Source: an uncultured Clostridia bacterium
Lineage (GTDB): Bacteria > Bacillota > Clostridia > Christensenellales > Borkfalkiaceae
Reading direction: 5' to 3'
NCBI GenBank assembly: GCA_947630605.1
Contig: CANRIO010000002.1
Location: 9 to 64,008, forward strand
Length of the DNA: 64,000 nucleotides
Shown here: piece after piece, positions 1 through 64,000 of the stretch
Layout of the letters: the number at the start of each line of letters is the position of its first letter
How positions within the stretch are numbered: the stretch's first letter is position 1
Notes under the pieces: generated by a model
Told to the model about the DNA's origin: nothing
Seen by the model: the letters and a program-made list of their open reading frames with translations, nothing else
Database searches by the model: none
Program-made: the position numbers and the translations under genes

Positions 1-251
1 GCATAGGCGGCAGAGAGGATGGCCTGGTTGTCGGCCTCGCTCCCGCCCGAGGTGAAGTATATCTCGCGGGGGTCGGCGTTCAGAACGGCCGCGATCTCCC
101 CGCGGCTCTTTTCGAGGACCTCCTTCGCCCGCTGTCCCTCGGTGTGCAGGCTGGAAGGGTTGCCGTAAAACGCCCATGCGGTCTGATTGTAAGCCTCGAT
201 CGCGCAGGGTAAAATTTTCGTCGTCGCCGCATGATCTGCGTATACAAACAT
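1..251 (-). CDS. Cysteine desulfurase / class-V aminotransferase (NifS/IscS-like). Only the N-terminal 83 codons are present; the gene continues past the window start.
   Basis: Absent from the ORF track because it is open at the window edge. The reverse strand from ATG 251..249 reads MFVYADHAATTKILPCAIEAYNQTAWAFYGNPSSLHTEGQRAKEVLEKSRGEIAAVLNADPREIYFTSGGSEADNQAILSAAY. This is a typical NifS/IscS N-terminus (AATT, NPSSxH, FTSGGSE). A GGAGG RBS lies 8 nt upstream. Confidence 0.85.
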   Translation of the reverse strand, partial: MFVYADHAATTKILPCAIEAYNQTAWAFYGNPSSLHTEGQRAKEVLEKSRGEIAAVLNADPREIYFTSGGSEADNQAILSAAY

Positions 252-273
252 GTTGTGATCCTCCGCAAAAATA

Positions 274-324
274 AATTCCTATCTTTTCGATAGGAATTAT
301 ACCATGTCCGAACCCTTGTGTCAA
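274..324 (-). promoter_or_regulatory. Promoter of the nifS-like gene, with a perfect 25-bp palindromic operator candidate overlapping it.
   Basis: Minus strand: TTGACA (324..319), a 17-nt spacer, then TATAAT (301..296). AATTCCTATC-N5-GATAGGAATT at 274..298 overlaps the -10 and the predicted +1. The promoter spacer contains one copy of the recurrent motif TCGGACATGG. Confidence 0.6.
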
Positions 325-348
325 GCATTTTTGCGGTATTGTATGCAT

Positions 349-800
349 ACCGCGTCATGCTGAGCCGATAAAGAGGGATGAAAACTGCGAGCCCATCCCC
401 GAAGCATCCCGAGGATGAAAACAGCAACATTGATAAACAGCAACCCGTTCCAAATTTCGTCATGCTGCCCCGACCGCGGCTTCTATTATTTATCGAAGGT
501 CGGCACGAAGTAGCGCAGTTGAAGTATCACCTTATTATTCGGACTTACGTTTTAGGAGATTCTTCGGAGAGTTGCTTTCACGGAAAGCCTTATTGGCGTG
601 GTCGGCTCAGAATGACGCTTACCGCCCCACATCATTCATTATTCCCTCATCTCGACGCCGTATATTATTCCCCCTCATCTCGACGCCGCGCCGCCCATCG
701 GGCGGCGCGGCGGAGGAGACCCCTCTCAAAGCACTTCGTTGGGTTTGTAGGGATCCTCTCGGCTTCGCCTCGGAATGAGGACTTTCCCCCTCCGTGCCTC
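349..800. repeat. Composite intergenic repeat cluster R1.
   Basis: An A-type long palindrome spans 354..616 (arms GTCATGCTGAGCCGATAA ... TCGGCTCAGAATGAC). A B-type element is nested inside it at 459..515. A C-type element follows at 645..780 (CCTCATCTCGACG ... CCTCGGAATGAGG). The same modules recur at nine other sites. Confidence 0.8.
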
Positions 801-804
801 ATCC

Positions 805-834
805 ACAAAAAAAGACCTTGCCCGAATGGCAAGG
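805..834 (-). terminator. Rho-independent terminator of the rpsF-ssb-rpsR operon.
   Basis: Stem CCTTGCC / GGCAAGG (816..822 and 828..834) with a 5-nt loop. On the minus strand it is followed by a U-run (plus-strand A-run 805..813). Confidence 0.7.
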
Positions 835-853
835 CCTTATGCAACAACAAATT

Positions 854-1183
854 TTATTCTGCTCTGAAGGGGATGAGAGCGGCGATGCGGGCGCGCTTGA
901 TGGCGGTCGCAAGTTCTCTCTGGTGCTTCGCGCAGGTGCCCGTCATGCGGCGGGGGAGGATCTTTCCGCCCTCGGCGACGAACTTCTTGAGCTTTGCCGT
1001 GTCCTTATAGTCGATCGTGGACTTTTCCTGGCAAAAGAGGCAGACCTTCTTGAAGTTCTGCTTTTTGAAGCCCTTTCTGGGAGCGCGGTCTCCCTTCTCC
1101 CGTTCTTCCTTGGGGGCGCCGGCCGCTGCGGGAGCGGCTGTGGCCTCGTCCTCTGTGACGGGAACAACAACTTCTTCTTCCAT
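854..1183 (-). CDS. rpsR: 30S ribosomal protein S18.
   Basis: 109 aa. The C-terminal ~75 aa match S18 ([50 protein letters not shown]). AAGGAG RBS. The rpsF-ssb-rpsR order is present. It carries an unusual ~35-aa acidic/Ala-Pro N-terminal extension. Confidence 0.95.
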
Positions 1184-1242
1184 ATCTTACTCCTTTTAGA
1201 ATTTAGTGGCCGCTTCTGCGGGTGCAAAAGGGCTGTTTCCCC

Positions 1243-1671
1243 TTAGAAGGGGATATCGCCGTCGTCGTCGAAGGATTCGAGTTGCGGCTTCTTCTTGGCG
1301 GGGGCATTGGAGCCCGAGGGGGCGGGTGCGTCGTAGAAATCGTCGCCGCCCTGCGCCTTGGTCGTGAGGAACTCCACGTCCTGTGCGATGACATCGACGG
1401 CCGTGCGGCGGTTGCCCTGGTTGTCCTCATAGTTGCGGATCTGGACGCTTCCCGAGACGGCAACTTTGGAGCCCTTCTTCACATATCTTGCAATGGTGTC
1501 GGCGAGGCCGCGCCATGCGGTGACGTTGAAGAAGTCGGTCTGCCGTTCTCCGTCCGAGGACGTATAGGAACGGTTGACGGCGATCGCAAAGTGGCAGACG
1601 CTGACGCCGCCCGAAGTTTCCGTAAGTTCGGGATCGCGGGTGAGATTTCCTATCAAAAACACCTTATTCAT
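1243..1671 (-). CDS. ssb: Single-stranded DNA-binding protein.
   Basis: 142 aa. OB-fold N-terminus MNKVFLIGNLTRDPEL, and the acidic C-terminal tip DDDGDIPF typical of SSB. Confidence 0.95.
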   Translation of the reverse strand: MNKVFLIGNLTRDPELTETSGGVSVCHFAIAVNRSYTSSDGERQTDFFNVTAWRGLADTIARYVKKGSKVAVSGSVQIRNYEDNQGNRRTAVDVIAQDVEFLTTKAQGGDDFYDAPAPSGSNAPAKKKPQLESFDDDGDIPF

Positions 1672-1672
1672 C

Positions 1673-1960
1673 TTATTTTTCCTCTACTTTTGTGATCATA
1701 CGTCTGAGCACATCCTGCGAGATGCCCGCAACGCGGTCAAGCTCTTTGAGTGCCTGAGCATTTGCCGTAAACGTCATGAGGGCATAGAAGGCGTCCGTCT
1801 TGTAAGCGATGGGGTAAGCGGTCTTCTTGACCCCCCACTTATCGAGCGTCTCTACGTTGCCGCCGAAGGATGCGACGATGTCGGTATACTTTTTGAGTTC
1901 GGCATCGGTGGCTTCCTCGCTCATGTCGCTTTTGAGCAGAATCAGCATTTCGTACTTCAT
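1673..1960 (-). CDS. rpsF: 30S ribosomal protein S6.
   Basis: 95 aa, MKYEMLILLKSD..., the first gene of the S6-SSB-S18 operon. GGGAGG RBS. Confidence 0.95.
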   Translation of the reverse strand: MKYEMLILLKSDMSEEATDAELKKYTDIVASFGGNVETLDKWGVKKTAYPIAYKTDAFYALMTFTANAQALKELDRVAGISQDVLRRMITKVEEK

Positions 1961-2043
1961 TCTCTTTTACCTCCCGGTCTTATTCGGCATGCCTTTGCAG
2001 CTTGTGGCTGCGGCATGCAAGGCTATGCGACTTTTGTTTTTTC

Positions 2044-2072
2044 ATTATACCCGTTTTTCAAAAAGAAGTCAA
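2044..2072 (-). promoter_or_regulatory. Sigma-70-type promoter of the rpsF operon.
   Basis: Minus strand: TTGACT (2072..2067), a 17-nt spacer, then TATAAT (2049..2044). This leaves a ~75-nt leader containing a bulged hairpin at 1987..2018. Confidence 0.65.
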
Positions 2073-2116
2073 CGCGTTTTGAACGGGTTTTCGATTTCTC
2101 GGAAAGAATATGATTG

Positions 2117-5100
2117 TCAAGGTGTTTTCGTCAACTCGCTGACGAGCGCCTTGACGAGGCCGAGCGTCTCATTCAGAGTGACTTCGATGAGGTTATATAC
2201 CTTATGCGGCTTTTCTTGTCCGTCGGGCTGGAATGTAAGGCCATCACTGAACGTCGGGATCGTGGTGAGATCCGTGTAGGGATTCTCGTCGATGAGGCCG
2301 TGGAACCAGAGCTCCGCAAGAAGGGTGTTCTGCATGCCGTTCGAGACGTCGGAAATGCTCTCATCCATCTTGAGGATCTCTTTGTCTGTATTGAAATGAA
2401 TGGTGCCGCTCGTCTCATCCTTTTCTCCGAGGAGAAGGTACCAAACGCCCGAGATGTAGCGGTCGAGCTGCTGGTCGCCATCAAAGTAGAGCTCCTTCGT
2501 GTCGCCCTCGTCGTAAACTTCGTCTGCGTTGTAGACGTCTTTGTTCCCGGCCGCGAATTTTCTTTCGACGAAAATCTTTTCCGTGACATAGTCGTAGGGA
2601 TCGCCTTCCTGCGGCTTGGCATGGCGGACGAGCAGTTCCTGACCGTTGTAGACGATCTTCGTGCGGTCTTCTGTGCCTTCCTTCGTGACGAATTCCACTT
2701 TTTCTCCGTTCACGGTGTAGTGCTTCACGCGGCGGTCGAGGTCGACGCGCTCGGGTTCGTCCGTCGCGGTCTCGCCCTCTGCGGGAGTTGCGTATACCTC
2801 GATGTAGTAGTCGCCCGAATCTTCGTCCTGTTTGACCTCGAGGGGAGTGTCGTTATACAAGAATTTGCCATCCGTCAGTTCTTGCCACGCCTCGACCGCG
2901 CCTTTCTCGTAGTCATAGACGCCGTACTCATAGACGGCTGTGAGCTGAACATCATTCTCGTAGTAGTATTTCTTCTCGGTTTCCTTCGTATCTCCTTCGG
3001 AGACCTTCTCTATGAGGTCGTAGTAAATTTCTTTATCTGCGGGAACGGCGGTGTATACATCTTCGCTACCGGACATCGTTTTTACGAAGTATCCCTCGGT
3101 CACTTTCGTTGCTTCGTCTTTCCCGAGCACGCGTTGGACGATCAGATTAGTAGGGGTCACGGCCGTCGGGCGGAAGCTGAAGGCAGCCGAATCTTTACTA
3201 CCATCTGCTTTCAAGCCGTTATATTGTGGATAGTTATAGTTGAATTCGTGGTGACCGTCCGAATTGCTTGCCGCTTTGCCGAAATATGTCGTGTAGAGCC
3301 AATTATAATCGACTGTGACCGTTTTCTTTTCGAATTCACCGTTTGCCTGCAAGAGGTTGACTTGTTTGTTTTTCTCGATCACCATGTAGGAATACATCTG
3401 GTCGCCGAAGACCTGGCTCACGGAGATCTTCTGAATGTCGTCGGAGAGCGTCTCGAGCGTGCTGCCCCTGAGGTTCTTCAAAATCTTGTTGTCCTCGATA
3501 TCCTTTTCTTCCAACAGCTCGGAGAGGCGGAGATTATTCACGCGGGTGGAGAGTTCGCCCAGCTGGCTCGAAGCGAGGTTTTTCAGGAGAAGAGGGGACT
3601 CGTCATCGATCGTGAGCACATCGCCGAGGGTGAGGGAGTCGATCTTCTCCTGGTCGGAGAGATCGCTGATGCGCCAATCCTTCATCGCCTTCATGATGTT
3701 CGAACTGCCTTCGTCGATGCCGATCACCTGCGAGAGCTTGAGCCGGTCGATGCGCTTCTGGTCGCTGAGGTCGGAGATCTTCCAATTCTTCATCGCCTTC
3801 ATGATGCCGCTGCTCGTTTCATCGATATTGAGCACTTCCGAAAGTTTCAGGTTGTCGATGGTATCCTGATTTTTGAGGTCGCCGAGCGTCGTTCCGCGCT
3901 TTGCGAACGCCTGCATGATGTTGGATCCGGCATCCTCGCCGATGACTTCGGAGACCTTGAGGGAATCGATCTTATCAGGGTCTTTGAGATCTTCGATGGT
4001 CCACTCCTTGATCGCCTTCATGAGGGCGGAGGAACCGCTGTCGATCTCCATGACGGCGCCCATCTTCACGCCGTCGAGCACTTTGGCGTCCTCGTCTGTC
4101 AGATCCTTGACCTGCTTCTTTTGGAAGTAAACGGTGGGGGTGCCCGTCTCGTTGGGGTCGGGGAGCATCCTGATGCCGATGACCTGTCTCTTGTTATTTT
4201 CGTCCAAAATGAAGCTGCCGTCCTCCGTCTTTGCATAGACGTAGACGTATCTGCCGTCGCCAAGATATTGCACCTTTGTGACCGGGTCGCCATTTTCGTC
4301 CACGGTCTCTTTGCCGTTTGCGTCCTTCACGGGGACGGTCTCGGTGCGGTAGTTGCCATCCGCATCGATGAGATAGCCGTTCTCGTCGACGAGCTCGCCC
4401 TTCGCATCCTTATAGAACCCGCTCTCGGCATCGGGAGCCCAGGGCGTGTCCTTATTGGCGAACGCTTCGCCCTTCGAGAGCTCTGCGCCATAGGCGAGAT
4501 AGTGCATGAGCTTATCCGAACCCGGCTTGATGCTCATGAGCGTCTCCACTTCCATACCCTGGATGAGTGCGTCGGAGTTCGAGGTGAATTCCTCCATCTT
4601 GGTAGGATATTTCTCGTCGTGGCCGTCGAGCATGACGATCTGCTTCGCCTCGACGTCGAGTTCCCAATCTTCGCCGCGGGCGCCGTACGAAAGGGCATAC
4701 ATGACGCCGTTTTTCTCGACATCCTCTTCCTTCACGTCCTGGTCGATGCCGAGCACGGTGCCCAGCTCGAGGGCGTTGATGACGAGAGACGAGTCTTCCA
4801 TGAGGTCCTTGAGCGTGGTGGGGAAGACATGCCCTTCGCCATTGCTTCCATCTTTAGTTCCCGTTCCGTCTTCCTTTGCAAGGGTTTGATTCTCCGTCTC
4901 GGGCTTTTTGCCCTTGTCTGTGAGAATCTTGATCCTGCCCTCTTCGACTTCGTAATCCACGCCCCGCTTGCCGTAGGAGAGGGCATACATCATGGCATTG
5001 TCGGAGAGTTTCTGCTCGGTGACGTCCTTGTTGAGCCCCATGAGGGTGCCGAGACGGATGTCGTTGAGCGTTTCTGTCGGGTTTTCCATGAGGTCGCCCA

Positions 5101-5773
5101 CCTTCGTGGGGGTGGCCCCTTCTTTTAAGACGATCCTGCCGTTTATGATATCATAGTCCTCGCCTTCCTCGCCGTAGCAGAGGGCAAGGAGCATGGCGTC
5201 GGAGTTTGCGTCCACATCGGCGAGCTTGCCGAGTTCGGCAGACTTTATGACGTCGTCCATGAAGAAGTCCCCGAGCTTATCGAAGGTTGTGGCCTTGAAC
5301 TTCCCCTGCATCTCTTCGCCGAAATCGATGCCGAACGCCTCCAGATTGGTCTTCAGGGTCGAGAGGAGGGGATCGTCGATCGCGGTCGTGTATTTGGCAA
5401 TGTCGCCAAGCGTCTTGAGGTCGCCCTTGCTGATATCGCTCGCGAGGTCGCTGATGAGCTTGAGCAGAGTGTCGCTCTTATAATCTTCGGTGATGTAGCC
5501 GGAAAGGCCGGGGATATCTCCGATCTTCACCGTGGAGGCGACGATGAGGCCCGCTCCAAGAAAACCGCCGAGACCGCCAAAGAGCCCAAGGCAAAAGGCG
5601 AGCGCAATGGCGACGATCGCGCGGAAAGTTCCGCGGGGCCTGTAATGGGCGCGGGGATAGATCTTGCCCTCCCTTACGAGACGGACTTCGAGGGCGCGTT
5701 TATCGTGGTCCGTGGATCTGGCGATCCTGCGCGCCTCTTTTCTGCGGGCGAGTTCAGCTTTGGAAAGACTCAT
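2117..5773 (-). CDS. Large (1218 aa) N-terminally membrane-anchored extracellular repeat protein of unknown function.
   Basis: The track ORF runs 2117..5833; I trimmed it to the ATG at 5773, which has a GAGAGG RBS. One TM helix (AIVAIALAFCLGLFGGLGGFLGAGLIV) follows a basic N-terminus. The centre holds about 5 tandem ~38-aa repeats (LKxSEVxGIDExSSxIMKAMKxWxISDLSDQxKID). The gene looks lower in GC than its neighbours. Confidence 0.75.
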   Translation of the reverse strand: MSLSKAELARRKEARRIARSTDHDKRALEVRLVREGKIYPRAHYRPRGTFRAIVAIALAFCLGLFGGLGGFLGAGLIVASTVKIGDIPGLSGYITEDYKSDTLLKLISDLASDISKGDLKTLGDIAKYTTAIDDPLLSTLKTNLEAFGIDFGEEMQGKFKATTFDKLGDFFMDDVIKSAELGKLADVDANSDAMLLALCYGEEGEDYDIINGRIVLKEGATPTKVGDLMENPTETLNDIRLGTLMGLNKDVTEQKLSDNAMMYALSYGKRGVDYEVEEGRIKILTDKGKKPETENQTLAKEDGTGTKDGSNGEGHVFPTTLKDLMEDSSLVINALELGTVLGIDQDVKEEDVEKNGVMYALSYGARGEDWELDVEAKQIVMLDGHDEKYPTKMEEFTSNSDALIQGMEVETLMSIKPGSDKLMHYLAYGAELSKGEAFANKDTPWAPDAESGFYKDAKGELVDENGYLIDADGNYRTETVPVKDANGKETVDENGDPVTKVQYLGDGRYVYVYAKTEDGSFILDENNKRQVIGIRMLPDPNETGTPTVYFQKKQVKDLTDEDAKVLDGVKMGAVMEIDSGSSALMKAIKEWTIEDLKDPDKIDSLKVSEVIGEDAGSNIMQAFAKRGTTLGDLKNQDTIDNLKLSEVLNIDETSSGIMKAMKNWKISDLSDQKRIDRLKLSQVIGIDEGSSNIMKAMKDWRISDLSDQEKIDSLTLGDVLTIDDESPLLLKNLASSQLGELSTRVNNLRLSELLEEKDIEDNKILKNLRGSTLETLSDDIQKISVSQVFGDQMYSYMVIEKNKQVNLLQANGEFEKKTVTVDYNWLYTTYFGKAASNSDGHHEFNYNYPQYNGLKADGSKDSAAFSFRPTAVTPTNLIVQRVLGKDEATKVTEGYFVKTMSGSEDVYTAVPADKEIYYDLIEKVSEGDTKETEKKYYYENDVQLTAVYEYGVYDYEKGAVEAWQELTDGKFLYNDTPLEVKQDEDSGDYYIEVYATPAEGETATDEPERVDLDRRVKHYTVNGEKVEFVTKEGTEDRTKIVYNGQELLVRHAKPQEGDPYDYVTEKIFVERKFAAGNKDVYNADEVYDEGDTKELYFDGDQQLDRYISGVWYLLLGEKDETSGTIHFNTDKEILKMDESISDVSNGMQNTLLAELWFHGLIDENPYTDLTTIPTFSDGLTFQPDGQEKPHKVYNLIEVTLNETLGLVKALVSELTKTP

Positions 5774-5926
5774 CGCAATACCTCTCAGGTTGAGATTGAA
5801 AAAATGAAAGACGGGCACGGGCGTGCACCGCAAGTTTCATACGAAGCAATTATAATACACGCGCGCGAAAATTGCAAGCGTTTCTTGAAAATAAAACTTA
5901 CCAAAATTGGAAAAGAGTAAAATAGC

Positions 5927-6141
5927 GTCATTCTGCCCCGCCCGCACGTTCTGATCGCCGTCGAAGGGCGGCACGAGGGGCACCGCCCCGAAGTAGCCGA
6001 AAGTGTCAACCGCGTCATGCTGAGCCGACCAAAACATTACGCAGTCCATAGCGGCCCATCCTCGAAGCATCCCCTAATACGAAGTCCGCGTTTTCATCCT
6101 CGGGATCCTTCGACTTCGGCTTCGCCTCCGCTCAGGATGAC
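5927..6141. repeat. Repeat cluster R2, made of a B-type element and an A-type palindrome.
   Basis: B: GTCATTCTGCCCCGCCCGCACGTTCTGATCGCCGTCGAAGGGCGGCACGAGGGGCA..CCCCGAAGTAG at 5927..5996. A: GTCATGCTGAGCC ... GCTCAGGATGAC at 6014..6141. Confidence 0.8.
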
Positions 6142-6153
6142 ACGTTTACGCGG

Positions 6154-7521
6154 TCACCAATTCCGCATCTCGGACTTCATCAAAATGCGGGCATGGCGGA
6201 GAAGGTGGGCATGTCCGTTGCGGGAGCCGTCCGCGGCGCAGTAGAGGAGAAGTTCGTCGAGCATCCTGCCCGTCAGCTTCTCGGGGACGCCCGCGGTTTT
6301 CAAGTCCCGCCCGTTCACGGCGAGTTCGCGAAGGGTAAACGGCACGCCCTCCTCTTGCATTTTAATGAGGATATTCTGCCATTTTACGACGGTGGGGGCG
6401 GGGGAGAGGTCCCCCTTGCATGCGGAAAAGTCGGCCTGTTTTAAGGCGAGGAGGGCGGGGAGCTGTTCGTGGATGCGCACGATTTTCCGCCGCACCTTTC
6501 CCTCGCGCATGGCGCAGTCGAAGTCGCACATGTGATTTAAGGTGAGGAAGACGGTCTCCTCGATGAGCTTCCTTGGCGCCTTGAAACGAAGGAGGATCTC
6601 CTCCGCGATCCGCGCTCCCTCCCGGTCATGGTCATGGAAGTTGCCGTCCCGTAGCATACAGAAGGGTTTCCCCACGTCATGCAGAAGGGCGGCGAAACGA
6701 ATTTCAGGGGGGGCATGTCTGACACAGAGGAGGCTGTGTGTGAGCACATCGTGGTCATGGTATGCCCGTTTTTGCTCCATGCCGTCGCCGAGGGTGAGCT
6801 CGGGCAGGACCTTTGCAAGCACCCCCGTCTCCTTCAGGATGAGGAGCCCGCGCAAAGGGGCTTCCGCGTCGCCGTGTTTCAGGTCGGAAAGGAGCAGAAG
6901 GCGAAGCTCGGCAAAGATGCGCTCGGGGGCGATGTCGCCGATGAGCGAAGCATTTTGCCTTGCCCCCGCAAGACATTCTTCATCGGGGGAAAGCCCCGTC
7001 TCGGCGGAGATGCGGGCAAGCCGCATGAGGCGGAGCCCGTCCTCCGAGAACACCTTTTCCGCCTCCCGCACCGTGCGGAGCACTCCCCGCCGGATATCCT
7101 CCATGCCGCCGAGAGGGTCGGCAAAACACCCCTTTTTGATATCATAGTAGACGGCGTTTGCGCAGAAGTCGCGGCGGCGGGCGTCGAGGGAAATGTCCTC
7201 CGTGAAGAAGGTCTCCGAGGGGGTGTGTTCCCCGCGGATATACTTGTCCGAGCGGAAGCGGGTGAACTCGTATCCGCGGCCCTCCCCGTCCTCGAGCTTC
7301 ACCGTCCCCGTGTGGCGGTAGACGGCGCGGATGAGAAATCCGCACTTTTCGGCGGCGGAAAGCAGTTCCTCTTCGCGCATGGGGGAGGTGATGTCGTAGT
7401 CCGTCTTGTCGCCGAGGGGGTAACCCAAAAGAAAGTCGCGCACGCTCCCGCCCACGACAAAGAGGGGGGAGGCACAGCCTTCGGCGAGACGGATGAGGTT
7501 TTGGGGAAGCAAGTTCTTCAT
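6154..7521 (-). CDS. cca: CCA-adding tRNA nucleotidyltransferase with an HD domain.
   Basis: 455 aa. GGSVRDFLLG and DYD nucleotidyltransferase motifs, RRDF, and a C-terminal HD (LLHDVGKP). Confidence 0.85.
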   Translation of the reverse strand: MKNLLPQNLIRLAEGCASPLFVVGGSVRDFLLGYPLGDKTDYDITSPMREEELLSAAEKCGFLIRAVYRHTGTVKLEDGEGRGYEFTRFRSDKYIRGEHTPSETFFTEDISLDARRRDFCANAVYYDIKKGCFADPLGGMEDIRRGVLRTVREAEKVFSEDGLRLMRLARISAETGLSPDEECLAGARQNASLIGDIAPERIFAELRLLLLSDLKHGDAEAPLRGLLILKETGVLAKVLPELTLGDGMEQKRAYHDHDVLTHSLLCVRHAPPEIRFAALLHDVGKPFCMLRDGNFHDHDREGARIAEEILLRFKAPRKLIEETVFLTLNHMCDFDCAMREGKVRRKIVRIHEQLPALLALKQADFSACKGDLSPAPTVVKWQNILIKMQEEGVPFTLRELAVNGRDLKTAGVPEKLTGRMLDELLLYCAADGSRNGHAHLLRHARILMKSEMRNW

Positions 7522-7573
7522 GGCACCCCTTTGAAAATTTTCTCAAAAACAGTATAGCAAATTTCCAAATAAA

Positions 7574-7602
7574 TTGCAATTCCCGAAAAGATATTGTATA
7601 AT
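7574..7602 (+). promoter_or_regulatory. Promoter for the lipid kinase / phosphatase operon.
   Basis: TTGCAA (7574..7579), a 17-nt spacer, then TATAAT (7597..7602) preceded by TG (extended -10). Confidence 0.6.
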
Positions 7603-7634
7603 ACAGACGGAAATCCCACAAAGCGGATGAATTT

Positions 7635-8498
7635 ATGCTGCACTTTATCGTCAATCCCCATGCAAAGAATGCGAAGAAAGTCCTGCCCGCGCTCAAGGGC
7701 CGTCTTGCGGAGGCGGACGCCGAATACGATCTCTTCGAGGGCGAGAGCCGCGAGGAGGCGATCGCGCATGTGAGGGCGCTCTCCGAGGCGGGCGAGCGGC
7801 AGTTTGTCGCCGTCGGCGGGGACGGGACGCTCAACGACATCGTGAACGCACTCACCACCCTCGAGGGGGTGGAGCTCGGCCTCATCCCCGCGGGCACGGG
7901 AAACGACTTTGCCGAGGCGGCGGGCATCCCCTTCGGGGAAAAGGCGCTCGATCTCATCCTTTCGGGCGAGGCGAAGGAGACGGACTATCTCGACTGCGGC
8001 ACACATCGCAGCCTCAACATCGCGGGGCTGGGCATCGACGTCGACGTGCTCGAGCGGTGCTACCGCATGAAGCGGGGGAGCGACAAGGGGAAATACTTCC
8101 GCGCCCTGCTCTCCTCCCTCTTCCGCTATAAGGGACAGAGGGTGAAGGTCACGGTGGACGGGGAAAGGGTATGGGAGCATACCGCCTTCATCGTCGCCGC
8201 ATGCAACGGCAGACAGTTCGGCGGGGGGATCCCCATCGACCCGCTTGCAAAAGTGGACGACGGCAAGATCGACCTCCTCCTCATCTCCCTTCCCAAGCGG
8301 TGGAAAATTCCCTTCTATCTTGTCAAACTTATGCACGGCAAGGCGCCCGACCTTCCCATCACGGAGCGGGTGCTCTGCGACGAGGCCGTCATCGAGCAGA
8401 CGGACGGCGAATATATCCAGCTCGACGGAGAGCTTCTTCCCGCCAAAGTGCTGACATGCCGGGTGGTGCACGGAGCGCTCAAAATTTTCAGAGGATGA
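7635..8498 (+). CDS. Diacylglycerol/lipid kinase family protein (YegS/BmrU/DagK type).
   Basis: 287 aa. Contains NPHAKN...VAVGGDGTLNDIVNAL...IPAGTGNDFA, the DAGK catalytic-domain signature. Confidence 0.85.
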   Translation: MLHFIVNPHAKNAKKVLPALKGRLAEADAEYDLFEGESREEAIAHVRALSEAGERQFVAVGGDGTLNDIVNALTTLEGVELGLIPAGTGNDFAEAAGIPFGEKALDLILSGEAKETDYLDCGTHRSLNIAGLGIDVDVLERCYRMKRGSDKGKYFRALLSSLFRYKGQRVKVTVDGERVWEHTAFIVAACNGRQFGGGIPIDPLAKVDDGKIDLLLISLPKRWKIPFYLVKLMHGKAPDLPITERVLCDEAVIEQTDGEYIQLDGELLPAKVLTCRVVHGALKIFRG

Positions 8499-9559
8499 CC
8501 ATGGCAAATCTCTACAGGGACGTGCTCAACAGCATTCCCACGGCGGCGATCGTCGTCGACAAAAACTTAAAGGTGCGGTATATGAACCGCGCCTTCGGAG
8601 AGTACTTCCGTGCAGAGAAGATGAAGGGGACGCTGCGCGACGTCACCGCATGCGGCGAGAACGAGGGGGAGTGCGGCAAGGGCGTCAAATGCGCCTATTG
8701 CCCCCTGCGCAACGTCTTTTTGGAGGTGGCCTCGACGGGGAGGACGGCCTTCCGCAAGCTCATTTTGGGGAGCGGCGGAGAGGGGCTCGCCCTCCGCATG
8801 AAGGTGGAACCCTTGGGGAAATTCATGCTCGGCATCGTGGACAACGCCTACGAGACGGAGATCGCGCGCGAACTGCACTCCGCACAGAGCATCCAGCAGC
8901 GCCTCCTTCCCCCCGCCTCGGGAAGAGGGGGGACGCCCTATTCCTTCACCTATATCCCCTGCCGCGAGATCGGCGGGGACCTGCCCGATGTGTACGAAGT
9001 GGACGGCGGGACGATGGGGGTGCTCGCCGACGTCTCGGGCAAGGGCGTTGCGGCGGGCATGCTCTCCGCATTCGTCCGTGCGGGGTGGGACCGCTCCGAC
9101 CCCTCTCCCGCAAACGCCATCCGCGGGCTGAATGCGAAATTCCAGGAGATGAATTTGGACGAACGCTCCTACATCACGGCGGCGGCCGTGCACATCGAGG
9201 AGGACGCCCATATCGTCCGCTACTGCATCGCGGGACACAACGCGCCCATTCTTTTGAAGGGAAGAGAGGGCATCGACGAGATCGACATGAGCTCGCCCCC
9301 CGTCTCGACGTGGATCCCCGGCTTTCGCTACGAGGACCGCACCATCGGCTTTGAGAAGGGGAACATCCTCGTCCTCCTCACCGACGGCGTCACGGAGAGC
9401 AGGAACGCCGAGGGGGAACAGTTCTCTTTGGAGCGCGTGGAGGACATTTTGCAGCGCTCGGAAAACGCCGAACGCTTCATCGAACGGCTCAAATCCGCTC
9501 TCAAAGATTTCTGCGGGAGCTTTTCGGACGACATCACCGCCATCGCATTCGACCTGTAA
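8495..9559 (+). CDS. SpoIIE/PP2C-family serine phosphatase with an N-terminal PAS-like, Cys-rich sensor region.
   Basis: The track ORF starts at 8171 and overlaps the kinase gene. I trimmed it to the ATG at 8495, which overlaps the upstream stop (ATGA). PP2C motifs are present: SIQQRLLP, GGDLPDV, ADVSGKGVAAG, LLTDGVTE. The N-terminus carries CGENEGECGKGVKCAYCP. Confidence 0.8.
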   Translation: MTMANLYRDVLNSIPTAAIVVDKNLKVRYMNRAFGEYFRAEKMKGTLRDVTACGENEGECGKGVKCAYCPLRNVFLEVASTGRTAFRKLILGSGGEGLALRMKVEPLGKFMLGIVDNAYETEIARELHSAQSIQQRLLPPASGRGGTPYSFTYIPCREIGGDLPDVYEVDGGTMGVLADVSGKGVAAGMLSAFVRAGWDRSDPSPANAIRGLNAKFQEMNLDERSYITAAAVHIEEDAHIVRYCIAGHNAPILLKGREGIDEIDMSSPPVSTWIPGFRYEDRTIGFEKGNILVLLTDGVTESRNAEGEQFSLERVEDILQRSENAERFIERLKSALKDFCGSFSDDITAIAFDL

Positions 9560-9615
9560 AAATTTACGGCATGAAAAAACCGCCTCCCGTTTGGGAAGCG
9601 GTATTTTCTTTGCGG

Positions 9616-9855
9616 TTAGTCCTCGAGGATGAGCTTGTTGTAGATCGCGATCCAGATAGCGTCGAGAACGGTAAGGATCCAGCTGAAGCCGAAGATCGTG
9701 ACGACGAGAGCCATGACGAGATTGACGCCGGTGTTCTTTCTGATGAAAGCCGACCATCTCACGAGAAGGTCCACGATCCAGCCGATGAGCGGGAGGATGA
9801 GGAGCACGATCTGCAGAACTTTGCTCTGCTTATGGAACCAGGTATCGAAGTTCAT
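9616..9855 (-). CDS. Small hydrophobic membrane protein (79 aa), hypothetical.
   Basis: Two or three predicted TM helices. AAAGGAG RBS. Upstream promoter TTGACA-17-TAGAAT on the minus strand (about 9893..9921). Confidence 0.6.
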   Translation of the reverse strand: MNFDTWFHKQSKVLQIVLLILPLIGWIVDLLVRWSAFIRKNTGVNLVMALVVTIFGFSWILTVLDAIWIAIYNKLILED

Positions 9856-9981
9856 AGTGCTATAAATCTCCTTTGGGTTTTTTGTACTTTCATTCTACAC
9901 ACTTCAACAAATATTGTCAAGAGTTTCACGAAAAGTTTTTTCACAATTTCTCATTTTTCCGCGTGTCGGACATGGTGGCGG

Positions 9982-10515
9982 TCAAAAGCCTCTCTCGAGG
10001 AAAATTTCCCCCGTCTCAAGCCGCTTCCAGAGTATTGTATTCCCCTCGAGCACACAATATGACCGCGGGGAATTTTCTTTTGGAATGGAGACGGAGCCGC
10101 AGTTGCAGTAGAGGAAGTTCTCCCGCTCCTCGCAGGCGGGGACATGGAAGTGCCCGCAGAAGAGGATATCCCCCTCCTTCATGAGGGCGGGCGTCTTGTG
10201 CCCGTGGCAGAAGAAAATTTCCCGTCCCGCAAAGGGGAGAAGGACGAGGTCGGCCGCAACGGGGAACTCCAAGACGAGGGAGTCCACCTCGCTGTCGCAG
10301 TTGCCCCTGATGCAGACGATGCTTTCCTTGAGCGAATTGAGGATGGCTGCCGTCTCAAGGGTGGAGTACCCCTCGGGAAGAGGGTTGCGGGCGCCGTGAT
10401 AGAGAAGATCCCCGAGGAGGATGAGCTTGTCCGCCCCTTCCCCAAGGAAGCGCTCTTTGAGCATTCCGCAATATTTGGCGGAGCCGTGGATATCCGATGC
10501 GATCATGTATTTCAT
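9982..10515 (-). CDS. yfcE: YfcE-type metallophosphoesterase (MJ0936 family phosphodiesterase).
   Basis: The track ORF was trimmed to the ATG at 10515 (GGGGAGG RBS). MKYMIASDIHGS, LLGDLLYHGARNPLPEGY, IRGNCDSEVD and GHxH align along their whole length to my recollection of E. coli YfcE. Confidence 0.85.
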   Translation of the reverse strand: MKYMIASDIHGSAKYCGMLKERFLGEGADKLILLGDLLYHGARNPLPEGYSTLETAAILNSLKESIVCIRGNCDSEVDSLVLEFPVAADLVLLPFAGREIFFCHGHKTPALMKEGDILFCGHFHVPACEERENFLYCNCGSVSIPKENSPRSYCVLEGNTILWKRLETGEIFLERGF

Positions 10516-10544
10516 AGGGTGACCTCCCCGAAAAATTTTTTTGT

Positions 10545-11966
10545 TCAGGTGAGCGGAGCAAACAACATCGCGAGCCGCCCCAAAGCGCGCATGAAGGGGT
10601 TCGCCTTTTTGAGCGGACACCCCTCTTCGAAGCAGGTGCGAAAGTCGCGTTCGACCGCCGCGGCGAGGGCGGGATCCTCCGCAAAGACGCCGCATTCCGC
10701 CTGCACATACAGGCTGCGGAAATCGAGATTATAGCTGGAGACAAGGGCGCATTCCCCGTCGATCGCAATGCTCTTCGCATGCAGAAAGCCGGGGGTATAT
10801 TCGCGCACTTTGACCCCCCTTTCCGCGAGCTCCCGCGCATACGTCCTCGTCAGAAAAAATACGAGCTTCTTGTCGGGGATATGGGGGATCATGAGGCGCA
10901 CATCCACCCCCGATGCGGCCGCCGCAAAGAGGGCCTGCATCACGGCGTGCGGGAGGGAGAGATAGGGGGAAGAGAGGCAGACGCTCTTTTTTGCCGAGGC
11001 GATGAGTTGGGGAAGAAGGAGGGGAAAGAGCCTCCCGTCCCGCCTTGTCCCGTCGAAGAGCGCGCAGAAGGGAACGCCGTCCGCCTTCTCTTTTGGCCGT
11101 GCATGGGCCCCCTTTGAGCGCGTCAGGGCATACCATGTCTGAAGAAAGCCCTCTTCAAAGCCGCTCACATCCCCCGAAATCCGCACCGCGCTGTCCTTCC
11201 AGCGGCCGAAACGGATGCGCTCGCCCACATATTCGTCGGCGAGGTTGATCCCGCCCGTATAGCACACGTCGTCGATGAGAAAGAGTTTCCTGTGATCCCG
11301 ACGCGTCAGCCCTCTCTGCGGGCGCAGACGGGAGAAGACGGCGGTCTTTATCCCGCGGGATACAAGGCTTTTCGCATAGCGGCGGGGGAGGGTGAGGCTG
11401 CAGCCGAAGTCGTCGAAGATGACGCGCACATCCAGCCCCTGTCTTGCCTTCTTTTGGAGAAGGAGGAGAATTTCTCCCCAGAATTTCCCCTCGGCGATGA
11501 TGTAGTATTCGAGATAAATGCGCCGCTTCGCCCTCTTCAGATCGGCAAAGAGCGCGGCGCGCATCTCCTCCCCCGAGGCGAGGTATCTGATGCGTCCCCT
11601 TGCGACATGGGTGCCCTTGAGACGCTCTGCCGTCGCCGCAACGCGGGAAAAGAGGGAGCCGCCCTCCCCCGAGATGGGGAAGACCCTCGGCCTTCTTTCC
11701 GTCTCGGAGAAGAAGAGGACGAGGATGGGCCCCACCCACGGGAGAAAGCCGAGGAGCGCGAGCTTTGCGATCTTTCTCTCGGGGAGCTCTTCGAGGACAA
11801 GGGTGACGGCGGCGGCGAGCAAGGAAAACGCCCGTTCCACGATGGCGACGGGCGCGAGGAGGCGGGGAAGCCGTACCGCAAGAAGGATGCCCGCAAAGAG
11901 CGCTAATAGAAAGAGGAGCGCAAGGGGGAAGAGCCTTCCGCGCAAAAAGAGCCGCAGTCTACGCAT
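10545..11966 (-). CDS. cls: Cardiolipin synthase.
   Basis: 473 aa. Two N-terminal TM helices and two PLD HKD motifs (HRKLFLIDD...GGINL and HAKSIAIDG...SSYNLDFRS). Confidence 0.9.
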   Translation of the reverse strand: MRRLRLFLRGRLFPLALLFLLALFAGILLAVRLPRLLAPVAIVERAFSLLAAAVTLVLEELPERKIAKLALLGFLPWVGPILVLFFSETERRPRVFPISGEGGSLFSRVAATAERLKGTHVARGRIRYLASGEEMRAALFADLKRAKRRIYLEYYIIAEGKFWGEILLLLQKKARQGLDVRVIFDDFGCSLTLPRRYAKSLVSRGIKTAVFSRLRPQRGLTRRDHRKLFLIDDVCYTGGINLADEYVGERIRFGRWKDSAVRISGDVSGFEEGFLQTWYALTRSKGAHARPKEKADGVPFCALFDGTRRDGRLFPLLLPQLIASAKKSVCLSSPYLSLPHAVMQALFAAAASGVDVRLMIPHIPDKKLVFFLTRTYARELAERGVKVREYTPGFLHAKSIAIDGECALVSSYNLDFRSLYVQAECGVFAEDPALAAAVERDFRTCFEEGCPLKKANPFMRALGRLAMLFAPLT

Positions 11967-11989
11967 ATGTAGGGTGGGTTTGGCTTTTC

Positions 11990-12115
11990 TTGGCTCCCCC
12001 TTGAGGGGGAGCTGTCGAGCGGAGCGAGACAGAAGGGGTGTCGCTTTGGATGAACACCCCTTCCGTCACGCCTTTGGCGTGACACCCACCCCTCAAGGGG
12101 TGGGCAAGATCCCCA
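11990..12115. repeat. Repeat cluster R3, a string of D-type short hairpins.
   Basis: CTCCCCC-TTGA-GGGGGAG, CTGTC..GACAG, GGGGTGT..ACACCCC, GTCACGCC-TTTG-GCGTGAC and CCCACCCC-TCAA-GGGGTGGG. The GCTGTCACGC..GCGTGAC core recurs at about 19970, 41510 and 53150. Confidence 0.7.
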
Positions 12116-12124
12116 AGTGACGTC

Positions 12125-13135
12125 TTACATGAGATCGATAAAGTTGACGATGTCCGAGCCGCGGTCGGCGCGGGAGGGATAGTCGGCAAAGAGGGCGGAG
12201 GCCTTTGCGGCCTTCACGACGTTTGCCCGGTAGGGGGAGATATCCACCGCCCTGTTGGCCATGAGGTTGATCGCGGTATCCAGGTATCCGAAGCCGTTCT
12301 CCACGCAATAGATCGCAAGATGTTTGCGGATGGCGAGGTCGAGCCGCACCTTGAGCCCGCCCGCGGGCTGGCCGTAGAAGACGACGTTGCTGTTCCTTGC
12401 CGCGAGGCGGAAGGGAAGTTCGGGTGCGTTGCCGACCGCGGAGGAGACATACACCGCCCCGTCCGCGAGCCTTCCTCCCGTAATGGAGGCGACGTTTTCG
12501 AGCACCTTGCTGTCCGCGAGGACGGTGTAGTAGACGCCGCACTTCTTGGCAAAATCGAGATGCTGCTGCATGGTGTCCACGAGGATGGGCGCGGCCTGCT
12601 GATAGATGAGGAGCTGGCAGACGAGGATGCCGACGAGGTTCGCCCCGACGACGGCGATGTGCTGGCCCTTCTTGGATTCGAGTGCGTCGCATACCGCCTT
12701 TGCGATGGCGACATGGTGCAAAAGCAGTGCCCGCTCGTCCGAAACGGAGGGGGGAAGGGCGGTGAGATCGTCGGGGGAGACGTTGACGAATTCCCTCATG
12801 AACCCGTCCTGCGTCTGCCCGCAGATCTCATATTCGGGCGCGGAGAAGTCCCGCTTGCTCGTTCCGTTCAAGGCGATGGGGCGGAAGGCGTGCAGAAGCA
12901 CCCGTGCCCCGCGGGGAAGGTAAGTCCCCGCCCCCTCCTCCGCGATGACGCCCACGGCGTACCGCCCGGGTATGAGGGGATATTTGCAGGGAGCCGTCCC
13001 GTCGTAGAGGTCGGCGTCCAAGCTGTTCACATGCACTTTCGTCACGCGGACGCGTATCTTTCCGTCCTCATGTTCGGGCAGCGGCTCCTCCGTGCGGACG
13101 AGTTTTTTCGCGCCTGTAAGTTTCCATACATTCAT
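12125..13135 (-). CDS. MDR-superfamily (alcohol dehydrogenase GroES-like / Rossmann) dehydrogenase-like protein, divergent.
   Basis: The track ORF was trimmed to the ATG at 13135 (GGAGGG RBS). It has a GroES-like N-terminus (IRVRVTKVHVNSLDADLYDG...PLIPGRYAVGVI) and a Rossmann segment (IAVVGANLVGILVCQLL). The usual Zn ligands are not obvious. Confidence 0.65.
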   Translation of the reverse strand: MNVWKLTGAKKLVRTEEPLPEHEDGKIRVRVTKVHVNSLDADLYDGTAPCKYPLIPGRYAVGVIAEEGAGTYLPRGARVLLHAFRPIALNGTSKRDFSAPEYEICGQTQDGFMREFVNVSPDDLTALPPSVSDERALLLHHVAIAKAVCDALESKKGQHIAVVGANLVGILVCQLLIYQQAAPILVDTMQQHLDFAKKCGVYYTVLADSKVLENVASITGGRLADGAVYVSSAVGNAPELPFRLAARNSNVVFYGQPAGGLKVRLDLAIRKHLAIYCVENGFGYLDTAINLMANRAVDISPYRANVVKAAKASALFADYPSRADRGSDIVNFIDLM

Positions 13136-13296
13136 GGATGCGGGCCCTCCAACTGCAATTTCTGCGATATTTATCCCTATTATACCGCAAAATGCGCCGA
13201 TTTGCAAGGCTTTTTGTGTGATTTCAATGCGCTTTGCGCGTTCGACAAAAAATCCGCTCTTTTTTGCGCGAATTTTCATAAGGCTTTCAAAATCAG

Positions 13297-13325
13297 TTGA
13301 CGAAAGCGGAAAAAGCAGTTATAAT
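13297..13325 (+). promoter_or_regulatory. Promoter of rpmE.
   Basis: TTGACG (13297..13302), a 17-nt spacer, then TATAAT (13320..13325). Confidence 0.65.
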
Positions 13326-13368
13326 AGACGCGTTGAATATCAAAGAAAAACAGAGCGAGGTGAACGAT

Positions 13369-13572
13369 ATGCGCGAGAACATTCATCCGAAATATCACGA
13401 AGTCACGGTCGTCTGCGCCTGCGGCGAGACCTTCAAGACGGGCACGACCAAGGATGTCGAGACGCTTAAAGTGGATATCTGCAGCAAATGCCATCCCTTC
13501 TTTACGGGTCGTCAAAAGCTCGTCGATACCGGCGGACGCGTCGATAAGTTCAAGAAAAGATACGGGATCTAA
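13369..13572 (+). CDS. rpmE: 50S ribosomal protein L31.
   Basis: The track ORF was trimmed to the ATG at 13369 (GAGG RBS). [27 protein letters not shown]...[14 protein letters not shown] is a classical Zn-type L31. Confidence 0.95.
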
Positions 13573-13580
13573 GTACGCGG

Positions 13581-13618
13581 CAGCCTCTTTCAAGGAGGCT
13601 GTTTTGCTATTTATTTTT
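13581..13618 (+). terminator. Rho-independent terminator after rpmE.
   Basis: CAGCCTC-TTTCAAG-GAGGCTG followed by TTTTGCTATTTATTTTT. Confidence 0.7.
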
Positions 13619-13638
13619 CAGAGAGCAACGGTGAAAGC

Positions 13639-15492
13639 ATGAAGAAGAAATGCAATCGAACCTACATCGGCGGGCAGGCGGTCATCCAGGGCGTCATGAT
13701 GCGCTCCAAGCACGGCATGGCGACCGTCGTCCGCACCGATCAGGGGGAGACGGTCATGGAGGCCGTCAAAGTCAAGGCCCCGGAGGATAGGCCCCGCTGG
13801 CAGAGGCTCCCCCTCATCCGCGGCGTCGTCAACTTTCTCTCCTCCCTCGTGGGGGGGATGAAAGTGCTCATGCGCAGTTCCGAGGCCGCCCTCACCGAAG
13901 ATGAGGGCGAAGAGGGCGGGCAGAGCAAGTTCGCAAAGTGGCTTGCGGAAAAACACAAGATGAGCGTGGGGGATATCCTCACCACCGTCTCCGTCATCCT
14001 CGGGGTGCTGCTTGCCGTGGGGCTGTTTATCTTTTTGCCCCTTCTCTTTACCCGCCTCATCGCCTCTAACGTTCCCGCCGTCGCGAAGGACAAGATGTAC
14101 GGCCTCTGGTACTACCTCATCGAGGGGGGATTCCGCCTCGTCATCTTTCTTCTGTATATCCTCTTCACCCTCGTCTTCAAGTCCCTCCGCGAGACGTATA
14201 TGTATCACGGTGCCGAACATAAGACGATCAACTGCTACGAATACGGCATGCCGCTCACCGTGGAGAACGTGAAAAAGTGCACCCGCCTCCACGACCGCTG
14301 CGGCACGACCTTCCTCTTCATCGTCCTCTTCATCTCTATCATCGTGTTCGCCCTCGTGGGCATCCCGCTCGATATGCTTTACAAGGCGGCGGGCATCAAG
14401 GGGATTTTGGATTCCCTCCTTTCCATCGTCTTCCGCATCCTGCTTTTGCCCCTCGTGGCGGGCGTCTCCTACGAAGTTTTGAAGCTCCTCGCCAAGACGG
14501 ACAGCGTCCTCGTTCTTCCCTTAAAGGCCCCCGGGTTCCTTCTGCAGAAGCTCACGACGCGGGAACCCGACGATCGCATGATCGAGTGCGCCATCCTCGC
14601 CTTCGAGACCGCCCTCGAGATGGACAAAGATCCCGACTTCAACGAGAGATTCTTTGCGACGGAGACCAAGCTCTCCAAGCTCATGGCGGACATGAAGCGG
14701 TGCTTCAAAGATAAGAACATCGACGGATCGGATGCGGAGTGGATCCTCTCCATGACCCTCGGCATCAAGCGCAGCGCCCTCTCGGAGGAGCGGGTCATCT
14801 CCCGTGCGGAGTGCAAGAAGGTCCTCGCGATCTTCGACGAACGCATGAAGGGAAGGCCGCTCTGGTATATCTATGGCGACACCGAATTTTACGGCTACAC
14901 CTTCAAGGTGGACGAGCGCGTGCTCATCCCCCGTCCCGAGACGGAGGTGCTCGTGCGGCAGGCCGTCCTCACGCTCAACAACGGCGACAGGATGCTCGAT
15001 CTCTGCACAGGTAGCGGCGCAGTCGCCATTGCGACCTACTGCGAGGCCTCCAAGGATAAACGCGTCCACATCACGGCATCGGATATCTCGGAGGACGCGC
15101 TCACGCTTGCCCGCGAGAACGCTTTGCTCAACAAGGCGGCCGTGAACTTCGTGAGAAGCGACCTCTTTGAAGGCATCCGCGGCAGGTTCAACCTCATCAC
15201 CGCCAATCCGCCCTATGTGAGAAGGGGAGACATCGATTCCCTTCCCGCGGACGTGAAGGACTTCGAGCCCCGCATCGCCCTCGACGGCGGGGAGGACGGC
15301 CTCGACTTCTACCGCGCCATTGCACGCGATATCCCCCGCTATATCACAAACGGCGGCATGCTCATCGTCGAATGCGGCGAGGGGCAGGCGCAGGAGATCA
15401 TCAAAATTTTCCAGACGACGGCACACTGCGAGTTCGCCATGATCGTGAAGGACCTCGCGGGCGTGGAGCGCGTCGTAAAGTTGGGGTTCTGA
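13639..15492 (+). CDS. prmC: Fusion protein: an N-terminal DUF1385 (YqhQ-like) membrane domain joined to a C-terminal release-factor glutamine N5-methyltransferase (PrmC/HemK).
   Basis: A single uninterrupted 617-aa ORF. The N-terminal part reads YIGGQAVIQGVMMRS..., has several TM helices, and contains YHGAEHK. The C-terminal part has LDLCTGSGAVAI and the NPPY motif (ITANPPYV). It sits in the usual rpmE-DUF1385-prmC-prfA neighbourhood. Confidence 0.85.
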   Translation: MKKKCNRTYIGGQAVIQGVMMRSKHGMATVVRTDQGETVMEAVKVKAPEDRPRWQRLPLIRGVVNFLSSLVGGMKVLMRSSEAALTEDEGEEGGQSKFAKWLAEKHKMSVGDILTTVSVILGVLLAVGLFIFLPLLFTRLIASNVPAVAKDKMYGLWYYLIEGGFRLVIFLLYILFTLVFKSLRETYMYHGAEHKTINCYEYGMPLTVENVKKCTRLHDRCGTTFLFIVLFISIIVFALVGIPLDMLYKAAGIKGILDSLLSIVFRILLLPLVAGVSYEVLKLLAKTDSVLVLPLKAPGFLLQKLTTREPDDRMIECAILAFETALEMDKDPDFNERFFATETKLSKLMADMKRCFKDKNIDGSDAEWILSMTLGIKRSALSEERVISRAECKKVLAIFDERMKGRPLWYIYGDTEFYGYTFKVDERVLIPRPETEVLVRQAVLTLNNGDRMLDLCTGSGAVAIATYCEASKDKRVHITASDISEDALTLARENALLNKAAVNFVRSDLFEGIRGRFNLITANPPYVRRGDIDSLPADVKDFEPRIALDGGEDGLDFYRAIARDIPRYITNGGMLIVECGEGQAQEIIKIFQTTAHCEFAMIVKDLAGVERVVKLGF

Positions 15493-16556
15493 TGTTGAAA
15501 AAACTTTCCGGGATCGCAGCGAGATACGATGAGCTCTCCGCCCGTCTTGCCGCCCCCAACGCCTACCTTTCGGAGGATTTTGTGAAGCTGAGCCGGGAGC
15601 GGGCGGAGCTTGAAGAGATCGTTTCGGCATACCATGCCCTATGCGAGACGCAAAAAGAGATGGATGCCGCCTTCTCGGAGGCGGAGCACGAGACGGAGGA
15701 GATGCGCGATCTCCTTCTCGAGGAAGGCTATGCCCTCAAGGAAAAATTAAAGCGGCAGGAGGAGGAGATCAAGATCCTCCTTCTTCCCAAAGATAAGAAC
15801 GACGAGCGGAACTGCACATTGGAGATCCGCGCGGGTGCGGGCGGCGAGGAGGCCGCCCTCTTTGCGTATGAACTCTACCGCATGTATATGGGGTATTGCG
15901 AGAAGAAACGGCTCTCGTGGGAGGTCGTCAACCTCAACGAGACGGAGCTCGGCGGCGTCAAGGAGGCCGTCGTCCTCGTGGGCGGAAGGGACGCCTATAA
16001 GCGCCTCAAATACGAGAGCGGCGTCCACCGCGTCCAGCGCGTCCCCGAGACGGAATCGCAGGGCCGCATCCACACCTCCACCTGCACGGTGGCCGTCCTT
16101 CCCGAAGCGGAGGAGGTCGAGGTGGAAATAAGGGAGGAGGACGTGCGCGTCGATCTCTTCCGCTCCTCGGGCGCGGGCGGGCAGAAGGTCAACAAGACGG
16201 AGACGGCCATCCGTCTCACCCACTTCCCGACGGGCATCGTCGTCACCTGCCAGGACGAGAGGAGCCAGCTCAAGAACAAGGAAAAGGCGTACAGGGTGCT
16301 CAAATCCCGCCTCTATGACTACTATCAGAGCCGCGCCGCGGGCGCGGAGGCACAAAATAGGCGCAGCCTCGTCGGCACGGGGGACAGGAGCGAGCGCATC
16401 CGCACCTACAACTTCCCCCAGAGCCGCATCACCGATCACCGCATCGGGCTCTCCCTTCACGACATGGAGGGATTTTTATCGGGGGATCTCGATGAGATGA
16501 TCGATGCCCTCGCCCGTGCGGACGTGGAAAGAAAACTTGCCTCGTCGGAGGACTGA
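15492..16556 (+). CDS. prfA: Peptide chain release factor 1.
   Basis: The track ORF was trimmed to the ATG at 15492, which overlaps the prmC stop (TGATG). Contains the PET/PxT region and the GGQ motif (RSSGAGGQKVNKTETAIRLTH). Confidence 0.95.
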   Translation: MLKKLSGIAARYDELSARLAAPNAYLSEDFVKLSRERAELEEIVSAYHALCETQKEMDAAFSEAEHETEEMRDLLLEEGYALKEKLKRQEEEIKILLLPKDKNDERNCTLEIRAGAGGEEAALFAYELYRMYMGYCEKKRLSWEVVNLNETELGGVKEAVVLVGGRDAYKRLKYESGVHRVQRVPETESQGRIHTSTCTVAVLPEAEEVEVEIREEDVRVDLFRSSGAGGQKVNKTETAIRLTHFPTGIVVTCQDERSQLKNKEKAYRVLKSRLYDYYQSRAAGAEAQNRRSLVGTGDRSERIRTYNFPQSRITDHRIGLSLHDMEGFLSGDLDEMIDALARADVERKLASSED

Positions 16557-16557
16557 A

Positions 16558-17754
16558 ATGCAGACACTTGCAAGGCGCATCCGCGCGATCTCTCCCTCCC
16601 TCACCCTCGCCATCAGCGCCAAGGCCAAGGCCATGAAGGCGGCGGGGGAGGATGTCGTCAACTTCGGCGTCGGCGAACCCGACTTCGAGACGCCCTCCTA
16701 TATCAAAGAGGCCGCCATCGATGCGATAAAAGACGGGCAGACGCGGTATACCCCCGCGGCGGGGACGCTTGCGCTCCGCCGTGCGATCGCGAAAAAACTT
16801 CTCGTGGAAAACGACCTTTGCTATTCGCCCGAGGAGATCGTCGTCTCGAACGGTGCGAAGCACGCTATCTTCAACGCCTGCTACGCCCTCGTGGACGAGG
16901 GGGACGAGGTCGTCATCCCCGCGCCCTATTGGCTCACCTATCCCGAGATCGTAAAGACCCTCGGCGGCGTCCCCGTTTTTGTGGAGGCAAAGCGGGAGGA
17001 CGGCTTCAAAATTTCTCCCAAACAGCTCAAAGAGGCGATCACGCCGCGCACCAAACTTTTCATCTTCAACTCCCCCTGCAATCCCACGGGGGCGGTGTAT
17101 TCCGAAGAGGAGGTGCGCGCCCTCGCCGCCGTCTGCGAGGAGGCGGGGATCTTCGTCCTCTCGGATGAGATCTACGAAAAACTCGTCTATGGGGACAAAA
17201 AGCCCTTCTCCTTTGCGGCCGTCTCCGAAAAAATGAAGCAAAGGACGGTGACGGTGAACGGCCTCTCCAAGACCTTTGCCATGACGGGCTGGCGCATCGG
17301 CTACCTTGCGGCCCCCTTGGAGATCGCAAAGGCGATCTCCTCCTTCCAGAGCCATGCGACGAGCAATCCCAACTCCGTCGCCCAGTGCGCGGCGGTCGCG
17401 GCGCTTACGGAAAATGACCCCTCCGTCTCGGACATGGTGGCCGCGTTTTCTGCGAGAAGGCAAAGAATGCTCGCCCTTATCGCGGACATGGGTGGGGTGG
17501 AATGCGTCGTGCCCGACGGAGCGTTCTATGTGATGCTCGTCGTCGAAGGGACCTTCGGGAAGCGCTATCGCGGCAAAACCATCGAAAATTCCGTGGACTT
17601 TGCGGAAATTCTTCTCGAGGAGGAGAAGGTGGCCGTCGTGCCCGGGGCGGCGTTCGGCGCTGACGGGTGCGTGCGCCTTTCCTATTCCCTCTCCATGGAG
17701 GACCTCGAAAAGGGACTTTCCCGCATCGCGGACTTTCTGCTAAACCTTCGGTGA
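16558..17754 (+). CDS. Pyridoxal-phosphate aminotransferase class I (aspartate aminotransferase-like).
   Basis: The track ORF was trimmed to the ATG at 16558. Contains NFGVGEPDFETP, NSPCNPTG and SKTFAMTGWRIGY (the PLP lysine context). Confidence 0.9.
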   Translation: MQTLARRIRAISPSLTLAISAKAKAMKAAGEDVVNFGVGEPDFETPSYIKEAAIDAIKDGQTRYTPAAGTLALRRAIAKKLLVENDLCYSPEEIVVSNGAKHAIFNACYALVDEGDEVVIPAPYWLTYPEIVKTLGGVPVFVEAKREDGFKISPKQLKEAITPRTKLFIFNSPCNPTGAVYSEEEVRALAAVCEEAGIFVLSDEIYEKLVYGDKKPFSFAAVSEKMKQRTVTVNGLSKTFAMTGWRIGYLAAPLEIAKAISSFQSHATSNPNSVAQCAAVAALTENDPSVSDMVAAFSARRQRMLALIADMGGVECVVPDGAFYVMLVVEGTFGKRYRGKTIENSVDFAEILLEEEKVAVVPGAAFGADGCVRLSYSLSMEDLEKGLSRIADFLLNLR

Positions 17755-17802
17755 GTGCCAAAAAACGGGCGGATAAATTTTTCTGTTTTTTCTTCAAACC
17801 CC

Positions 17803-17831
17803 TTGAATATTGACACAAAGTTTGATAGAAT
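17803..17831 (+). promoter_or_regulatory. Promoter of the mini P-loop gene.
   Basis: TTGAAT (17803..17808), a 17-nt spacer, then TAGAAT (17826..17831). Confidence 0.5.
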
Positions 17832-17878
17832 GGTATCAAGGAACATGGTTGCATGGCTGTGAATACAAGGAGGATCTC

Positions 17879-18286
17879 ATGATCAAAATCATTTGCGGGC
17901 CGAAAGGCAGCGGCAAGACCAAACGCATAATCGAGGTGGCAAACGAGGCGGTCACAACCGCAAAAGGGCATCTGATTTTCGTTACGGATACAAAGCGCTA
18001 TATGTACGATCTGAGGCGGGAAGTGCGCTTCATCGACGTGAGCGACTACAAAGTCGCGGGCGAAGAGGCTCTGTGCGGCTTCATCAAGGGGGTCGCCGCG
18101 GGCAACTACGACAACGAGAACATCTATGTGGACGGCCTCGCCCGCATCGCAGGCAAGGACCTCAAAGATTTGGCGACAAGCTTCTATATGCTCGAAAAAC
18201 TCGCGGAAATGCGCGATCTCGGCATCTGGATCACCTGCAGCTGTTCGGAGGAAGAGCTTCCCGAATTTGCAAAGAAATATCTTTGA
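17879..18286 (+). CDS. Small (135 aa) P-loop NTPase-like protein, hypothetical.
   Basis: The track ORF was trimmed to the ATG at 17879 (AAGGAGG RBS). Walker A GPKGSGKT is at residues 7-14, and IYVDG is a possible Walker B. Confidence 0.65.
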   Translation: MIKIICGPKGSGKTKRIIEVANEAVTTAKGHLIFVTDTKRYMYDLRREVRFIDVSDYKVAGEEALCGFIKGVAAGNYDNENIYVDGLARIAGKDLKDLATSFYMLEKLAEMRDLGIWITCSCSEEELPEFAKKYL

Positions 18287-18368
18287 GAACTTCTGTTAAG
18301 ATCATTTTCATCTTCAATGGGAAAGTCTCGCTCGCTTGCGGGACTTTCTATAAAAAGGAAGGCATTCT

Positions 18369-19862
18369 ATGAAGTTTGTGAGTACGAGAGGGGAGGAGAC
18401 GGTCAGTTCGTTCGAGGCAGTCGTCCGCGGCATGGCGGGCGGCGGCGCATTGTTTGTGCCCGAAAGGTTTCCCGAGGTCTCGAAGGAGGAACTTTCGGAC
18501 ATGCTCCCCCTCGATTATCCCGAGCGGGCGTCATTGATCCTCGGAAAGTATTTCGACGAGTACGATCGGGAAGGCCTTCTTTCCGCCCTCCGCACGGCAT
18601 TTGACAAGTTCGAAGGGAGCGACCCCGCCCCCCTCGTGCGCATGGAGAGCGGCATCTATATGCTCGAGCTCTTCCACGGGCCCACCTGCGCGAGCAGCGA
18701 TCTCTCCCTCGGCGTCTTTCCCTATCTTTTGAAGGAGGGGCGCGCCCTTCTCGGGGCAAAGGAGAACATGCTCGTCGTTTCCGCCTCGAGCGGGAACACG
18801 GGCAAGGCCGTTTTGGAGGCATTCGAAGGGGAGGAGGGCGTGAAGGCCATCGTCTTCTATCCCGACGACGGGGCCTCCAAGATGCAGAAGCTCCAGCTTT
18901 GCACACAGGACGGCGAAAATCTCGACGTCGTCGCCGTGAGGGGGAGTTTGGACGACTGCACGAACGGCATCAGGAAATTCTTCCGCAACGAGAAGTTTTC
19001 TGCCGCCATTGCGGAGAAAAACTATCGCCTCACCGTGGCGGGCTCCGCCAACATCGGCATGCTCCTTCCCAAGATCTGCTACTTCTTCTCCGCCTATTTG
19101 GACCTCGTCTCCGCCGATCAGATCAAGATGGGGGAGAAGGTGAATTTCTGTGCGCCGACGGGGAACTTCGGCAACCTTCTCGCGGGATACTATGCAAAGC
19201 GCATGGGCCTTCCCATCGGCTCCATCCTCGTTGCATCCAATAAAAATTGCGCCCTCACCGACTTCTTCCGCACGGGCGTCTATGACATAAAGCGCCCGCT
19301 GTACCGCACGATGTCGCCCGCCCTGGATATCCTCTTTGCCTCCGAGATCGAACGGCTCGTCTTCGAGGCTTCGGGAAGGAACGCGGCGCGCACTTTGGAG
19401 CGCATGAAACAGCTCGCCTCCTCGGGAAGGTTTTCTCTCCCCTCCGAAGAGATCTCGGGCCTGCAGGAGACCTTCTATGCGGGAAGCACTTCGGAGGACG
19501 ACACAGTGGAGTGCATCTACGAATTTTTCGAGGAGTACGGCTACCCCATGGACACCCACACGGGCGTCGCCATGGACGTCGCAAATAAGTACCTCGAGAA
19601 GATCGAGGACGATACCATGTCCGAGAAACGCCCCATGATCGTCCTCTCGACGGCCACGCCCTACAAGTGCCCGCAGGACGTTCTGTATGCGCTCACGGGC
19701 AACGACGTGAAGGACAGTTTCAAGGGTGTCAAGCGCATCCATCTCCTCACGGCGATGAAGGTCCCCGAGGCCATCAAGTCGGTGCGCTATAAGCCCATCC
19801 GCTTCAAGACGGCCGTCTCCCCGGACAAGATGTTCGACGCCGTCCTCAAATTCCTCGGCTGA
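18369..19862 (+). CDS. Threonine synthase homologue (long, E. coli ThrC type) lacking the PLP-binding lysine.
   Basis: 497 aa, collinear with my recollection of E. coli ThrC (LELFHGPT..., SSGNTGKA, SANIG.LLPKICYFF, PTGNFGNLLAGYYAKRMGLP). The conserved LAFKD is CASSD here; the Lys position is Ser-110, codon AGC at 18696..18698. Confidence 0.8.
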   Translation: MKFVSTRGEETVSSFEAVVRGMAGGGALFVPERFPEVSKEELSDMLPLDYPERASLILGKYFDEYDREGLLSALRTAFDKFEGSDPAPLVRMESGIYMLELFHGPTCASSDLSLGVFPYLLKEGRALLGAKENMLVVSASSGNTGKAVLEAFEGEEGVKAIVFYPDDGASKMQKLQLCTQDGENLDVVAVRGSLDDCTNGIRKFFRNEKFSAAIAEKNYRLTVAGSANIGMLLPKICYFFSAYLDLVSADQIKMGEKVNFCAPTGNFGNLLAGYYAKRMGLPIGSILVASNKNCALTDFFRTGVYDIKRPLYRTMSPALDILFASEIERLVFEASGRNAARTLERMKQLASSGRFSLPSEEISGLQETFYAGSTSEDDTVECIYEFFEEYGYPMDTHTGVAMDVANKYLEKIEDDTMSEKRPMIVLSTATPYKCPQDVLYALTGNDVKDSFKGVKRIHLLTAMKVPEAIKSVRYKPIRFKTAVSPDKMFDAVLKFLG

Positions 19863-19891
19863 CTTTTTTTCAAACATCATTCAAACACCAT

Positions 19892-19918
19892 CCCCCGAGC
19901 AACTCGGGGGTTTTGTTT
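19892..19918 (+). terminator. Rho-independent terminator after the thrC-like gene.
   Basis: CCCCCGAG-CAA-CTCGGGGG followed by TTTTGTTT. Confidence 0.8.
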
Positions 19919-19929
19919 GCGCTAAATGG

Positions 19930-20056
19930 ATCCCCCCATACGGAGTCCATAAGGCTCCTCCTTGGGGAGGAGCTGTCACGCGGAACGTGACTGAGGTGGG
20001 GCCTCCAAATAACGTCATGCTGAGCCGCGCTCTGCGCGTGTCGAAGCATCACCACA
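19930..20056. repeat. Repeat cluster R4, made of a D-type hairpin and a truncated A-variant.
   Basis: GGCTCCTCCTTGGGGAGGAGCTGTCACGCGGAACGTGACTGAGGTGGGGCC, then GTCATGCTGAGCCGCGC..GTGTCGAAGCATCAC. The second part is the left half of the palindrome seen complete at 41669..41751. Confidence 0.7.
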
Positions 20057-20123
20057 TTTGTTTCCCTTTCCCCATTCTTTTCAATGTTTTCGGCGCATTT
20101 TCACAAAGGGAACGCGCTACAGG

Positions 20124-20152
20124 TTGCTTTTTTTTGCGGAGTATGGTATAAT
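20124..20152 (+). promoter_or_regulatory. Promoter of trpS.
   Basis: TTGCTT (20124..20129), a 17-nt spacer, then TATAAT (20147..20152) preceded by TGG (extended -10). The leader is only about 25 nt. Confidence 0.65.
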
Positions 20153-20178
20153 GTTCCAAAATAGGGGGATTTTCAGCT

Positions 20179-21189
20179 ATGGAAGAGAATGTCGGCATTA
20201 TGAAGAAAACCGTCTATTCCGCCGTTCAGCCGACGGGGAGCCTCACCATCGGGAACTTTGTGGGGGCCATCCGCAATTGGCTGCGTCTGCAAAACGAGTA
20301 CGACTGCTATTTTGCCATTGCAGATCTTCATGCCATCACCGTGCGGCAGGAACCCGCGGAGCTTCGCCGCCGTACCTTGGAGCTTGCCGCCCTCTACCTT
20401 GCCTGCGGGATCGACCCCGAAAAATGCGCCCTGTATGTGCAGTCGCACGTCTCTGCGCATGCGGAGCTTTGCTGGATCCTCAACACTCTCACCTATGTGG
20501 GCGAGGCCTCCCGCATGACGCAGTTCAAGGATAAATCGCAAAAACACGCCGACAATATCAACATGGGCCTCATGGATTACCCCGTCCTCATGGCGGCGGA
20601 CATCCTCCTCTATCAGACGGACTTTGTCCCCGTCGGCGCGGATCAGAAGCAGCATGTCGAACTCTCGCGCGACCTCGCCGAGCGCTTCAACGGCCGCTAC
20701 GGGGAGACCTTCAAGGTGCCCGAGCCCCTCATCGTCAAGGGGGAGGCGCGCATCTGTTCCCTGCAGGACCCTGCAAAGAAGATGTCCAAATCGGACGAAA
20801 ACCCGAATGCCTCCGTCTTCCTCTCCGATGACCGCGACACCGTCATCCGCAAGTTCAAGCGCGCCGTGACGGACAGCGACAACCGCATCGTCTGCTCGGA
20901 GGAAAAGCCCGGGATCAGCAACCTTCTCAACATCTATTGCGCGTTCTCGGGGCATACCATGTCCGAGGCAGAGGCTTCATTCTCAGGCATGGGGTATGGC
21001 GATTTCAAACTCGCCGTGGGGGAGGTCGTCGCCGATGTTCTTGCTCCCATACAGGCGGAGCAAAAGCGGCTCCTTGCCGACAAGAAGTATCTCACGGAAG
21101 TCTTACAAGGGGGCGCGGAGCGGGCATTTAAGACGGCCCGGAGGACGCTTTCCAAAGTCTGCCGCAAAGTCGGTTTCTACAGGGAGTGA
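20179..21189 (+). CDS. trpS: Tryptophan--tRNA ligase.
   Basis: 336 aa. Contains QPTGSLTIGNFVGA (the HIGH-region equivalent), ADLHAITV and KMSKS. An alternative start lies at 20200. Confidence 0.95.
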   Translation: MEENVGIMKKTVYSAVQPTGSLTIGNFVGAIRNWLRLQNEYDCYFAIADLHAITVRQEPAELRRRTLELAALYLACGIDPEKCALYVQSHVSAHAELCWILNTLTYVGEASRMTQFKDKSQKHADNINMGLMDYPVLMAADILLYQTDFVPVGADQKQHVELSRDLAERFNGRYGETFKVPEPLIVKGEARICSLQDPAKKMSKSDENPNASVFLSDDRDTVIRKFKRAVTDSDNRIVCSEEKPGISNLLNIYCAFSGHTMSEAEASFSGMGYGDFKLAVGEVVADVLAPIQAEQKRLLADKKYLTEVLQGGAERAFKTARRTLSKVCRKVGFYRE

Positions 21190-21190
21190 T

Positions 21191-22057
21191 ATGTTCGGTT
21201 ACGTTCGCTACGACCTTCCCGAACTTCATGTGAAGGATGTGATGCTCTACAAGGCCCTCTACTGCGGGCTGTGCAGGAGCATCGGCGCATCCTGCGGCCA
21301 GTTGGCACGCACGGGGCTCACCTACGACACCACCTTCCTCTCCGCCCTCCTCCACAACATGACGGGGACGGATATCGAGGTGGAAAGGAGGGGGTGCTTC
21401 GGGCACACCGTCCGAAAGAAGCCGATGGCGAAGGTGGACGCCCTCTCCGAGGAGCTGGGCGCGCTCAACACCATCCTCATCTACTACAAGCTGACGGACG
21501 ATATCGCGGACGGCGGCAGGGGGAAGGCGAAGCGCGTCTGGTTCAAAAAGGGCTTCAAGCGGGCAAAAAAGCGCTATCCCGCCCTCGCGGAGCTTGTGGA
21601 AAAATATCTCATCGAACAGGAGCAGACGGAAAAAAGCGAAGTTTCCTCCCCCGACATGGCCGCGGAGCCGTCGGCGCGCATGATGCAGGCCGTCTCCGAC
21701 CACTTCCTCGGGGAAAAGGCCTCCCCCGCGACGCAGGGCCTCTTCTATGATCTCGGCAAATGGATCTACCTCATCGACGCCTTAGACGACTTCGAGAAGG
21801 ATATCAAGAAGAAGAACTTCAACCCCTTCGTCCTCTCCTACGGGGAGAGCACGCGGGAAAAGCTCATGGAGGGGCATGGCGAGGAGATCGCCTTCCTCTT
21901 CGACACCCTCTTCTATTCCATGCGGGAACACCTCGCGAACATTCAGTTCTTCTTCAACCGCGACCTCACGGACAATGTCATCCTCCGCGGGATCCCTTTG
22001 GAGACGGAGCGGGTGATGAAGGGGGAGCCCCGACGGGAGATGAGCGTCAAGATTTGA
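21191..22057 (+). CDS. Hypothetical protein. I believe it resembles the DUF5685 family, but this is from memory and unverified.
   Basis: The track ORF was trimmed to the ATG at 21191, 1 nt after the trpS stop. The N-terminus MFGYVRYDLPELHVKDVMLYKALYCGLCRSIG is characteristic. The gene is tightly packed with the next two genes. Confidence 0.7.
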   Translation: MFGYVRYDLPELHVKDVMLYKALYCGLCRSIGASCGQLARTGLTYDTTFLSALLHNMTGTDIEVERRGCFGHTVRKKPMAKVDALSEELGALNTILIYYKLTDDIADGGRGKAKRVWFKKGFKRAKKRYPALAELVEKYLIEQEQTEKSEVSSPDMAAEPSARMMQAVSDHFLGEKASPATQGLFYDLGKWIYLIDALDDFEKDIKKKNFNPFVLSYGESTREKLMEGHGEEIAFLFDTLFYSMREHLANIQFFFNRDLTDNVILRGIPLETERVMKGEPRREMSVKI

Positions 22058-22082
22058 AATCATAAGGAGTATATATAGAAGC

Positions 22083-22697
22083 ATGAGCAGGGAAAGTTAT
22101 GAGCTCTTGGGACTCGACGAAAATGCGACGGATGAGGAGATCGACAGCCGCTACGAAGAGCTCAAGAAGAAATACAACGAGGAGAAGTGGCAGGACGGCG
22201 AGGCAGGCAATGCCGCCGCGCGCATGCTCACCCGCCTCGAGGCCGCCTACGAGGAGATAAAGGACGAGCGCAGGGAGGCCCACAAGGAGGCCGATCCGAA
22301 CACTTCCAACGGGTTCGAGGAGGTCGCCTCCGCCATCAGGAGCGGCGACCTTGTGCGCGCCCAACAGCTCCTCGACGCCTTCAACGAGAGAAATGCCGAG
22401 TGGCACTATCTGCAATCGGTCATCTTCTATAAGAAGAATTGGATGAACGAGAGCAAGAAACAGCTCGAGATCGCCCTGCAGATGGACGGCGAAAACGAAA
22501 AATACCGCACCGCCTACGAAAAGCTCAAGGCGCGGGCGGACTATGCACAGCAGACGGGCGGCGCACCCAACACCAACCCCAACCCCGCCCCGCAGGGCAA
22601 CGAGATGGGGGGAAATTGGTGCTCGACCTGCGCCACGATGTGCTATACCTACATGTGCGTGAATTGCCTCTTCAACATGTGCTGCAATTGCAGATAA
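22083..22697 (+). CDS. J-domain-like protein lacking the HPD motif, with a Cys-rich C-terminal tail.
   Basis: 204 aa. SYELLGLDENATDEEIDSRYEELKKKYNEEKW follows the J-domain pattern but has NEE where HPD is expected. The C-terminus GGNWCSTCATMCYTYMCVNCLFNMCCNCR has 9 Cys in 27 residues. Confidence 0.75.
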   Translation: MSRESYELLGLDENATDEEIDSRYEELKKKYNEEKWQDGEAGNAAARMLTRLEAAYEEIKDERREAHKEADPNTSNGFEEVASAIRSGDLVRAQQLLDAFNERNAEWHYLQSVIFYKKNWMNESKKQLEIALQMDGENEKYRTAYEKLKARADYAQQTGGAPNTNPNPAPQGNEMGGNWCSTCATMCYTYMCVNCLFNMCCNCR

Positions 22698-22708
22698 GGT
22701 GAATTTTT

Positions 22709-23260
22709 GTGAAGCGTCCCTCAAGATCTTTCGAGATCGCACTATCCGCTATCGCATGCGCGGTCGTATCTCTTGCGCTCACCCTCGCCTCTTATGTGAA
22801 CTTCCTCATGGCGGCGGGATACCTTCTCGCGGTCTTTGCGCTCATGGTGCCCCTTTCCAAAGACTTCATCTGGGGAGAAGTGCTCGCCTTTCTCGGCGGG
22901 GTGCTTCTCGCCTTTTTCTTTGGCGCGCTCGCCTTTTTTTGGCAGCTCCTGCCTTTTGCGGTCTTCTTCGGACTGCACCCGCTCATCAACTATCTCCAGT
23001 TGCGCTTTACGAAGAAAAAGCCGCTCCACGCCCTGTGGTTTCTTTTGAAGGCCCTATGGTTCGACGGGGCGATGCTCCTCATGTGGTTCACCCTCGGCGG
23101 CGTGCTCGGCATCACCGAGGCGGTCTGGTACGAATGGGTGGCGAAGTATCTCTACCTCGTCGTCTTCCTCGGCGGGACGATCTTCTTTGTGGTCTATGAC
23201 GTACTCATGTTTCTATGCCAGAAGTCGGTCAACGCGATCGTGAGGCGCATCAAGAGGTGA
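22709..23260 (+). CDS. Polytopic membrane protein (183 aa), hypothetical.
   Basis: GTG start 11 nt after the preceding stop. About 5 hydrophobic helices. The stop lies 2 nt before the next gene. Confidence 0.65.
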   Translation: MKRPSRSFEIALSAIACAVVSLALTLASYVNFLMAAGYLLAVFALMVPLSKDFIWGEVLAFLGGVLLAFFFGALAFFWQLLPFAVFFGLHPLINYLQLRFTKKKPLHALWFLLKALWFDGAMLLMWFTLGGVLGITEAVWYEWVAKYLYLVVFLGGTIFFVVYDVLMFLCQKSVNAIVRRIKR

Positions 23261-23262
23261 AT

Positions 23263-24645
23263 ATGGAGAAAAACGACATCGCGACCGTCACGGCGGAAGG
23301 GCTCGGCACACAGGGCGAGGGCATTGCAAAACTCGGCGGCGTCACCCTCTTTGTGCCCTATCTTCTCAAGGGGGAGAGGGCACGCGTGAAAATTTTGAAG
23401 GTGAAGGACAAGACGGGCTATGCGAAGGCGGAGGAGATCATAACGCCCGCCGAGGAGCGCGTCCGCCCCAAGTGCCCCGTCTTCTACCGCTGCGGGGGCT
23501 GCCAGCTCCAGCACCTTCGCTACCGCGAGCAGCTCAAGTTCAAACAGGACCTCGTGCGTGACACGCTCAAAAAGATCGGCGCCATCGAGGCAAACGTCTC
23601 CCCCTGCGTCAAGAGCGACAAGGAGTACGGCTACCGCAACAAATTGCAGATCCCCGTTGGCGGCGACGGCGAGAACGTCTTCGTCGGCTTCTATGCCGAA
23701 AGGAGCCACCGGATCGTTCCGACGGACAACTGTCCCCTCCATCCCGAATGGACGAAGCCCCTCCTCTCCGCCCTGAAAAATTTTATGGAAAAATGCGGGC
23801 TCGACGGCTACGATGAGGAAAAACGAAGGGGGCATGTCCGCCATCTGGTTGTCAGAGAGCTCAAGGGGAAGTTCCTCGTGACCCTTGTTGTGACCGTCCG
23901 CGAGATCAAGGGTATCGACTATTTTTGCCACCTTCTCGACGGAATTTTCCCCGAGTACAGCCTGTATCTCAACGTCAACACGAAGGAGACGAACGTCATC
24001 TTCGGCAGTGAGTTTCTCCTTATCAAGGGCGTGGGAGCATATGAGAGCTCGGAGGGCGGCGTCTTCTTCGAGGCGGGCCCCAACACCTTTGTGCAGATCA
24101 ACGACGGCGTTCGTCCCAAGCTCTATGAGCGCGCCGTCTCCCTCGTCGGAGAGGACGAGACGGTCGTCGATTGCTATGCGGGCGGCGGGCTTCTCACCGC
24201 CATGTTTGCGAAAAAATGCAGATATGCCTATGGGATCGAGGTCATCCCCGAGGCGAGCCGCTGTGCCGACGCCCTCAAGGAGCGCAACGGCCTCGAGGCA
24301 AAGATGAAAAATCTTTGCGGGAGGGTGGAGGACCGCCTGAGGGAGATCCCCGACCTCGGCGAGGCGACGATAGTTTTGGACCCGCCCCGCACAGGCGTTG
24401 CGCGGAGCGTCCTTCATGAGATCAAAAAGAGCGGCGCGAAGAAGATCGTCATGATCTCCTGCAATCCCGCGACGCTTGCAAGAGACCTCGGGATCCTTTC
24501 AGGAACGCTCACCGAGACGGAGAGCGGAGAGCTCAAGAGGGGAAACGGGCCTACCATGTACGAGATCGGCCTCGTGGAACCCTTCGATATGTTCCCCCAG
24601 ACCCGCCACGTCGAGACGCTCGTTTTGCTCAACAAAATACATTGA
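23263..24645 (+). CDS. 23S rRNA (uracil-5)-methyltransferase, RumA/RlmD family.
   Basis: The track ORF was trimmed to the ATG at 23263. It has a TRAM-like N-terminus, an Fe-S Cys cluster (CPVFYRCGGCQLQH), a SAM-binding segment (VVDCYAGGG) and a C-terminal ISCNPATLARD. Confidence 0.9.
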   Translation: MEKNDIATVTAEGLGTQGEGIAKLGGVTLFVPYLLKGERARVKILKVKDKTGYAKAEEIITPAEERVRPKCPVFYRCGGCQLQHLRYREQLKFKQDLVRDTLKKIGAIEANVSPCVKSDKEYGYRNKLQIPVGGDGENVFVGFYAERSHRIVPTDNCPLHPEWTKPLLSALKNFMEKCGLDGYDEEKRRGHVRHLVVRELKGKFLVTLVVTVREIKGIDYFCHLLDGIFPEYSLYLNVNTKETNVIFGSEFLLIKGVGAYESSEGGVFFEAGPNTFVQINDGVRPKLYERAVSLVGEDETVVDCYAGGGLLTAMFAKKCRYAYGIEVIPEASRCADALKERNGLEAKMKNLCGRVEDRLREIPDLGEATIVLDPPRTGVARSVLHEIKKSGAKKIVMISCNPATLARDLGILSGTLTETESGELKRGNGPTMYEIGLVEPFDMFPQTRHVETLVLLNKIH

Positions 24646-24654
24646 AACTTCAAT

Positions 24655-24702
24655 AAGAAAACGGCCGCCGTGCATTTTCGCACGGCGGCCGTCATGTTTT
24701 CC
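24655..24702. terminator. Bidirectional terminator between convergent genes.
   Basis: A 13-bp perfect stem ACGGCCGCCGTGC / GCACGGCGGCCGT (24661..24673 and 24680..24692) with loop ATTTTC, flanked by an A-run and a T-run. Confidence 0.8.
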
Positions 24703-24703
24703 T

Positions 24704-27097
24704 TCAGATCTCGTAACGCCTTCTTCGCGGGAGGAGGAAGGGCTGTGCGGCAAGGGCGTTATCCATTCTAAAAAATCTTCCTTGGAGGGACTCACTTCGG
24801 AGGGGCACGGCCTCCAATCCCATGAACGAGGGCAGATAGGTGTAGGTCACATGGCCGGCATTTCCTTTTTCATCGACGGCGATGGCAAAGATGCTCTCCT
24901 TTGCCGCATCATAGTGGAGAATGCGCCCCTTCCGTCCGTCGAGGACAATGCGGCCGCCCTTGAAAGAGAGCTCCCGCCCTACGAGATCCTGATAGCGAAA
25001 GGAGGCCCATTCGGGAAGGTAGTCGTTCTCATAAAAATCCGCCTCATAGCGGATGAAGGGCCCAAGGCTTTCGAAAGTCTCCTCCTCGGAGGGGACGTCT
25101 TCCAGGCGGTCCGTCTCCTCCAAATAGGTGAGGCAGAACTCTTCTTTTTGGAAAGAGACGACAAAGGCGTCGCTTTCGCCGCGGGTGACATGCCCCATTT
25201 CTGTGACATCCGGCAGGAGCTGCAATTCCACCTTAGTGCTCCCGGCAAAGAGAGTGAGGCGGATGGGCTCGAGGGAGCCGTCGGGGACGGGGTCGCCGAG
25301 CCAGCTGCCCGAAAGCCCGCGGTCGAGGTAGCCGACGATGTCCTTTAGATAGAATTCCGTCCGCGTCTCCCCGATGCAGAGGACGATCTTCGCCCCCGCA
25401 AAGTCCTCCTCTTCGGGGTCCCAGAGGAGGGTGCCGAGCACGCCTTCGAGGTCGAATCGCAGCACATATCCGCCGTTTTCATCCGAAGAGATCGCAAAGA
25501 TATCCGCCCGCTTGTCGCCATAGCATAAATGCGGTCCGTCAAAGGTGATGCCGCCGTTTTGCTCCCCCCGTTCGACAAAGGTCCCCGCAAGGGAGGCGGG
25601 CATCTCGGCAAGGGGAAGGAAGCCCATTTCAAAGTAGCTGAGCGCGGCCCAGCCCGAGGCGCCCTCCGCGGGAAGGAGCGCGTGCGCGTCGCGGTCGAAA
25701 GTAAAGGTATATGCCGCGTCTTCGGCATTCAAGAGGAGCTCGCCCGTCTCCAAAGCAAAGCTTCCGATCGCAAGGGAAAGCGTACCCTCCTCCCCCAGAT
25801 CGACGGTCGCAATGCGGGCGTTTGTGTCCAACGTGATGCTTTTGCCCGAGCGCATCCCGTCGAAGAAGGTCGCATGCAATTCATCGGGAAGAAGGGGGAA
25901 TTTCTCCGCGTCCCGAAGGGTCGCAAGGAGGGTCTCTCCCTCAAAGAGCAACAGCGTTTCTACACCCTCTTCCTCGGACATGGTTATGGCGTAGAGCGTC
26001 TCGGACCCCTCTTTCCCCCAGAGGAAAGTGTAGCCGTTTTCACAGATATCCAGCTCCTTTGCGGGAATTTCGTTCAAAGTCAGAAAGCCCTTTTCGGCGT
26101 CGATGACGATCTCATACCCGTCGCCCACCCAGACACCGCCGAAGGCCGCGTCGAGAGAGGAGGGGACGTGCCCCTCCGCATAGAGTTTGGCGGGGATGCC
26201 GCCCACGGTCATCTCGAGGGTAAAGGCCCCGCTTGTCCAAAGGAATATGACCGCGCTCCCGCCGAGCTTTCCCTCCATGAGAAAGGCGCCGTCCTCCAAT
26301 GTGGAAAGGGCGGTCACGCTGCTCTCTTCGCCCTCGAAGGTGAAGTCGGCCCCGTCGAAGAGGAGGGCGGGAGCATTCGCAAAGGCGCGGTACCAATTTG
26401 CGGGGAAGCCCGCGGGCAGGGTCACGGGCGGAACGTACGGCCCGAAGGTGAGAATATCGACCGCATCGCCCTTTTTAAGATATAGCTTCGCCCCGTCCTC
26501 GCCGTCGAAGAAGATGGTAAATTCCTCCCCGCCGCACGTGAAGGTGTAGCCGCCCGCCGTCGCCCGTTGGATCTTGTCCGCCTCGGTGCCGTCGAGGGTA
26601 ATTTTTGCTCCCTTCGTATCCACCGAGAGGGTGTGCCGTGCATTTGTCCAGAGGCCGTCGAAGGCCTCGTCTATTTTGATCTCATCGACATCGGGCTCGG
26701 GTTTGACATCGGGGTCGGGCTTTATTTCGGGCTCGGACGGCGTCTGCTTCTTTGCAAGGTGAATGGAGACGGTCGGCGCCCCTTCGCCCACGGTCACGGA
26801 AAGATAGGTGTAGTCGTCGGGCACGCCGAAGAGGACGGCGAGGTAGTTTCCCCGCTGCACTTCAAAGACCGCCTTGCCGGATGTAAGCGGCCGCCGCTCT
26901 CCGCCCTCTGCGATCTTCCCGTCCGAAGTCTGAAGGGCCGCCTCGACCGAGGCGAGCACGCTCTCCTCTTCGCAGGTAATATAGACGGTATATGCGGCCA
27001 TGTCCTTTCTTTTGCCGCATGCGAAGAGAGTGCCCGCCGCAAAGAGCGTCAATGAGAGCATCAAGATCAAAAACAAGAATTTCTTCGTGCCGCGCAT
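24704..27097 (-). CDS. Large lipoprotein (797 aa) of unknown function.
   Basis: The track ORF was trimmed to the ATG at 27097 (GGAGG RBS). The signal peptide plus lipobox is MRGTKKFLFLILMLSLTLFAAGTLFAC. The body has repetitive beta-rich segments (GYTFxxG...). Confidence 0.75.
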   Translation of the reverse strand: MRGTKKFLFLILMLSLTLFAAGTLFACGKRKDMAAYTVYITCEEESVLASVEAALQTSDGKIAEGGERRPLTSGKAVFEVQRGNYLAVLFGVPDDYTYLSVTVGEGAPTVSIHLAKKQTPSEPEIKPDPDVKPEPDVDEIKIDEAFDGLWTNARHTLSVDTKGAKITLDGTEADKIQRATAGGYTFTCGGEEFTIFFDGEDGAKLYLKKGDAVDILTFGPYVPPVTLPAGFPANWYRAFANAPALLFDGADFTFEGEESSVTALSTLEDGAFLMEGKLGGSAVIFLWTSGAFTLEMTVGGIPAKLYAEGHVPSSLDAAFGGVWVGDGYEIVIDAEKGFLTLNEIPAKELDICENGYTFLWGKEGSETLYAITMSEEEGVETLLLFEGETLLATLRDAEKFPLLPDELHATFFDGMRSGKSITLDTNARIATVDLGEEGTLSLAIGSFALETGELLLNAEDAAYTFTFDRDAHALLPAEGASGWAALSYFEMGFLPLAEMPASLAGTFVERGEQNGGITFDGPHLCYGDKRADIFAISSDENGGYVLRFDLEGVLGTLLWDPEEEDFAGAKIVLCIGETRTEFYLKDIVGYLDRGLSGSWLGDPVPDGSLEPIRLTLFAGSTKVELQLLPDVTEMGHVTRGESDAFVVSFQKEEFCLTYLEETDRLEDVPSEEETFESLGPFIRYEADFYENDYLPEWASFRYQDLVGRELSFKGGRIVLDGRKGRILHYDAAKESIFAIAVDEKGNAGHVTYTYLPSFMGLEAVPLRSESLQGRFFRMDNALAAQPFLLPRRRRYEI

Positions 27098-27283
27098 AAG
27101 CTGCCTCCGCGACGCACATTTTCTCGATTTTATCACACCCATCCGCAAAATGCAAGATTTTTCGACATTTTCCGCGCGAGATAGGAAGGCGAACGGAAAT
27201 TTTTTGCGATCGGCCGCTTTTCCCCGTTTGTTCGGTTGCTTTTTCGTGTAAAATATAGTAGAATTGAATGGACGAGGAAATGT

Positions 27284-28486
27284 ATGCAGAATGTCATTGA
27301 AATTCAAAGAGATCTCTACTATCTCGGCGGGAGCGACCGCCGCATCAAACTTTTCGAAAACCACATCCCCATTCCGCGGGGCGTGAGCTACAATTCCTAC
27401 CTGCTGAAGGATGAGAAGACCGTTCTCTTCGACACCGTGGACGCGGCGATCGCGGAGCAGTTCTTCGAAAATTTAGAGGGCGCGCTCGGCGGAAGGGAGC
27501 TCGACTATCTCGTCGTGCACCACATGGAGCCCGACCATTCGGCCACCTTTTTGCGCCTTTTGGAGCGCTATCCCAAGGTCACCGTAGTCACCAACCAGAA
27601 GGTCGCGGCGATGCTCAAAAACTTCTTCCCGTTCTCGGGCGAAAATGTGCTTCTCGTGAAAGAGGGGGATACCATGTCCGTGGGAAGGCGCTCACTTTCC
27701 TTCATCTTCGCCCCCATGGTCCACTGGCCCGAGGTCATGATGACCTATTCTCCAGAGGAGGGGATCTTGTTTTCGGCAGACGCCTTCGGGACGTTCGGCG
27801 CACTCGGCGGGAGCATCTTTGCGGACGAGGTGCACTTTGAGGAAGAATTCCTCGCGGACGCGAGGAAGTACTACTTCAACATCGTCGGCAAGTACGGCTT
27901 TCAGGTGCAGAATGTGCTGAAGAAGGCCTCCGCGCTTGACATACGCCTTGTCTGCCCCCTGCACGGCCCCGTCTGGCGGGAGAACTTTGCATGGTATCTG
28001 AAGAAATACGACACATGGAGCAAGTATGAACCCGAAGAGAGGGGCGTTGCCGTTTTTTATGCCTCCATCTACGGGCACACCCAAAATGCCGCCGAGATCC
28101 TCGCCGCGAAGCTCGCAAAGAGGGGCGTTTACACGAAGGTATACGACGTCTCCAATACCCATGTCTGCGATCTGCTTGCAGAGGCGTTCCGCTATTCGCA
28201 CGCCGTGTTCGCCTCTTCCACCCACAATAACGGCATCTTTTTGTGCATGGAGACCCTCCTTTCAGACCTCAAGGCGCACTTCTTCCAAAAGCGGAAATAC
28301 GCCCTCATCGAGAACGGCAGCTGGGCGCCGCAGACGGGCGAACTCATGGGGGAGATCCTCTCCGGTATGAAGGAGACGGAACAGATCGGCGAGACGGTGA
28401 AGATGATCTCCTCCGTCAAGGGAGAGACGGAGGCAAGGCTCTCCGCCCTTGCGGACGCCATCGCCGAAGACTACTTTGCAAATTAA
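27284..28486 (+). CDS. fprA: A-type flavodiiron protein (FprA; O2/NO reductase).
   Basis: The track ORF was trimmed to the ATG at 27284. It has a metallo-beta-lactamase-like HHMEPDH motif, then a flavodoxin-like C-terminal half (VFYASIYGHT). A rubredoxin gene follows. Confidence 0.9.
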   Translation: MQNVIEIQRDLYYLGGSDRRIKLFENHIPIPRGVSYNSYLLKDEKTVLFDTVDAAIAEQFFENLEGALGGRELDYLVVHHMEPDHSATFLRLLERYPKVTVVTNQKVAAMLKNFFPFSGENVLLVKEGDTMSVGRRSLSFIFAPMVHWPEVMMTYSPEEGILFSADAFGTFGALGGSIFADEVHFEEEFLADARKYYFNIVGKYGFQVQNVLKKASALDIRLVCPLHGPVWRENFAWYLKKYDTWSKYEPEERGVAVFYASIYGHTQNAAEILAAKLAKRGVYTKVYDVSNTHVCDLLAEAFRYSHAVFASSTHNNGIFLCMETLLSDLKAHFFQKRKYALIENGSWAPQTGELMGEILSGMKETEQIGETVKMISSVKGETEARLSALADAIAEDYFAN

Positions 28487-28519
28487 AAATCAAAAAATCA
28501 ATTCAAGGAGGATGGAATT

Positions 28520-28675
28520 ATGAAATACATCTGCAACATCTGCGGATACGAGTATGACGAAGAGACGGGAGATCCCGCAAACGGCATCGCCCCCGGCACC
28601 AAGTGGGAGGACGTCCCCGACGACTTCACCTGCCCGCTCTGCGGCGTCGGCAAAGAGGATTTCTCCGCCGAGTAA
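28520..28675 (+). CDS. Rubredoxin (51 aa).
   Basis: Below the track length cutoff. AAGGAGG RBS. MKYICNICGYEYDEETGDPANGIAPGTKWEDVPDDFTCPLCGVGKEDFSAE has the two CxxCG knuckles. Confidence 0.92.
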   Translation: MKYICNICGYEYDEETGDPANGIAPGTKWEDVPDDFTCPLCGVGKEDFSAE

Positions 28676-28718
28676 AAGCTGCAAATCGCAAAAACCGTTT
28701 GCAAGCGAAACTTAAGGC

Positions 28719-28753
28719 CCGCCCGTCGGCATCTCGCCCTCGGGCGGTTTTTT
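28719..28753 (+). terminator. Terminator after rubredoxin.
   Basis: CCGCCCG ... CGGGCGG stem followed by TTTTTT. Confidence 0.6.
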
Positions 28754-28878
28754 GCGGAAAAAGGTCGTCATTTGTCGCATTTTGCAGAAATTTCCAAAAA
28801 ATTGTGTTAAACTCTTGACAGATGCGTGAAAGGGGTGTTATTATTTGTTTAAGAAATATTTTTTTCAGGAGAAGAATC

Positions 28879-29544
28879 ATGAAAAAGAAGTTGTTGCTTG
28901 GCCTCGTTTCCGCTTCGCTTGCGGCCTCCCTCTGCGTCGGTTTTTCGGCATGCCAGCTGTTGGATCCCAGAAAGGGCGAGGAGTTCCCCGCCGATAGCTT
29001 CGATCAGAAGTGGGAAGAGGCGTTTTCGCTCAATAATTTCACGAACTTCCAGGTTGTCTCAAAATCACATCTGACGACAAAATTTGAGGGCAAAACGCTT
29101 CAGGATGACAGTACTTATACGTTGACAGTCGCCGATGACCTTGTCCACCTCACATTCGAGTCCAAGGCGTCGGATGGGAAATATTCGTTCGAGTACTACC
29201 ATGACGGTGAAGTCTACTACGTGAAAGACGATTCGGGGAAATGGGTGAAGACCGATTCCCTCGGAGACAGTTTGCCCCTTCAGTTGACATATGAAGATTT
29301 CATGGAAACGACGATGAACCAATACTACGAAATGAAGGACGAAGTCGAATATGATGCGAGTAAGGGCGGCTACGTTATCAGCATCATGGGTGTTCCCACC
29401 GTTCTGAAATTCAGGAACGGCAAACTCGAATCCGTGACCTCGAATGGCTCTTTCGAAATTGAAGGGGAGACGGAGATCGTCAGCGGATCGGTCTATTTCA
29501 CCTACGGCGGTCAAAAGGTCACCCTTCCCACCGTTTCCGAGTAA
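28879..29544 (+). CDS. Small lipoprotein (221 aa), hypothetical.
   Basis: The track ORF was trimmed to the ATG at 28879. The signal peptide plus lipobox is MKKKLLLGLVSASLAASLCVGFSAC. The gene looks lower in GC. Confidence 0.7.
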   Translation: MKKKLLLGLVSASLAASLCVGFSACQLLDPRKGEEFPADSFDQKWEEAFSLNNFTNFQVVSKSHLTTKFEGKTLQDDSTYTLTVADDLVHLTFESKASDGKYSFEYYHDGEVYYVKDDSGKWVKTDSLGDSLPLQLTYEDFMETTMNQYYEMKDEVEYDASKGGYVISIMGVPTVLKFRNGKLESVTSNGSFEIEGETEIVSGSVYFTYGGQKVTLPTVSE

Positions 29545-29739
29545 GGGCTAAAAACAATTTCCCCATACCATGTCGGGGTCGAAGAATGAGAGGCTCGGAC
29601 ATGGTCTTGGCATAATTTCTTTCGAAACACAGGGCACGGCTTTCCCCGCGCCCTTTTTCTTATCCCGAAAAAATGCGCTTCTTTTCGAAAAGGCCCCCGC
29701 CCAAAGAGGACGCGGGGCGTAATTTTTGGGGAAATATGT

Positions 29740-29768
29740 TTGAAAAGCGTGCGCGGGTGTGATATAAT
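29740..29768 (+). promoter_or_regulatory. Promoter of lon.
   Basis: TTGAAA (29740..29745), a 17-nt spacer, then TATAAT (29763..29768) preceded by TGA (extended -10). Confidence 0.6.
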
Positions 29769-29795
29769 ATTAGAAATTCCAACGAGGGATATACT

Positions 29796-32123
29796 ATGGA
29801 TATGCCCGAAACACCCAAAATTCTTTCCGTGATCCCCATGCGGACGCAGGTCGTCTTCCCCGATACCGTCGTCACCTTCGAAGTGGCGCGCGGGATCTCG
29901 ATTGCCGCACTCGACCGTGCCTCCTACCACAACTCCGAGATCTTCCTCTCCCGTCAGACGGCGGAAAAGGACATGCCGGGGCCGGAGGACCTCTCCCCCG
30001 TGGGGACGGTCGCCTCCATCCGCCAGCGCCTCATGCTCCCCGGGGACCGCATCCGCATCACGGTGGAGGCACTCTACCGCGCCCGTGCGCGGGACTTCCG
30101 CATGCAGGACGGCTTTATCTATGCCGTCGTCGATCCCCTTCCCTCCGTGCACGGCGATCCCGAGGAGGAGGAAGCGCATTTCCGTACCGTGAAGGACCTC
30201 GTCCGCGACCTCTATGCGGAGAATTCCAAGGCGATGCGGGAGCTGGACAGCGCGCTTGCGGGCGTTGCCGACATCGACGCCTACATCAACATCTGCGCCC
30301 ACCGTCTGCGCCTCAAGGACGAGATCAAACAGCAGATCCTCGCCGAGGCCGACCTCATCGAGCGGCTCAAACTCCTCGAGACCTGCCTTTCGACGGAGAA
30401 GGAGATCGCCCGCCTCGAGAGCAAGATCGCCGAGGATGTGCGCAAAAATATCGACAAGGCACAGAAGGAATATTACCTGCGCGAACAGCTCAAGGCCATC
30501 CATGCAGAACTCGGCGACGACGGCGAGGAGAACGACAAACTGCGCGAGAAGATCCTCGCAAAGCGCCTCCCCGCCCCCGTTGAAGAAAAGGCGCTCGCCG
30601 AGCTTGCCCGCATGGACCGCATGCCCTCCTCTTCGCCCGAATATACCGTCCTTCGCAACTACGCCGACTGGCTCATCGACCTTCCCTGGCACGAGGAGAC
30701 GACGGACACCGCCTCCCTTGCCGATGTGGAGAAGGTGCTCGAAGAGGACCATTACGGCCTCGAGAAGATCAAGGAGCGCGTCGTCGAATACCTCGCCGTC
30801 CTCAAACTCACGGGGGAGCTGAAGGCCCCCATTTTGTGCCTCGTCGGGCCTCCCGGCGTGGGCAAGACGAGCATCGCAAAGTCGGTCGCCCGCGCCCTCG
30901 GAAGGAAGTTCGTCCGCATGAGCCTCGGCGGCCTCAAGGACGAGGCGGAGATCAGGGGGCACCGCCGCACCTACATCGGCGCGATGCCGGGCCGCATCCT
31001 CTATGAGATGAAGAATGCGGGCTGTATCAACCCCGTCTTCCTCCTCGACGAAGTGGACAAGATCTCCTCGGATATGCGCGGAGATCCCGCGAGCGCGCTT
31101 TTGGAAGTTTTAGACCCCGAACAGAACGCCACCTTCCGCGACCGCTATCTCGAGGTGGAGTACGATCTCTCGAAGGTCATGTTCATCGCGACGGCGAACA
31201 CCCTCGACACCATCCCCATGCCCCTCCGCGACCGCATGGAGATCATCGAACTCTCGGGCTATACGCAGCAGGAAAAGAAGGAGATTGCACGGCGGTACCT
31301 CGTCCCCAAGAAGCGCAAGGAAAACGGCCTTACGAAGGAGCAACTGCGCATCACCGACGGCGCGATCGACGCGATGATCGACGGCTATACGATGGAGGCG
31401 GGCGTCCGCTCCCTGGAGCGCACCATCGGCACCGTCTGCAGAAAGGCGGCCGTGCGCATCGCCAAAGGGGAGAGGGCGGAGAGCCTAACCGTCACCAAGC
31501 AAAATCTCGAAAAATACCTCGGGGCAAAGCGGTTCCTGCGGGACGGCGAGATGCGCTCCGAGGACGAAGTGGGCGCCGCGACGGGGCTCGCATGGACGGC
31601 GGTGGGGGGCACCACGCTCACCATCGAAGTCTCCGTCATGCAGGGCAAGGGGGAGATCCTTCTCACGGGGAAACTCGGCGATGTCATGAAGGAATCCGCC
31701 CGCGCGGCCATCTCCTACATCCGCTCCCACGCCGAAAAGTACGGCATCGAGGAGAGTGATTTCGAGAAGAAGGACGTCCACATCCACGTCCCCGAGGGGG
31801 CGACGCCCAAGGACGGGCCCTCCGCGGGCATCACGATGGCGACGGCGATCCTTTCCGCCTTCACGGGCAAACCCGTCCGCCGCGATGTGGCCATGACGGG
31901 GGAGATCACCCTCCGCGGGAAGGTCCTTCCCATCGGCGGCCTCAAGGAAAAGGCGCTCGCCGCGAGCCGCATCGGCATCCGCGACGTCATCATCCCCGAG
32001 GAGAACAGGAAGGACGTCGAGGAGATCCCCGAGGAGATCGGGAAGAATTTGCACTTCATCCCCGTCTCCGAAGTGGACGAGGTGTTCCAGAACGCCGTGA
32101 GAGGGCTTTCCTATGCGCATTAA
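29796..32123 (+). CDS. lon: ATP-dependent Lon protease (endopeptidase La).
   Basis: 775 aa. It has a LON N-domain, Walker A GPPGVGKTS, and the protease Ser site PKDGPSAGITMATA. Confidence 0.97.
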   Translation: MDMPETPKILSVIPMRTQVVFPDTVVTFEVARGISIAALDRASYHNSEIFLSRQTAEKDMPGPEDLSPVGTVASIRQRLMLPGDRIRITVEALYRARARDFRMQDGFIYAVVDPLPSVHGDPEEEEAHFRTVKDLVRDLYAENSKAMRELDSALAGVADIDAYINICAHRLRLKDEIKQQILAEADLIERLKLLETCLSTEKEIARLESKIAEDVRKNIDKAQKEYYLREQLKAIHAELGDDGEENDKLREKILAKRLPAPVEEKALAELARMDRMPSSSPEYTVLRNYADWLIDLPWHEETTDTASLADVEKVLEEDHYGLEKIKERVVEYLAVLKLTGELKAPILCLVGPPGVGKTSIAKSVARALGRKFVRMSLGGLKDEAEIRGHRRTYIGAMPGRILYEMKNAGCINPVFLLDEVDKISSDMRGDPASALLEVLDPEQNATFRDRYLEVEYDLSKVMFIATANTLDTIPMPLRDRMEIIELSGYTQQEKKEIARRYLVPKKRKENGLTKEQLRITDGAIDAMIDGYTMEAGVRSLERTIGTVCRKAAVRIAKGERAESLTVTKQNLEKYLGAKRFLRDGEMRSEDEVGAATGLAWTAVGGTTLTIEVSVMQGKGEILLTGKLGDVMKESARAAISYIRSHAEKYGIEESDFEKKDVHIHVPEGATPKDGPSAGITMATAILSAFTGKPVRRDVAMTGEITLRGKVLPIGGLKEKALAASRIGIRDVIIPEENRKDVEEIPEEIGKNLHFIPVSEVDEVFQNAVRGLSYAH

Positions 32124-32703
32124 CGGGGCAAAATTCATCACATCCGCCGCGAGCGAGAAACAGTTCATCGTCCCCGACCGCCCCATGATCGCGGTCGCGG
32201 GCAGGTCCAACGCGGGCAAGAGTACACTCATCAACATGCTCGCGGGGCAGAAAAAGCTCGCCAAGACGAGCTCCGCCCCTGGCAGGACCCGCCTCGTCAA
32301 TTACTTCGACTTCGGGCAGTTCCTGCTCGCCGACCTTCCCGGCTACGGCTATGCGGCCGTCTCGCGGGAGGAGAAGGCGAAGTGGGCAAAGACGCTGGAC
32401 GCCTTCTTCGAAAGGAAGGAACACATCGCCCATGTCTTTCTCCTCTCGGACATCCGCCGCGACCCCTCGGAGGACGACTTCACGATGGTGGAATTTTTGA
32501 ACTACCACATGATCCCCTTCACCGTCATCGCCACGAAGAGCGACAAACTCTCCCGCATGAAGGCAAAGGAGCGGGTGCGCGCCGTCGCGAACGGGTACGG
32601 CCTCGGCGAGGGGAACGTGCTCGCCGTCTCCGGGATGACAGGCGACGGGAAGGATATTCTTTTGAAAAAAATCGAAGCTATCCTCGAAACGGCGTCATGC
32701 TGA
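32113..32703 (+). CDS. engB: Ribosome-biogenesis GTPase EngB/YsxC.
   Basis: 196 aa. Contains GRSNAGKSTLIN (G1), DLPGYG (G3) and TKSDK (G4). The lon-engB order is as in Bacillus. The last 3 codons and the stop lie inside repeat A3. Confidence 0.92.
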   Translation: MRINGAKFITSAASEKQFIVPDRPMIAVAGRSNAGKSTLINMLAGQKKLAKTSSAPGRTRLVNYFDFGQFLLADLPGYGYAAVSREEKAKWAKTLDAFFERKEHIAHVFLLSDIRRDPSEDDFTMVEFLNYHMIPFTVIATKSDKLSRMKAKERVRAVANGYGLGEGNVLAVSGMTGDGKDILLKKIEAILETASC

Positions 32704-32877
32704 GCCGATAAAGACTATACGCAGTCCACGGCGGCTCATCTCCGAAGCATCCCCTCATACGAAGTCCGCGTTTTCATTTACGGGATTCTTCGCTTCGCTC
32801 AGAATGACGCTCGGGACCCCCTGATACGTAGTCCGATGCCCCCTCCGTGGGAGGGGGGGTAGGGGGGTGGGCGCCCC
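32694..32877. repeat. Repeat cluster R5, made of an A-type palindrome and an E-type G-rich element.
   Basis: A: GTCATGCTGAGCCGATAAAG ... GCTCAGAATGAC at 32694..32818. E: GCCCCCTCCGTGGGAGGGGGGGTAGGGGGGTGGGCGCCCC at 32838..32877. Confidence 0.8.
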
Positions 32878-32926
32878 GCGACATGCTTTTTTCTACGAAA
32901 AAATCTCATTTCTCCCATAAAAGAAG

Positions 32927-32955
32927 TTGCAAATATTTGATACCTATGGTATAAT
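32927..32955 (+). promoter_or_regulatory. Promoter of rpsB-tsf.
   Basis: TTGCAA (32927..32932), a 17-nt spacer, then TATAAT (32950..32955) preceded by TGG. The leader is about 115 nt. Confidence 0.65.
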
Positions 32956-33076
32956 TTGAAAGTCTGCGAAGGCAGAAATCCGCACCCCGCGAGTGCCGCC
33001 CTCCGTGTCCGTAAATACTTTTTCATGCGGATAACGGGCGGAAAAACGCAAACGGGGGAGGTAAAACGGAGGAATT

Positions 33077-33832
33077 ATGGCAGTTATCACCATGAAGCAG
33101 CTCCTCGAAGCGGGCGTCCACTTCGGACACCAGACGAGAAAATGGAACCCCAAGATGAAGAAGTACATCTTCGCGGCCCGTCACGACATCCACATCATCG
33201 ACCTCGAGAAGACGGCGGCCCTCATCGAAGAGGCGTACACCTTTGTCGTCGAGTGCGTGAAGGCAGGCGGGAGCGTCCTCTTCGTCGGCACCAAGAAGCA
33301 GGCGCAGGACGCCATCAAGGAAGAGGCCGAGCGCTGTGGCCAGTTCTATGTCAACTCCCGTTGGCTGGGCGGCACGCTCACCAACTTCAAGACCATCCGT
33401 TCCCGCATCGACTATCTCGAAAAGCTCGAGAGAATGGAACAGAGCGGCGAGTTCGACCTTCTCCCCAAGAAGGAAGTTTTAGGCCTCAAGAAGGAGATGG
33501 GCAAGCTGCAGGAGAATTTGGGCGGCATCAAGAATATGCACGGCATGCCCGGGGTCATGTTCGTCGTCGACCCGCATAACGAGGACATCGCCGTCGCCGA
33601 AGCGCGCAAAGTGGGCGTGCCCATCGTCGCCATCACGGATACCAACTGCGACCCCGACCTCATCGACTATGTGATCCCCGGCAACGACGACGCGATCCGC
33701 GCCATCAAGCTCATCTCGTCCGTCATCGCCTCCGCAGTCATCGAGGCGACGGAGGGCGTTACCCCCGTTCTCGAGACGGAGGACGTTGCGGAAGAAACCG
33801 TGGAAGAGACCGCGGAAGAGACCGCCGAATAA
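33077..33832 (+). CDS. rpsB: 30S ribosomal protein S2.
   Basis: 251 aa, with [27 protein letters not shown]. Acidic C-terminal tail. Confidence 0.97.
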
Positions 33833-33852
33833 TTTTAAGGAGAATAACCGAT

Positions 33853-34779
33853 ATGGCAGAATTTACGGCAAAGGATGTAATGAAACTCCGCGAACAGACG
33901 GGTGCCGGCATGATGGATTGCAAGCGCGCCCTCGTGGATGCGGACGGCGATTTCGAAAAGGCGGCGGAGCTTCTCCGCGAGCGCGGCATCGCAAAGGCCG
34001 CAAAGCGGGCCTCCAAGGTCGCTGCGGAGGGCGTCGTCTATGCCCTTGTCGAGGGCAAGAAGGGCGTCCTCGTCGAAGTCAACTGCGAGTCCGACTTCGT
34101 CGCCAACGGCGAGAAGTTCCGCGCCCTCGTTGACCTCATCGCAAAGCAGATCCTGAATGTGGGTGCGCACGACGTCTCTGACCTCCTTACCTCGGACATG
34201 GGTGGGGGAAAGACCGTCGAGACCTTCATTTCCGAACAGGTCGGCATCATCGGCGAGAAGATCTCCGTGAGAAGATTCACGGTGTTCGAGACCGAGGGCT
34301 TTGTCGAGACCTATATCCACATGGGCGGCACGATGGGCGTCATGCTCGACTTCGGCTGCGAAGAGACTGCGGCAACGAAGGAGCTCGCGCACAACATCGC
34401 CCTGCACACCGCCTTTGCAAAACCCGCCTATCTCGCCGCGGAGGACGTCTCCGCCGAGACCGTCGAGAAGGAGAAGGCCATCCTCTTGCAGGAAGTGCAC
34501 AACGACGAGAAGATGGCGGGCAAACCCGAAAAGGTGCTCGCGGGCATCGTCGAGGGCAAGATCAAGAAGTTCTTCGAGGAGAACTGCCTTCTCGAGCAGA
34601 AGTATGTGCGTGACGACAAGCTCACGATAAAGCAGCTCATCGCGCAGACCGCGAAGGAAACGGGCACGCCCATCAGCGTGAACAGGTTCGTGTTCTTCGT
34701 CCGCGGCGAGGGCATCGAGAAGAAGCAGGAGGACCTCTCCGAAGAGGTCGCCAAGCAAGTCGAGGCCATGAAGAAGTAA
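33853..34779 (+). CDS. tsf: Elongation factor Ts.
   Basis: 308 aa, with TAKDVMKLREQTGAGMMDCKRAL (UBA-like N-terminus). Confidence 0.97.
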   Translation: MAEFTAKDVMKLREQTGAGMMDCKRALVDADGDFEKAAELLRERGIAKAAKRASKVAAEGVVYALVEGKKGVLVEVNCESDFVANGEKFRALVDLIAKQILNVGAHDVSDLLTSDMGGGKTVETFISEQVGIIGEKISVRRFTVFETEGFVETYIHMGGTMGVMLDFGCEETAATKELAHNIALHTAFAKPAYLAAEDVSAETVEKEKAILLQEVHNDEKMAGKPEKVLAGIVEGKIKKFFEENCLLEQKYVRDDKLTIKQLIAQTAKETGTPISVNRFVFFVRGEGIEKKQEDLSEEVAKQVEAMKK

Positions 34780-34804
34780 CTCTTCATTCTATATTGTAAA
34801 TAAA

Positions 34805-34826
34805 CCGCCCCCACGGGCGGTTTTTT
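34805..34826 (+). terminator. Terminator after tsf.
   Basis: CCGCCC-CCAC-GGGCGG followed by TTTTTT. Confidence 0.8.
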
Positions 34827-34836
34827 CGTTACCCGC

Positions 34837-35075
34837 GTCATGCTGAGCCGATGGGGCAAAATGAAAACGTCGAGCCCATCCCCGAAGCATCCCGAGGATG
34901 AAAACAGTGACTTTGATAAACGACACCCCGTTCCAAATATCGTCATGCTGCCCCGACCGCACGTTCTGATCGTCGTCGAAGGGCGGAATGAGGGCGGTGA
35001 ACCGCGTCATGCTGAGCCGATGGGGCAAAATGAAAACGTCGAGCCCATCCCCGAAGCATCCCCTCATACGAATTC
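34837..35075. repeat. Repeat cluster R6.
   Basis: Two identical 57-nt A-type left halves sit at 34837..34893 and 35006..35062. A B-type element (about 34943..35003) lies between them. Confidence 0.8.
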
Positions 35076-35297
35076 CAAGGAAAAAAATGTTATATATTCA
35101 CCACTTTTGAATATATTCATAACATTATCGAGGAATGTGAAAATATTTTTCACAAATTTTACAATTCCCTTGAAAAAAATTTGACAAACTCAAAAAATTA
35201 TTATACCATATATATACTAAAAATAATAAAATGCATAATTTTCATTTTGTCCGTGGATTTTATGCATTTTCAATCAGAAAAAATTTAGTCAAGGAGA

Positions 35298-38200
35298 ATG
35301 ATTATGAACAAGCTCAAGAAATTGTTTCTTACGGTTCTTGGCGCAGTCCTCTTTGTCTGCATGGGCGTAGCGATCGCTGCCTGCGGCGGATCAAAGAAGT
35401 ATACCGTCACGACGGAATACGAAGCCGGCCAGGGCACCGTGGCACTTTCTCCCGAGGCAGAAGGTAATAAGTACGAGAAGGGGACCGAAGTCACCGTTAC
35501 GGTCACCCCCAAGACCGGTTACGAGGTCGATACTTTCACCGTCTCCACGGATGAAAATGCCCAGCTCACCGGGGGCAAGTACACCTTCGAGGTCAGCGCG
35601 GACACGACCGTCAAGGCCACCTTCAAGACGGCGGAGAAGTATTCTGTCACGAAGAACGATCCCGAGAACGGCACGATCGAAGTGACGCCTGCGGCCGGTA
35701 CGGATGGCAAGTACGACAAGAACACCGCAATCACGGTGACCCTTAAGCCTGCAACCGGCTACGAAGTGGACACCTTCACCGTCGGCGGCGTCGACAAGAA
35801 GGCCGACCTTCAGGACAATGTCTACACCTTCACCATCACCGCCAACACGACGATCGCGGCCACCTTCAAGTCGACGACGCCTCCCGCTACGGAGAAGTAT
35901 TCTGTCACGAAGAACGATCCCGCAAACGGGACGATTGAAGTGACGCCCGCGGCCGGCACGGATGGCAAGTACGACAAGAACACCGCAATCACGGTGACGC
36001 TCAAACCCGCACAGGGCTACGAAGTGGACACCTTCACCGTCGGCGGCGTCGACAAGAAGGCCGACCTTCATGACAACGTTTATACTTTCACCATCACTGC
36101 CAACACGGCGATCAACGCCACCTTTAAGTCAACAACGCCCGCACCTGTTGCGAAGTACTCTGTCACGAAGAACGATCCCGAAAACGGGACGATCGAAGTG
36201 ACGCCCGCGGCCGGTACTGACGGCAAGTATGAAAAGGACACCTCGATCACGGTGACCCTCACTCCCGCACAGGGTTACGAAGTGGACACCTTCACGGCGA
36301 ATAGCGTAGACAAGAAGAGCGAGCTTCAGGACAATGTCTACACCTTCACAATCACGGCCGACACGACGATCACCGTCACCTTCAAGGCTTCTTTCAGTGA
36401 TTTCCTCACGGGCAAGAAGATCTACAGCTTCACGGGGCAGGTGCCGGGATACACATTTGAGAACGGGAAGGCCACCTCGCTTGCAACGGGTGCTGCTCCC
36501 GTGGACTATGTCATCATAGACGAAGACACTGCAAGGATCGGCGACAATGTCACCCTCACCAAGAATGCGAACGGCACGCTGACGATCGACGAAGATGTCT
36601 ACTTTGTTGTCGGCGTTGAGATCACGCTTGCCGTGAAACAAGGCGAAACCGACGTCAACGTCGTGTTCACGATCCAAAATGTCGAAACGCAGGATGAAGG
36701 TATCGGCGAAGGTTACGTTGTCACGTTCGGCAGCACCTTAAAGTATGGCGACCACACTTGCATCGAACACGAAGTTTACGGCGACAACCTCACCTTGACC
36801 TACGTCGAGGGCACCAAGAAATACGAAGCGACAGTAAATTTGACAAACAACACCGCGACCGTAGCACAAGTCGGCATATCTCTCTACGACGCCGAAGAGA
36901 ACTACCGTCTCGATGTCTCCACGGAGGCAAGCTCATACCGCTATGCCGACTTTTACAAGAAGGACGGAGAGGGCTATACGCTTGTTGCACAGAGCCTTTC
37001 AGGGAAGTCCAACGGCGAAGGCGGTTACGATTGGGAAACCACGCAAACCGTCGACGACACGATGACGACCTACACGATCGTTGTCAAGGGTGCAACCTGG
37101 GGCGAGGATGCTTCCAAGGATAACTTCGACAACGCTTCGATCGAAGTTACAAAGGTCGAAAAGACCGTCAAGACGCTCACCGCGAAGGATGGCGACACCG
37201 TATACGAAGTCACCTTCCTTGTCGAAGGGGAAGATGTCTCGATCACTGCGATCAGAAGTGGCGCTGAAGGCAGCCTCTCGACACTGTATAATCCTGCTTA
37301 CTCCCAAAACCAGCAAAATCAATCCTTTGGCCGGGACGGGATGACCTTCACATATTCCTACACCAAGGATGATTATGATGCTTCCTGGAATACGTTGAAG
37401 CACTACTACACCCTCACGTTCACGCTCACGGGCGATTCCGTTGCCAATGCGACGACGATGACCGTTGGTGTGAAGATATTGAATTATAAGATATTCTATG
37501 GCGTAGGCTCCTACGACAATGTCTTGCTCATCTATGACGACGAAGGCGTGCCCGCCGGCATCGTCTCCTTCCAGGAATCCGTAGGTACGAAGACATATAC
37601 CGGCACCTCCAAAGTGGAAAAGAAGGGCGACGAGGACTACGTCATCACCTTCACGACGAAAGACGGCGACGAGATCAAATTCAACGTCACCGGCCCTGCG
37701 CCCAACTTCAACGTCACGCTCAATGAAGATGACGTATTCTATCAGGTCACCGTGACGCAGCCCGCCGAAGAAGAGGGCACGCTCTCCATCTCCGACCCCG
37801 CGAATGAAGCAGGGTATGTGAAGGGCGAAAAGGTCACCATTACCGTCGAAGCGAAACCGGGCTACAAACTTGTCGCCGTCAAAGTGAACGACCGCACGAT
37901 CGAGCCTGTTGGCGATGTCTATTCCTTCGAAGTCGATGGCGATGCCACCGTCTCCGCAGAGTTTGCCGCCCTTCCCAAGGATTCCCTCGACGGCAAGAGG
38001 ATCTTCGGCTTGATGACGAATACGTTGTATTCCTTCGGAAACGGAAAAATGATTGGGCTTTCGCCGGCTTTAACTCCTACCGAGGAAGAGTATGACTACA
38101 CCGACGGAGAGGAGGAAGCAACGTTTACCGATGGAACGTATACATATCATCTCACCAAAAATGAGGACGGCACCTTGACGCTCGTTGAGCTTGACAATGC

Positions 38201-41200
38201 GATCTTCTACTTTGTCGGCACCGATCAAGAGTATACCCTTAAAATAACAGAGGGCGGCAGCGAGGTTGACTTCGTATTTACCATCGATGACGTGACCTCG
38301 AATGAAGATGAAAGTGCCTTAGTCGTTGAATTTGGTTACGACTGCTATTATGGCGAGGAATACTGCAGAGACTTCACGAATAGCTTTGACAATGTGACCC
38401 ATGAAGCCACGATCACTTTCTATAGCGACACGGAAGATTATTCTACAAGCCATAAGGTGACGATCACCATCAATGCAGAAGGCGTGACCGCTACAAAGAA
38501 ATTGGCCGCAATTACTCTCTATACAGGCGATATGCAATATGCCCTCATGATCAATACCGAGAATGAGTGGCGCCCCGCAACTTTCGTCATTGTAAAAGGA
38601 CCTGATGGTCGTCCTGTATATGTGAATGAAGACACGCCCGCATATCGGCAGGGCGGCGAATTGGAAGGCAGCGAGAACTACTATTGGGAAGTTACCGCCG
38701 AGGATGGCACGGTCTACACCATCACCATCACGGGTGCCAAGTGGGGCACAACCGCAGGCGAAGACGACTACTCCGAGGCGACGATCACAGTCACCTCTTC
38801 CAAGAAGGCGGGCGAGGACTTCCTCGACGGCAAGATGATCTTCAGCTTTGTGGGGAATGCCGCATTCTCCTTCGAGGGTGGAAATGTCACGCAACTTGAT
38901 TCGAATGGGGGGACGTCATACGGAAAGTATGTCATCGATGGAAACACCGTGACGGTTGGCGGCGAAGACAGCTATGTTTTCATCAAAAATGAGGACAACA
39001 CTCTTAGCTTACAGTATGATGCAGATACAACGGTTATCTTCTACTTCGTCGGCGATGAGTACGAGTATTCCCTTACCCTGACAGAGGGCAAAGAGGAAGT
39101 CACTCTCACATTTACGATCCAAGAGGTCTATCCGGATAGCACCGAATCGGGTATAGAATACTTTGATGCCTATTTGCTTCTCAGCTATGATGGCGGTGTA
39201 GATGACATCGTGATGGAATTGTCCTTTGACAATGGGTATGAGCTTTCAATACTGCACAATGTCGGTTTGGGCACCGCGGGTACAGTGGTTGAAAATTATA
39301 CGGTCACTGTAGACCTTGCCGCGAATGCGGCTACCAAAGAGCTTCTTTCGGTCACGATCTATTCGGACAGTTTGGAAAATGAACCTGAATATGGCATTTC
39401 TATTTATGCCGGTCCGTTCTATGCTGCTCTTTTCTACGTGAAAGGCGAATTTGATCTCGATCCTGTGGGAGACATGGTATATCGTTTGGGAGAGAGCGAG
39501 GACGAATACCGTTGGGAAGTTGAAGACACAGCCGAAGACGGCACGACGACCGTCTACACGATCAAGCTCGAAAATGTCGTTTGGGGCGGATTCGAAGCGG
39601 ACGACGATTTCACCGATGCAGTGCTGAAAGTCACCTCCGAGACGAAGCCGGGAACTGTCCAAGATTTCCTCGCAGGCAAGACCATTTATAGCTTCACCGA
39701 ACAGTTGGGCTATAAGTTCGAGAACGGGAAGGCCACCTCGCTTGCAACGGGTTCTTCTCCCGTGGACTACGCCATCACGTCGGAAACCACCGCGACGATC
39801 GGCGAGGACACCCTCACTTTGAACGATGATGGCAGCTTGACGATCGATGGGGGGGGGTGCTACTACTTCGTAGGCGTTGAGGTCACTCTCTCCGTAAAGG
39901 AAGGCGGACAGGACGTCAATGTCGTGTTCACGATCGAAAAGGTCGAAGTGCAAAATACGCCGGGAGTGGGCGATGAATACACCGTCACCTTTAGCGGCAC
40001 CACCAAATACGGCGAGAAAGAATGTGTCTCCATAGAAAATGGCTATGCCACCCAGCTTACCTTGACCTATGTCGAGGGTTCAAGCAAGTATACTGTGACC
40101 GTTGACCTCAGTGCAAATACCGCCACGAAGGCGCTCGCCGGGGTTTCCCTTCTCACCGAAGATCAGCTCTATCGCCTCGATATTAACACGGGTAGCGCAA
40201 GCCGCTATGCCGAGCTCTACAAGAAGAACGGAAGCAGTTACAACCTTGTTGCCGATCACATGATGAGAACAGGCAGGGATAATGGCACGTATTATTGGGA
40301 AGGCACGCAAACCGTCGGCGATACGATGACCACCTATACGATCGATATCGAGGGCGCAATATGGGGTAGTCCCGCTTCGCTTGATAAGTACTCCGGCGCA
40401 ACGATCACCGTCACGACGAAGGAGCAGACCTCCAAGACGCTCACCGCACAGGGAACAGACAAGGCGAACTACGAAGTCACCTTCCTTGTCGAAGATGGCG
40501 AAACCTCGATCACGAGGATCAAGAAGGACAGCGACGATCTCTATAATCCGAGATACATGACGCATCAGAACGGCGAAGTCCTTGAAAAGCTCGACAATAA
40601 TACATTCAAGTACTCCTATTCTTCGGGAACGACCTACTATGTAATCACGTTCGAGATCAAGGGCGAAGAAGTTTCCGATTGGACAATGACAGTGACGGTA
40701 GAGACGCTTAGCGCAAAGACTATCAATTGCAACATTAGCATAGATGGCGGTTCTTACGAGAGCGTCACAATTCTCTACGGTTCAGACGGCAAGCCGACGG
40801 GCATTGCATCCATCGAAATGTTGGTTTTGGGCGAAGGCTCAAAGACACTCACCGGCACTTCCAAAGTGGAAGACAAGGGCAACGGCAGCTATGTGATTAC
40901 CTTCACCACAGAGAACGACGGCGAGATCAAGCTCCTTGTCAAAGGCACCGGTCCCAACTTCACCGTTGAGCTTTATGAAGGAGACAGCGGCGACACGGGT
41001 GAAACCGGCGATACGTCTCCCAAGACCTACGAAGCAGAGACTGAGTTGGTAGTTAATGAAGGCCTTGACAACTTCACGATCACCAAGGTCGAGATCGATG
41101 CAATCAACGGCAAGCTCTATATTTGGGGTACAAAAGATGGAAGCCCGATGGAGCGTGAAGAATATGATATCACGGAGAGTCTCTATCCCCAAGATGATTA

Positions 41201-41354
41201 CCGTGGCTCTGATGGCGAATCGCTTTCAAAGATATATACGGTAACGATTGGATGGGCAGAATACAATATCGCCATTTTCAACGATGGTCGCCTTGTCTTC
41301 TGCGATCACTATGGAAACCCGATCGAGGACAACGTCTACAATCTCTCCGAATAA
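35298..41354 (+). CDS. Giant modular cell-surface lipoprotein (2018 aa) of unknown function.
   Basis: The signal peptide plus lipobox is KLKKLFLTVLGAVLFVCMGVAIAAC; the ATG at 35304 fits the AAGGAG RBS better. Four tandem ~86-aa beta-repeats (GYEVDTFTV...YTFxI..xTTIxATFK) recall the InlB-B / Listeria-Bacteroides repeat type. These are followed by four ~280-450-aa paralogous modules, each opening with DFLxGKxIxSF. The gene is noticeably richer in A/T-ending codons. Confidence 0.8.
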   Translation: MIMNKLKKLFLTVLGAVLFVCMGVAIAACGGSKKYTVTTEYEAGQGTVALSPEAEGNKYEKGTEVTVTVTPKTGYEVDTFTVSTDENAQLTGGKYTFEVSADTTVKATFKTAEKYSVTKNDPENGTIEVTPAAGTDGKYDKNTAITVTLKPATGYEVDTFTVGGVDKKADLQDNVYTFTITANTTIAATFKSTTPPATEKYSVTKNDPANGTIEVTPAAGTDGKYDKNTAITVTLKPAQGYEVDTFTVGGVDKKADLHDNVYTFTITANTAINATFKSTTPAPVAKYSVTKNDPENGTIEVTPAAGTDGKYEKDTSITVTLTPAQGYEVDTFTANSVDKKSELQDNVYTFTITADTTITVTFKASFSDFLTGKKIYSFTGQVPGYTFENGKATSLATGAAPVDYVIIDEDTARIGDNVTLTKNANGTLTIDEDVYFVVGVEITLAVKQGETDVNVVFTIQNVETQDEGIGEGYVVTFGSTLKYGDHTCIEHEVYGDNLTLTYVEGTKKYEATVNLTNNTATVAQVGISLYDAEENYRLDVSTEASSYRYADFYKKDGEGYTLVAQSLSGKSNGEGGYDWETTQTVDDTMTTYTIVVKGATWGEDASKDNFDNASIEVTKVEKTVKTLTAKDGDTVYEVTFLVEGEDVSITAIRSGAEGSLSTLYNPAYSQNQQNQSFGRDGMTFTYSYTKDDYDASWNTLKHYYTLTFTLTGDSVANATTMTVGVKILNYKIFYGVGSYDNVLLIYDDEGVPAGIVSFQESVGTKTYTGTSKVEKKGDEDYVITFTTKDGDEIKFNVTGPAPNFNVTLNEDDVFYQVTVTQPAEEEGTLSISDPANEAGYVKGEKVTITVEAKPGYKLVAVKVNDRTIEPVGDVYSFEVDGDATVSAEFAALPKDSLDGKRIFGLMTNTLYSFGNGKMIGLSPALTPTEEEYDYTDGEEEATFTDGTYTYHLTKNEDGTLTLVELDNAIFYFVGTDQEYTLKITEGGSEVDFVFTIDDVTSNEDESALVVEFGYDCYYGEEYCRDFTNSFDNVTHEATITFYSDTEDYSTSHKVTITINAEGVTATKKLAAITLYTGDMQYALMINTENEWRPATFVIVKGPDGRPVYVNEDTPAYRQGGELEGSENYYWEVTAEDGTVYTITITGAKWGTTAGEDDYSEATITVTSSKKAGEDFLDGKMIFSFVGNAAFSFEGGNVTQLDSNGGTSYGKYVIDGNTVTVGGEDSYVFIKNEDNTLSLQYDADTTVIFYFVGDEYEYSLTLTEGKEEVTLTFTIQEVYPDSTESGIEYFDAYLLLSYDGGVDDIVMELSFDNGYELSILHNVGLGTAGTVVENYTVTVDLAANAATKELLSVTIYSDSLENEPEYGISIYAGPFYAALFYVKGEFDLDPVGDMVYRLGESEDEYRWEVEDTAEDGTTTVYTIKLENVVWGGFEADDDFTDAVLKVTSETKPGTVQDFLAGKTIYSFTEQLGYKFENGKATSLATGSSPVDYAITSETTATIGEDTLTLNDDGSLTIDGGGCYYFVGVEVTLSVKEGGQDVNVVFTIEKVEVQNTPGVGDEYTVTFSGTTKYGEKECVSIENGYATQLTLTYVEGSSKYTVTVDLSANTATKALAGVSLLTEDQLYRLDINTGSASRYAELYKKNGSSYNLVADHMMRTGRDNGTYYWEGTQTVGDTMTTYTIDIEGAIWGSPASLDKYSGATITVTTKEQTSKTLTAQGTDKANYEVTFLVEDGETSITRIKKDSDDLYNPRYMTHQNGEVLEKLDNNTFKYSYSSGTTYYVITFEIKGEEVSDWTMTVTVETLSAKTINCNISIDGGSYESVTILYGSDGKPTGIASIEMLVLGEGSKTLTGTSKVEDKGNGSYVITFTTENDGEIKLLVKGTGPNFTVELYEGDSGDTGETGDTSPKTYEAETELVVNEGLDNFTITKVEIDAINGKLYIWGTKDGSPMEREEYDITESLYPQDDYRGSDGESLSKIYTVTIGWAEYNIAIFNDGRLVFCDHYGNPIEDNVYNLSE

Positions 41355-41441
41355 AACGGCACGACTGTCCCAACGGAGAACGCTCGAAATCAATGATTTG
41401 AGCATTCCCCAAGCATGAACTTTCCAAAGCATGCAAACCGC

Positions 41442-41476
41442 GCCCCGAGGCTTCCGCCTCGGGGCATTTCTCTTCT
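41442..41476 (+). terminator. Terminator after the giant lipoprotein gene.
   Basis: GCCCCGAGG-CTTCCG-CCTCGGGGC followed by a T-rich tail. Confidence 0.6.
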
Positions 41477-41880
41477 TCCCCCTCGGAAGGCTTCCCCCTT
41501 ACGAAGGGGGAAGCTGTCACGCTTGCGTGACTGATGAGGGCGGGTTACCGCGTCATTCTGCCCCGCCCGCACGTTCTGATCGTCGTCGAAGGGCGGCACG
41601 AGGGGCAAAGCCCCCGAAGTAGGCAAAGCCGAAGAATCCCCTCATACGAAGTCCGAGGCTTCTAATTCCGTCATGCTGAGCCGCGCGGCACGCGCGTGTC
41701 GAAGCATCACCGCATTATAATAATGTGATGTTTCGACAGGCTCAACATGACGATATTTAGAACGTTGCATCGTTTATCAAAGTCCGCGTTTTCATCCCCG
41801 GGATCCTTCGGTCGCTCCGCTCCCTCAGGATGACGCATTTGACCCTTGCCCTCTCCGTGGGGCGTCCCTTCTCCAAATTC
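41476..41880. repeat. Repeat cluster R7 (D, B, A-variant and A right half).
   Basis: D-type GGGGGAAGCTGTCACGCTTGCGTGACTGATGAGGG. B-type at 41549..41622. A complete variant palindrome GTCATGCTGAGCC..TGTCGAAGCATCAC..GTGATGTTTCGACA..GGCTCAACATGAC at 41669..41751. An A right half ending CTCAGGATGAC at about 41835. Confidence 0.8.
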
Positions 41881-41917
41881 CTCATTCTTCATTCTTCATT
41901 CTTTCTTTCGGAAAGTC

Positions 41918-41946
41918 TTGCATTTTTTGCATATCTATGGTATACT
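41918..41946 (+). promoter_or_regulatory. Promoter of pyrH-frr.
   Basis: TTGCAT (41918..41923), a 17-nt spacer, then TATACT (41941..41946) preceded by TGG. Confidence 0.6.
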
Positions 41947-41972
41947 GAAAAAAATATAATAGGGGGATCAAC

Positions 41973-42683
41973 ATGGCTCCGAAGTATAAGAGGATCGTTT
42001 TGAAGCTCTCGGGCGAGGCTCTTGCGGGCGAAGAGAGGTTCGGCCTCAACGAACAGGTCATAAGCGGCGTCGTCGATCAGCTCGTCAAGGTGCATGAGAT
42101 GGGCGTGGACATCGCCCTCGTCATCGGCGGGGGGAACTTCTGGCGGGGCAGGCAGGGCACCAAGATGGAGCGCACCACCGCCGACCAGATGGGCATGCTC
42201 GCCACGGTGATGAATTCCCTCGCCATGATGGACGCCATCGAGCGGCGCGGCATTCCCACCCGCGTGCAGACCGCCCTCAACATGATCTCCGTCGCCGAGC
42301 CCTACATCCTCCGCAAGGCCCTTCACCACTTCGAAGAGGGGCGCATCGTCATCATCGCATGCGGCACGGGCAACCCCTACTGCTCGACGGACACGGCCGC
42401 GGTGCAGCGTGCATGCGAGATCGGGGCAGACATCATCCTCATGGCGAAGAACGTGGACGGCATCTACGACGGCGACCCCCGCACGAACCCGGATGCCAAA
42501 AAGTACGAGAGGCTCACCTTCCGCGAGATCGTCTCGGGCGGCCTCAAGGCGATGGACGCGACGGCCGCGACCATGTGCATGGAGAACGACATTCCCGTTT
42601 TAGCCTTCGCCCTCAAGGAGCAGGATTCCATCCTCCGTGCCGTCTGCGGCGAACATCTCGGCACCCTCATTTCCAATGAATAA
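41973..42683 (+). CDS. pyrH: UMP kinase.
   Basis: 236 aa, with YKRIVLKLSGEAL and GGGNFWRG. Confidence 0.97.
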   Translation: MAPKYKRIVLKLSGEALAGEERFGLNEQVISGVVDQLVKVHEMGVDIALVIGGGNFWRGRQGTKMERTTADQMGMLATVMNSLAMMDAIERRGIPTRVQTALNMISVAEPYILRKALHHFEEGRIVIIACGTGNPYCSTDTAAVQRACEIGADIILMAKNVDGIYDGDPRTNPDAKKYERLTFREIVSGGLKAMDATAATMCMENDIPVLAFALKEQDSILRAVCGEHLGTLISNE

Positions 42684-42714
42684 AAATTTTAGATAAGGGA
42701 AAAGGAGAAAGTAT

Positions 42715-43287
42715 ATGTCAGATAACGAAAAAGTGGAAGAGATCTTCTTCACCCTCGACGACAAACTCGAAAAGACGGTATCTGTGCTCAAAGAAAACTT
42801 TGCCGCCATCCGCGCGGGTAGAGCCAATCCGCACATCCTCGACAAGGTGCAGGTGGAGGCATACGGCATGATGACCCCCTTGAACCAGCTCGGCAACATC
42901 GCCGTCTCGGATGCGCGCTGCCTTGTCATCAGCCCGTGGGATAAGTCCCTTCTGAAGGCCGTCGAGAAGGCCATCCTCGCCTCCAACGTCGGCATCACGC
43001 CTTCCAACGATGGCACGGTCATCCGTCTCGTCTTCCCCGAGCTCACCGAAGAGCGCCGCCGCGACCTCGTCAAACAGGTCAAGAAGATGGGCGAGGACAC
43101 CAAGGTGGCCGCGCGCAACAACCGCCGCGACGCCATGGAGGCCTTAAAGAAGATGAAGACGAACAAGGAGATCTCCGAGGACGAGGCCAAGAACGCGGAG
43201 ATCGACGTCGAGGATGCGATCGCAAAGTGCATCACCGAGATCGAGAAGGTCGTCGCCGCCAAGGAGAAGGAGCTTCTCACAATTTGA
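42715..43287 (+). CDS. frr: Ribosome recycling factor.
   Basis: 190 aa, with IRAGRANPHILDKVQVEAYG and RNNRRDAMEALKK. Confidence 0.97.
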   Translation: MSDNEKVEEIFFTLDDKLEKTVSVLKENFAAIRAGRANPHILDKVQVEAYGMMTPLNQLGNIAVSDARCLVISPWDKSLLKAVEKAILASNVGITPSNDGTVIRLVFPELTEERRRDLVKQVKKMGEDTKVAARNNRRDAMEALKKMKTNKEISEDEAKNAEIDVEDAIAKCITEIEKVVAAKEKELLTI

Positions 43288-43985
43288 TGGCGACTTCGGA
43301 CATGGGTGCCCCGTATCACGTCGGCATCATCATGGATGGGAACGGCAGGTGGGCAAAAAGACGCCTCCTTCCCCGCCTTGCGGGCCATAGGGCGGGCATG
43401 AAACGCATGCTCTCCCTCATTGAGCACGCCTTCGATACGGGAGTCAAAGAGCTCACCCTCTTCGCCCTCTCCACCGAAAATCTGAACCGCCCCAAGGAGG
43501 AGCTCGACGGGCTGTTCGATCTCTTCCGCCTGTATTTTACGCAGCATATATCCCCCCTTTGCGAGAAGGGCATCCGCCTTCGCGTCATCGGGGACAGGAC
43601 GCTCATCCCCGCCGACATCGCCCGCCTCATCGCGGAAGCGGAGCAAAAGACGAAGGGGGGAGAGCGGGCACTTCTGACCTTTGCCATCGGCTATGGCGGG
43701 CAGCAGGACATCGTCGCCGCCTGCAACAAGGCGGTCTCGGAAGGGGCGCAACAGACCCTCGAAAGTTTCGCCGGGAAGCTCTCGACGGGGGGCATGTCCG
43801 CGATGGACCTCCTCATTCGCACGGGCGGGGAGAAAAGGCTCTCCAACTTTTTACTCTTTGAAGCGGCATACGCCGAACTTTGGTTTTCGGAGAAGATGTT
43901 CCCCGCGTTCTCGGACGAGGACTTCGACGAGGCCATTCGGGACTATCGCACGCGGGACAGAAGATTCGGCAAGTTGAGAAAATAA
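43287..43985 (+). CDS. uppS: Undecaprenyl-diphosphate synthase.
   Basis: The track ORF was trimmed to the ATG at 43287, which overlaps the frr stop. Contains HVGIIMDGNGRWA, TLFALSTENLNRP and RTGGEKRLSNFLL. Confidence 0.95.
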   Translation: MATSDMGAPYHVGIIMDGNGRWAKRRLLPRLAGHRAGMKRMLSLIEHAFDTGVKELTLFALSTENLNRPKEELDGLFDLFRLYFTQHISPLCEKGIRLRVIGDRTLIPADIARLIAEAEQKTKGGERALLTFAIGYGGQQDIVAACNKAVSEGAQQTLESFAGKLSTGGMSAMDLLIRTGGEKRLSNFLLFEAAYAELWFSEKMFPAFSDEDFDEAIRDYRTRDRRFGKLRK

Positions 43986-43986
43986 C

Positions 43987-44997
43987 ATGGACGACACGAA
44001 AACAAACGGCATGGGGGACGGCGAGCCCCAAAAACAGCAATCGGAGCGCAAAAATCTCAAGCTCCGCACGATCACGGGCGCAATTTACGCCCTCCTTCTT
44101 GTCGGGTTTTTCCTCCTCAAGATCTTCGTGAATAAGCTCTTTTTCGATGGGCTCATCCTCGTCTTTGCCTTCTTCGGCACGGGGGAGATGATCCGCGCAT
44201 TCAAGGATAAGCTCCACATTTCGCAAAAGATCCTCATCTTCGTCTTCTCCCTCGGGATCATTCTCGCGTACGCCGTGAGCGACTATTACTATGCCGAAGT
44301 GGTCGGTGTGGAATTGAACGGGACATGGGGCAGGAACTACGCCATGCACTTCACCTTCATCTTCCTCATCGCGGGCATCGCGGTCCTCGCCTCCCTCCTT
44401 GTCTTCGCGCACAGGCATGTGACGCTCGAGTCGACGGGCTACGCCCTCCTCTGCTATGCCTATCCCGCGGTCTTCCTCCTCGTCCTGACCATCTGTAATC
44501 ATTTGGAATTTTACTCCGAACTGGCCATCATGATCGTCTTCGTGGTCGCTCCCTTTGCGGACGTGTTCGCCTTCTTCTTCGGGAAACTTTTGGGCAAAAA
44601 GCTGCCCGCGAAGATGGCCCCCAACATCTCCCCGAAGAAGACCATCATCGGCGGCTTCGGCGGCCTCTTGGGGGGCGCGATCGGCGCGATCGGCGTGTTC
44701 TTCATCTATTACGGGCTCATGAAGCTCGGGCAAACGGGCATCTTCCCGCAGGAGATCCGCGAGATCACACCCGATGCGAAGAACCTCATCTTCTTCATCG
44801 CCTTGGGCATCCTGACGGCGGCATTCTCGCAGTTCGGCGACCTCGTCGAGAGCGCGATCAAGCGCAAACTCGGCATCAAGGATATGGGCAACATCCTGCC
44901 CGGGCACGGGGGCGTCCTCGACCGCATCGACTCCTCCCTCTACGCGGGGCTCATCGTCTGTATCGCCCTCGTCGCCAAACTCATGTTGCTCGGCTGA
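43987..44997 (+). CDS. cdsA: Phosphatidate cytidylyltransferase.
   Basis: 336 aa, polytopic, with SPKKTIIGGFGGLLGG and GHGGVLDRIDS. Confidence 0.92.
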   Translation: MDDTKTNGMGDGEPQKQQSERKNLKLRTITGAIYALLLVGFFLLKIFVNKLFFDGLILVFAFFGTGEMIRAFKDKLHISQKILIFVFSLGIILAYAVSDYYYAEVVGVELNGTWGRNYAMHFTFIFLIAGIAVLASLLVFAHRHVTLESTGYALLCYAYPAVFLLVLTICNHLEFYSELAIMIVFVVAPFADVFAFFFGKLLGKKLPAKMAPNISPKKTIIGGFGGLLGGAIGAIGVFFIYYGLMKLGQTGIFPQEIREITPDAKNLIFFIALGILTAAFSQFGDLVESAIKRKLGIKDMGNILPGHGGVLDRIDSSLYAGLIVCIALVAKLMLLG

Positions 44998-45015
44998 GTT
45001 GCATACAATAGAAAC

Positions 45016-45045
45016 GCCCGCCTGTGCAGGCGGGCTGATTTTTAC
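45016..45045 (+). terminator. Hairpin / possible attenuator between cdsA and dxr.
   Basis: GCCCGCCT-GTGC-AGGCGGGC followed by TGATTTTT. Confidence 0.55.
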
Positions 45046-45057
45046 TGTGAGGTGGAT

Positions 45058-46146
45058 ATGACAAACATCGCCCTCATCGGTTGCACGGGAAGCATCGGGC
45101 GGCAGACGCTCGACATCGTGGAACGCTATCCCGACCTCTTCCGCGTCACCGCCCTCGTCTGCGGCTCGGATGCGGAGGACCTTGCCGCGCTCAAAAAACG
45201 CTTCTCTCCCCGCGTCGCCTATTGCGCAAGCGAGGGGAATTTTTCGCATGAAGAACTCTTCGAAGATTGCGACGTCGCCTTCATCGCGGCGGGGGGCTTC
45301 GCGGGCCTTCGCTATACCATGTCCGCGATCGAGGCGGGAAAACGCGTCCTTCTCGCCAATAAGGAGTCCCTCGTCTGCGGCGGCGAGGTAGTCACGCAGG
45401 CGGCAAAGAAGCGGGGCGTCGGGATCGTTCCCGTCGACAGCGAGCACTCCGCCATCTTTCAGGCGCTCGGCTTCGACCGCCATTCTAAGTTCGATAAGCT
45501 CATCCTCACCGCGAGCGGCGGCCCCTTCCTGCATTTGAAAAAAGAAGAGCTCGCCCGCGTGACGCCCGGGATGGCCCTTTCGCACCCTACGTGGAAGATG
45601 GGCAAAAAGGTCACCGTGGACAGCGCGACCCTCCTCAACAAGGGGTACGAGGTCATCGAGGCGAAGTGGCTCTTCGGCGCGGATTTCGATCAGATCGAGG
45701 CGGTCGTGCATCCCGAGAGCATCGTGCATTCCATCGTCACCTTTGCGGACGGCGCGTCCGTCGCCCAGCTCGGCTTCCCCGACATGAAGCTCCCCATCCA
45801 GCTCGCGCTCACCTATCCAGAAAGGCTCCCCTGCATGCCCGCGCTGGACTTTTCCAAATTGGGCGTACTGCACTTTTTGCCGCTGCCGCGGGAGAAATTT
45901 CCCTGCTTCGACCTCGCCCTCAAGGCGGGAAGGGCGGGCGGAACGGCTCCCACCCTTCTCAACGGGGCGGCGGAGTGCGCGGTCTCCGCTTTTTTGCAGG
46001 GCCACATAACATTTCCACGGATCGCCGAAACTATCGATGAAGTCCTTTGCGGCCTCCCGCAGGGCAAGGCGGACGGTCTTCCCGCCCTCGAAGAGGCGGA
46101 CGGCATGGCACGGAGGGCCGCACGGGCGTTGATCTATGGCAAATAA
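45058..46146 (+). CDS. dxr: 1-deoxy-D-xylulose-5-phosphate reductoisomerase.
   Basis: The ATG at 45058 is preferred over the track's GTG at 45052. Contains IALIGCTGSIGRQTLDIV, LANKESLV and NKGYEVIEA. Confidence 0.95.
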   Translation: MTNIALIGCTGSIGRQTLDIVERYPDLFRVTALVCGSDAEDLAALKKRFSPRVAYCASEGNFSHEELFEDCDVAFIAAGGFAGLRYTMSAIEAGKRVLLANKESLVCGGEVVTQAAKKRGVGIVPVDSEHSAIFQALGFDRHSKFDKLILTASGGPFLHLKKEELARVTPGMALSHPTWKMGKKVTVDSATLLNKGYEVIEAKWLFGADFDQIEAVVHPESIVHSIVTFADGASVAQLGFPDMKLPIQLALTYPERLPCMPALDFSKLGVLHFLPLPREKFPCFDLALKAGRAGGTAPTLLNGAAECAVSAFLQGHITFPRIAETIDEVLCGLPQGKADGLPALEEADGMARRAARALIYGK

Positions 46147-47554
46147 TCTTCTCAGTGTGTGGGGGACGATCGGCTCCGTCCTCCTCGCCATCCTCATCCT
46201 TCTCATCATGATCACCATCCACGAATTCGGGCACTACGTCGTGGGCAAGATCTTAAAATTCAAGATCGACGAATTCTCGATCGGCTTCGGCCCCGCGCTC
46301 TTCAAAAAGAAGCGGAAGAAGTCGGACGAGATCTTCGCCCTCCGCCTCATCCCCCTTGGCGGATATTGCGCTTTTGCGGGGGAAGACGAGCTCGAAGAGG
46401 AGCGGAAAAAGAAGCCGAAAAAGAAGCGTAAGACAAAAGACGATGGCACCATGTCCGAGGATGCCCCCTCCGGTGAGCCTTTTGCAGAGATAAAGGAAGG
46501 GGAGAATGGGACGGAGGAGACCATCCTTCTGACGCCCGCCCCCGAGGAGGCGCAGACGCGCACCGAAGGGGAGGAAGTATCCGAGCCCACCGCAAAGGAA
46601 CCTGCCCCCGAAATTCCCTCGGAAGAGGTGTCGATCTCTTCCGAAATTCCCTCGGAAGGAGCCGAAAATGCCCCCGCCCCGCCTGAAGAGAAGGATACGA
46701 GCGGGCTCTTCACCCATAAGAAGCCGTGGCAGCGCATTCTGGTGCTCCTCGCGGGCGCGTTCATGAACTACCTTTTGGCCCTCTTCCTCATCCTCATTCT
46801 CCTTGCGAGCTACGGCCAGAGCCTCATCAAGGTGGGCGGCGTCGAGGCCGTGGAGGAGGTCCCCGCCGAATATTCTCTTCGGGCGGACGACATCTTGCTC
46901 TCCGTCAACGGAAAGGGCATCTATGTCCCCGCCGACCTCTACTTTGGCCTCAACGGGAAGAAGGAGGGGGATATCGTGAAGTTTTCCCTCTTGCGGAAGC
47001 AGGAGGAAGGCTCCTATCAAAGGCAGACCGTGGAGGTCATGCTCCGAGGCGATGTGAAGGTGAAAAACAGCAGCGACTATCATACCGTCTGGCCCGCCCT
47101 CGGCATCGACGTCGAAGAGCGGGGGGATATCGGCTACTACATGATCGGGACCACCTATCACCGCTTCGGCTTCTTCGAAACCCTCGGCCGCACCTTCATG
47201 TATTCCTTCAAGATCTCGGGGAGCATCTTCCGCGTGGTCGGCGAACTTCTCACGGGCAAGATCGGCATCAAGACGCTCGGCGGCCCCGTGACGACCATTT
47301 CGACCACTTCGCAGGTCGTCGCGGCAAACGGGTTCCGCGGATTTTTGGAGATGGCTGCCTTCATCGGCGTCAACCTTGCCGTTGTCAACCTCATGCCCAT
47401 TCCCGCCCTCGATGGCAGCAAGATCGTGTTCACCATCATCGAATGGATCAGAAAGAAGCCGATCAGCCGCAAGGTGGAGGCCATCATCCACGCCGTCGGC
47501 ATCGTATTCCTCTTCGCCTTCGCCATCGTCGTCGACGTACTGCAATTCGTGTAA
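46136..47554 (+). CDS. rseP: RIP site-2 metalloprotease RseP/RasP with a long low-complexity insertion.
   Basis: 472 aa. Contains HEFGHY, IPLGGYC, a PDZ region and a C-terminal NLMPIPALDG. About 115 aa of charged, Pro-rich insert follow the GED segment. Confidence 0.9.
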   Translation: MANNLLSVWGTIGSVLLAILILLIMITIHEFGHYVVGKILKFKIDEFSIGFGPALFKKKRKKSDEIFALRLIPLGGYCAFAGEDELEEERKKKPKKKRKTKDDGTMSEDAPSGEPFAEIKEGENGTEETILLTPAPEEAQTRTEGEEVSEPTAKEPAPEIPSEEVSISSEIPSEGAENAPAPPEEKDTSGLFTHKKPWQRILVLLAGAFMNYLLALFLILILLASYGQSLIKVGGVEAVEEVPAEYSLRADDILLSVNGKGIYVPADLYFGLNGKKEGDIVKFSLLRKQEEGSYQRQTVEVMLRGDVKVKNSSDYHTVWPALGIDVEERGDIGYYMIGTTYHRFGFFETLGRTFMYSFKISGSIFRVVGELLTGKIGIKTLGGPVTTISTTSQVVAANGFRGFLEMAAFIGVNLAVVNLMPIPALDGSKIVFTIIEWIRKKPISRKVEAIIHAVGIVFLFAFAIVVDVLQFV

Positions 47555-47579
47555 AAATCCTTGTAAAAGCATGATAAAA

Positions 47580-47616
47580 GCCGCCCCGAAGCACACCTTC
47601 GGAGCGGCGTTTTTTT
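47580..47616. terminator. Bidirectional terminator between rseP and the convergent gene.
   Basis: GCCGCCCCGAAG-CACAC-CTTCGGAGCGGC followed by GTTTTTTT, with AAAA on the other side. Confidence 0.75.
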
Positions 47617-47625
47617 GCTTTCGAA

Positions 47626-49119
47626 CTATTCCTCTTCGGACATGGTACCCTCGTCTTCCGTCTCCTCATCGAGCTGAACCCCTTCGCCGAGGGGCTCCAT
47701 GGCGCCCGCTTGCTTTTTCCGTTCATGATAAAGAAGGACCGCATAGACGACGGCGGCGGCAAAGAGCAGGGCGGCGAAGACGAGCATGACGATGGGGGCC
47801 GTATAGGTCATCGTCGGTCTCTGCGTCAACATATAGGTGTCGTCCTCCGGGTAAATGTAGTTGAGGAAGAGTTTCCCGAATACCATATTGGTGGCAAGTG
47901 CCGCGATAGCGCACACGAGGAGGACCCCCGCCACGAAGGGCACGTCGCTTCTTTGGGATCTGTCTTCCTCCGTGAGAAGTTTGCCCCACGAATTGAGGAG
48001 GAGGTAGGCGCAAAGAAGAATGATACCGATGCCGAAGACTTCGGCAAGCATCGCCGTAGTCAGCTGATCTGTCGGTGCGGCGGAGTATTCCGTGCCGATG
48101 AATCGCATCGCGGAGATCGACAGGAGGCTCATGATATTGACGCTGCCCTCGCTCCTCATCCCGATGCTTCCCTTCGCCGCAAAGGCGAGGATGATGACGG
48201 ACAGGATGGAGCAGAGGATGGCGAAGATGCCCTTTATTGCACTCATGCGGTTCATGGCCGACTTCCCCTTGGCGGCAAACTGCAGGCCACAGCCCGCCCC
48301 GAAGAAGATGCCGCCCAAGATGAGACCTGCAAGCGTCGCCCCATTCAAAGATGTGTGGACGGTTCTTTCCGTCCCCGTTACGTCCTGTGCATAGAGGGAG
48401 AGGAGGATGCACGCGCCGCAAAGAAAGACGCCGTATGCCGCCGCAGCGGGCGTGAAGAAGTCGGTGTTTCCCCTTGTCCCACGAACATGGCGCACGAAGC
48501 GAACGATCGCCACCGCCAGACATATGGGGATGGAGACAAAACAGCCCGCGCCGACGAGCGTCCCGAATGCGGCGTTGAAGTAGAGCGAAAAGGCGAGGAT
48601 GCCGGTGTCTCCACTAAAGGCCTTCAAAGCCACGGCGATATCGTCATAGGCGGAGGAGAAGAAATCGTAGACGGAGATGCTCGCCCTGCTCGTTTCACCC
48701 AATTCGACGGTCTTCGACGTGAGGCCGAGGAGGAACATGAAGATGAAGGCGATCGCCGCCGAGGCAAGAAGGACGATCCCTCCCGATAGCGACAGATAGA
48801 AGGAAGCCGATCTCGGAGATGCCGCCCTTTTGGGAGAGGGACTTGCGGCCGCGGTTTCTCTTTGGGCAGGCCGCGGGAAGGCGTCAGGGCTATGGCCGCA
48901 TGCGGGGCAAAAACGCGCCCCCTCGGGCAAGACCTCCCCACAACCGGGGCAGGTGCGCTTTCCGTCTATCCGGCTGCCGCATGCGAGGCAAAACTTCGCC
49001 CGCTCCTCGTTTGCCGTGCTGCAAATGGGACAGACGATCTTGCCGTCGATCCGCTTTCCGCACTCCAGGCAGTAGACCGCATTGTCGGGATTTTCCGTAG
49101 AGCAATATTTGCAAATCAT
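47626..49119 (-). CDS. Zinc-ribbon (triple CxxC pair) N-terminal domain fused to a polytopic membrane protein, hypothetical.
   Basis: The track ORF was trimmed to the ATG at 49119 (GAGGA RBS). MICKYCSTENPDNAVYCLECG...CPICST...CLACG...CPGCG...CPACG is followed by about 10 TM helices. The C-terminal tail is ETEDEGTMSEEE. Confidence 0.75.
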   Translation of the reverse strand: MICKYCSTENPDNAVYCLECGKRIDGKIVCPICSTANEERAKFCLACGSRIDGKRTCPGCGEVLPEGARFCPACGHSPDAFPRPAQRETAAASPSPKRAASPRSASFYLSLSGGIVLLASAAIAFIFMFLLGLTSKTVELGETSRASISVYDFFSSAYDDIAVALKAFSGDTGILAFSLYFNAAFGTLVGAGCFVSIPICLAVAIVRFVRHVRGTRGNTDFFTPAAAAYGVFLCGACILLSLYAQDVTGTERTVHTSLNGATLAGLILGGIFFGAGCGLQFAAKGKSAMNRMSAIKGIFAILCSILSVIILAFAAKGSIGMRSEGSVNIMSLLSISAMRFIGTEYSAAPTDQLTTAMLAEVFGIGIILLCAYLLLNSWGKLLTEEDRSQRSDVPFVAGVLLVCAIAALATNMVFGKLFLNYIYPEDDTYMLTQRPTMTYTAPIVMLVFAALLFAAAVVYAVLLYHERKKQAGAMEPLGEGVQLDEETEDEGTMSEEE

Positions 49120-49226
49120 AGGCCGTCCTCTGTATGTTTTTTTATAGTATATCAAAAAACGGGGGAGAGGGTCAACTGTTTGAAGGGCGGGAGAAAAAAT
49201 TCGTCGAAAAACGTCGCCGCAATTTC

Positions 49227-49273
49227 CGAAAAAAACAAAACCGTCCCTCCCGCGCACCGCGCGGGAGGGACGG
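49227..49273 (-). terminator. Strong terminator after the thiT-like gene.
   Basis: A 14-15 bp stem CCGTCCCTCCCGCGC / CGCGGGAGGGACGG, followed on the minus strand by TTTTGTTTTTTT. Confidence 0.85.
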
Positions 49274-49302
49274 AGAAAATGAGGTAAAAACCATTTATCG
49301 AA

Positions 49303-50514
49303 CTACTTCTCTTCGGACATGGTGCCATCGTTTTCCGTCTCGACCGCCGTTTTCTTCTCGGCAGGGCGGAACTTGCGCACCATCTTCACAATGGCGGGCG
49401 AGGAGAAGACGAGAACGCCGACGGCGACGACGATCGCGATGTCGACGAACACGAAGGAGTTATAGCCGAGGCTGTACGCCCATGCGCCCGCAGGGTCGCC
49501 CGTGAGGTCGGCGAAGGCGAACACGCCCGAGAGGACGTGGGAGACAAAGCGCAGCGCGCTCGCCGCGATCGCACCGAGGGCGAATTGGACCTGCGGGAGT
49601 TTGTCGAGCTTCTTCACATTTGCGAACAGTCCCGCAACGCCGATGCACGCAAATGCGATGGGATAGTCGAGGAGAAACTGCGCGGGGTGGATGAGCCAGG
49701 GGTCCTGCACGGCCTGCAGGATACCGTAGATCATGCCCGCGAAGATGCCCTTCTTCACGCCGAACATATAGGCGTAGATCATGAGGGGAAGCAGGGAGGC
49801 GATGGTGACCGAACCCCCTTGGGGGAGATGGAAGATACGGATGTAGGAGAGGGCGAAGCTCATGGCGATGCACACGGCCGCATAGGAGATGGATTTGGAA
49901 TCGAAGCCCGTGTTGTCCTTGCGCCCGAAGAAGAAGGCGAAGAAGGCGAGCAGGCCGCAGAGGAGGGCGGCGGAGACGTAGAGCAGGGCGTTATCGAGGG
50001 TCGTGATGCCGCTATCCTGCCCCGCGCCGTAGACGCCGAGGCAGACGAGCATGGCGATGAGTGCCGCTCCCGTCACGGAGAGGGAGACGATCTTCCCGAT
50101 GCGGAAGGCCTTTTCCCCGAACAAATAGCAGATATACGAGGCCGCCGCAGAGAGGATGACGCACGCGCCGAGCACGACGGCGGGGTAGAGGACGAGGTCG
50201 TAGATGACGCCCTCCTCGCGCATCTCCATGATCTCGAGGGAGAACATCGTGATGATGACGGCGAGCGCAAAGCCGACGGCAAGCGCGACGGCGACGGTGA
50301 GATAGCGCTTGATGTCATCCCGCTTCTTCCACATGACGAACGCGCCAATGAGGATGAGGAGGGCGACAAACGCCACAAAGCACCACAAAAAGACGGAGGA
50401 GAGCCCGCTCTTTGCAAACGACGTCCAAACGTCGGGATAGAGATAGCTCTCCACATCGCCCTCGGCATTCTGGATGGTGTCCGTATATGCCGCGAGCAGG
50501 GAAACTTGTAACAT
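49303..50514 (-). CDS. thiT: ECF-type thiamine transporter S-component (ThiT) fused to an extra ~190-aa N-terminal membrane domain.
   Basis: The track ORF was trimmed to the ATG at 50514 (AAGGAGG RBS). The C-terminal half matches my recollection of ThiT (LPQGGSV, AQFLLDYPIAFACIGVAGLF, WAYSLGYN). A TPP riboswitch lies upstream. The C-terminal tail is ETENDGTMSEEK. Confidence 0.8.
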   Translation of the reverse strand: MLQVSLLAAYTDTIQNAEGDVESYLYPDVWTSFAKSGLSSVFLWCFVAFVALLILIGAFVMWKKRDDIKRYLTVAVALAVGFALAVIITMFSLEIMEMREEGVIYDLVLYPAVVLGACVILSAAASYICYLFGEKAFRIGKIVSLSVTGAALIAMLVCLGVYGAGQDSGITTLDNALLYVSAALLCGLLAFFAFFFGRKDNTGFDSKSISYAAVCIAMSFALSYIRIFHLPQGGSVTIASLLPLMIYAYMFGVKKGIFAGMIYGILQAVQDPWLIHPAQFLLDYPIAFACIGVAGLFANVKKLDKLPQVQFALGAIAASALRFVSHVLSGVFAFADLTGDPAGAWAYSLGYNSFVFVDIAIVVAVGVLVFSSPAIVKMVRKFRPAEKKTAVETENDGTMSEEK

Positions 50515-50546
50515 AAAAAACCTCCTTTTATCCGCCTTCGGAGCAT

Positions 50547-50668
50547 AAAAAACGCCCGCGAAAATTGCGCAGGCGAAAAAAGTTCCGGATCCCGTTCTTT
50601 CGTGCAAGCATTGCCTTGCCCGATTCCAATGGTATCATCTCAGCCTTTCGGCACCCACGACGGATAAA
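50547..50668 (-). promoter_or_regulatory. TPP (THI-box) riboswitch with an intrinsic terminator as expression platform.
   Basis: The minus-strand RNA reads AUCCGUCGUGGGUGCCGAAAGGCUGAGAUGAUACCAUUGGAAUCGGGCAAGGCAAUGCUUGCACGAAAGAACGGGAU. This matches the THI-box pattern as I recall it from the E. coli thiM leader (GGGUGC..GGCUGAGA..AUACC..stem with AAUG loop..CG.A.GAA), closed by a P1 helix. It is followed by CGCCUGCG-CAAUUUU-CGCGGGCG-UUUUUU (50575..50547). Confidence 0.7.
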
Positions 50669-50758
50669 TCAAATAAAATTGTACCCTCATTATAGGCCGA
50701 CCTTTTGCAAAAGTCAATTGTTTTTTGGGAGATTTTATAGTATAATGTCTCTATACCT

Positions 50759-51340
50759 ATGAAATACGATTTTGCCGCCCTCCGCTTTTGCGAGGATGAA
50801 AACATCAAAGACAGGGTGTATTGGTACCTTTCCGATCTTCCCTTGAAGGAAAACGAGGAGGCCCTCGCCCCCGTCGGCGTCCACGACCGCCTGCAGAAGG
50901 CGCGGGTGGAACGGCTTACCTCCGCCGAAGAGGAGGACGCTCCCTACGATGTGCGCCTCATCAAGCGCGTTGCAGCCAAAATGGGCGCGAGGAAGCTCTC
51001 TGTGGGCGGAGCCTCCTTTGTGGAATTCGGCGGCGTGCGGTACGACGACCGCCATTACACCCGCTTTTCCCGCGTCATCTATTCGGAGGAAAAAGCGGAC
51101 AAAGGGGAGCTTGCCCTCTACGGCTTTCATGCGGTGTTCGAGGCACCCATGTCCGAGGATGACGGTATTTATCGAGAAATTGTACGCGGACATGGTATCG
51201 CCCTTCTCGGCGGAGAGGGGAAGAAGATCATGAATACGCTCTTTGCCCTTTTGCAGGGCAAGAAAGACGCCGCCGACTTTTTGTATTCCCTCGGCCTCTA
51301 CGAAGGTGAACTCGCCTCCCTCCTCGTCCGCTTGGGGTAA
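50759..51340 (+). CDS. Hypothetical cytoplasmic protein (193 aa).
   Basis: A clean ORF with a plausible promoter (TATAGTATAAT region around 50738). I recognise no motif. It contains an inverted pair of the recurrent 9-mer at 51147 and 51187. Confidence 0.6.
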   Translation: MKYDFAALRFCEDENIKDRVYWYLSDLPLKENEEALAPVGVHDRLQKARVERLTSAEEEDAPYDVRLIKRVAAKMGARKLSVGGASFVEFGGVRYDDRHYTRFSRVIYSEEKADKGELALYGFHAVFEAPMSEDDGIYREIVRGHGIALLGGEGKKIMNTLFALLQGKKDAADFLYSLGLYEGELASLLVRLG

Positions 51341-51364
51341 AGATCAAGGCTCCCCAGGTTACGC

Positions 51365-51585
51365 GTCATGCTGCCCCGCCCGCACGTTCTGATCGTTGTC
51401 GAAGGGCGGCACGAGGGGCAAAGCCCCGAAGTAGCTTGTCGAAGCATCCCCTAAAACGTAAGTCCGATACGGTCGCCGCGTTATGCTGCCCCGCCCGCAC
51501 GTTCTGATCGTTGTCGAAGGGCGGCACGAGGGGCAAAGCCCCGAAGTAGCTTGTCGAAGCATCCCCTGATACGAAGTCCAATGGT
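51365..51585. repeat. Repeat cluster R8: two tandem B-type elements.
   Basis: Near-identical copies GT(C/T)ATGCTGCCCCGCCCGCACGTTCTGATCGTTGTCGAAGGGCGGCACGAGGGGCAAAGCCCCGAAGTAG at 51365..51434 and 51480..51549. Each is followed by CTTGTCGAAGCATCCCCT..ACG.AAGTCC. Confidence 0.85.
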
Positions 51586-51657
51586 TGCCCCGCGTCAACC
51601 TTGACAAATATCGGACGCTATCTTATAATAATATAAAATCACAGTACGGAGAAAGAT

Positions 51658-52785
51658 ATGAGAAAGTTTTTCTTGGCGCTCTTTGCCTCCCTTCTTGCGG
51701 CGGGGCTCGCAGTTTCGGTTTCGGCATGCGGCGATGAAAATACCCACGAGCATACATACAACGAACAAAACGACTGCACGGTCTGCGGGGAGCATCTGAA
51801 CTTCACCGAGGGCCTTGAGTTCGAGCTCACGGAGAAAAATACCTACTCTGTCACGGGCATGGGTACCGCAGAAAACGTCACCGAGCTCGTGATTCCCGCT
51901 TACCACGATGGCAAGGCGGTGACGGAAATCGGGCAGTTTGCCTTCTCGGGAAATGCCGAAATCGAGAGCGTCGTCATTCCGAACGGCGTGACCGCGATCG
52001 ATCCTCACGCCTTTTTCGGGTGCAGTGCGCTTGCAAAGATCAGCCTTCCCGAAAGCGTGACCGCGATCGACGACGCGGCATTCGATGGCACCGCTTATTT
52101 CGAGAACAGGCAAAATTGGGATGGCGACGTGTTCTATATCGGGAAAGTGCTCATGAAGGCGAGAGACACCCTCTCGGGCGAGTACAAAATAAAGAAGGGA
52201 ACGCGGGTCATCGCACAGGGCGCGTTTATGGGGGTATATCTCGACAACAAATATTCGGGCTGTCCGAACCTGAAAGCCATCGTCATTCCCGAAAGTTTGG
52301 AGTTTATCGGGCCGAGCGTGTTTTCCTATTGCAATACGCTCGAAAAGGTCATGATCGACGACCTTGCGGCGTGGTGCAAAATAACCTTTGCCGACAATTA
52401 TTCCAACCCGCTCTATTATAGCGCGCACCTGTTTGTCAAAGGGAAAGAGATCACCGACCTTGTGATCCCAAACGGCGTATCGGAGATCAAGGCGCATGCG
52501 TTCGTTGATTGCAACGGGGTGAGAAGCGTGACCATCCCGAGCAGTGTGACCACGATCGGGGAGAGTGCGTTTGAATGGTTCGAAAGCCTCGAAAGTGTGA
52601 CCGTCGGCGCCAATGTGGCCTCGATCGGAGGGCACGCTTTTTACAGATGCGAAAACCTGAAAGACATCCGATACCAGGGCACTTCTGCCGCATGGGAGAA
52701 TATCCAAAAGGGCACCTCCTGGAGCCCCTACACAGGATGCACCGTGATTTGCTCCGACGGAACGCAGGTCATCCCCTCATCCTGA
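51658..52785 (+). CDS. Leucine-rich-repeat (BspA-like) surface lipoprotein.
   Basis: 375 aa. The signal peptide plus lipobox is MRKFFLALFASLLAAGLAVSVSAC. It carries repeated ~23-aa LRR units (IPxxVTxIGxxAFxxCxxLxxV). The gene looks lower in GC. Confidence 0.8.
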   Translation: MRKFFLALFASLLAAGLAVSVSACGDENTHEHTYNEQNDCTVCGEHLNFTEGLEFELTEKNTYSVTGMGTAENVTELVIPAYHDGKAVTEIGQFAFSGNAEIESVVIPNGVTAIDPHAFFGCSALAKISLPESVTAIDDAAFDGTAYFENRQNWDGDVFYIGKVLMKARDTLSGEYKIKKGTRVIAQGAFMGVYLDNKYSGCPNLKAIVIPESLEFIGPSVFSYCNTLEKVMIDDLAAWCKITFADNYSNPLYYSAHLFVKGKEITDLVIPNGVSEIKAHAFVDCNGVRSVTIPSSVTTIGESAFEWFESLESVTVGANVASIGGHAFYRCENLKDIRYQGTSAAWENIQKGTSWSPYTGCTVICSDGTQVIPSS

Positions 52786-52790
52786 CCCGC

Positions 52791-53190
52791 GTCATGCTGA
52801 GCCGATAAAGACATTACGCAGTCCATGTGAGAAATTCTCCGAAGCATCCCCTTATGCGAAGTCCGCGTTTTCATTAAGGGGATTCTTCGGAGAGTTGCTT
52901 CGTCGGAAATCCTTATACATGTTATCGGCTCAGAATGACGCCTACCCCTATCCACTAATCACTAACCACTAATCACTAACCACTAATCACTAACCACTAA
53001 TCACTAACCACTAATCACTTCTTCCTCATCTCGACGCGCCGAAGGCGCGGAGGAGACCCCCTCTCAATACACCTTGTTGGGTTTGTAGGGATTCCCTCGG
53101 CTTCGCCTCGGAATGAGGGCGTGGAGTAAGGCTTTCCCCATCCATGGGGGAAGCTGTCACGCTCTGCGTGACTGATGGGGGTTGAGCTTC
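52791..53190. repeat. Repeat cluster R9 (A palindrome, microsatellite, C element, D hairpin).
   Basis: A complete A-type palindrome spans 52791..52939, with arms GTCATGCTGAGCCGATAA / TTATCGGCTCAGAATGAC and inner arms CCGAAGCATCCCC / GGGGATTCTTCGG. A C-type element lies at 53024..53118 and a D-type hairpin at 53121..53187. Confidence 0.85.
52952..53019. repeat. Tandem heptanucleotide microsatellite (YCACTAA), about 9.7 units.
   Basis: CCACTAATCACTAA is repeated 4.9 times head to tail, embedded between the A and C modules of cluster R9. Confidence 0.9.
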
Positions 53191-53288
53191 CAATCGCCGA
53201 CCTTATTATTATATTCGGACATGACGCTTCTGCTAAGGATCAAAAAAGCCTTCCCCGATGAAAGGGAAGGCTTTATGCATAACATTAT

Positions 53289-55154
53289 TTACTTTTTCAA
53301 GCTCAAATAGATCATGAGGACGGCGATGTCGGCGGGGGAGACGCCCGAGATGCGTGCCGCCTGTCCGAAGTTCAGGGGGCGGATGCGGCCGAGCTTTTCC
53401 CTTGCCTCCAGCCGAAGTCCCGTAATTTTCTCGTAGTCGATGTCGGGCGGGAGGGGCTTTTCCTCCATCCGCTTCGCCTTCTCGATCTCCTCCCCGCTGC
53501 GTTTCAAGTACCCCGCATACTTCACTTCCGTCTCGCAGGCAAGAAGGACGTCCCGCGGCACATCTTCGAGGATATGGAAGTTCTCGCAGATCTCCTTTAA
53601 GGGAATACCGCGGCGGAGAAGGTCGGCAAAAGTCACGGAGGAAGTGAGGGGGGAGTAGCCGTATTTTTGCACGAGCGCGTCCGCGGTTTTTTGCTCTGCG
53701 CGTGCCTCGAGTGCGGACATGGTACCCTCCTTTTTGCTCTTCCGCGCAAGAAACCGCTCATACCGCTCCCTTGTCGCAAGGCCCGACTTATAGCCTATTT
53801 CCGTGAGCCGCTCGTCGGCGTTATCCTGCCGGAGGGAGAGGCGGAACTCCGCCCGCGAGGTCATCATGCGGTAGGGCTCCTCGGTGCCCTTCGTCACGAG
53901 GTCGTCGATGAGGACGCCGATATACGCCTGGTCCCGCCGAAGCACGAGCGGGGGAAGGCCGCGGAGCTTCAGGGATGCATTCAGCCCCGCCATGAGGCCC
54001 TGCGCGGCGGCCTCTTCGTAGCCGCTCGTCCCGTTGATCTGTCCCGCAAGATACAGCCCCTCCACCCGCTTGTATTCGAGGGTGGGCAGAAGGTCGAGGG
54101 AGTCGATGCAGTCGTACTCGATGGCGTAGGCATAGCGCATGATCTCGCACTTTTCCAGCCCCTTTACCGAGCGGTAGACCTCCTTTTGCAGGTCGTGGGG
54201 GAGGGAGGTGGAGAGCCCCTGCACATACACCTCCGTCGTGTCCGCCCCCTCGGGTTCTAAAAAGAGCTGATGCCGCTCCTTGTCCGAAAACCGCACCACC
54301 TTCGTCTCGATGGAGGGGCAATAGCGCGGCCCCGCCGAGGAGATCTGCCCGTTGTAGAGGGGGGCACGGTCGAGATTTTTGAGAATGATCTCGTGCGTCT
54401 TTTGGTTGGTGTAGGCGAGGTGGCAGGGAGTTTGGCTCTCGGGCAGCTTCTCATTCATGAAGGAGAAGGGGAAGACGTCCTCCCCCGGCTGGACGGGGAG
54501 GGCGGCAAAGTCCACCGTGCGTCCGTCGAGGCGGGCGGGCGTGCCCGTCTTGAACCTCCTTATGCGAAGGCCGAGGTCTGCAAGATTTTGGGTGAGAAGG
54601 GTGGCGCGTTCGAAGCCGTTGGGGCCCGCATCGCGGACATGGGTGCCAGTAATTGTGCGTGCACCGAGATAGACGCCCGTTGCGACGACGACCGCGCGGC
54701 AGGAAAATATTCCCCCGTAGGAAGTGCGAACGCCCGTGACTTTTCCGTTTTCCGTTAAAATTTCGGCCGCTTCGCCTTGCACGATGCGAAGGTTTTCGGT
54801 ATGTTCGAAGACCCGCTTCATCTCGGTGTGATAGCGGTTTTTATCCACCTGTGTGCGGAGGGACTGCACCGCCGCGCCCTTGCCCTCGTTGAGCATGCGG
54901 TACTGCAGGGCGCACCTGTCGGCGCACAGCCCCATCTCCCCGCCGAGGGCGTCGATCTCACGCACCAAATGCCCCTTCGCGGTGCCGCCGACGGAGGGGT
55001 TGCAGGGCATGAAGCCGATACTGTCGAGATTGAGGGTCAGAACGACGGTCTTTTGTCCCGTCCGCGCAAGGGCGAGTGCGGCCTCCGCACCCGCATGTCC
55101 CGCGCCGATGACAACGGCGTCGCATGCCCCTTCGAAAAAAGTCTGCATATCCAA
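53289..55154 (-). CDS. mnmG: tRNA uridine 5-carboxymethylaminomethyl modification enzyme MnmG (GidA).
   Basis: 621 aa, with DAVVIGAGHAGAEAALA, PCNPSVGGTAKGHLVREIDALGG and a C-terminal GVSPADI. Confidence 0.97.
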   Translation of the reverse strand: MDMQTFFEGACDAVVIGAGHAGAEAALALARTGQKTVVLTLNLDSIGFMPCNPSVGGTAKGHLVREIDALGGEMGLCADRCALQYRMLNEGKGAAVQSLRTQVDKNRYHTEMKRVFEHTENLRIVQGEAAEILTENGKVTGVRTSYGGIFSCRAVVVATGVYLGARTITGTHVRDAGPNGFERATLLTQNLADLGLRIRRFKTGTPARLDGRTVDFAALPVQPGEDVFPFSFMNEKLPESQTPCHLAYTNQKTHEIILKNLDRAPLYNGQISSAGPRYCPSIETKVVRFSDKERHQLFLEPEGADTTEVYVQGLSTSLPHDLQKEVYRSVKGLEKCEIMRYAYAIEYDCIDSLDLLPTLEYKRVEGLYLAGQINGTSGYEEAAAQGLMAGLNASLKLRGLPPLVLRRDQAYIGVLIDDLVTKGTEEPYRMMTSRAEFRLSLRQDNADERLTEIGYKSGLATRERYERFLARKSKKEGTMSALEARAEQKTADALVQKYGYSPLTSSVTFADLLRRGIPLKEICENFHILEDVPRDVLLACETEVKYAGYLKRSGEEIEKAKRMEEKPLPPDIDYEKITGLRLEAREKLGRIRPLNFGQAARISGVSPADIAVLMIYLSLKK

Positions 55155-55198
55155 AAAGAATGCCCCGCCTGCCCGTTGCGGGCGGACAGGGCGGGTTT

Positions 55199-56548
55199 TT
55201 ATTGTTTGAGAACGACGCTCCGGATGTCGTTCACTTCCTTCAAGATGGTGTCGTTCACGCGCATGAGCTCCTCCACCTTATCCCGCGAATAGATGACCGT
55301 CGCATGGTCCCTTCCGCCCATCTCTTTTCCGATGGAGACGAGGGGAAGGGTGAGCATGTCGCACATGAGGTAGGTGCAGATCTGCCTTGCCCGCACGAGT
55401 TCCTGCCGCTTGCTCTTGCCGCAGAGGTCCTCTTTTTTCACCTTGAAGTAGCCGCACGTCGCGCGGATGATCGTCTCCGCCGTGATGTCCTCGGGCTCTG
55501 CCGCCGTGATGGATTCCTGCAGGGCGGTCGCCGCAAGTTTCAAAGAGATGGGCTCCTCGTGGAGCTTGCTCGCAAAGATGACGGTGTTGAGCCTTCCCTC
55601 CAAGGTGCGCACATTGTTGTCGGAATTCTGCACGAGGAAGCCGAGCACGTCGTCGGGGATGATGTACTTCTTCTCGAGGGCTTTGCGCTTTAAGATCGCG
55701 ATCTTCGTCTCGATGTCGGGCGGTTGGATGTCGGCGATGAGCCCCCCTTCGAAGCGGGTGCGAAGGCGTTCCTCAAGCGTCGTGAGTTCCTTTGCGGGGC
55801 AGTCGGAGGAGATGACGATCTGCTTGTTCTGCGAGAAGAGTTCGTTGAAGGTATTGAAAAATTCCTCCTGCACGCCGCGCTTGCCCGCCCAGCTCTGGAT
55901 GTCGTCGATAAGCAGAACGTCCACGTTGCGGTAGCGGTTGCGAAAGCGCGCATTCGCCTCCCTCCCTTCGCCCGACTTGGAGTAGACGATGCTGTCGACG
56001 TATTCGTTCAGGAAGCGTTCGCTCGTCGTGTAGAGGACCTTGAGGGAGGGCTTCTTCTCGGCAAGTTCATTGGCGATGGCCTGCAGAAGGTGCGTCTTTC
56101 CGAGGCCGCTCCCGCCGTAGATGTAGAGGGGGTTGAAGTTCTCCCCGGGAGCAGAAGCGACAGACCTTGCCGCCGCATAGACGAGTTTATTGGAGGCACC
56201 CACGACGAAGGAGTCGAAGGTGAACCGCTTGTCCGTCTGGACAAAAACTTCCTCCATGGCGTCGGGCATCTCGCTCATGGCGTAAGTATCGCTCCCGTCC
56301 ACGACGATGACGATATCCGAGAGCCCGATGTTTGCGGCAACGGCCGCCTCGCGGAGCTGGGGAAGATGGCTCTTCGTGATGGTGTTCGCCCCCGTCTCGG
56401 TGAGAGCCTTCAAGACCAATTTTTTATTGACGACGTCCACGGGGACAAGTCCCTCGATGAAGGTATCGAAGGAGACGGGGTTGATGAGGGGGCGCGCCCG
56501 CTCTTTGACTTTTTCCCACAGAACTTCAAATTGTGTCTTTTCGGCCAT
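55199..56548 (-). CDS. dnaA: Chromosomal replication initiator protein DnaA.
   Basis: 449 aa. Contains Walker A GGSGLGKTHLL, box VII, and a domain IV ending GGRDHATVIYSRDKV. Confidence 0.97.
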   Translation of the reverse strand: MAEKTQFEVLWEKVKERARPLINPVSFDTFIEGLVPVDVVNKKLVLKALTETGANTITKSHLPQLREAAVAANIGLSDIVIVVDGSDTYAMSEMPDAMEEVFVQTDKRFTFDSFVVGASNKLVYAAARSVASAPGENFNPLYIYGGSGLGKTHLLQAIANELAEKKPSLKVLYTTSERFLNEYVDSIVYSKSGEGREANARFRNRYRNVDVLLIDDIQSWAGKRGVQEEFFNTFNELFSQNKQIVISSDCPAKELTTLEERLRTRFEGGLIADIQPPDIETKIAILKRKALEKKYIIPDDVLGFLVQNSDNNVRTLEGRLNTVIFASKLHEEPISLKLAATALQESITAAEPEDITAETIIRATCGYFKVKKEDLCGKSKRQELVRARQICTYLMCDMLTLPLVSIGKEMGGRDHATVIYSRDKVEELMRVNDTILKEVNDIRSVVLKQ

Positions 56549-56692
56549 ATTTTTCCCCTCAAACGCTTTGTGTTTTTCGCAAAATTTGCTATAATATCCT
56601 TGCGGACGGAAGGGCTCCTTCCGTGCCCGCCTCTCAGTGTGTATAACTTATTATAATACAAAATCCTCCGAAAAGAAAGTGTTTTTGCCGAA

Positions 56693-57778
56693 ATGGTCGT
56701 AAAAAAATTGACGCTGAAAAATTTCAGAAATTATGAGGATGAGACCTTCGCCTTCGACGACGGCCTCAATATCCTCACGGGCAGAAACGCACAGGGCAAG
56801 ACCAACTGCGTCGAGGCGGTGTTCTACCTCTGCACGGGGGCGTCTCTCCGCATCCGCCACGATCGGCAGCTCATCCGGAGGGGGGAAGAGCGGGCACAGA
56901 TTTCCGCGGAAGCTCTGACCCGCTTCGGGCGCGTCCTTTTGGAGGCGGTCATCTTTGAAAACAAGCGGGAGCTCTATCTCAACGGGAACAAGGTCACCCG
57001 CTCGGTGGACTTCATCGGGAACATGAAGAGCGTCTTCTTCTCCCCGGGGGAGTTGCGCCTCATACAGGACGGCCCCGACGAGCGGAGAAGATTTCTCAAC
57101 CTCTCCATCTCGCAGACCTCCAAGGAGTACGCACAGGCCCTCCTTCGGTTCGGCCGCATCCTCGAACAGCGGAACGACCTTCTCAAGAACAGGGACGCCT
57201 CCCTCATCCTCGACACCCTCCCCGTCTGGGACGAACAGCTCTCCCTCTGCGCCGCCCGCATCATCAAAAAGCGGCAGGAATATCTGCAAAAGCTATCCGT
57301 CATCGCCGCCGATGCGCACGCCTGTCTCACGGACGGGGCGGAACAGCTCGCCCTCTCCTTGGACAAGGAATACAAGGGGGAGGAGGGGGACATCGCCAAA
57401 AAACTTCAGCGGGAACTTTCCGCCTGCTATGAGCGGGATATCCGCCTCGGGTTCACCTCCGTGGGGCCGCATCGCGACGATATCAAAATTTCCATCGGCG
57501 GCGCGGACGCCCGCAGTTTCTCCTCGCAGGGACAGGCGCGCACGGCCGCCCTTGCCATGAAGCTCGCCGAAGTGGAGATCTTCCGCACCCTCTCGGGGGA
57601 GCCGCCCGTCCTCATCCTCGACGACGTGATGAGCGAGCTGGACCTTCCGAGGAGGAAGAAACTTCTCTCCCGCGTGAAGGACGTTCAGTGCATCCTGACC
57701 TGCACGCACGCAGAGCGAGTCCTCTACGGCGCAGAGTGTAAAAAAATCAAGATAAGCGAAGGAAAAATTATACAATGA
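56693..57778 (+). CDS. recF: DNA replication and repair protein RecF.
   Basis: 361 aa, with LKNFRNYED, GRNAQGKTNCVEA and the signature SQGQARTAALAMKLAE...LILDDVMSELD. Confidence 0.95.
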   Translation: MVVKKLTLKNFRNYEDETFAFDDGLNILTGRNAQGKTNCVEAVFYLCTGASLRIRHDRQLIRRGEERAQISAEALTRFGRVLLEAVIFENKRELYLNGNKVTRSVDFIGNMKSVFFSPGELRLIQDGPDERRRFLNLSISQTSKEYAQALLRFGRILEQRNDLLKNRDASLILDTLPVWDEQLSLCAARIIKKRQEYLQKLSVIAADAHACLTDGAEQLALSLDKEYKGEEGDIAKKLQRELSACYERDIRLGFTSVGPHRDDIKISIGGADARSFSSQGQARTAALAMKLAEVEIFRTLSGEPPVLILDDVMSELDLPRRKKLLSRVKDVQCILTCTHAERVLYGAECKKIKISEGKIIQ

Positions 57779-58680
57779 GAGCAGATCTGCACATGCATTC
57801 CATATGCTCCGACGGGGCGCTTCCCCCCGAGAAGCTTGCCCGCCGTGCAAAAGAGGAGGGGCTTTTCCTCTTTTCCCTCACCGACCACGACACCCTTGCG
57901 GGGCAGGAGGAGGCCGCGGCCGCCGCAAAGAAGGCCGGTGTGCACTTTGTCCGCGGGGTGGAGATCTCCGCCTATCTCGGGGCGACGAAGGTGCACGTCC
58001 TCGGCTATGGCTGCAGGGCGGGGGAGGCGTACGAAAAGTTCTTAAAAGACCGTGTCGACGGGGCGAGAAAGCGCGCCGAAGAGATCGTCGAAAGGGCGAA
58101 CGCGCACTTCGGGTTCCATGTCACGCTCGACGACGTCGAGGCATACCATGCCCGGAAGGAGACCCCACTGCACACCATGCAGATCGTCCATACCTATGCC
58201 GAAATTTTGCACATGAACGTCGCTCAGCTTTACCGCGAGGCATTCGGCCCCTACAAGCCCGCCTATTCGGACATCTGCCGCCCCACGCCGCAGGATGCGG
58301 TGCGCATCGTGCATGAGATGGGCGGCCTTGCCGTGCTCGCCCACCCCGCACAGATCCTCGTTTTGCCGCAAGAAGTGTCCGAAAAGTTCCACACCTTTAC
58401 AAGGTCACAGCGCGAGTGGGCGAAGATCCGCTATGCGGGGGCACGCGACGCCCTCATGGAGGAGCTCGTATGCTGCGGGCTCGACGGCATAGAATGCTAC
58501 CATTCGACGCATACTGAAAGGGAGTCGAAGGAGTTTTCATCCTTTGCGTCGCAGCACGGCCTCTTCATAACGGGCGGCTCGGACTTCCATGCGGACGGCG
58601 AGGGCCGGCGCATCGGCTATCCCCCGTTCGACGCCGAAGAGGTGGAAGAGAGGCTCCTTTCGCTCGACGGGAGCGTATGA
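57775..58680 (+). CDS. PHP-domain metal-dependent phosphoesterase (TrpH/YciV-like).
   Basis: 301 aa, with MRADLHMHSICSDG, SLTDHDT and VLAHP...GGSDFH. The start overlaps the recF stop. Confidence 0.85.
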   Translation: MRADLHMHSICSDGALPPEKLARRAKEEGLFLFSLTDHDTLAGQEEAAAAAKKAGVHFVRGVEISAYLGATKVHVLGYGCRAGEAYEKFLKDRVDGARKRAEEIVERANAHFGFHVTLDDVEAYHARKETPLHTMQIVHTYAEILHMNVAQLYREAFGPYKPAYSDICRPTPQDAVRIVHEMGGLAVLAHPAQILVLPQEVSEKFHTFTRSQREWAKIRYAGARDALMEELVCCGLDGIECYHSTHTERESKEFSSFASQHGLFITGGSDFHADGEGRRIGYPPFDAEEVEERLLSLDGSV

Positions 58681-59897
58681 AACACATGAAAACCATCGCG
58701 CTCCTCCTTGCGGGGAGCTTTTTTTTGGGCGGTTGCGCGGGCGGAACGGTCAGGCGCGGCGTCAAGGTGAACGGCATCGACGTCGGGGGGATGAACCTTC
58801 CCGCGGCGGCGGAGAGGGTGCGGGAAACGCTTACAAAGGACCCCCTTGTCATCTCCTGTCCGAACGGGGAATTTACCGCCACGCTCGACTACTCCGACGA
58901 CCTCGAAGAGCAGCTGAAAAATGCCAAACGTAACGCCTCTCTCTCGGTCATGGTACGGCGCGAATACGTCAACATGGAGGAAGAGCTCGCCGCGCTCTGC
59001 ATGGAGAATGCCCGCGAGGGCCGCCCCGCCGAGCTCTCCTTTTCCGCCGAGGGATTCTCCTACACCCCCGAGGAAAACGGCCTCTCCTGCGACTATGAGA
59101 AACTGCTCCGCGACGCCTCGGAGGCCCTGAAAAACGGCGGCACGCGGGTGAAGCTTAGCTGTAGCGAAGTGCCTCCCGCCGTCACCGTGGAGAGTTTGAA
59201 GGAGAGGACGCAGTTGCTCTCGAGCTTTTCCACCTCCTTCGACGAAAAAAACGCGCCCCGCACGCACAACATCGCCCTCGCGGGAGGGCGGATCGCGGGT
59301 ACGACGCTCTTGCCCGGGGAGGTGTTCTCCTTCAATGAAAAGGTGGGAAAACGCACAAAGGAGAACGGCTTCGAGGAGGCCGCCGTCATCTTTGAGGGGG
59401 AATTCGTTCAGGGCGTGGGCGGCGGCGTCTGCCAGGCCTCGACCACCCTCTTCGGCGCGGCCCTCAGGGCGGGGCTTTGCATCACCGAGAGCCATCCCCA
59501 TTCCCTCTCCGTCGGCTATGTCTCCCCCTCCGAGGACGCCATGGTCTCCGAATTCAGCGACTTAAAGTTCCGCAACCCCTATCTCTATCCCGTGTATCTG
59601 CTCGCAGAGACGGAAGAGGGGAGGGTGACCTTCTCCGTCTTCGGCATGCCGGACGGGAAGCGCCATCGGGTGGAGGGCCGCATCCTCTCCGAGATCGAAC
59701 CCCCGCCTGCCGAGGTGGTGGAGGGGACGGCGAACAGGACGCTGAGAAAGGAGAAAAAGGGAATAAGGAGCGAGAGCTTCCTCGTCGTCTCGGAGGGGGA
59801 GCGGGAGCTCTCCCGCACGCTGATCAGAAGGGATACTTATGCCGCCGTAAGAGGGATCGAGGAGCGGATGCCCGCTCCTCTTGTGCCGTTTGAATAA
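58677..59897 (+). CDS. VanW-family lipoprotein.
   Basis: 406 aa. The lipobox is LLLAGSFFLGGC. The VanW core is LLPGEVFSFNEKVGKRTKENGFEEA...GGGVCQASTTLF...HSLSVGYV. Confidence 0.85.
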   Translation: MKHMKTIALLLAGSFFLGGCAGGTVRRGVKVNGIDVGGMNLPAAAERVRETLTKDPLVISCPNGEFTATLDYSDDLEEQLKNAKRNASLSVMVRREYVNMEEELAALCMENAREGRPAELSFSAEGFSYTPEENGLSCDYEKLLRDASEALKNGGTRVKLSCSEVPPAVTVESLKERTQLLSSFSTSFDEKNAPRTHNIALAGGRIAGTTLLPGEVFSFNEKVGKRTKENGFEEAAVIFEGEFVQGVGGGVCQASTTLFGAALRAGLCITESHPHSLSVGYVSPSEDAMVSEFSDLKFRNPYLYPVYLLAETEEGRVTFSVFGMPDGKRHRVEGRILSEIEPPPAEVVEGTANRTLRKEKKGIRSESFLVVSEGERELSRTLIRRDTYAAVRGIEERMPAPLVPFE

Positions 59898-59939
59898 AGC
59901 GAATCGCGTATAGGCTACGAAATACTGTGTCGTGATCGC

Positions 59940-60325
59940 GTCATGCTGAGCCGACCAATAGGGATGAAAACCGCGAGCCTATCTCCGAAGCATCCCCCCA
60001 TACGAAGTCCGATGTATCAACCGCGTCATGAATTTTTCTCCTCATCTCGACGACACGATAGTGGCGCACGAGCCGAAGGCGAAGTACGCATCTATCGCGG
60101 CGGAGGAGACCCCTACAGACCCATGAAGCCTTATCGTTTACGTAGGGATTCCCTCGGCTTCGCCTACTTCGCGCCAAGGCGCTCGTGCCGCGCTTAGTAG
60201 GCAATAGTGCGCGCGGGGCGGAATGAGGACTCCGTGGGACGCTCTTCCGCTATTGCCCCCTCCGTGGGAGGGCACGGGACGCATGCCCCCTCCGTGGGAG
60301 GGGGGTAGGGGGGTGGGGCGCACTC
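59940..60325. repeat. Repeat cluster R10 (A left half, C element with an insertion, two E-type G-rich units).
   Basis: GTCATGCTGAGCCGACCAATAGGGATGAAAACC... Then CCTCATCTCGACG...GGGATTCCCTCGGCTTCGCC...GGAATGAGG, then CCCCCTCCGTGGGAGGG twice, the second continuing as GGGGGGTAGGGGGGTGGGGCG. Confidence 0.8.
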
Positions 60326-60376
60326 TTCCCTTTCCATTCTCCTCCAACTTTTTTTCTCAAAACGGGGCAAAATAGC

Positions 60377-60405
60377 TTGCTTTTTGCAAAATTATCCTCT
60401 ATAAT
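60377..60405 (+). promoter_or_regulatory. Promoter of rplS.
   Basis: TTGCTT (60377..60382), a 17-nt spacer, then TATAAT (60400..60405). The leader is about 65 nt. Confidence 0.6.
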
Positions 60406-60475
60406 GAACAAGTGACTTCGGGCGGTCCTCTGCAAAGATGCACGAACGCCGCGTAAAACATGGAGGTAAAGTCAA

Positions 60476-60817
60476 ATGGGACTCATCGAACAGATCGAGG
60501 CCGAGGGCATGAAGGAGAATGTTCCTTCCTTCAACGTCGGCGACACCGTCAAGGTGGGCTACCGCATCATCGAAGGCGGCAAGGAGAGGATCCAGAACTT
60601 CGAGGGCGTCGTCATCGCCAAGAAGAACGGCGGCATCCGCGAGACGTTCACCGTCCGCCGTCTTTCCTTCGGGGTGGGCGTCGAACGTTGCTTCCCCCTG
60701 CATTCTCCCAAGATCGCGTATGTGAACGTGGTGAGAGCGGGCAAAGTGCGTCGCGCAAAGCTCTATTATCTTCGCGGGCGTACAGGCAAAGCCGCCAAGA
60801 TCAAGGAAAAGAAGTGA
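60476..60817 (+). CDS. rplS: 50S ribosomal protein L19.
   Basis: 113 aa, with [44 protein letters not shown]. Confidence 0.97.
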
Positions 60818-60983
60818 GAAAAGGAAAACTGCCCGGGACGGGGCGGTTTTCTTTTTTTGTAAATTTTCGGTTTCGATTTTGGGGGAAATAAAGAAATTTG
60901 AAAAAATGGCGGAAAATTCGTTTACAATTCCGCCGCAATCGGTTAGAATAAAGGAAATCACTCTATAATAGGGAAAGAGACAC

Positions 60984-63152
60984 ATGAAAAAAGTAATCTC
61001 GATCTTCAAGAAATTCAAAGGTTTCTTGCTTGCGTCCTTCCTCGTCGCCCTGGCCTTCCTTGCGGTGGGCCTCGGCACGCTCGGCTCCACCTACTCGGCG
61101 GGTTCGGCCTTCGAGCTCGAGGAAGTGAAGCGGCACGAGGACAGCAGCAGGCCCGCCGTCATCTTCCGTCTCCCTTCAAGTTTTCCGGATTCGGAAAAGA
61201 CGGTGAGCATCGTGGACGTGTATGTGAACGTCGCCGTCATCTACAAAGAGGCGGGGACGCCCGTCACCCTCACCCTTCAGCGCTCGACGAGCAGCCGCTC
61301 CACGGATGTGAACAAGACCAGCTGGTACACCTCGTCGACCTATAAGTTCGACGGCACGCTCGAGAATTTCTATACGCCCGAGCCCGTCCTCGACGACAAG
61401 GGGAACCCTCCCAAGGACTATAAGGTGCCCACGGCGACGAATGAATTCTATCGCTTCAGTGCGCCCTTCACTTCCGCCATCAACAAGAGGACGTGGTCGA
61501 TGTCCTCCACCACCTCCTATTGGGGGCTCACGGTGAGCGGCGGCAACGTGCTCTTGAACGAGGTCGTCTTCATCGGCGAACGCGAGACGGACACGGCGGG
61601 GGAGAAGGAAAAAGTTGTCATCCCCGGCGTCGAAGTCGTGTATGCGGTCCACGGGGAAGAGGATCCCGAACGGGCAAAATTGCCCGCACAGGCCCTCGTC
61701 GACGCACAGCCGAAGAGCGTCCCTTCCCTCGAACCCACCACATATTCCCGCTTCACAAAGGGGGAGATCCCGACGCTCATGACCATCTCCGAGATGCGCC
61801 GCGGCAATGCCTTTGCGACCAACGCCGATCCCGAAGCGATCGCCGCCGTCGACACCTATCATGCCGACGAGGTCTACGGCGCATTCGGGACGGACTTCAT
61901 CGCCCTCGGCGCGGCCATCTTCGGCCTCTCGCCCTTCGGCGTCCGCTTCTTCCCGCTGCTTGCGGCCTTCGGTGCGCTCCTCGTCTTGTCCCGCTTTGCG
62001 GCAAGGCTCTTAAAGAGTGAGAAGGCGGGCTTTGCGTTCGCCCTGCTCTTTGCGACGGCGGGCATCACGCTCTCCCTCGCCCATGTGGGGACCCCCCTCA
62101 TGATCGGCATCTTCTTCTTCGCATGCGCCCTCGACCTCGTCCACCGCTTCTATGCGAAGGGCATGAAGAAGGCACGTCTGCTCTCCACGATGCCCCTCCT
62201 CGCGGCGGGCCTTTTCGGAGCGGCCGCGATCTGCGTGAACGGCGCATTCATCATCCCCATGGCGGGCGTCGTCGCCCTCTTCGTCCTCGGCATGTTCCGT
62301 ATGAAAAAGTCCCGCGACCATCAGCTCGAAAAGATCGTCGAGGAGCCCGAAGATGCTCCCGTGCCCGCAAACGCCTCCGCGCTCCAGAGCGCACAGGAGG
62401 GGGAGGTCCTCGCAAGGGAGACGCGCGAACAGCGTGCCGCCAAAGTGCTCTCCGATCACCGTTTCAAGCGGGTCGCCGCACCGCTCATCTTCGGCGCGGG
62501 CCTCATCGTGGGCGCCTTCCTCTTTGCCCTCGTCGGCATGATCCCCGCCTACTACGCCTACCTCAAACTCTACGACAATCCCGCTTCGCCCTCGCTCAAT
62601 GTCTTTGCCCTCGCATGGCACACGTTCGCGAACGGCTTTGTGGGCAGTAACGCCTTTGCGGGCGACACGACGTGGAACTTCTTCTACACCCTCTTCCGCT
62701 CCGAGGCAAGCTTCAAGCAACCCGCGGGGACGGTCTTCTCCGTGCTCGGCTTCTGCGTGAACTGGGCCGCCATGCTCGCCGCGCTTGCGGGCATCGTCTT
62801 TGCCGTCGTAAAGCTCATCTCGCTCGTCAAGAATAAGGCGGACGCCAAGGCGACGCGCATCACCCTCCGCCGCACCCTCATCCCGCTCGTCCTTCTGTGC
62901 CTTTCCCTCATCGCGGCCGTGAGCGTGAAGACGGGCCTTGTCTTCGTCCTGCTCGCATGGCTTCTCTCCTTCGTGCTCGCCGCCTCCTTCTTCGGCGGGA
63001 AGCATGAGGGGAAGACGGCGACGGCCGTGAAGATTGTAAATATCGTAAATATCGTCGGCATGGTACTGCTTGTTGCGGTGTTCGGACTGCTCCTCGTGTT
63101 CAACCTCGGCATCCCGCTTCCCGCAAATATCCTTGCAAAAATCTTCGGATAA
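60984..63152 (+). CDS. Polytopic membrane protein, a putative GT-C-fold (PMT/ArnT-like, GT39-type) glycosyltransferase with a large inserted extracytoplasmic domain.
   Basis: 722 aa. An N-terminal TM helix is followed by a ~270-aa soluble insert. Then comes a DE-type loop motif (YHADEVYGAFGTDF) followed by about 10 TM helices. The family assignment rests on motif resemblance only. Confidence 0.5.
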   Translation: MKKVISIFKKFKGFLLASFLVALAFLAVGLGTLGSTYSAGSAFELEEVKRHEDSSRPAVIFRLPSSFPDSEKTVSIVDVYVNVAVIYKEAGTPVTLTLQRSTSSRSTDVNKTSWYTSSTYKFDGTLENFYTPEPVLDDKGNPPKDYKVPTATNEFYRFSAPFTSAINKRTWSMSSTTSYWGLTVSGGNVLLNEVVFIGERETDTAGEKEKVVIPGVEVVYAVHGEEDPERAKLPAQALVDAQPKSVPSLEPTTYSRFTKGEIPTLMTISEMRRGNAFATNADPEAIAAVDTYHADEVYGAFGTDFIALGAAIFGLSPFGVRFFPLLAAFGALLVLSRFAARLLKSEKAGFAFALLFATAGITLSLAHVGTPLMIGIFFFACALDLVHRFYAKGMKKARLLSTMPLLAAGLFGAAAICVNGAFIIPMAGVVALFVLGMFRMKKSRDHQLEKIVEEPEDAPVPANASALQSAQEGEVLARETREQRAAKVLSDHRFKRVAAPLIFGAGLIVGAFLFALVGMIPAYYAYLKLYDNPASPSLNVFALAWHTFANGFVGSNAFAGDTTWNFFYTLFRSEASFKQPAGTVFSVLGFCVNWAAMLAALAGIVFAVVKLISLVKNKADAKATRITLRRTLIPLVLLCLSLIAAVSVKTGLVFVLLAWLLSFVLAASFFGGKHEGKTATAVKIVNIVNIVGMVLLVAVFGLLLVFNLGIPLPANILAKIFG

Positions 63153-63177
63153 ATCAAATCGCACATAGGAGATAGAT

Positions 63178-64000
63178 ATGATCGCGAAAATCATCTGTTA
63201 CGCCTTGAACGGGCTCGAGGGGGTGCCCGTCGAGGTGGAGACGGACGTCAACAAGGGCGTCCCGTCCTACGACATGGTGGGCCTTCCCGATACGGCGGTC
63301 AAAGAGAGCAAGGAGCGTGTGCGCTCCGCCCTCAAAAACAGCGGGCTTCTGTTCCCCATGAACCGCATCACCATCAACTTCGCCCCCGCGGACATCAAGA
63401 AGGAGGGCGCCTCCTTCGACCTTGCGGTGGCGATCAGCCTCCTCAAGGCGAGCGAACAGCTCTTCGGCGCGGACGTGAAGGACATCGTCTTCTTGGGCGA
63501 ACTCGCCCTGAACGGGGACCTTCGTCCCATCGCGGGGCTCCTTCCCATCCTCATCTCGGCGAAGGGCCACGGCTTCACCCGCTTCATCATCCCCGCCGCG
63601 AATGCGCAGGAAGCGCGCTTTTTGGGCGGGGCGGAGATCTATCCCGCGGCGACCCTTTCGGAGGTCGTAGACCATCTCATCGGCACCGCCGTCATCGAAC
63701 CGCTCGAGACCGCCATGTTCGTCCCGCATGCGGGGACGAAGGGCTCCGCGGACCTTCGCTTCGTCAAGGGCCAGCCCATGGCGAGGCGCGCCCTCGAGAT
63801 CGCCGTTGCCGGCGGACACAACGTCCTCATGAGCGGCCCTCCCGGAACGGGCAAGACGATGCTCGCCCGCTGTCTTCCCACGATCATGCCCGACCTCACC
63901 TTCGAAGAGGCCCTCGAGATCACCAAGATCCACTCCGTGGCGGGCGTTCTCGGGGAGGAGGGCATCGTCACCGAACGGCCCTTCCGCACCCCGCACCACA
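63178..64000 (+). CDS. comM: YifB/ComM-family Mg-chelatase-like AAA+ ATPase. Only the N-terminal 274 codons are present; the gene continues past the window end.
   Basis: Absent from the track because it is open at the edge. AGGAG RBS. MIAKIICYALNGLEGVPVEVETDV..., a Lon-like N-domain (FDLAVAISLL) and Walker A MSGPPGTGKTMLA. Confidence 0.9.
   Translation, partial: MIAKIICYALNGLEGVPVEVETDVNKGVPSYDMVGLPDTAVKESKERVRSALKNSGLLFPMNRITINFAPADIKKEGASFDLAVAISLLKASEQLFGADVKDIVFLGELALNGDLRPIAGLLPILISAKGHGFTRFIIPAANAQEARFLGGAEIYPAATLSEVVDHLIGTAVIEPLETAMFVPHAGTKGSADLRFVKGQPMARRALEIAVAGGHNVLMSGPPGTGKTMLARCLPTIMPDLTFEEALEITKIHSVAGVLGEEGIVTERPFRTPHH

Follow-up and report, generated by a model that had tools for sequence, protein, structure and literature searches.

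A short asymmetric DNA motif is enriched in one chromosomal region of an uncultured gut lineage of Clostridia and conserved among close relatives

We determined that the window, the whole 64-kb stretch of DNA analysed here, which derives from a MAG of an uncultured Christensenellales-like Clostridia bacterium, contains 19 exact copies of CCATGTCCG (seven on the plus strand and 12 on the minus strand), an approximately 30-fold enrichment over chance as judged by shuffling. This enrichment is independent of codon usage and of repeats, the sites are conserved at orthologous positions within a clade of relatives, and in the sequence sampled the enrichment is regional, not genome-wide. We tentatively favor the reading that the copies form a putative array to which a protein binds and which marks a single chromosomal domain; from the pattern we infer binding, the kind of binder, proximity to the replication origin and a cellular role.

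Dinucleotide shuffles of the window gave a mean of 0.61 copies of CCATGTCCG (maximum five), and an independent-base estimate at the actual GC content of 57.4% gave 0.69; a preliminary description of this sequence, which assumed 62%, had expected fewer than one chance copy. Its 19 positions and strands are all exact, and its counts of copies extending to CCATGTCCGA (13 of 19) and sharing ATACCATGTCCG (6 of 19) hold as well. The 8-mer-only and one-mismatch copies that it listed do exist, some of them slightly shifted in position (to 10139, 44320, 11133, 18496 and 53216). One-mismatch copies number 32 in the window, as against approximately 16 expected. The consensus, (A/C)CCATGTC(C/T)G(A/C)G, is conserved over 12 bp and is asymmetric, and sites follow one another at intervals of roughly 1–5 kb in either orientation. 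Since copies 47637 and 49314 lie within paralogous gene tails (about 36 of 39 nt alike), there are about 18 independent sites. The exact copies and selected variants are as follows:

302–310, plus strand: exact copy; intergenic, within the 17-nt spacer of a minus-strand promoter of consensus sequence (324 to 296) that precedes a class-V aminotransferase gene
9967–9975, minus strand: exact copy; intergenic, 6 nt past the stop codon of a metallophosphoesterase gene (9982–10515, minus strand)
11133–11141, plus strand: variant CCATGTCTG, with the typical 5' flank cATA
17429–17437, minus strand: exact copy; antisense in a class I/II aminotransferase gene, peptide SDM
17483–17491, minus strand: exact copy; antisense in the same gene as 17429, peptide ADM
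19615–19623, plus strand: exact copy; thrC, sense, peptide TMSE
20957–20965, plus strand: exact copy; trpS, sense, peptide TMSE
25975–25983, minus strand: exact copy; sense in a 797-aa gene (minus strand) of unassigned function
27672–27680, plus strand: exact copy; ODP/flavodoxin (FprA-like) gene, sense, with an orthologous copy in L005
28159–28167, plus strand: variant CCATGTCTG; same gene as 27672
29568–29576, plus strand: one-mismatch copy CCATGTCGG; inverted partner of 29596, the pair forming a hairpin downstream of the gene at 28879–29544
29596–29604, minus strand: exact copy; intergenic, completing the inverted pair begun by 29568
34193–34201, minus strand: exact copy; tsf, antisense, peptide SDMG, conserved in L001 and L005
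43297–43305, minus strand: exact copy; uppS codon 5, antisense, conserved in L001, L003 and L004, CTG in L002
45317–45325, plus strand: exact copy; dxr, sense, from a YTLAA to YTMSA change in the clade that extends from the window to L004
46449–46457, plus strand: exact copy; hypervariable linker of rseP, sense
47637–47645, minus strand: exact copy; zinc-ribbon protein gene, sense, C-terminal tail GTMSEEE followed by the stop
49314–49322, minus strand: exact copy; ThiT-fusion gene, sense, C-terminal tail GTMSEEK followed by the stop, paralogous to the tail at 47637
51147–51155, plus strand: exact copy; 193-aa gene, sense, opening an inverted pair whose arms lie 31 nt apart
51187–51195, minus strand: exact copy; 193-aa gene, off-phase frame, second arm of the pair with 51147
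53714–53722, minus strand: exact copy; mnmG, sense, peptide TMSA
54634–54642, minus strand: exact copy; mnmG, sense, off-phase frame, peptide THVR; last copy before dnaA (55199–56548)

Sixteen of the 19 copies lie in coding sequence, spread by our gene calls over 13 unrelated genes (12 had been described), and three are intergenic, as had been reported. The promoter-spacer copy and both inverted pairs are likewise present, and the copy placed 7 nt after a stop codon does follow one, at a distance of 6 nt. Codon-order shuffling leaves 1.05 coding copies (maximum five in 500), and synonymous shuffling that keeps the protein leaves 4.31 (maximum 10 in 500), as against the 16 observed. In 14 of the 16 genic copies the motif occupies the frame xCC ATG TCC G (sense) or xCG GAC ATG G (antisense), in agreement with the G/C-ending codon phase noted previously; these frames follow codon preference. 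The flanks are unrelated between copies except in the paralogous pair 47637/49314, which is the one point in favor of a side effect of constraints on proteins or codons, or of decayed copies of a single mobile repeat. The codon-aware nulls, the unrelated flanks, the conserved single-copy housekeeping genes that host the motif and the differing outgroup residues at the same positions refute that reading, to which we assign next to no likelihood. These results support the proposal in the preliminary description of a signal at the level of DNA, neither a protein motif nor the relic of a repeated element.

The motif is conserved at orthologous positions, and its distribution follows a clade. The lineage that carries it comes from the gut and has sporulation genes; four related rabbit-gut species have the motif at matching places in the genes that carry it in the window, three more distant relatives carry it partly, and it is absent from three interleaved lineages and from all outgroups. 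Orthologous sites are common to the window and L001–L004 (Dxr identity 93–77%), the tsf and ODP sites occur in L005 also, and L008, L009 and L226 have other sites within the same region. Six of nine sites are exact in L004, as against 0.23 for control 9-mers (P = 0.007), and all nine are intact in L002 if a C/T change at motif position 8 is disregarded. Furthermore, the second base of the motif, which is four-fold degenerate, is unchanged in 23 of 23 comparisons, compared with a conservation of approximately 0.65–0.9 at third-codon positions in the flanks; because the species are only about 7–20% diverged, this conservation above background is moderate. The Dxr site arose by an amino acid change (LA to MS) and the Tsf site by a change of serine codon (AGC to TCG) plus a gained glycine; outgroups have other residues at both positions, and Tsf of L006 retains the S-D-M peptide without the motif. 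L006, L007 and L010 share the gene order of the window and contain no copies, which is the pattern expected from loss of a binding factor followed by site decay.

In the MAG of L002, the 14.5 kb beside dxr contain eight copies, whereas 25.7 kb sampled elsewhere contain none (P = 2.9e-4); L228, L231–L235 and L224 are likewise free of the motif. Six loci of the clade (11–26 kb per locus) represent a second housekeeping region, spoIIIA to hflX (about 35 kb), and contain no copy; three are from MAGs that have the motif beside dxr (the L002, L003 and L005 genomes) and three from further close relatives. The other genome territory sampled amounts to about 35–50 kb, anchored on this one housekeeping region and on surface-protein genes. 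Within the window, mnmG-dnaA marks the end of the copies; no copy occurs in the 9.4 kb on its right side, and the corresponding segments of L226/L227 contain zero to one. The motif neighborhood spans at least approximately 37–55 kb and ends at mnmG-dnaA-recF.

This regional pattern bears directly on the suggestion that the motif is a genome-wide uptake sequence or self-mark, in which competent cells would prefer motif-bearing DNA and recombination, acting as a molecular drive, would propagate the motif and keep it in place. Uptake specificity is not known in Gram-positive bacteria, and the comM-family gene of the window, although it fits uptake, is not diagnostic, as ComM/YifB is widespread. 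The strong over-representation of a 9–12-mer in both orientations, the excess of one-mismatch copies, the inverted pair after a gene and the lack of copies in the lower-GC surface-protein genes, which we confirm, all fit uptake. So do the preferred-codon frames and inflated tripeptides (TMS occurs 11 times as against 1.4 expected), as described for USS of Pasteurellaceae and DUS of Neisseriaceae (PMC2817400), and the CCG/CTG variant among species, which resembles DUS dialects; those sequences also lack an orientation preference (PMC2817400, PMC3630211). However, uptake sequences fill the core genome, with 1,471 in H. influenzae and 1,892 in N. meningitidis (PMC2817400), at about one per kb, whereas the present motif is three to four times less dense and missing from all other core regions that we sampled. 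Comparison of the window, L001 and L002 reveals no lineage-specific gains. The uptake reading is thus weakened, and we regard it as unlikely.

A single substitution recurs between species, C to T or the reverse at the CpG cytosine of the motif (five of nine sites in L002, others in L001 and L003), and exact copies exceed the one-mismatch excess. Both observations would suit a repair- or methylation-linked mutational drive, in which an enzyme pair converts near-matches into the motif, as in very-short-patch repair or HIP1. HIP1 of cyanobacteria, whose function is unknown, is likewise a hyper-abundant short word within genes that is conserved beyond codon expectation, but it is an 8-bp palindrome found genome-wide, and the present motif is asymmetric and regional. 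A diffusible enzyme should act throughout the genome, yet the second region is empty; in both preferred frames the variable base simply falls at the third position of a codon and is synonymous; CATG is neither avoided nor enriched; a contiguous asymmetric specificity of 9–12 bp would be unusual for a methyltransferase; and some sites (Dxr, Tsf) required multi-step amino acid changes. We therefore consider such a drive improbable.

Roughly the same low likelihood attaches to the readings in which the copies serve a transcription regulator as operators or roadblocks, or act in mRNAs as a motif recognized at the RNA level. A perfect TTGACA-17-TATAAT promoter of the minus strand contains copy 302 in its spacer, genic copies are more often sense than antisense (11 to five), and many sense copies look like a ribosome-binding region plus ATG. 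However, this excess of sense copies is not significant, 16 of 19 copies are deep in genes at positions unrelated to gene starts, and the G-rich upstream context, found mainly in sense copies, fits Gly/Glu/Asp codons. A polar signal, either Chi for AddAB or KOPS/SRS for FtsK/SpoIIIE, is very unlikely. E. coli Chi has a density similar to that of the motif (about one per 3.4 kb), but Chi and KOPS are genome-wide and their enrichment is far below the 30-fold seen here for a 9–12-mer; the split of seven to 12 orientations, without regional pattern, argues against such an element, as had been concluded earlier.

The array thus remains our favored reading, which keeps the "architectural signal" proposed previously but confines it to one region. 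Proximity to the origin would follow from the mnmG-dnaA-recF gene set, the sole evidence for it: dnaN is absent, we found no DnaA-box cluster, skew at four-fold sites gives no replication signal, and the array is apparently on one side of dnaA only. The window contains no candidate binder (no MerR-type HTH, ParB or Noc gene). ParB-parS and Noc sites are 16-bp palindromes that can occur inside genes, are shared between species and serve to nucleate a domain of the chromosome; the present motif resembles them as a set of cis sites, partly intragenic and kept across species, with a proposed role in domain nucleation, but is non-palindromic and unrelated in sequence. The ram sites of RacA are GC-rich 14-bp inverted repeats, about 25 in some 600 kb. 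The preliminary claim that nothing of the kind is established in Firmicutes was too strong, as both RacA-ram of B. subtilis and RicO-ricS of S. aureus comprise sets of sites in the origin region, and the RicO/RacA/RocS family is reported in Clostridia (bioRxiv 10.64898/2026.03.06.710092). Like ram, which is located within coding sequences (bioRxiv 10.64898/2026.03.06.710092), the motif provides multiple short sites inside protein-coding genes of one chromosomal region in a spore-forming Firmicute, but it is asymmetric and, with 19 sites in 64 kb, exceeds the density of ram about 20-fold; we saw no RacA-like gene in the window, and origin proximity is here presumed. ricS is an 18-bp site near oriC, represented by nine sites in about 700 kb, all intergenic (bioRxiv 10.64898/2026.03.06.710092); both motifs are non-palindromic, of balanced GC and limited to one chromosomal region, but ours is intragenic in 16 of 19 cases and again about 20 times denser. 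The ricS1 core TGTCTGAGG matches TGTC(C/T)GAGG of the extended motif, a match to one published site sequence that may be due to chance.

If this reading is correct, the copies would form an array, specific to this clade, of short asymmetric sites that a sequence-specific DNA-binding protein recognizes, fitted into host genes through the preferred-codon frame, placement in linkers or termini, or conservative amino acid replacement, and then kept by purifying selection on DNA. When jointly occupied, these sites would seed a nucleoprotein domain serving to position, anchor or compact this segment of the chromosome, a role such as that of the RacA-ram, RicO-ricS and ParB-parS clusters near the replication origins of other Firmicutes.

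An exact count of the 9-mer core CCATGTCCG returned 19 copies in the window, seven on the plus strand and 12 on the minus strand, a density of 0.3 per kb; a preliminary description had claimed this number together with positions and strands, and all of its coordinates proved exact. Shuffles of the window that preserved dinucleotides contained a mean of 0.61 copies (maximum 5), and independent bases at the real GC content predict 0.69, so that the earlier expectation of fewer than one copy per 64 kb holds even at 57.4% GC, the value of about 62% assumed there having been too high. Measured against an order-3 Markov model, CCATGTCCG also has the largest excess of any 9-mer in the window. Base tallies at each position flanking the core extended the consensus to (A/C)CCATGTCCG(A/C)G and, since the preference for A or C followed by G on its 3' side holds for antisense and intergenic copies too, we consider these positions part of the DNA motif, which is asymmetric (CCATGTCCG versus its reverse complement CGGACATGG). 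One-mismatch copies number 32 in the window versus about 16 expected, several with the typical ATA flank.

Genes were called with a codon-usage model and named with Pfam and NCBIfam. Sixteen of the 19 copies lie inside 13 unrelated genes, one gene more than previously described, while the three intergenic sites stand, including those in a promoter spacer and after a stop codon (at a distance of 6 nt rather than 7).

Distribution of the 19 motif copies in the window
Class I/II aminotransferase gene: 2 copies
thrC: 1 copy
trpS: 1 copy
Gene for a 797-aa protein of unknown function: 1 copy
FprA-like ODP/flavodoxin gene: 1 copy
tsf: 1 copy
uppS: 1 copy
dxr: 1 copy
rseP: 1 copy
Zinc-ribbon protein gene: 1 copy
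ThiT fusion gene: 1 copy
Gene for a 193-aa protein of unknown function: 2 copies
mnmG: 2 copies
Intergenic, within the 17-nt spacer of a perfect TTGACA-17-TATAAT promoter: 1 copy
Intergenic, 6 nt 3' of a stop codon: 1 copy
Intergenic, forming a hairpin downstream of a gene with a one-mismatch partner: 1 copy

The preferred codon phase noted earlier is found in 14 of the 16 genic copies, which read xCC ATG TCC G (sense) or xCG GAC ATG G (antisense), and the tripeptide TMS occurs 11 times versus 1.4 expected. Codon-aware expectation, which the preliminary description had proposed as a test of genome-wide counts, is clearly exceeded in the window: the 16 genic copies compare with 1.05 when codon order was shuffled within genes (maximum 5 in 500) and with 4.31 when synonymous codons were shuffled and the protein kept (maximum 10). 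The flanks of the copies are unrelated, save for the paralogous gene tails at 47637 and 49314. This, together with the failure of the codon-aware nulls, indicates that neither a protein motif nor relics of a repeat can account for the copies, and upholds their earlier description as a DNA-level signal. REP/MITE-type repeats were rejected on the same unrelated flanks and on the intragenic position of 16 of the 19 copies. CATG is neither avoided nor enriched in the window, giving no restriction-modification signature; scans of the window against Rfam and for tRNAs gave no match, a literature search with the 9-mer itself returned primer noise only, and a 14-mer scan of viral contigs gave single chance matches among the matches listed.

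Several features of the host sequences were recorded alongside. The tail of the zinc-ribbon gene (47626-47660, ending in GTMSEEE and a stop) is nearly identical to that of the ThiT fusion gene (49303-49340, ending in GTMSEEK and a stop), and both share the 3' flank TAGTTCG, which suggests that the motif was included in a local duplication or gene conversion. The gene downstream of the perfect promoter (TTGACA-17-TGgTATAAT, 296-324, minus strand) encodes a class-V aminotransferase (NifS/IscS-like) and continues past the contig end; a terminator-like hairpin (298 to 274) sits directly 3' of the promoter's -10 element. In RseP (gene 46136-47554), codons ~85-190, after the HExxH helix, encode a long hypervariable Lys/Glu-rich low-complexity insert that varies in length and sequence in every relative; it holds motif copies in the clade of the window and, in the related locus L009, at another spot.

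A second over-represented family in the window consists of modular intergenic repeats of ~100-140 nt with the layout CGCGTCATGCTGAGCCGA ... CCGAAGCATCCCC ... TACGAAGTCCGCGTTTTCAT ... GGATTCTTCG ... GCTCAGAATGACG.

Modular intergenic repeats in the window
356, 6016, 20016, 32696, 34839, 35008, 41672, 52793 and 59942, plus strand: repeat core
458, 34941 and 51364: modules related to the repeat

All nine cores are on the plus strand, irrespective of how the neighbouring genes are oriented; this uniformity may reflect the direction of replication, as in REP/IS200-type elements. The repeat has no Rfam match. Its core also occurs in the related loci L001 and L224, and palindromic relatives are found in many unrelated GC-rich metagenome contigs, where a metagenome scan with a 19-mer of the repeat likewise revealed a widespread repeat family. 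Over-represented words in L225 (16.1 kb; GAATGACGT/ACGTCATTC, n=11) and in L224 (14.5 kb; a repeat containing cgagcgtagcgaGACTGAGGgggtgtcattct, n=5) probably belong to additional intergenic repeat families in their MAGs.

Relatives were identified by a Dxr scan of species-representative genomes. The closest are rabbit-gut MAGs labelled 'uncultured Clostridia bacterium'; after L005, the Dxr ranking continues with a MAG labelled Christensenella sp. and with Borkfalkiaceae-type MAGs.

Motif copies per kb in related loci (Dxr identity to the window in brackets)
L001 (93%): 0.38
L002 (85%): 0.27
L003 (80%): 0.26
L004 (77%): 0.33
L005 (67%): 0.14
L008: 0.33
L009: 0.15
L006, L007 and L010: 0
About 70 outgroup loci: essentially 0

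In the window and L001-L004 the copies occupy orthologous positions, and the one change that recurs among these sites replaces C by T at position 8 of the motif (CCATGTCTG), which in either preferred frame is the third base of a codon; it is found at five of nine sites in L002 and at single sites in L001 and L003. Compared with control 9-mers drawn from the same alignments, in tests of moderate power because species of the clade differ by only 7-20% in DNA, full conservation was seen for nine of ten motif copies in L001 (controls 0.60) and six of nine in L004 (controls 0.23, P = 0.007); in L002, four of nine were exact (controls 0.34) and nine of nine were conserved if position 8 was read as Y. 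Motif base 2, which is four-fold degenerate, was kept in 23 of 23 comparisons versus ~0.65-0.9 for flanking third positions. The tsf and ODP-gene sites are also present in L005; the sites of L008, L009 and L226 fall elsewhere in this region, among other places in the rseP linker and in dxr. Some sites required a change of protein: all outgroups have YTLAA in Dxr where the clade has YTMSA, and the S-D-M of Tsf, encoded in L006 by AGC GAC ATG AAC, is TCG GAC ATG GGT with an extra Gly in the window, L001 and L005.

Motif-less lineages are interleaved with motif-bearing ones in the Dxr tree, and motif-less L006 has the same gene order (rpsB through rseP, thiT, mnmG, dnaA, recF). Alternative dialect words, sought in L006, L007, L010 and the second region described below, amounted to noise only. 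The simplest history to account for this distribution has the system in the common ancestor, kept by selection in part of the descendants and lost in the rest, whose sites then degraded.

Other parts of the genomes were fetched with surface-protein paralogues, and then SpoIVB, as anchors, so that ~35-50 kb of non-syntenic clade sequence was sampled. From the L002 MAG, L223 (25.7 kb; recN, spoIVB through lysA, scpAB, rluB, three surface-protein genes, lexA, hflX) contains no CCATGTC[CT]G. Within this second region, spoIIIA to hflX, no copies were found in L234 (10.7 kb, L003 MAG), L228 (21 kb, L005 MAG), L231 (19 kb; its SpoIVB is 90% identical to that of L002) or L232, L233 and L235 (21 kb), and one-mismatch counts were at background level or below. 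At 11-26 kb per locus, the second core region is free of copies in the MAGs of L002, L003 and L005 and in three relatives. Exact copies are likewise absent from L224 (14.5 kb), which is tied to the window and L001 by its repeat architecture. The contrast is significant within the L002 MAG (8 copies in 14.5 kb versus 0 in 25.7 kb, P = 2.9e-4) and between the window and unique second-region territory (P = 2.7e-4); inside the window, heterogeneity among 8-kb bins is not significant alone (P = 0.19). Since the SpoIVB matches sampled cover five of the six nearest clusters among 5.8 billion collected proteins, mis-binning cannot hide a lineage with the motif genome-wide.

The genome-wide mark resembling DNA uptake sequences (DUS/USS) that had been proposed from the window is not borne out by this sampling; the copies are regional, as the same description had foreseen for relics of a single element, which their unrelated flanks show they are not. 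The motif shares with uptake sequences its occurrence in both orientations, its preferred codon frames and its inflated tripeptides (compared with PMC2817400), but those number hundreds to thousands through the core genome at about one per kb, against 0.3 per kb within a single region here. The only competence-linked gene in the window is of the comM/YifB family, and a literature search for uptake sequences in Firmicutes gave no result. We therefore regard an uptake sequence of patchy distribution as improbable. ComM/YifB homologues (best 120) are almost all truncated at contig ends, like that at 63178-63999 in the window, which suggests that assemblies break at a repeat or an insertion hotspot located within comM or immediately behind it.

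Polar signals such as Chi or KOPS should be strongly biased in orientation relative to the direction of replication and spread genome-wide; the regional copies are interleaved on both strands along the window, in keeping with the lack of strong strand skew described earlier. Uptake bias with recombination, Chi recognition and drive by repair or methylation would all be diffusible, and a diffusible process would act on all core DNA, so that regional confinement favours a domain-organising DNA-binding protein. We consider the remaining rivals less probable still than an uptake sequence. A HIP1-type iterated palindrome was rejected, the motif being regional and not palindromic.

The last copy in the window lies in mnmG (54634), and the 9.4 kb beyond (dnaA, recF, PHP, vanW, rplS, comM) contain none; L226 and L227, syntenic with this dnaA-to-comM stretch, have one and none. 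Genes of the mnmG-dnaA-recF group usually flank oriC, and their presence in the motif region is all that suggests an origin nearby: no DnaA-box cluster was found in the window or related loci, dnaA and recF are separated by just 144 nt, and the GC skew measured at four-fold sites tracks the strand of the genes exactly, leaving no replication signal in the window. The arrangement (53289-57778: mnmG minus, dnaA minus, recF plus, with spacers of 44 nt and 144 nt and no dnaN) is atypical for the dnaA neighbourhood of a Firmicute and recurs in L001, L002, L006, L226 and L227.

A set of sites that is regional, orientation-independent, conserved and asymmetric is the trace expected of a sequence-specific protein that would organise one chromosomal domain through them, and we tentatively read the copies as a predicted binding-site array marking such a domain, a reading we hold to be plausible if somewhat short of probable. 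The array might serve in anchoring or segregation. Sites of the ParB family (parS/Noc) are 16-bp palindromes related to TGTTNCACGTGAAACA or ATTTCCCGGGAAAT, unlike the asymmetric motif. Closer in kind among Firmicutes, according to bioRxiv 10.64898/2026.03.06.710092, are the ~25 RacA-binding ram sites inside coding sequences across ~600 kb around oriC and the recently described RicO-binding ricS sites, nine 18-bp non-palindromic sites in a stretch of ~700 kb that surrounds oriC; members of the RicO/RacA/RocS family are reported there from Clostridia. These sites are confined to one chromosomal region around oriC; the motif is regionally restricted, with an origin nearby only suggested. On those figures ram and ricS sites are sparse (9-25 per 600-700 kb), the motif with 19 per 64 kb being ~20 times denser. 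The core TGTCTGAGG of ricS1 (GTTTGTCTGAGGTTAGAC), the one ricS sequence compared, agrees with the extended motif TGTC(C/T)GAGG at 8-9 of 9 positions, a resemblance that we treat as a lead, not as evidence.

Among the window genes, Pfam and NCBIfam revealed no MerR-type HTH plus coiled-coil protein and no candidate binder; the lineage has sporulation genes, with one for a SpoIIE-domain protein within the window itself, and spoIIIA and spoIVB in related loci. The 193-aa protein, whose gene (50759-51340) hosts an inverted pair of copies, was considered as binder and rejected, having neither a family nor a PDB match and an unusable structure model (pLDDT 38); its longer homologues have a tyrosine-phosphatase domain (C-terminal Y_phosphatase3). 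The family is small, with ~70 clusters among 1.84 billion representatives, and the gene and an adjoining LRR gene occur only in the window, L001, L002 and L004 among the loci examined.

It is possible, if rather doubtful, that uncultured, Christensenellales-like gut Clostridia have an undescribed domain-marking system, in which a putative protein would bind a dense array of the 12-bp motif and anchor or organise the region, and which would have been lost in sister lineages. Such an array would place about one site per 2-3 kb across ~40-55 kb beside mnmG-dnaA-recF, within housekeeping genes; building it would in places have changed conserved amino acids, and its reader might act, for example, during sporulation or segregation. 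The case also carries a caution, as a k-mer excess in a single window mimicked an uptake sequence until sampling elsewhere revealed its regional spread. The 12-mer is a directly testable target. If it does define a binding-site domain, it would represent an unusually dense centromere-like or architectural element in a lineage without a cultured model, and Dxr and EF-Ts would be examples of how far conserved enzymes can be remodelled by a signal at the DNA level.

Follow-up and report, generated by a model that had tools for sequence, protein, structure and literature searches.

Nested CGTC-tagged hairpin repeats, probably equivalent to Ssn-related motifs, in intergenic DNA of an uncultured Clostridia bacterium

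Hairpin repeats tagged with CGTC form a superfamily of REPs (Di Nocera, De Gregorio & Rocco 2013) that includes dRS3 of Neisseria and RPE-4 and RPE-6 of Rickettsia (PMC3733652). Members are defined by an unpaired CGTC (variants TGTC, CCTC) at one hairpin end, with an 8-9-bp stem that opens with A-T and T-A pairs, a loop of 4-5 nt and a short, unpaired 3' tail with the consensus CCA. They are mostly intergenic inverted dimers, some families have atypical loops, and Firmicutes and Acidobacteria are not among the five phyla listed in the survey (PMC3733652). The Ssn-related motifs (SRMs) are bound and cut as single-stranded DNA (ssDNA) by small GIY-YIG nucleases (Chenal et al. 2025; PMC11893778). 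These enzymes cut ssDNA only. The nick falls on the strand with the tag, a few nucleotides to its 5' side; the loop can be dispensed with, and RNA is not bound (PMC11893778).

The 64-kb stretch of DNA analyzed here (the window) belongs to a rabbit-gut Clostridia relative and carries this repeat class with unusually elaborate nesting. Its complete repeat units number about 25 and its truncated ones 5, spread over nine intergenic sites; a tenth site has only module D. Self-BLAST and a repeat search recovered repeated DNA at 349-780, 5920-6147, 11988-12109, 20013-20058, 32688-32871, 34833-35076, 41487-41840, 51357-51597, 52787-53181 and 59937-60317. These are the places named in an initial annotation, which had described modules A to E over ~2.8 kb at about ten sites; the sites hold, while the repeat DNA comes to ~2.4 kb. 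Its module coordinates are right to within a few bases, except that the E copy put at 60248 is really a half copy (60256-60272) followed by a full one (60286-60317). The recurring elements far exceed expectation in the window (head GTCATKCTGMSCCG, 17 observed vs. 0.15 expected; A-arm gapped pattern, 7 vs. 0; D core, 3 vs. 0.01; E core, 3 vs. 0.03; tail extension ATACGMAGTCC, 14 vs. 1.4).

A, B and C, previously treated as separate families, are variants of one unit type with one architecture. Most likely, they are strand-specific DNA hairpin repeats, CGTC-tagged REPs equivalent to the Ssn-related motifs and probably recognized by Ssn. The earlier description of them as REP/BIME-like fits: short tagged hairpins stand alone, in inverted dimers, in tandem arrays and in mosaics, and lack target-site duplications. 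The statement that they belong to no named family is wrong at class level, since the units fit the CGTC-tagged REP superfamily (PMC3733652), including SRMs (PMC11893778). A match to a described family was to have counted against the initial annotation; it exists for the class, which is already known, but not for the Clostridia sequence variant or its nested organization, neither of which is described in the literature examined. Modules D and E are GC-rich hairpins unrelated to the CGTC units that share the same sites.

Read on the strand that shows 5'-CGTC (or CCTC/TGTC), A, B and C units have in common an unpaired CGTC/CCTC tag, a 5-bp stem opening with AT, an internal loop rich in GA, a loop that varies from 3 to ~100 nt, the complementary stem and a C-rich, C-first tail. 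The tags of the 25 complete units are CGTC, CCTC or TGTC, with one listed as CGTT, and all 25 combine an AT-first stem with a C-first tail. The stem starts with A-T and T-A pairs, followed by tandem G.A or a GA-rich internal loop. In minimal units the tandem G.A is followed by 2-3 G-C pairs, giving 9-10 stacked pairs in all, and the interior is a GCGAAGC mini-hairpin with a 3-nt GAA loop; this sequence reportedly forms a DNA mini-hairpin, as described by Hirao et al. The interior of A and B is instead an insert of 20-100 nt, and loops range from 9 to ~105 nt in A, B and expanded C units. Tails read CCC(C), CAC or CTC, with an invariant first C and a third base other than A.

Three stem types covary between head and tail: ATGCT/AGCAT (G-type), ATTCT/AGAAT (T-type) and ATCCT/AGGAT (C-type). 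Among 86 typed head-tail triplet pairs, 52 are GCT-AGC, 21 TCT-AGA, 11 CCT-AGG and 2 cross-type, so that 84 of 86 pairs covary, although this rests on few subfamily-level changes and not on many independent events. By nearest-neighbor DNA folding, single units fold no better than shuffled sequences (z +0.45 to -1.8). The DNA fold of the D double hairpin at 41487..41545 (+) has -18.1 kcal/mol and z = -5.2. The B cassette, which ends in GAAGTAG, is found in four backbones (CGTC-ATGCT, CGTC-ATTCT, CGTC-ACCCT and CCTC-ATTCC); the variant with the ACCCT/AGGGT stem occurs in loci L008 and L031.

The units are found alone, in inverted heterodimers whose tags lie outermost, in tandem arrays and in mosaics. 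G-type and T/C-type arms are, without exception, opposed. Of the eight inverted dimers, four are A dimers. The first (353-617) joins a G-type CGTC unit with a 41-nt loop (353..410, +) to a T-type CGTC unit (556..617, -), and its spacer holds a B-type unit (458..531, +) with a CGTC-ATGCT head, the B loop cassette and an AGTAT tail, bearing out the earlier claim of a B element inside an A palindrome. The second (6013-6142) pairs a G-type left unit (6013-6073, +) with a TGTC-tagged, C-type right unit (6102-6142, -; core GGCGAAGCC), next to a tailless B-type unit with a T-type head (5926..5998, +). In the third (32693-32809) a G-type left unit (32693-32753, +) faces a minimal T-type unit (32782-32809, -; CGTCATTCTGAGCGAAGCGAAGAATCCC), and the fourth (52790-52940) consists of a G-type left (52790-52850, +) and a T-type right unit (52879-52940, -). 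The three C dimers lie at 673-780 (CCTC left, complete, 673-725, +; CCTC right, 750-780, -; with a truncated CCTC head at 645-660 completing the 645..780 element), 53024-53118 (CCTC left, 53024-53062, +; CCTC-ATTCC right, 53088-53118, -) and 60040-60228, where the loops are expanded (left, 60040-60113, +; right, 60145-60228, -, its loop with a B-like cassette).

The eighth dimer is an inner pair (41669-41752) within the nested cluster 41551..41835, formed by a short G-type unit (41669-41710, +) and its inverted partner (41725-41752, -). A T-type B unit (41551-41640, +) and a C-type right unit (41800-41835, -) surround it, and the cluster may add an outer inverted pair. Tandem arrays are found upstream of two genes: a 169-bp duplication at 34836..35076 (+) precedes the gene for a 2018-aa lipoprotein (G-type, 34836-34893; truncated B, 34941-34993; G-type, 35005-35062, with tail extension), and two B units with a 115-bp period (51364-51450 and 51479-51565, +) precede a BspA-LRR gene. 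Two further stretches on the + strand contain a G-type unit (59939-59996) with tail extension and a truncated CGTCATG head (60024-60030), and a composite (19938..20052) of a tail-extension piece (19938-19948), a D double hairpin (19952-20002) and a short G-type CGTC unit (20013-20052). A 14-nt tandem repeat (CTAACCACTAATCA, ~5 copies, +) fills 52948..53019.

D occurs in addition as a double hairpin at 53128..53181 (+) and as two D-like, GC-rich double hairpins, mutually inverted and not CGTC-type, at 11988..12109. It was compared with the Rfam motif whalefall-1 (RF01762), to which the copy at 41487..41545 bears a weak likeness; the two share a pair of adjacent hairpins, the second with a nearly identical cacgCuUGcgug core, but differ in their linkers, and the score of 21.3-21.4 bits falls below the gathering threshold of 37, so that D is not assigned to this family. 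E is a hairpin (CCCCCTCC/GGAGGGGG) followed by G-tracts, found upstream of rpsB (32839..32871, +) and, as the half and full copies at 60256..60317 (+), upstream of rplS, where it is kept in the relative L020.

According to the gene map, all copies are intergenic, as had been stated, except a truncated CCTC-ATCCT-GA head (52774..52785, +) that supplies the BspA-LRR gene with its last codons and stop. The units bracket surface-protein genes: of the 8 flanks around four surface/lipoprotein genes, 5 are occupied, compared with 4 among the remaining 38 gene junctions (Fisher p = 0.004). Seven of the nine sites follow a gene in the same orientation, and the sites at 350-780 and 5920-6147 run antisense to the genes on either side. 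At 10 of 10 positions in the window, G-type arms and single (unpaired) units point the same way (p = 0.002). The units turn over fast in intergenic DNA: orthologous intergenic regions of the close relatives L020 (92-96% identity) and L183 (80-87%) hold unit sets that differ from those in the window, and at site 59939 the stem is ATGCT/AGCAT in the window and ATCCT/AGGAT in L020. Wholly different content at orthologous sites of genomes that are 92-96% identical points to recent activity.

The link to Ssn comes from other organisms. The shortest unit, GTCATTCTGAGCGAAGCGAAGAATCC (the exact 26-mer of 32783-32808), recurs unchanged in at least 120 loci from metagenomes. An Ssn gene lies 12, 51, 61, 268 or 658 bp from the 26-mer in five of them; the three at ≤61 bp (L066, L091 and L153) are from other organisms. 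The A-arm pattern also matches Acidobacteriota, where A-type heads and tails flank GIY-YIG (Ssn) genes in L017, L033 and L039, and in the acidobacteriotal locus L032 a decayed GIY-YIG gene remnant lies between two inverted units. GIY-YIG homologs of Neisseria, Azospirillum, Novosphingobium, Sinorhizobium, Planktothrix, Spirosoma and Aeromonas are flanked by CGTC/TGTC/CCTC hairpins of their own, which within 30-kb windows occur almost solely beside that gene. A Clostridia MAG (L182) has an Ssn gene with GTC-tagged flanking hairpins, so the Ssn system exists in Clostridia. No Ssn/GIY-YIG gene was found in the 64-kb window, in 28 loci of two related MAGs or in L183-L189 (~250 kb of relatives), and the partner enzyme in this lineage is thus a presumed one. 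The SRM pattern HGTCWYN(0-2)YYVSBRHN(0-5)WNVSBRGN(0-2)RNCYNB has 0 matches in the window. It finds the ssn-flanking hairpins in 3 of 10 control loci (Neisseria, Azospirillum and Aeromonas) and misses those of Sinorhizobium, Spirosoma, Novosphingobium, Planktothrix and Acidobacteriota, which shows it to be narrower than the real class.

The analysis establishes the class architecture, the covarying stems, the identity in sequence with hairpins beside ssn genes elsewhere, the turnover and the bias in location. We infer that the genome encodes Ssn and that Ssn cuts or spreads the units of the window, with a biological effect. The partner would be a single-domain GIY-YIG nuclease of ~95 aa (Ssn, cd10448), of the type that binds such hairpins as ssDNA in other bacteria; it would read tag, stem and the C that follows the stem, and nick a few nucleotides 5' of the tag. 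A dispensable loop would explain why other modules fill loops and dimer spacers. By analogy with the Neisseria NTS, Ssn-dependent cutting of incoming or replicative ssDNA at these sites would probably modulate recombination near surface-protein genes. We know of no experiment in any organism that ties Ssn to the spread of repeats. A more speculative extension, which we consider rather unlikely, is a two-tier nested system in which a constant, nuclease-recognized shell (tag, stem and C) encloses cassette-bearing loops and spacers, and the mosaics serve as boundaries of surface-gene exchange. Loops and dimer spacers may then receive cassettes as a second tier, D hairpins may occupy dimer spacers, and the system might work with a divergent Ssn or without any. 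If true, the mosaics that bracket surface-protein genes would be strand-polar boundaries of ssDNA cleavage or recombination that drive or limit the exchange of these genes.

The units could also be orphan relics of an Ssn/SRM system that lost its nuclease, reshuffled only by replication slippage, gene conversion and inter-copy recombination. No Ssn gene was found in the window or in ~250 kb of lineage sequence, truncated heads and partial units are many, tandem duplications are present (34836/35005, 51364/51479), and 19% of the surveyed genomes with >200 SRMs have no Ssn homolog (PMC11893778). Against this, nearly all units keep stem complementarity, the orthologous sites indicate recent activity, and ssn usually has one to few copies per genome, so that its absence from ~10% of the genome is expected; we judge such a loss improbable. 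REP/REPINs moved by a RAYT (Y1 HUH transposase), or PATE-like IS200/IS605 derivatives, would resemble the repeats of the window in their hairpins, inverted dimers and BIME-like mosaics and in the lack of target duplications, the single polarity is a type of bias known from ssDNA transposition, and the B cassette ends in GAAGTAG. The conserved tag, however, is CGTC/CCTC and not the GTAG (GT[AG]G) that stands directly 5' of the palindrome in RAYT-linked REPs, the only GTAG (that of the B cassette) sits on the wrong, 3' side of the hairpin, and the gene map of the window contains no transposase, Y1/RAYT included, as the initial annotation had noted. CGTC repeats never flank RAYT genes in the 2013 survey (PMC3733652), and identical unit sequence flanks GIY-YIG genes instead; a RAYT origin has, in our view, a very slim chance.

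Hardly more credible is a role mainly as RNA elements (3'-UTR stabilizers, terminators or small RNAs transcribed with neighboring genes), as the seven sites downstream of co-oriented genes and the weak whalefall-1 likeness of D might suggest. The hairpins are not followed by T-runs, two sites are antisense to both neighbors, every Rfam family scores below its threshold, and the minimal GCGAAGC core is a DNA mini-hairpin. Many REPs are suggested to be transcribed (PMC3733652), but RNA is unbound by Ssn (PMC11893778). We give almost no credence to an origin as MITEs from an insertion sequence (IS) of the DDE type. The A and C dimers, 120-260 bp in size, do end in imperfect inverted repeats of 15-20 nt, but no consistent direct duplication was found at the four A dimers, and no IS with the same ends in ~280 kb, leaving a classical MITE with an IS parent unsupported. 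Moreover, each arm folds on its own as a unit that is also found singly and in tandem, and left and right arms have different, internally compensated stems, which favors arm hairpins over a single long palindrome.

Compared with REP/REPIN/BIME and RAYT systems of Enterobacteria and Pseudomonas, the repeats that we assign to the CGTC-tagged class are alike in their tagged hairpins, inverted doublets, mosaic clusters, rapid turnover and presumed single-copy partner enzyme acting on ssDNA; they differ in tag (CGTC vs. GTAG) and enzyme (GIY-YIG vs. HUH Y1). With the CGTC-tagged REP superfamily they share the CGTC tag and its TGTC/CCTC variants, the A-T, T-A stem start, a short C-first tail, inverted dimers that are often heterodimers, and an intergenic position with occasional clusters. 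They depart from it in a stem broken by tandem G.A, in loops of 3 nt or 9 to ~105 nt, mostly far above 4-5 nt, in a CCC rather than CCA tail followed by a conserved ATACGAAGTCC extension, in the nesting of other modules in loops and spacers, and in their Clostridia host. Relative to NTS/SRM and SsnA (PMC11893778), the window units have no ssn gene in the DNA examined, fall outside the degenerate SRM pattern, and have much longer loops and modular mosaics. Their tag-stem-C layout is nevertheless the same, ssn genes of other organisms are flanked by identical or near-identical units, the dimer with tags outermost corresponds to the NTS-ssnA-NTS layout minus the gene, and the units cluster around surface-protein genes, as in Neisseria.

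Self-BLAST and repeat finding place repeated DNA at ten intergenic sites in the window, about 2.4 kb in total (349-780, 5920-6147, 11988-12109, 20013-20058, 32688-32871, 34833-35076, 41487-41840, 51357-51597, 52787-53181 and 59937-60317). The underlying motifs far exceed chance: the head GTCATKCTGMSCCG, comprising the tag and first stem arm of a repeat unit, occurs 17 times (0.15 expected), the gapped pattern of the module A arms 7 times (0 expected), and the cores of modules D and E 3 times each (0.01 and 0.03 expected, respectively). These data bear out the modular intergenic repeats described in the initial annotation, whose module coordinates are accurate to within a few bases, and the gene map agrees with it that the window carries no transposase, showing neither a transposase, a RAYT nor a GIY-YIG gene. 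No tRNA or tmRNA genes were found in the window.

The window covers a housekeeping part of a Clostridia-like chromosome. Conserved genes include rpsR-ssb, cca, prmC-prfA, thrC, trpS, lon, engB and rpsB-tsf, as well as pyrH-frr-uppS-cdsA-dxr-rseP, mnmG-dnaA, recF and rplS. Also encoded are three lipoproteins (a 2018-aa InlB-repeat protein, a BspA-LRR protein and a 240-aa protein) and a 1238-aa membrane-anchored protein. The gene for the 2018-aa protein contains three 258-bp tandem coding repeats (35632-36405) and a diverged internal duplication of ~860 bp (36399-37258 vs. 39663-40526). At 53289-57778, dnaA (- strand) adjoins mnmG (- strand) and diverges from recF (+ strand) without an intervening dnaN; the GC skew of the window gives no clear origin or replication direction. 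A TPP-riboswitch-like element (50580-50668, - strand; 34.5 bits, below the threshold of 54.3) lies upstream of a ThiT-like transporter gene (49303-50607). This gene and its minus-strand neighbor, a zinc-ribbon gene, share identical 44-nt ends (47621-47664 and 49298-49341) encoding ...E(T)E(D/N)(E/D)GTMSEE(E/K)*. The 11-mer ACCATGTCCGA is present in 10 copies vs. 0.06 expected (+ strand: 301, 19614, 20956, 46448; - strand: 9976, 17438, 25984, 29605, 47646, 49323), both genic and intergenic and with unconserved flanks; eleven additional copies occur in loci from relatives, 215 kb in total. This sequence may be under selection, as an uptake-signal-like oligomer or in some other capacity.

Placed side by side, the A arms, B and C follow a common plan. 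Each opens with a tag (CGTC or CCTC, and TGTC in one unit) and continues with a stem of 5 bp and a GA-rich internal loop; after an interior that varies come GA, the five bases complementary to the first stem arm and a tail beginning with C. All stems are AT-first (ATGCT, ATTCT, ATCCT, ATTCC or A-TCTC). The shortest unit, at 32782-32809 (- strand), reads CGTC-ATTCT-GA-GC-GAA-GC-GA-AGAAT-CCC. Its core, GCGAAGC, is presumably the DNA mini-hairpin of Hirao and colleagues, reportedly of exceptional stability. In the A left arms this minimal plan has an interior of 40-45 nt; in B an identical shell encloses a 65-75-nt cassette, and C is the CCTC-tagged form. One and the same B-like cassette recurs in four shells: ATGCT, ATTCT, ACCCT (comparison loci L008 and L031) and the CCTC-ATTCC unit at 60145-60228. 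Of the five or more repeat families proposed originally, A, B and C thus merge into one when aligned, while D and E hold up as different hairpins.

The A palindromes are inverted heterodimers that combine a G-type unit (stem ATGCT/AGCAT) with a T-type (ATTCT/AGAAT) or C-type (ATCCT/AGGAT) unit on the opposite strand, their tags at the outer ends; every locus examined shows G-type and T/C-type units in opposing orientation. The stem of each arm is compensated internally, so the arms would fold on themselves rather than as one long palindrome. In the window plus 28 related loci, head and tail triplets pair as GCT-AGC (52), TCT-AGA (21) and CCT-AGG (11), with only 2 cross-type pairs, counts that represent a handful of compensatory changes at the subfamily level and not many independent events. 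The orthologous unit at 59939 has ATGCT/AGCAT in the window and ATCCT/AGGAT in the close relative L020. Nearest-neighbor folding of single units was no better than that of shuffled sequences, as expected since the parameters leave out tandem G.A pairs and the GAA mini-hairpin.

The repeats belong to a known class, the CGTC-tagged REPs, alias Ssn-related motifs (SRMs), so the early description of their behavior as REP/BIME-like was apt, while the initial non-recognition of a named family is superseded at the level of the class. The link of such hairpins to GIY-YIG genes has been published (Di Nocera et al., PMC3733652; Chenal et al. 2025, PMC11893778). The 2025 study showed small GIY-YIG proteins of the cd10448 type, named Ssn, to be ssDNA nucleases with site specificity, which recognize such hairpins (NTS in Neisseria, SRMs generally) on just one of the two strands and cleave several nucleotides 5' of the tag. 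Critical positions are the trinucleotide preceding the stem and the C that follows it, and the loop can be dispensed with; SRMs lie near 71% of ssn genes, and the NTS-ssnA-NTS arrangement has an IS-like appearance (PMC11893778). A literal sequence search of the literature returned only unrelated primer matches.

Several loci place units like those in the window beside Ssn genes. In the Acidobacteriota locus L017, a ~95-aa GIY-YIG ORF (Pfam PF01541, E = 6e-13) adjoins the A-arm matches; hairpins in direct orientation precede it, and an inverted one follows right after the stop codon; loci L033 and L039 carry two more homologs in the same layout, and L032 has a decayed copy between two inverted hairpins. 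Searches of plasmid records (tblastn) recovered GIY-YIG homologs in Neisseria, Azospirillum, Novosphingobium, Sinorhizobium, Planktothrix, Spirosoma and Aeromonas, each flanked by its own lineage-specific CGTC/TGTC/CCTC hairpins, which, within 30 kb, are nearly confined to the vicinity of the gene. The exact 26-mer of the minimal unit is present at at least 120 metagenome loci; among the matches listed, five loci totaling 590 kb harbor an Ssn gene, 12, 51, 61, 268 and 658 bp from the 26-mer. In one of these, the Patescibacteria-like L164, loop-expanded T-type and C-type units occupy opposite sides of the gene, resembling the heterodimers of the window, and in a Clostridia MAG (L182) an Ssn homolog is flanked by GTC-tagged hairpins. 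Two findings argue against placing the units in this class. No Ssn or GIY-YIG gene was found in the window or in ~250 kb from Clostridia relatives (regex, tblastn and an 8-sequence HMM), which is compatible with one to few gene copies per genome. The published degenerate SRM pattern has no matches in the window and also misses most ssn-flanking hairpins in control loci; a large subclass that spans several phyla and has the form ATTCT-GA-GCGAAGC-GA-AGAAT escapes it.

Identity with ssn-flanking units elsewhere, together with the published biochemistry, suggests that the units would act as ssDNA hairpins recognized and nicked by an Ssn nuclease. Other readings fit poorly. A hammerhead-like interpretation of CUGAUGAG in D and CUGAG in A fails at the core positions and has no Rfam ribozyme match, and an apparent TACCG target-site duplication around the A dimer at 353-617 has no counterpart at the three remaining A dimers. 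Integron attC sites and CRISPR arrays are likewise rejected, as the core motifs do not match and variable spacers are absent.

Module D (41487-41545, 53128-53181, 19952-20002 and 11988-12109) is a GC-rich double hairpin that differs from A, B and C and folds strongly (z = -5.2); in related MAGs it occupies the spacers of CGTC dimers. Rfam gave no match in the window at gathering thresholds, and permissive searches returned only the sub-threshold TPP riboswitch and a weak likeness of D to whalefall-1 (21 bits vs. a threshold of 37). Module E (CCCCCTCCGTGGGAGGGGGGTAGGGGGGTGGG; 32839-32871 and 60256-60317), which immediately precedes the promoters of rpsB and rplS and is kept in L020, could form a G-quadruplex, as it consists of a C/G hairpin followed by four G-tracts. 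A 14-nt tandem repeat, CTAACCACTAATCA (~5 copies, 52948-53019), separates an A dimer from a C dimer.

Among 185,579 species representatives, the gapped A-arm pattern was recovered only in two rabbit-gut Clostridia MAGs and, unexpectedly, at four Acidobacteriota loci. The Clostridia-specific form had no matches in JGI metagenomes, and the A-arm pattern had none in viral contigs, where the minimal unit occurs in a single contig without Ssn. In the rabbit-gut MAGs the units form 86-bp tandem arrays, and dimer spacers contain D hairpins and inverted B units. Positions 52315-60627 of the window are 92-96% identical to L020, a contig of the rabbit-gut MAG ‘uncultured Clostridia bacterium Lapin-024__bin45’. 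In both L020 and the more distant L183 (80-87% identity), flanking genes align while orthologous intergenic regions hold different unit sets, indicating fast turnover. Truncated heads are stacked 5' of complete units in the window (60024-60030), L012 (~2120-2145), L020, Planktothrix locus L053 and metagenome locus L146; this ‘head stutter’, found in Clostridia, Planktothrix and a soil metagenome contig, hints at breakage or insertion inside the 5' half of the unit. In all three genomes, a CCTC head contains the BspA-LRR stop codon (window 52774-52785, L183 ~2192, L020 ~455-490): in the window the gene ends CCC TCA TCC TGA, which is the repeat head CCTC-ATCCT-GA, and in L183 the stop codon belongs to a complete unit. 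Downstream of rplS and before the following gene, L183 (10381-12407) and L184 also have an insertion of 2 kb that encodes a 558-aa multi-pass membrane protein; the insertion has no CGTC units at its flanks and is absent from the window (60858-60904).

Single, unpaired units and G-type arms are without exception on the + strand (10/10 positions, p = 0.002; single-unit sites alone, 5/5, p = 0.06), a polarity that also holds in L020 and L183 despite their different units; two repeat sites are antisense to both neighboring genes. CGTC units occupy 5 of the 8 flanks of the four surface/lipoprotein genes vs. 4 of 38 other gene junctions (p = 0.004), and the 2018-aa and BspA-LRR genes have units on both sides.

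These results tie the window's repeats to a defined enzyme class and widen the host range of that class to gut Clostridia, as well as Acidobacteriota and Patescibacteria. Site-specific ssDNA nucleases, which are under development as tools, would act on these hairpins, every new hairpin/nuclease pair being a potential new specificity; for annotation, the units give spurious ORFs and break assemblies. Within the class, the repeats are a new variant, with a G.A-interrupted stem, very long cassette-bearing loops, nested heterodimers and a gut Clostridia host. In N. meningitidis, where the system reduces transformation by NTS-bearing DNA, NTS cluster near surface-protein genes (PMC11893778). The bracketing of surface-protein genes in the window is the same pattern, which may point to a general function in governing recombination at genes for host interaction.
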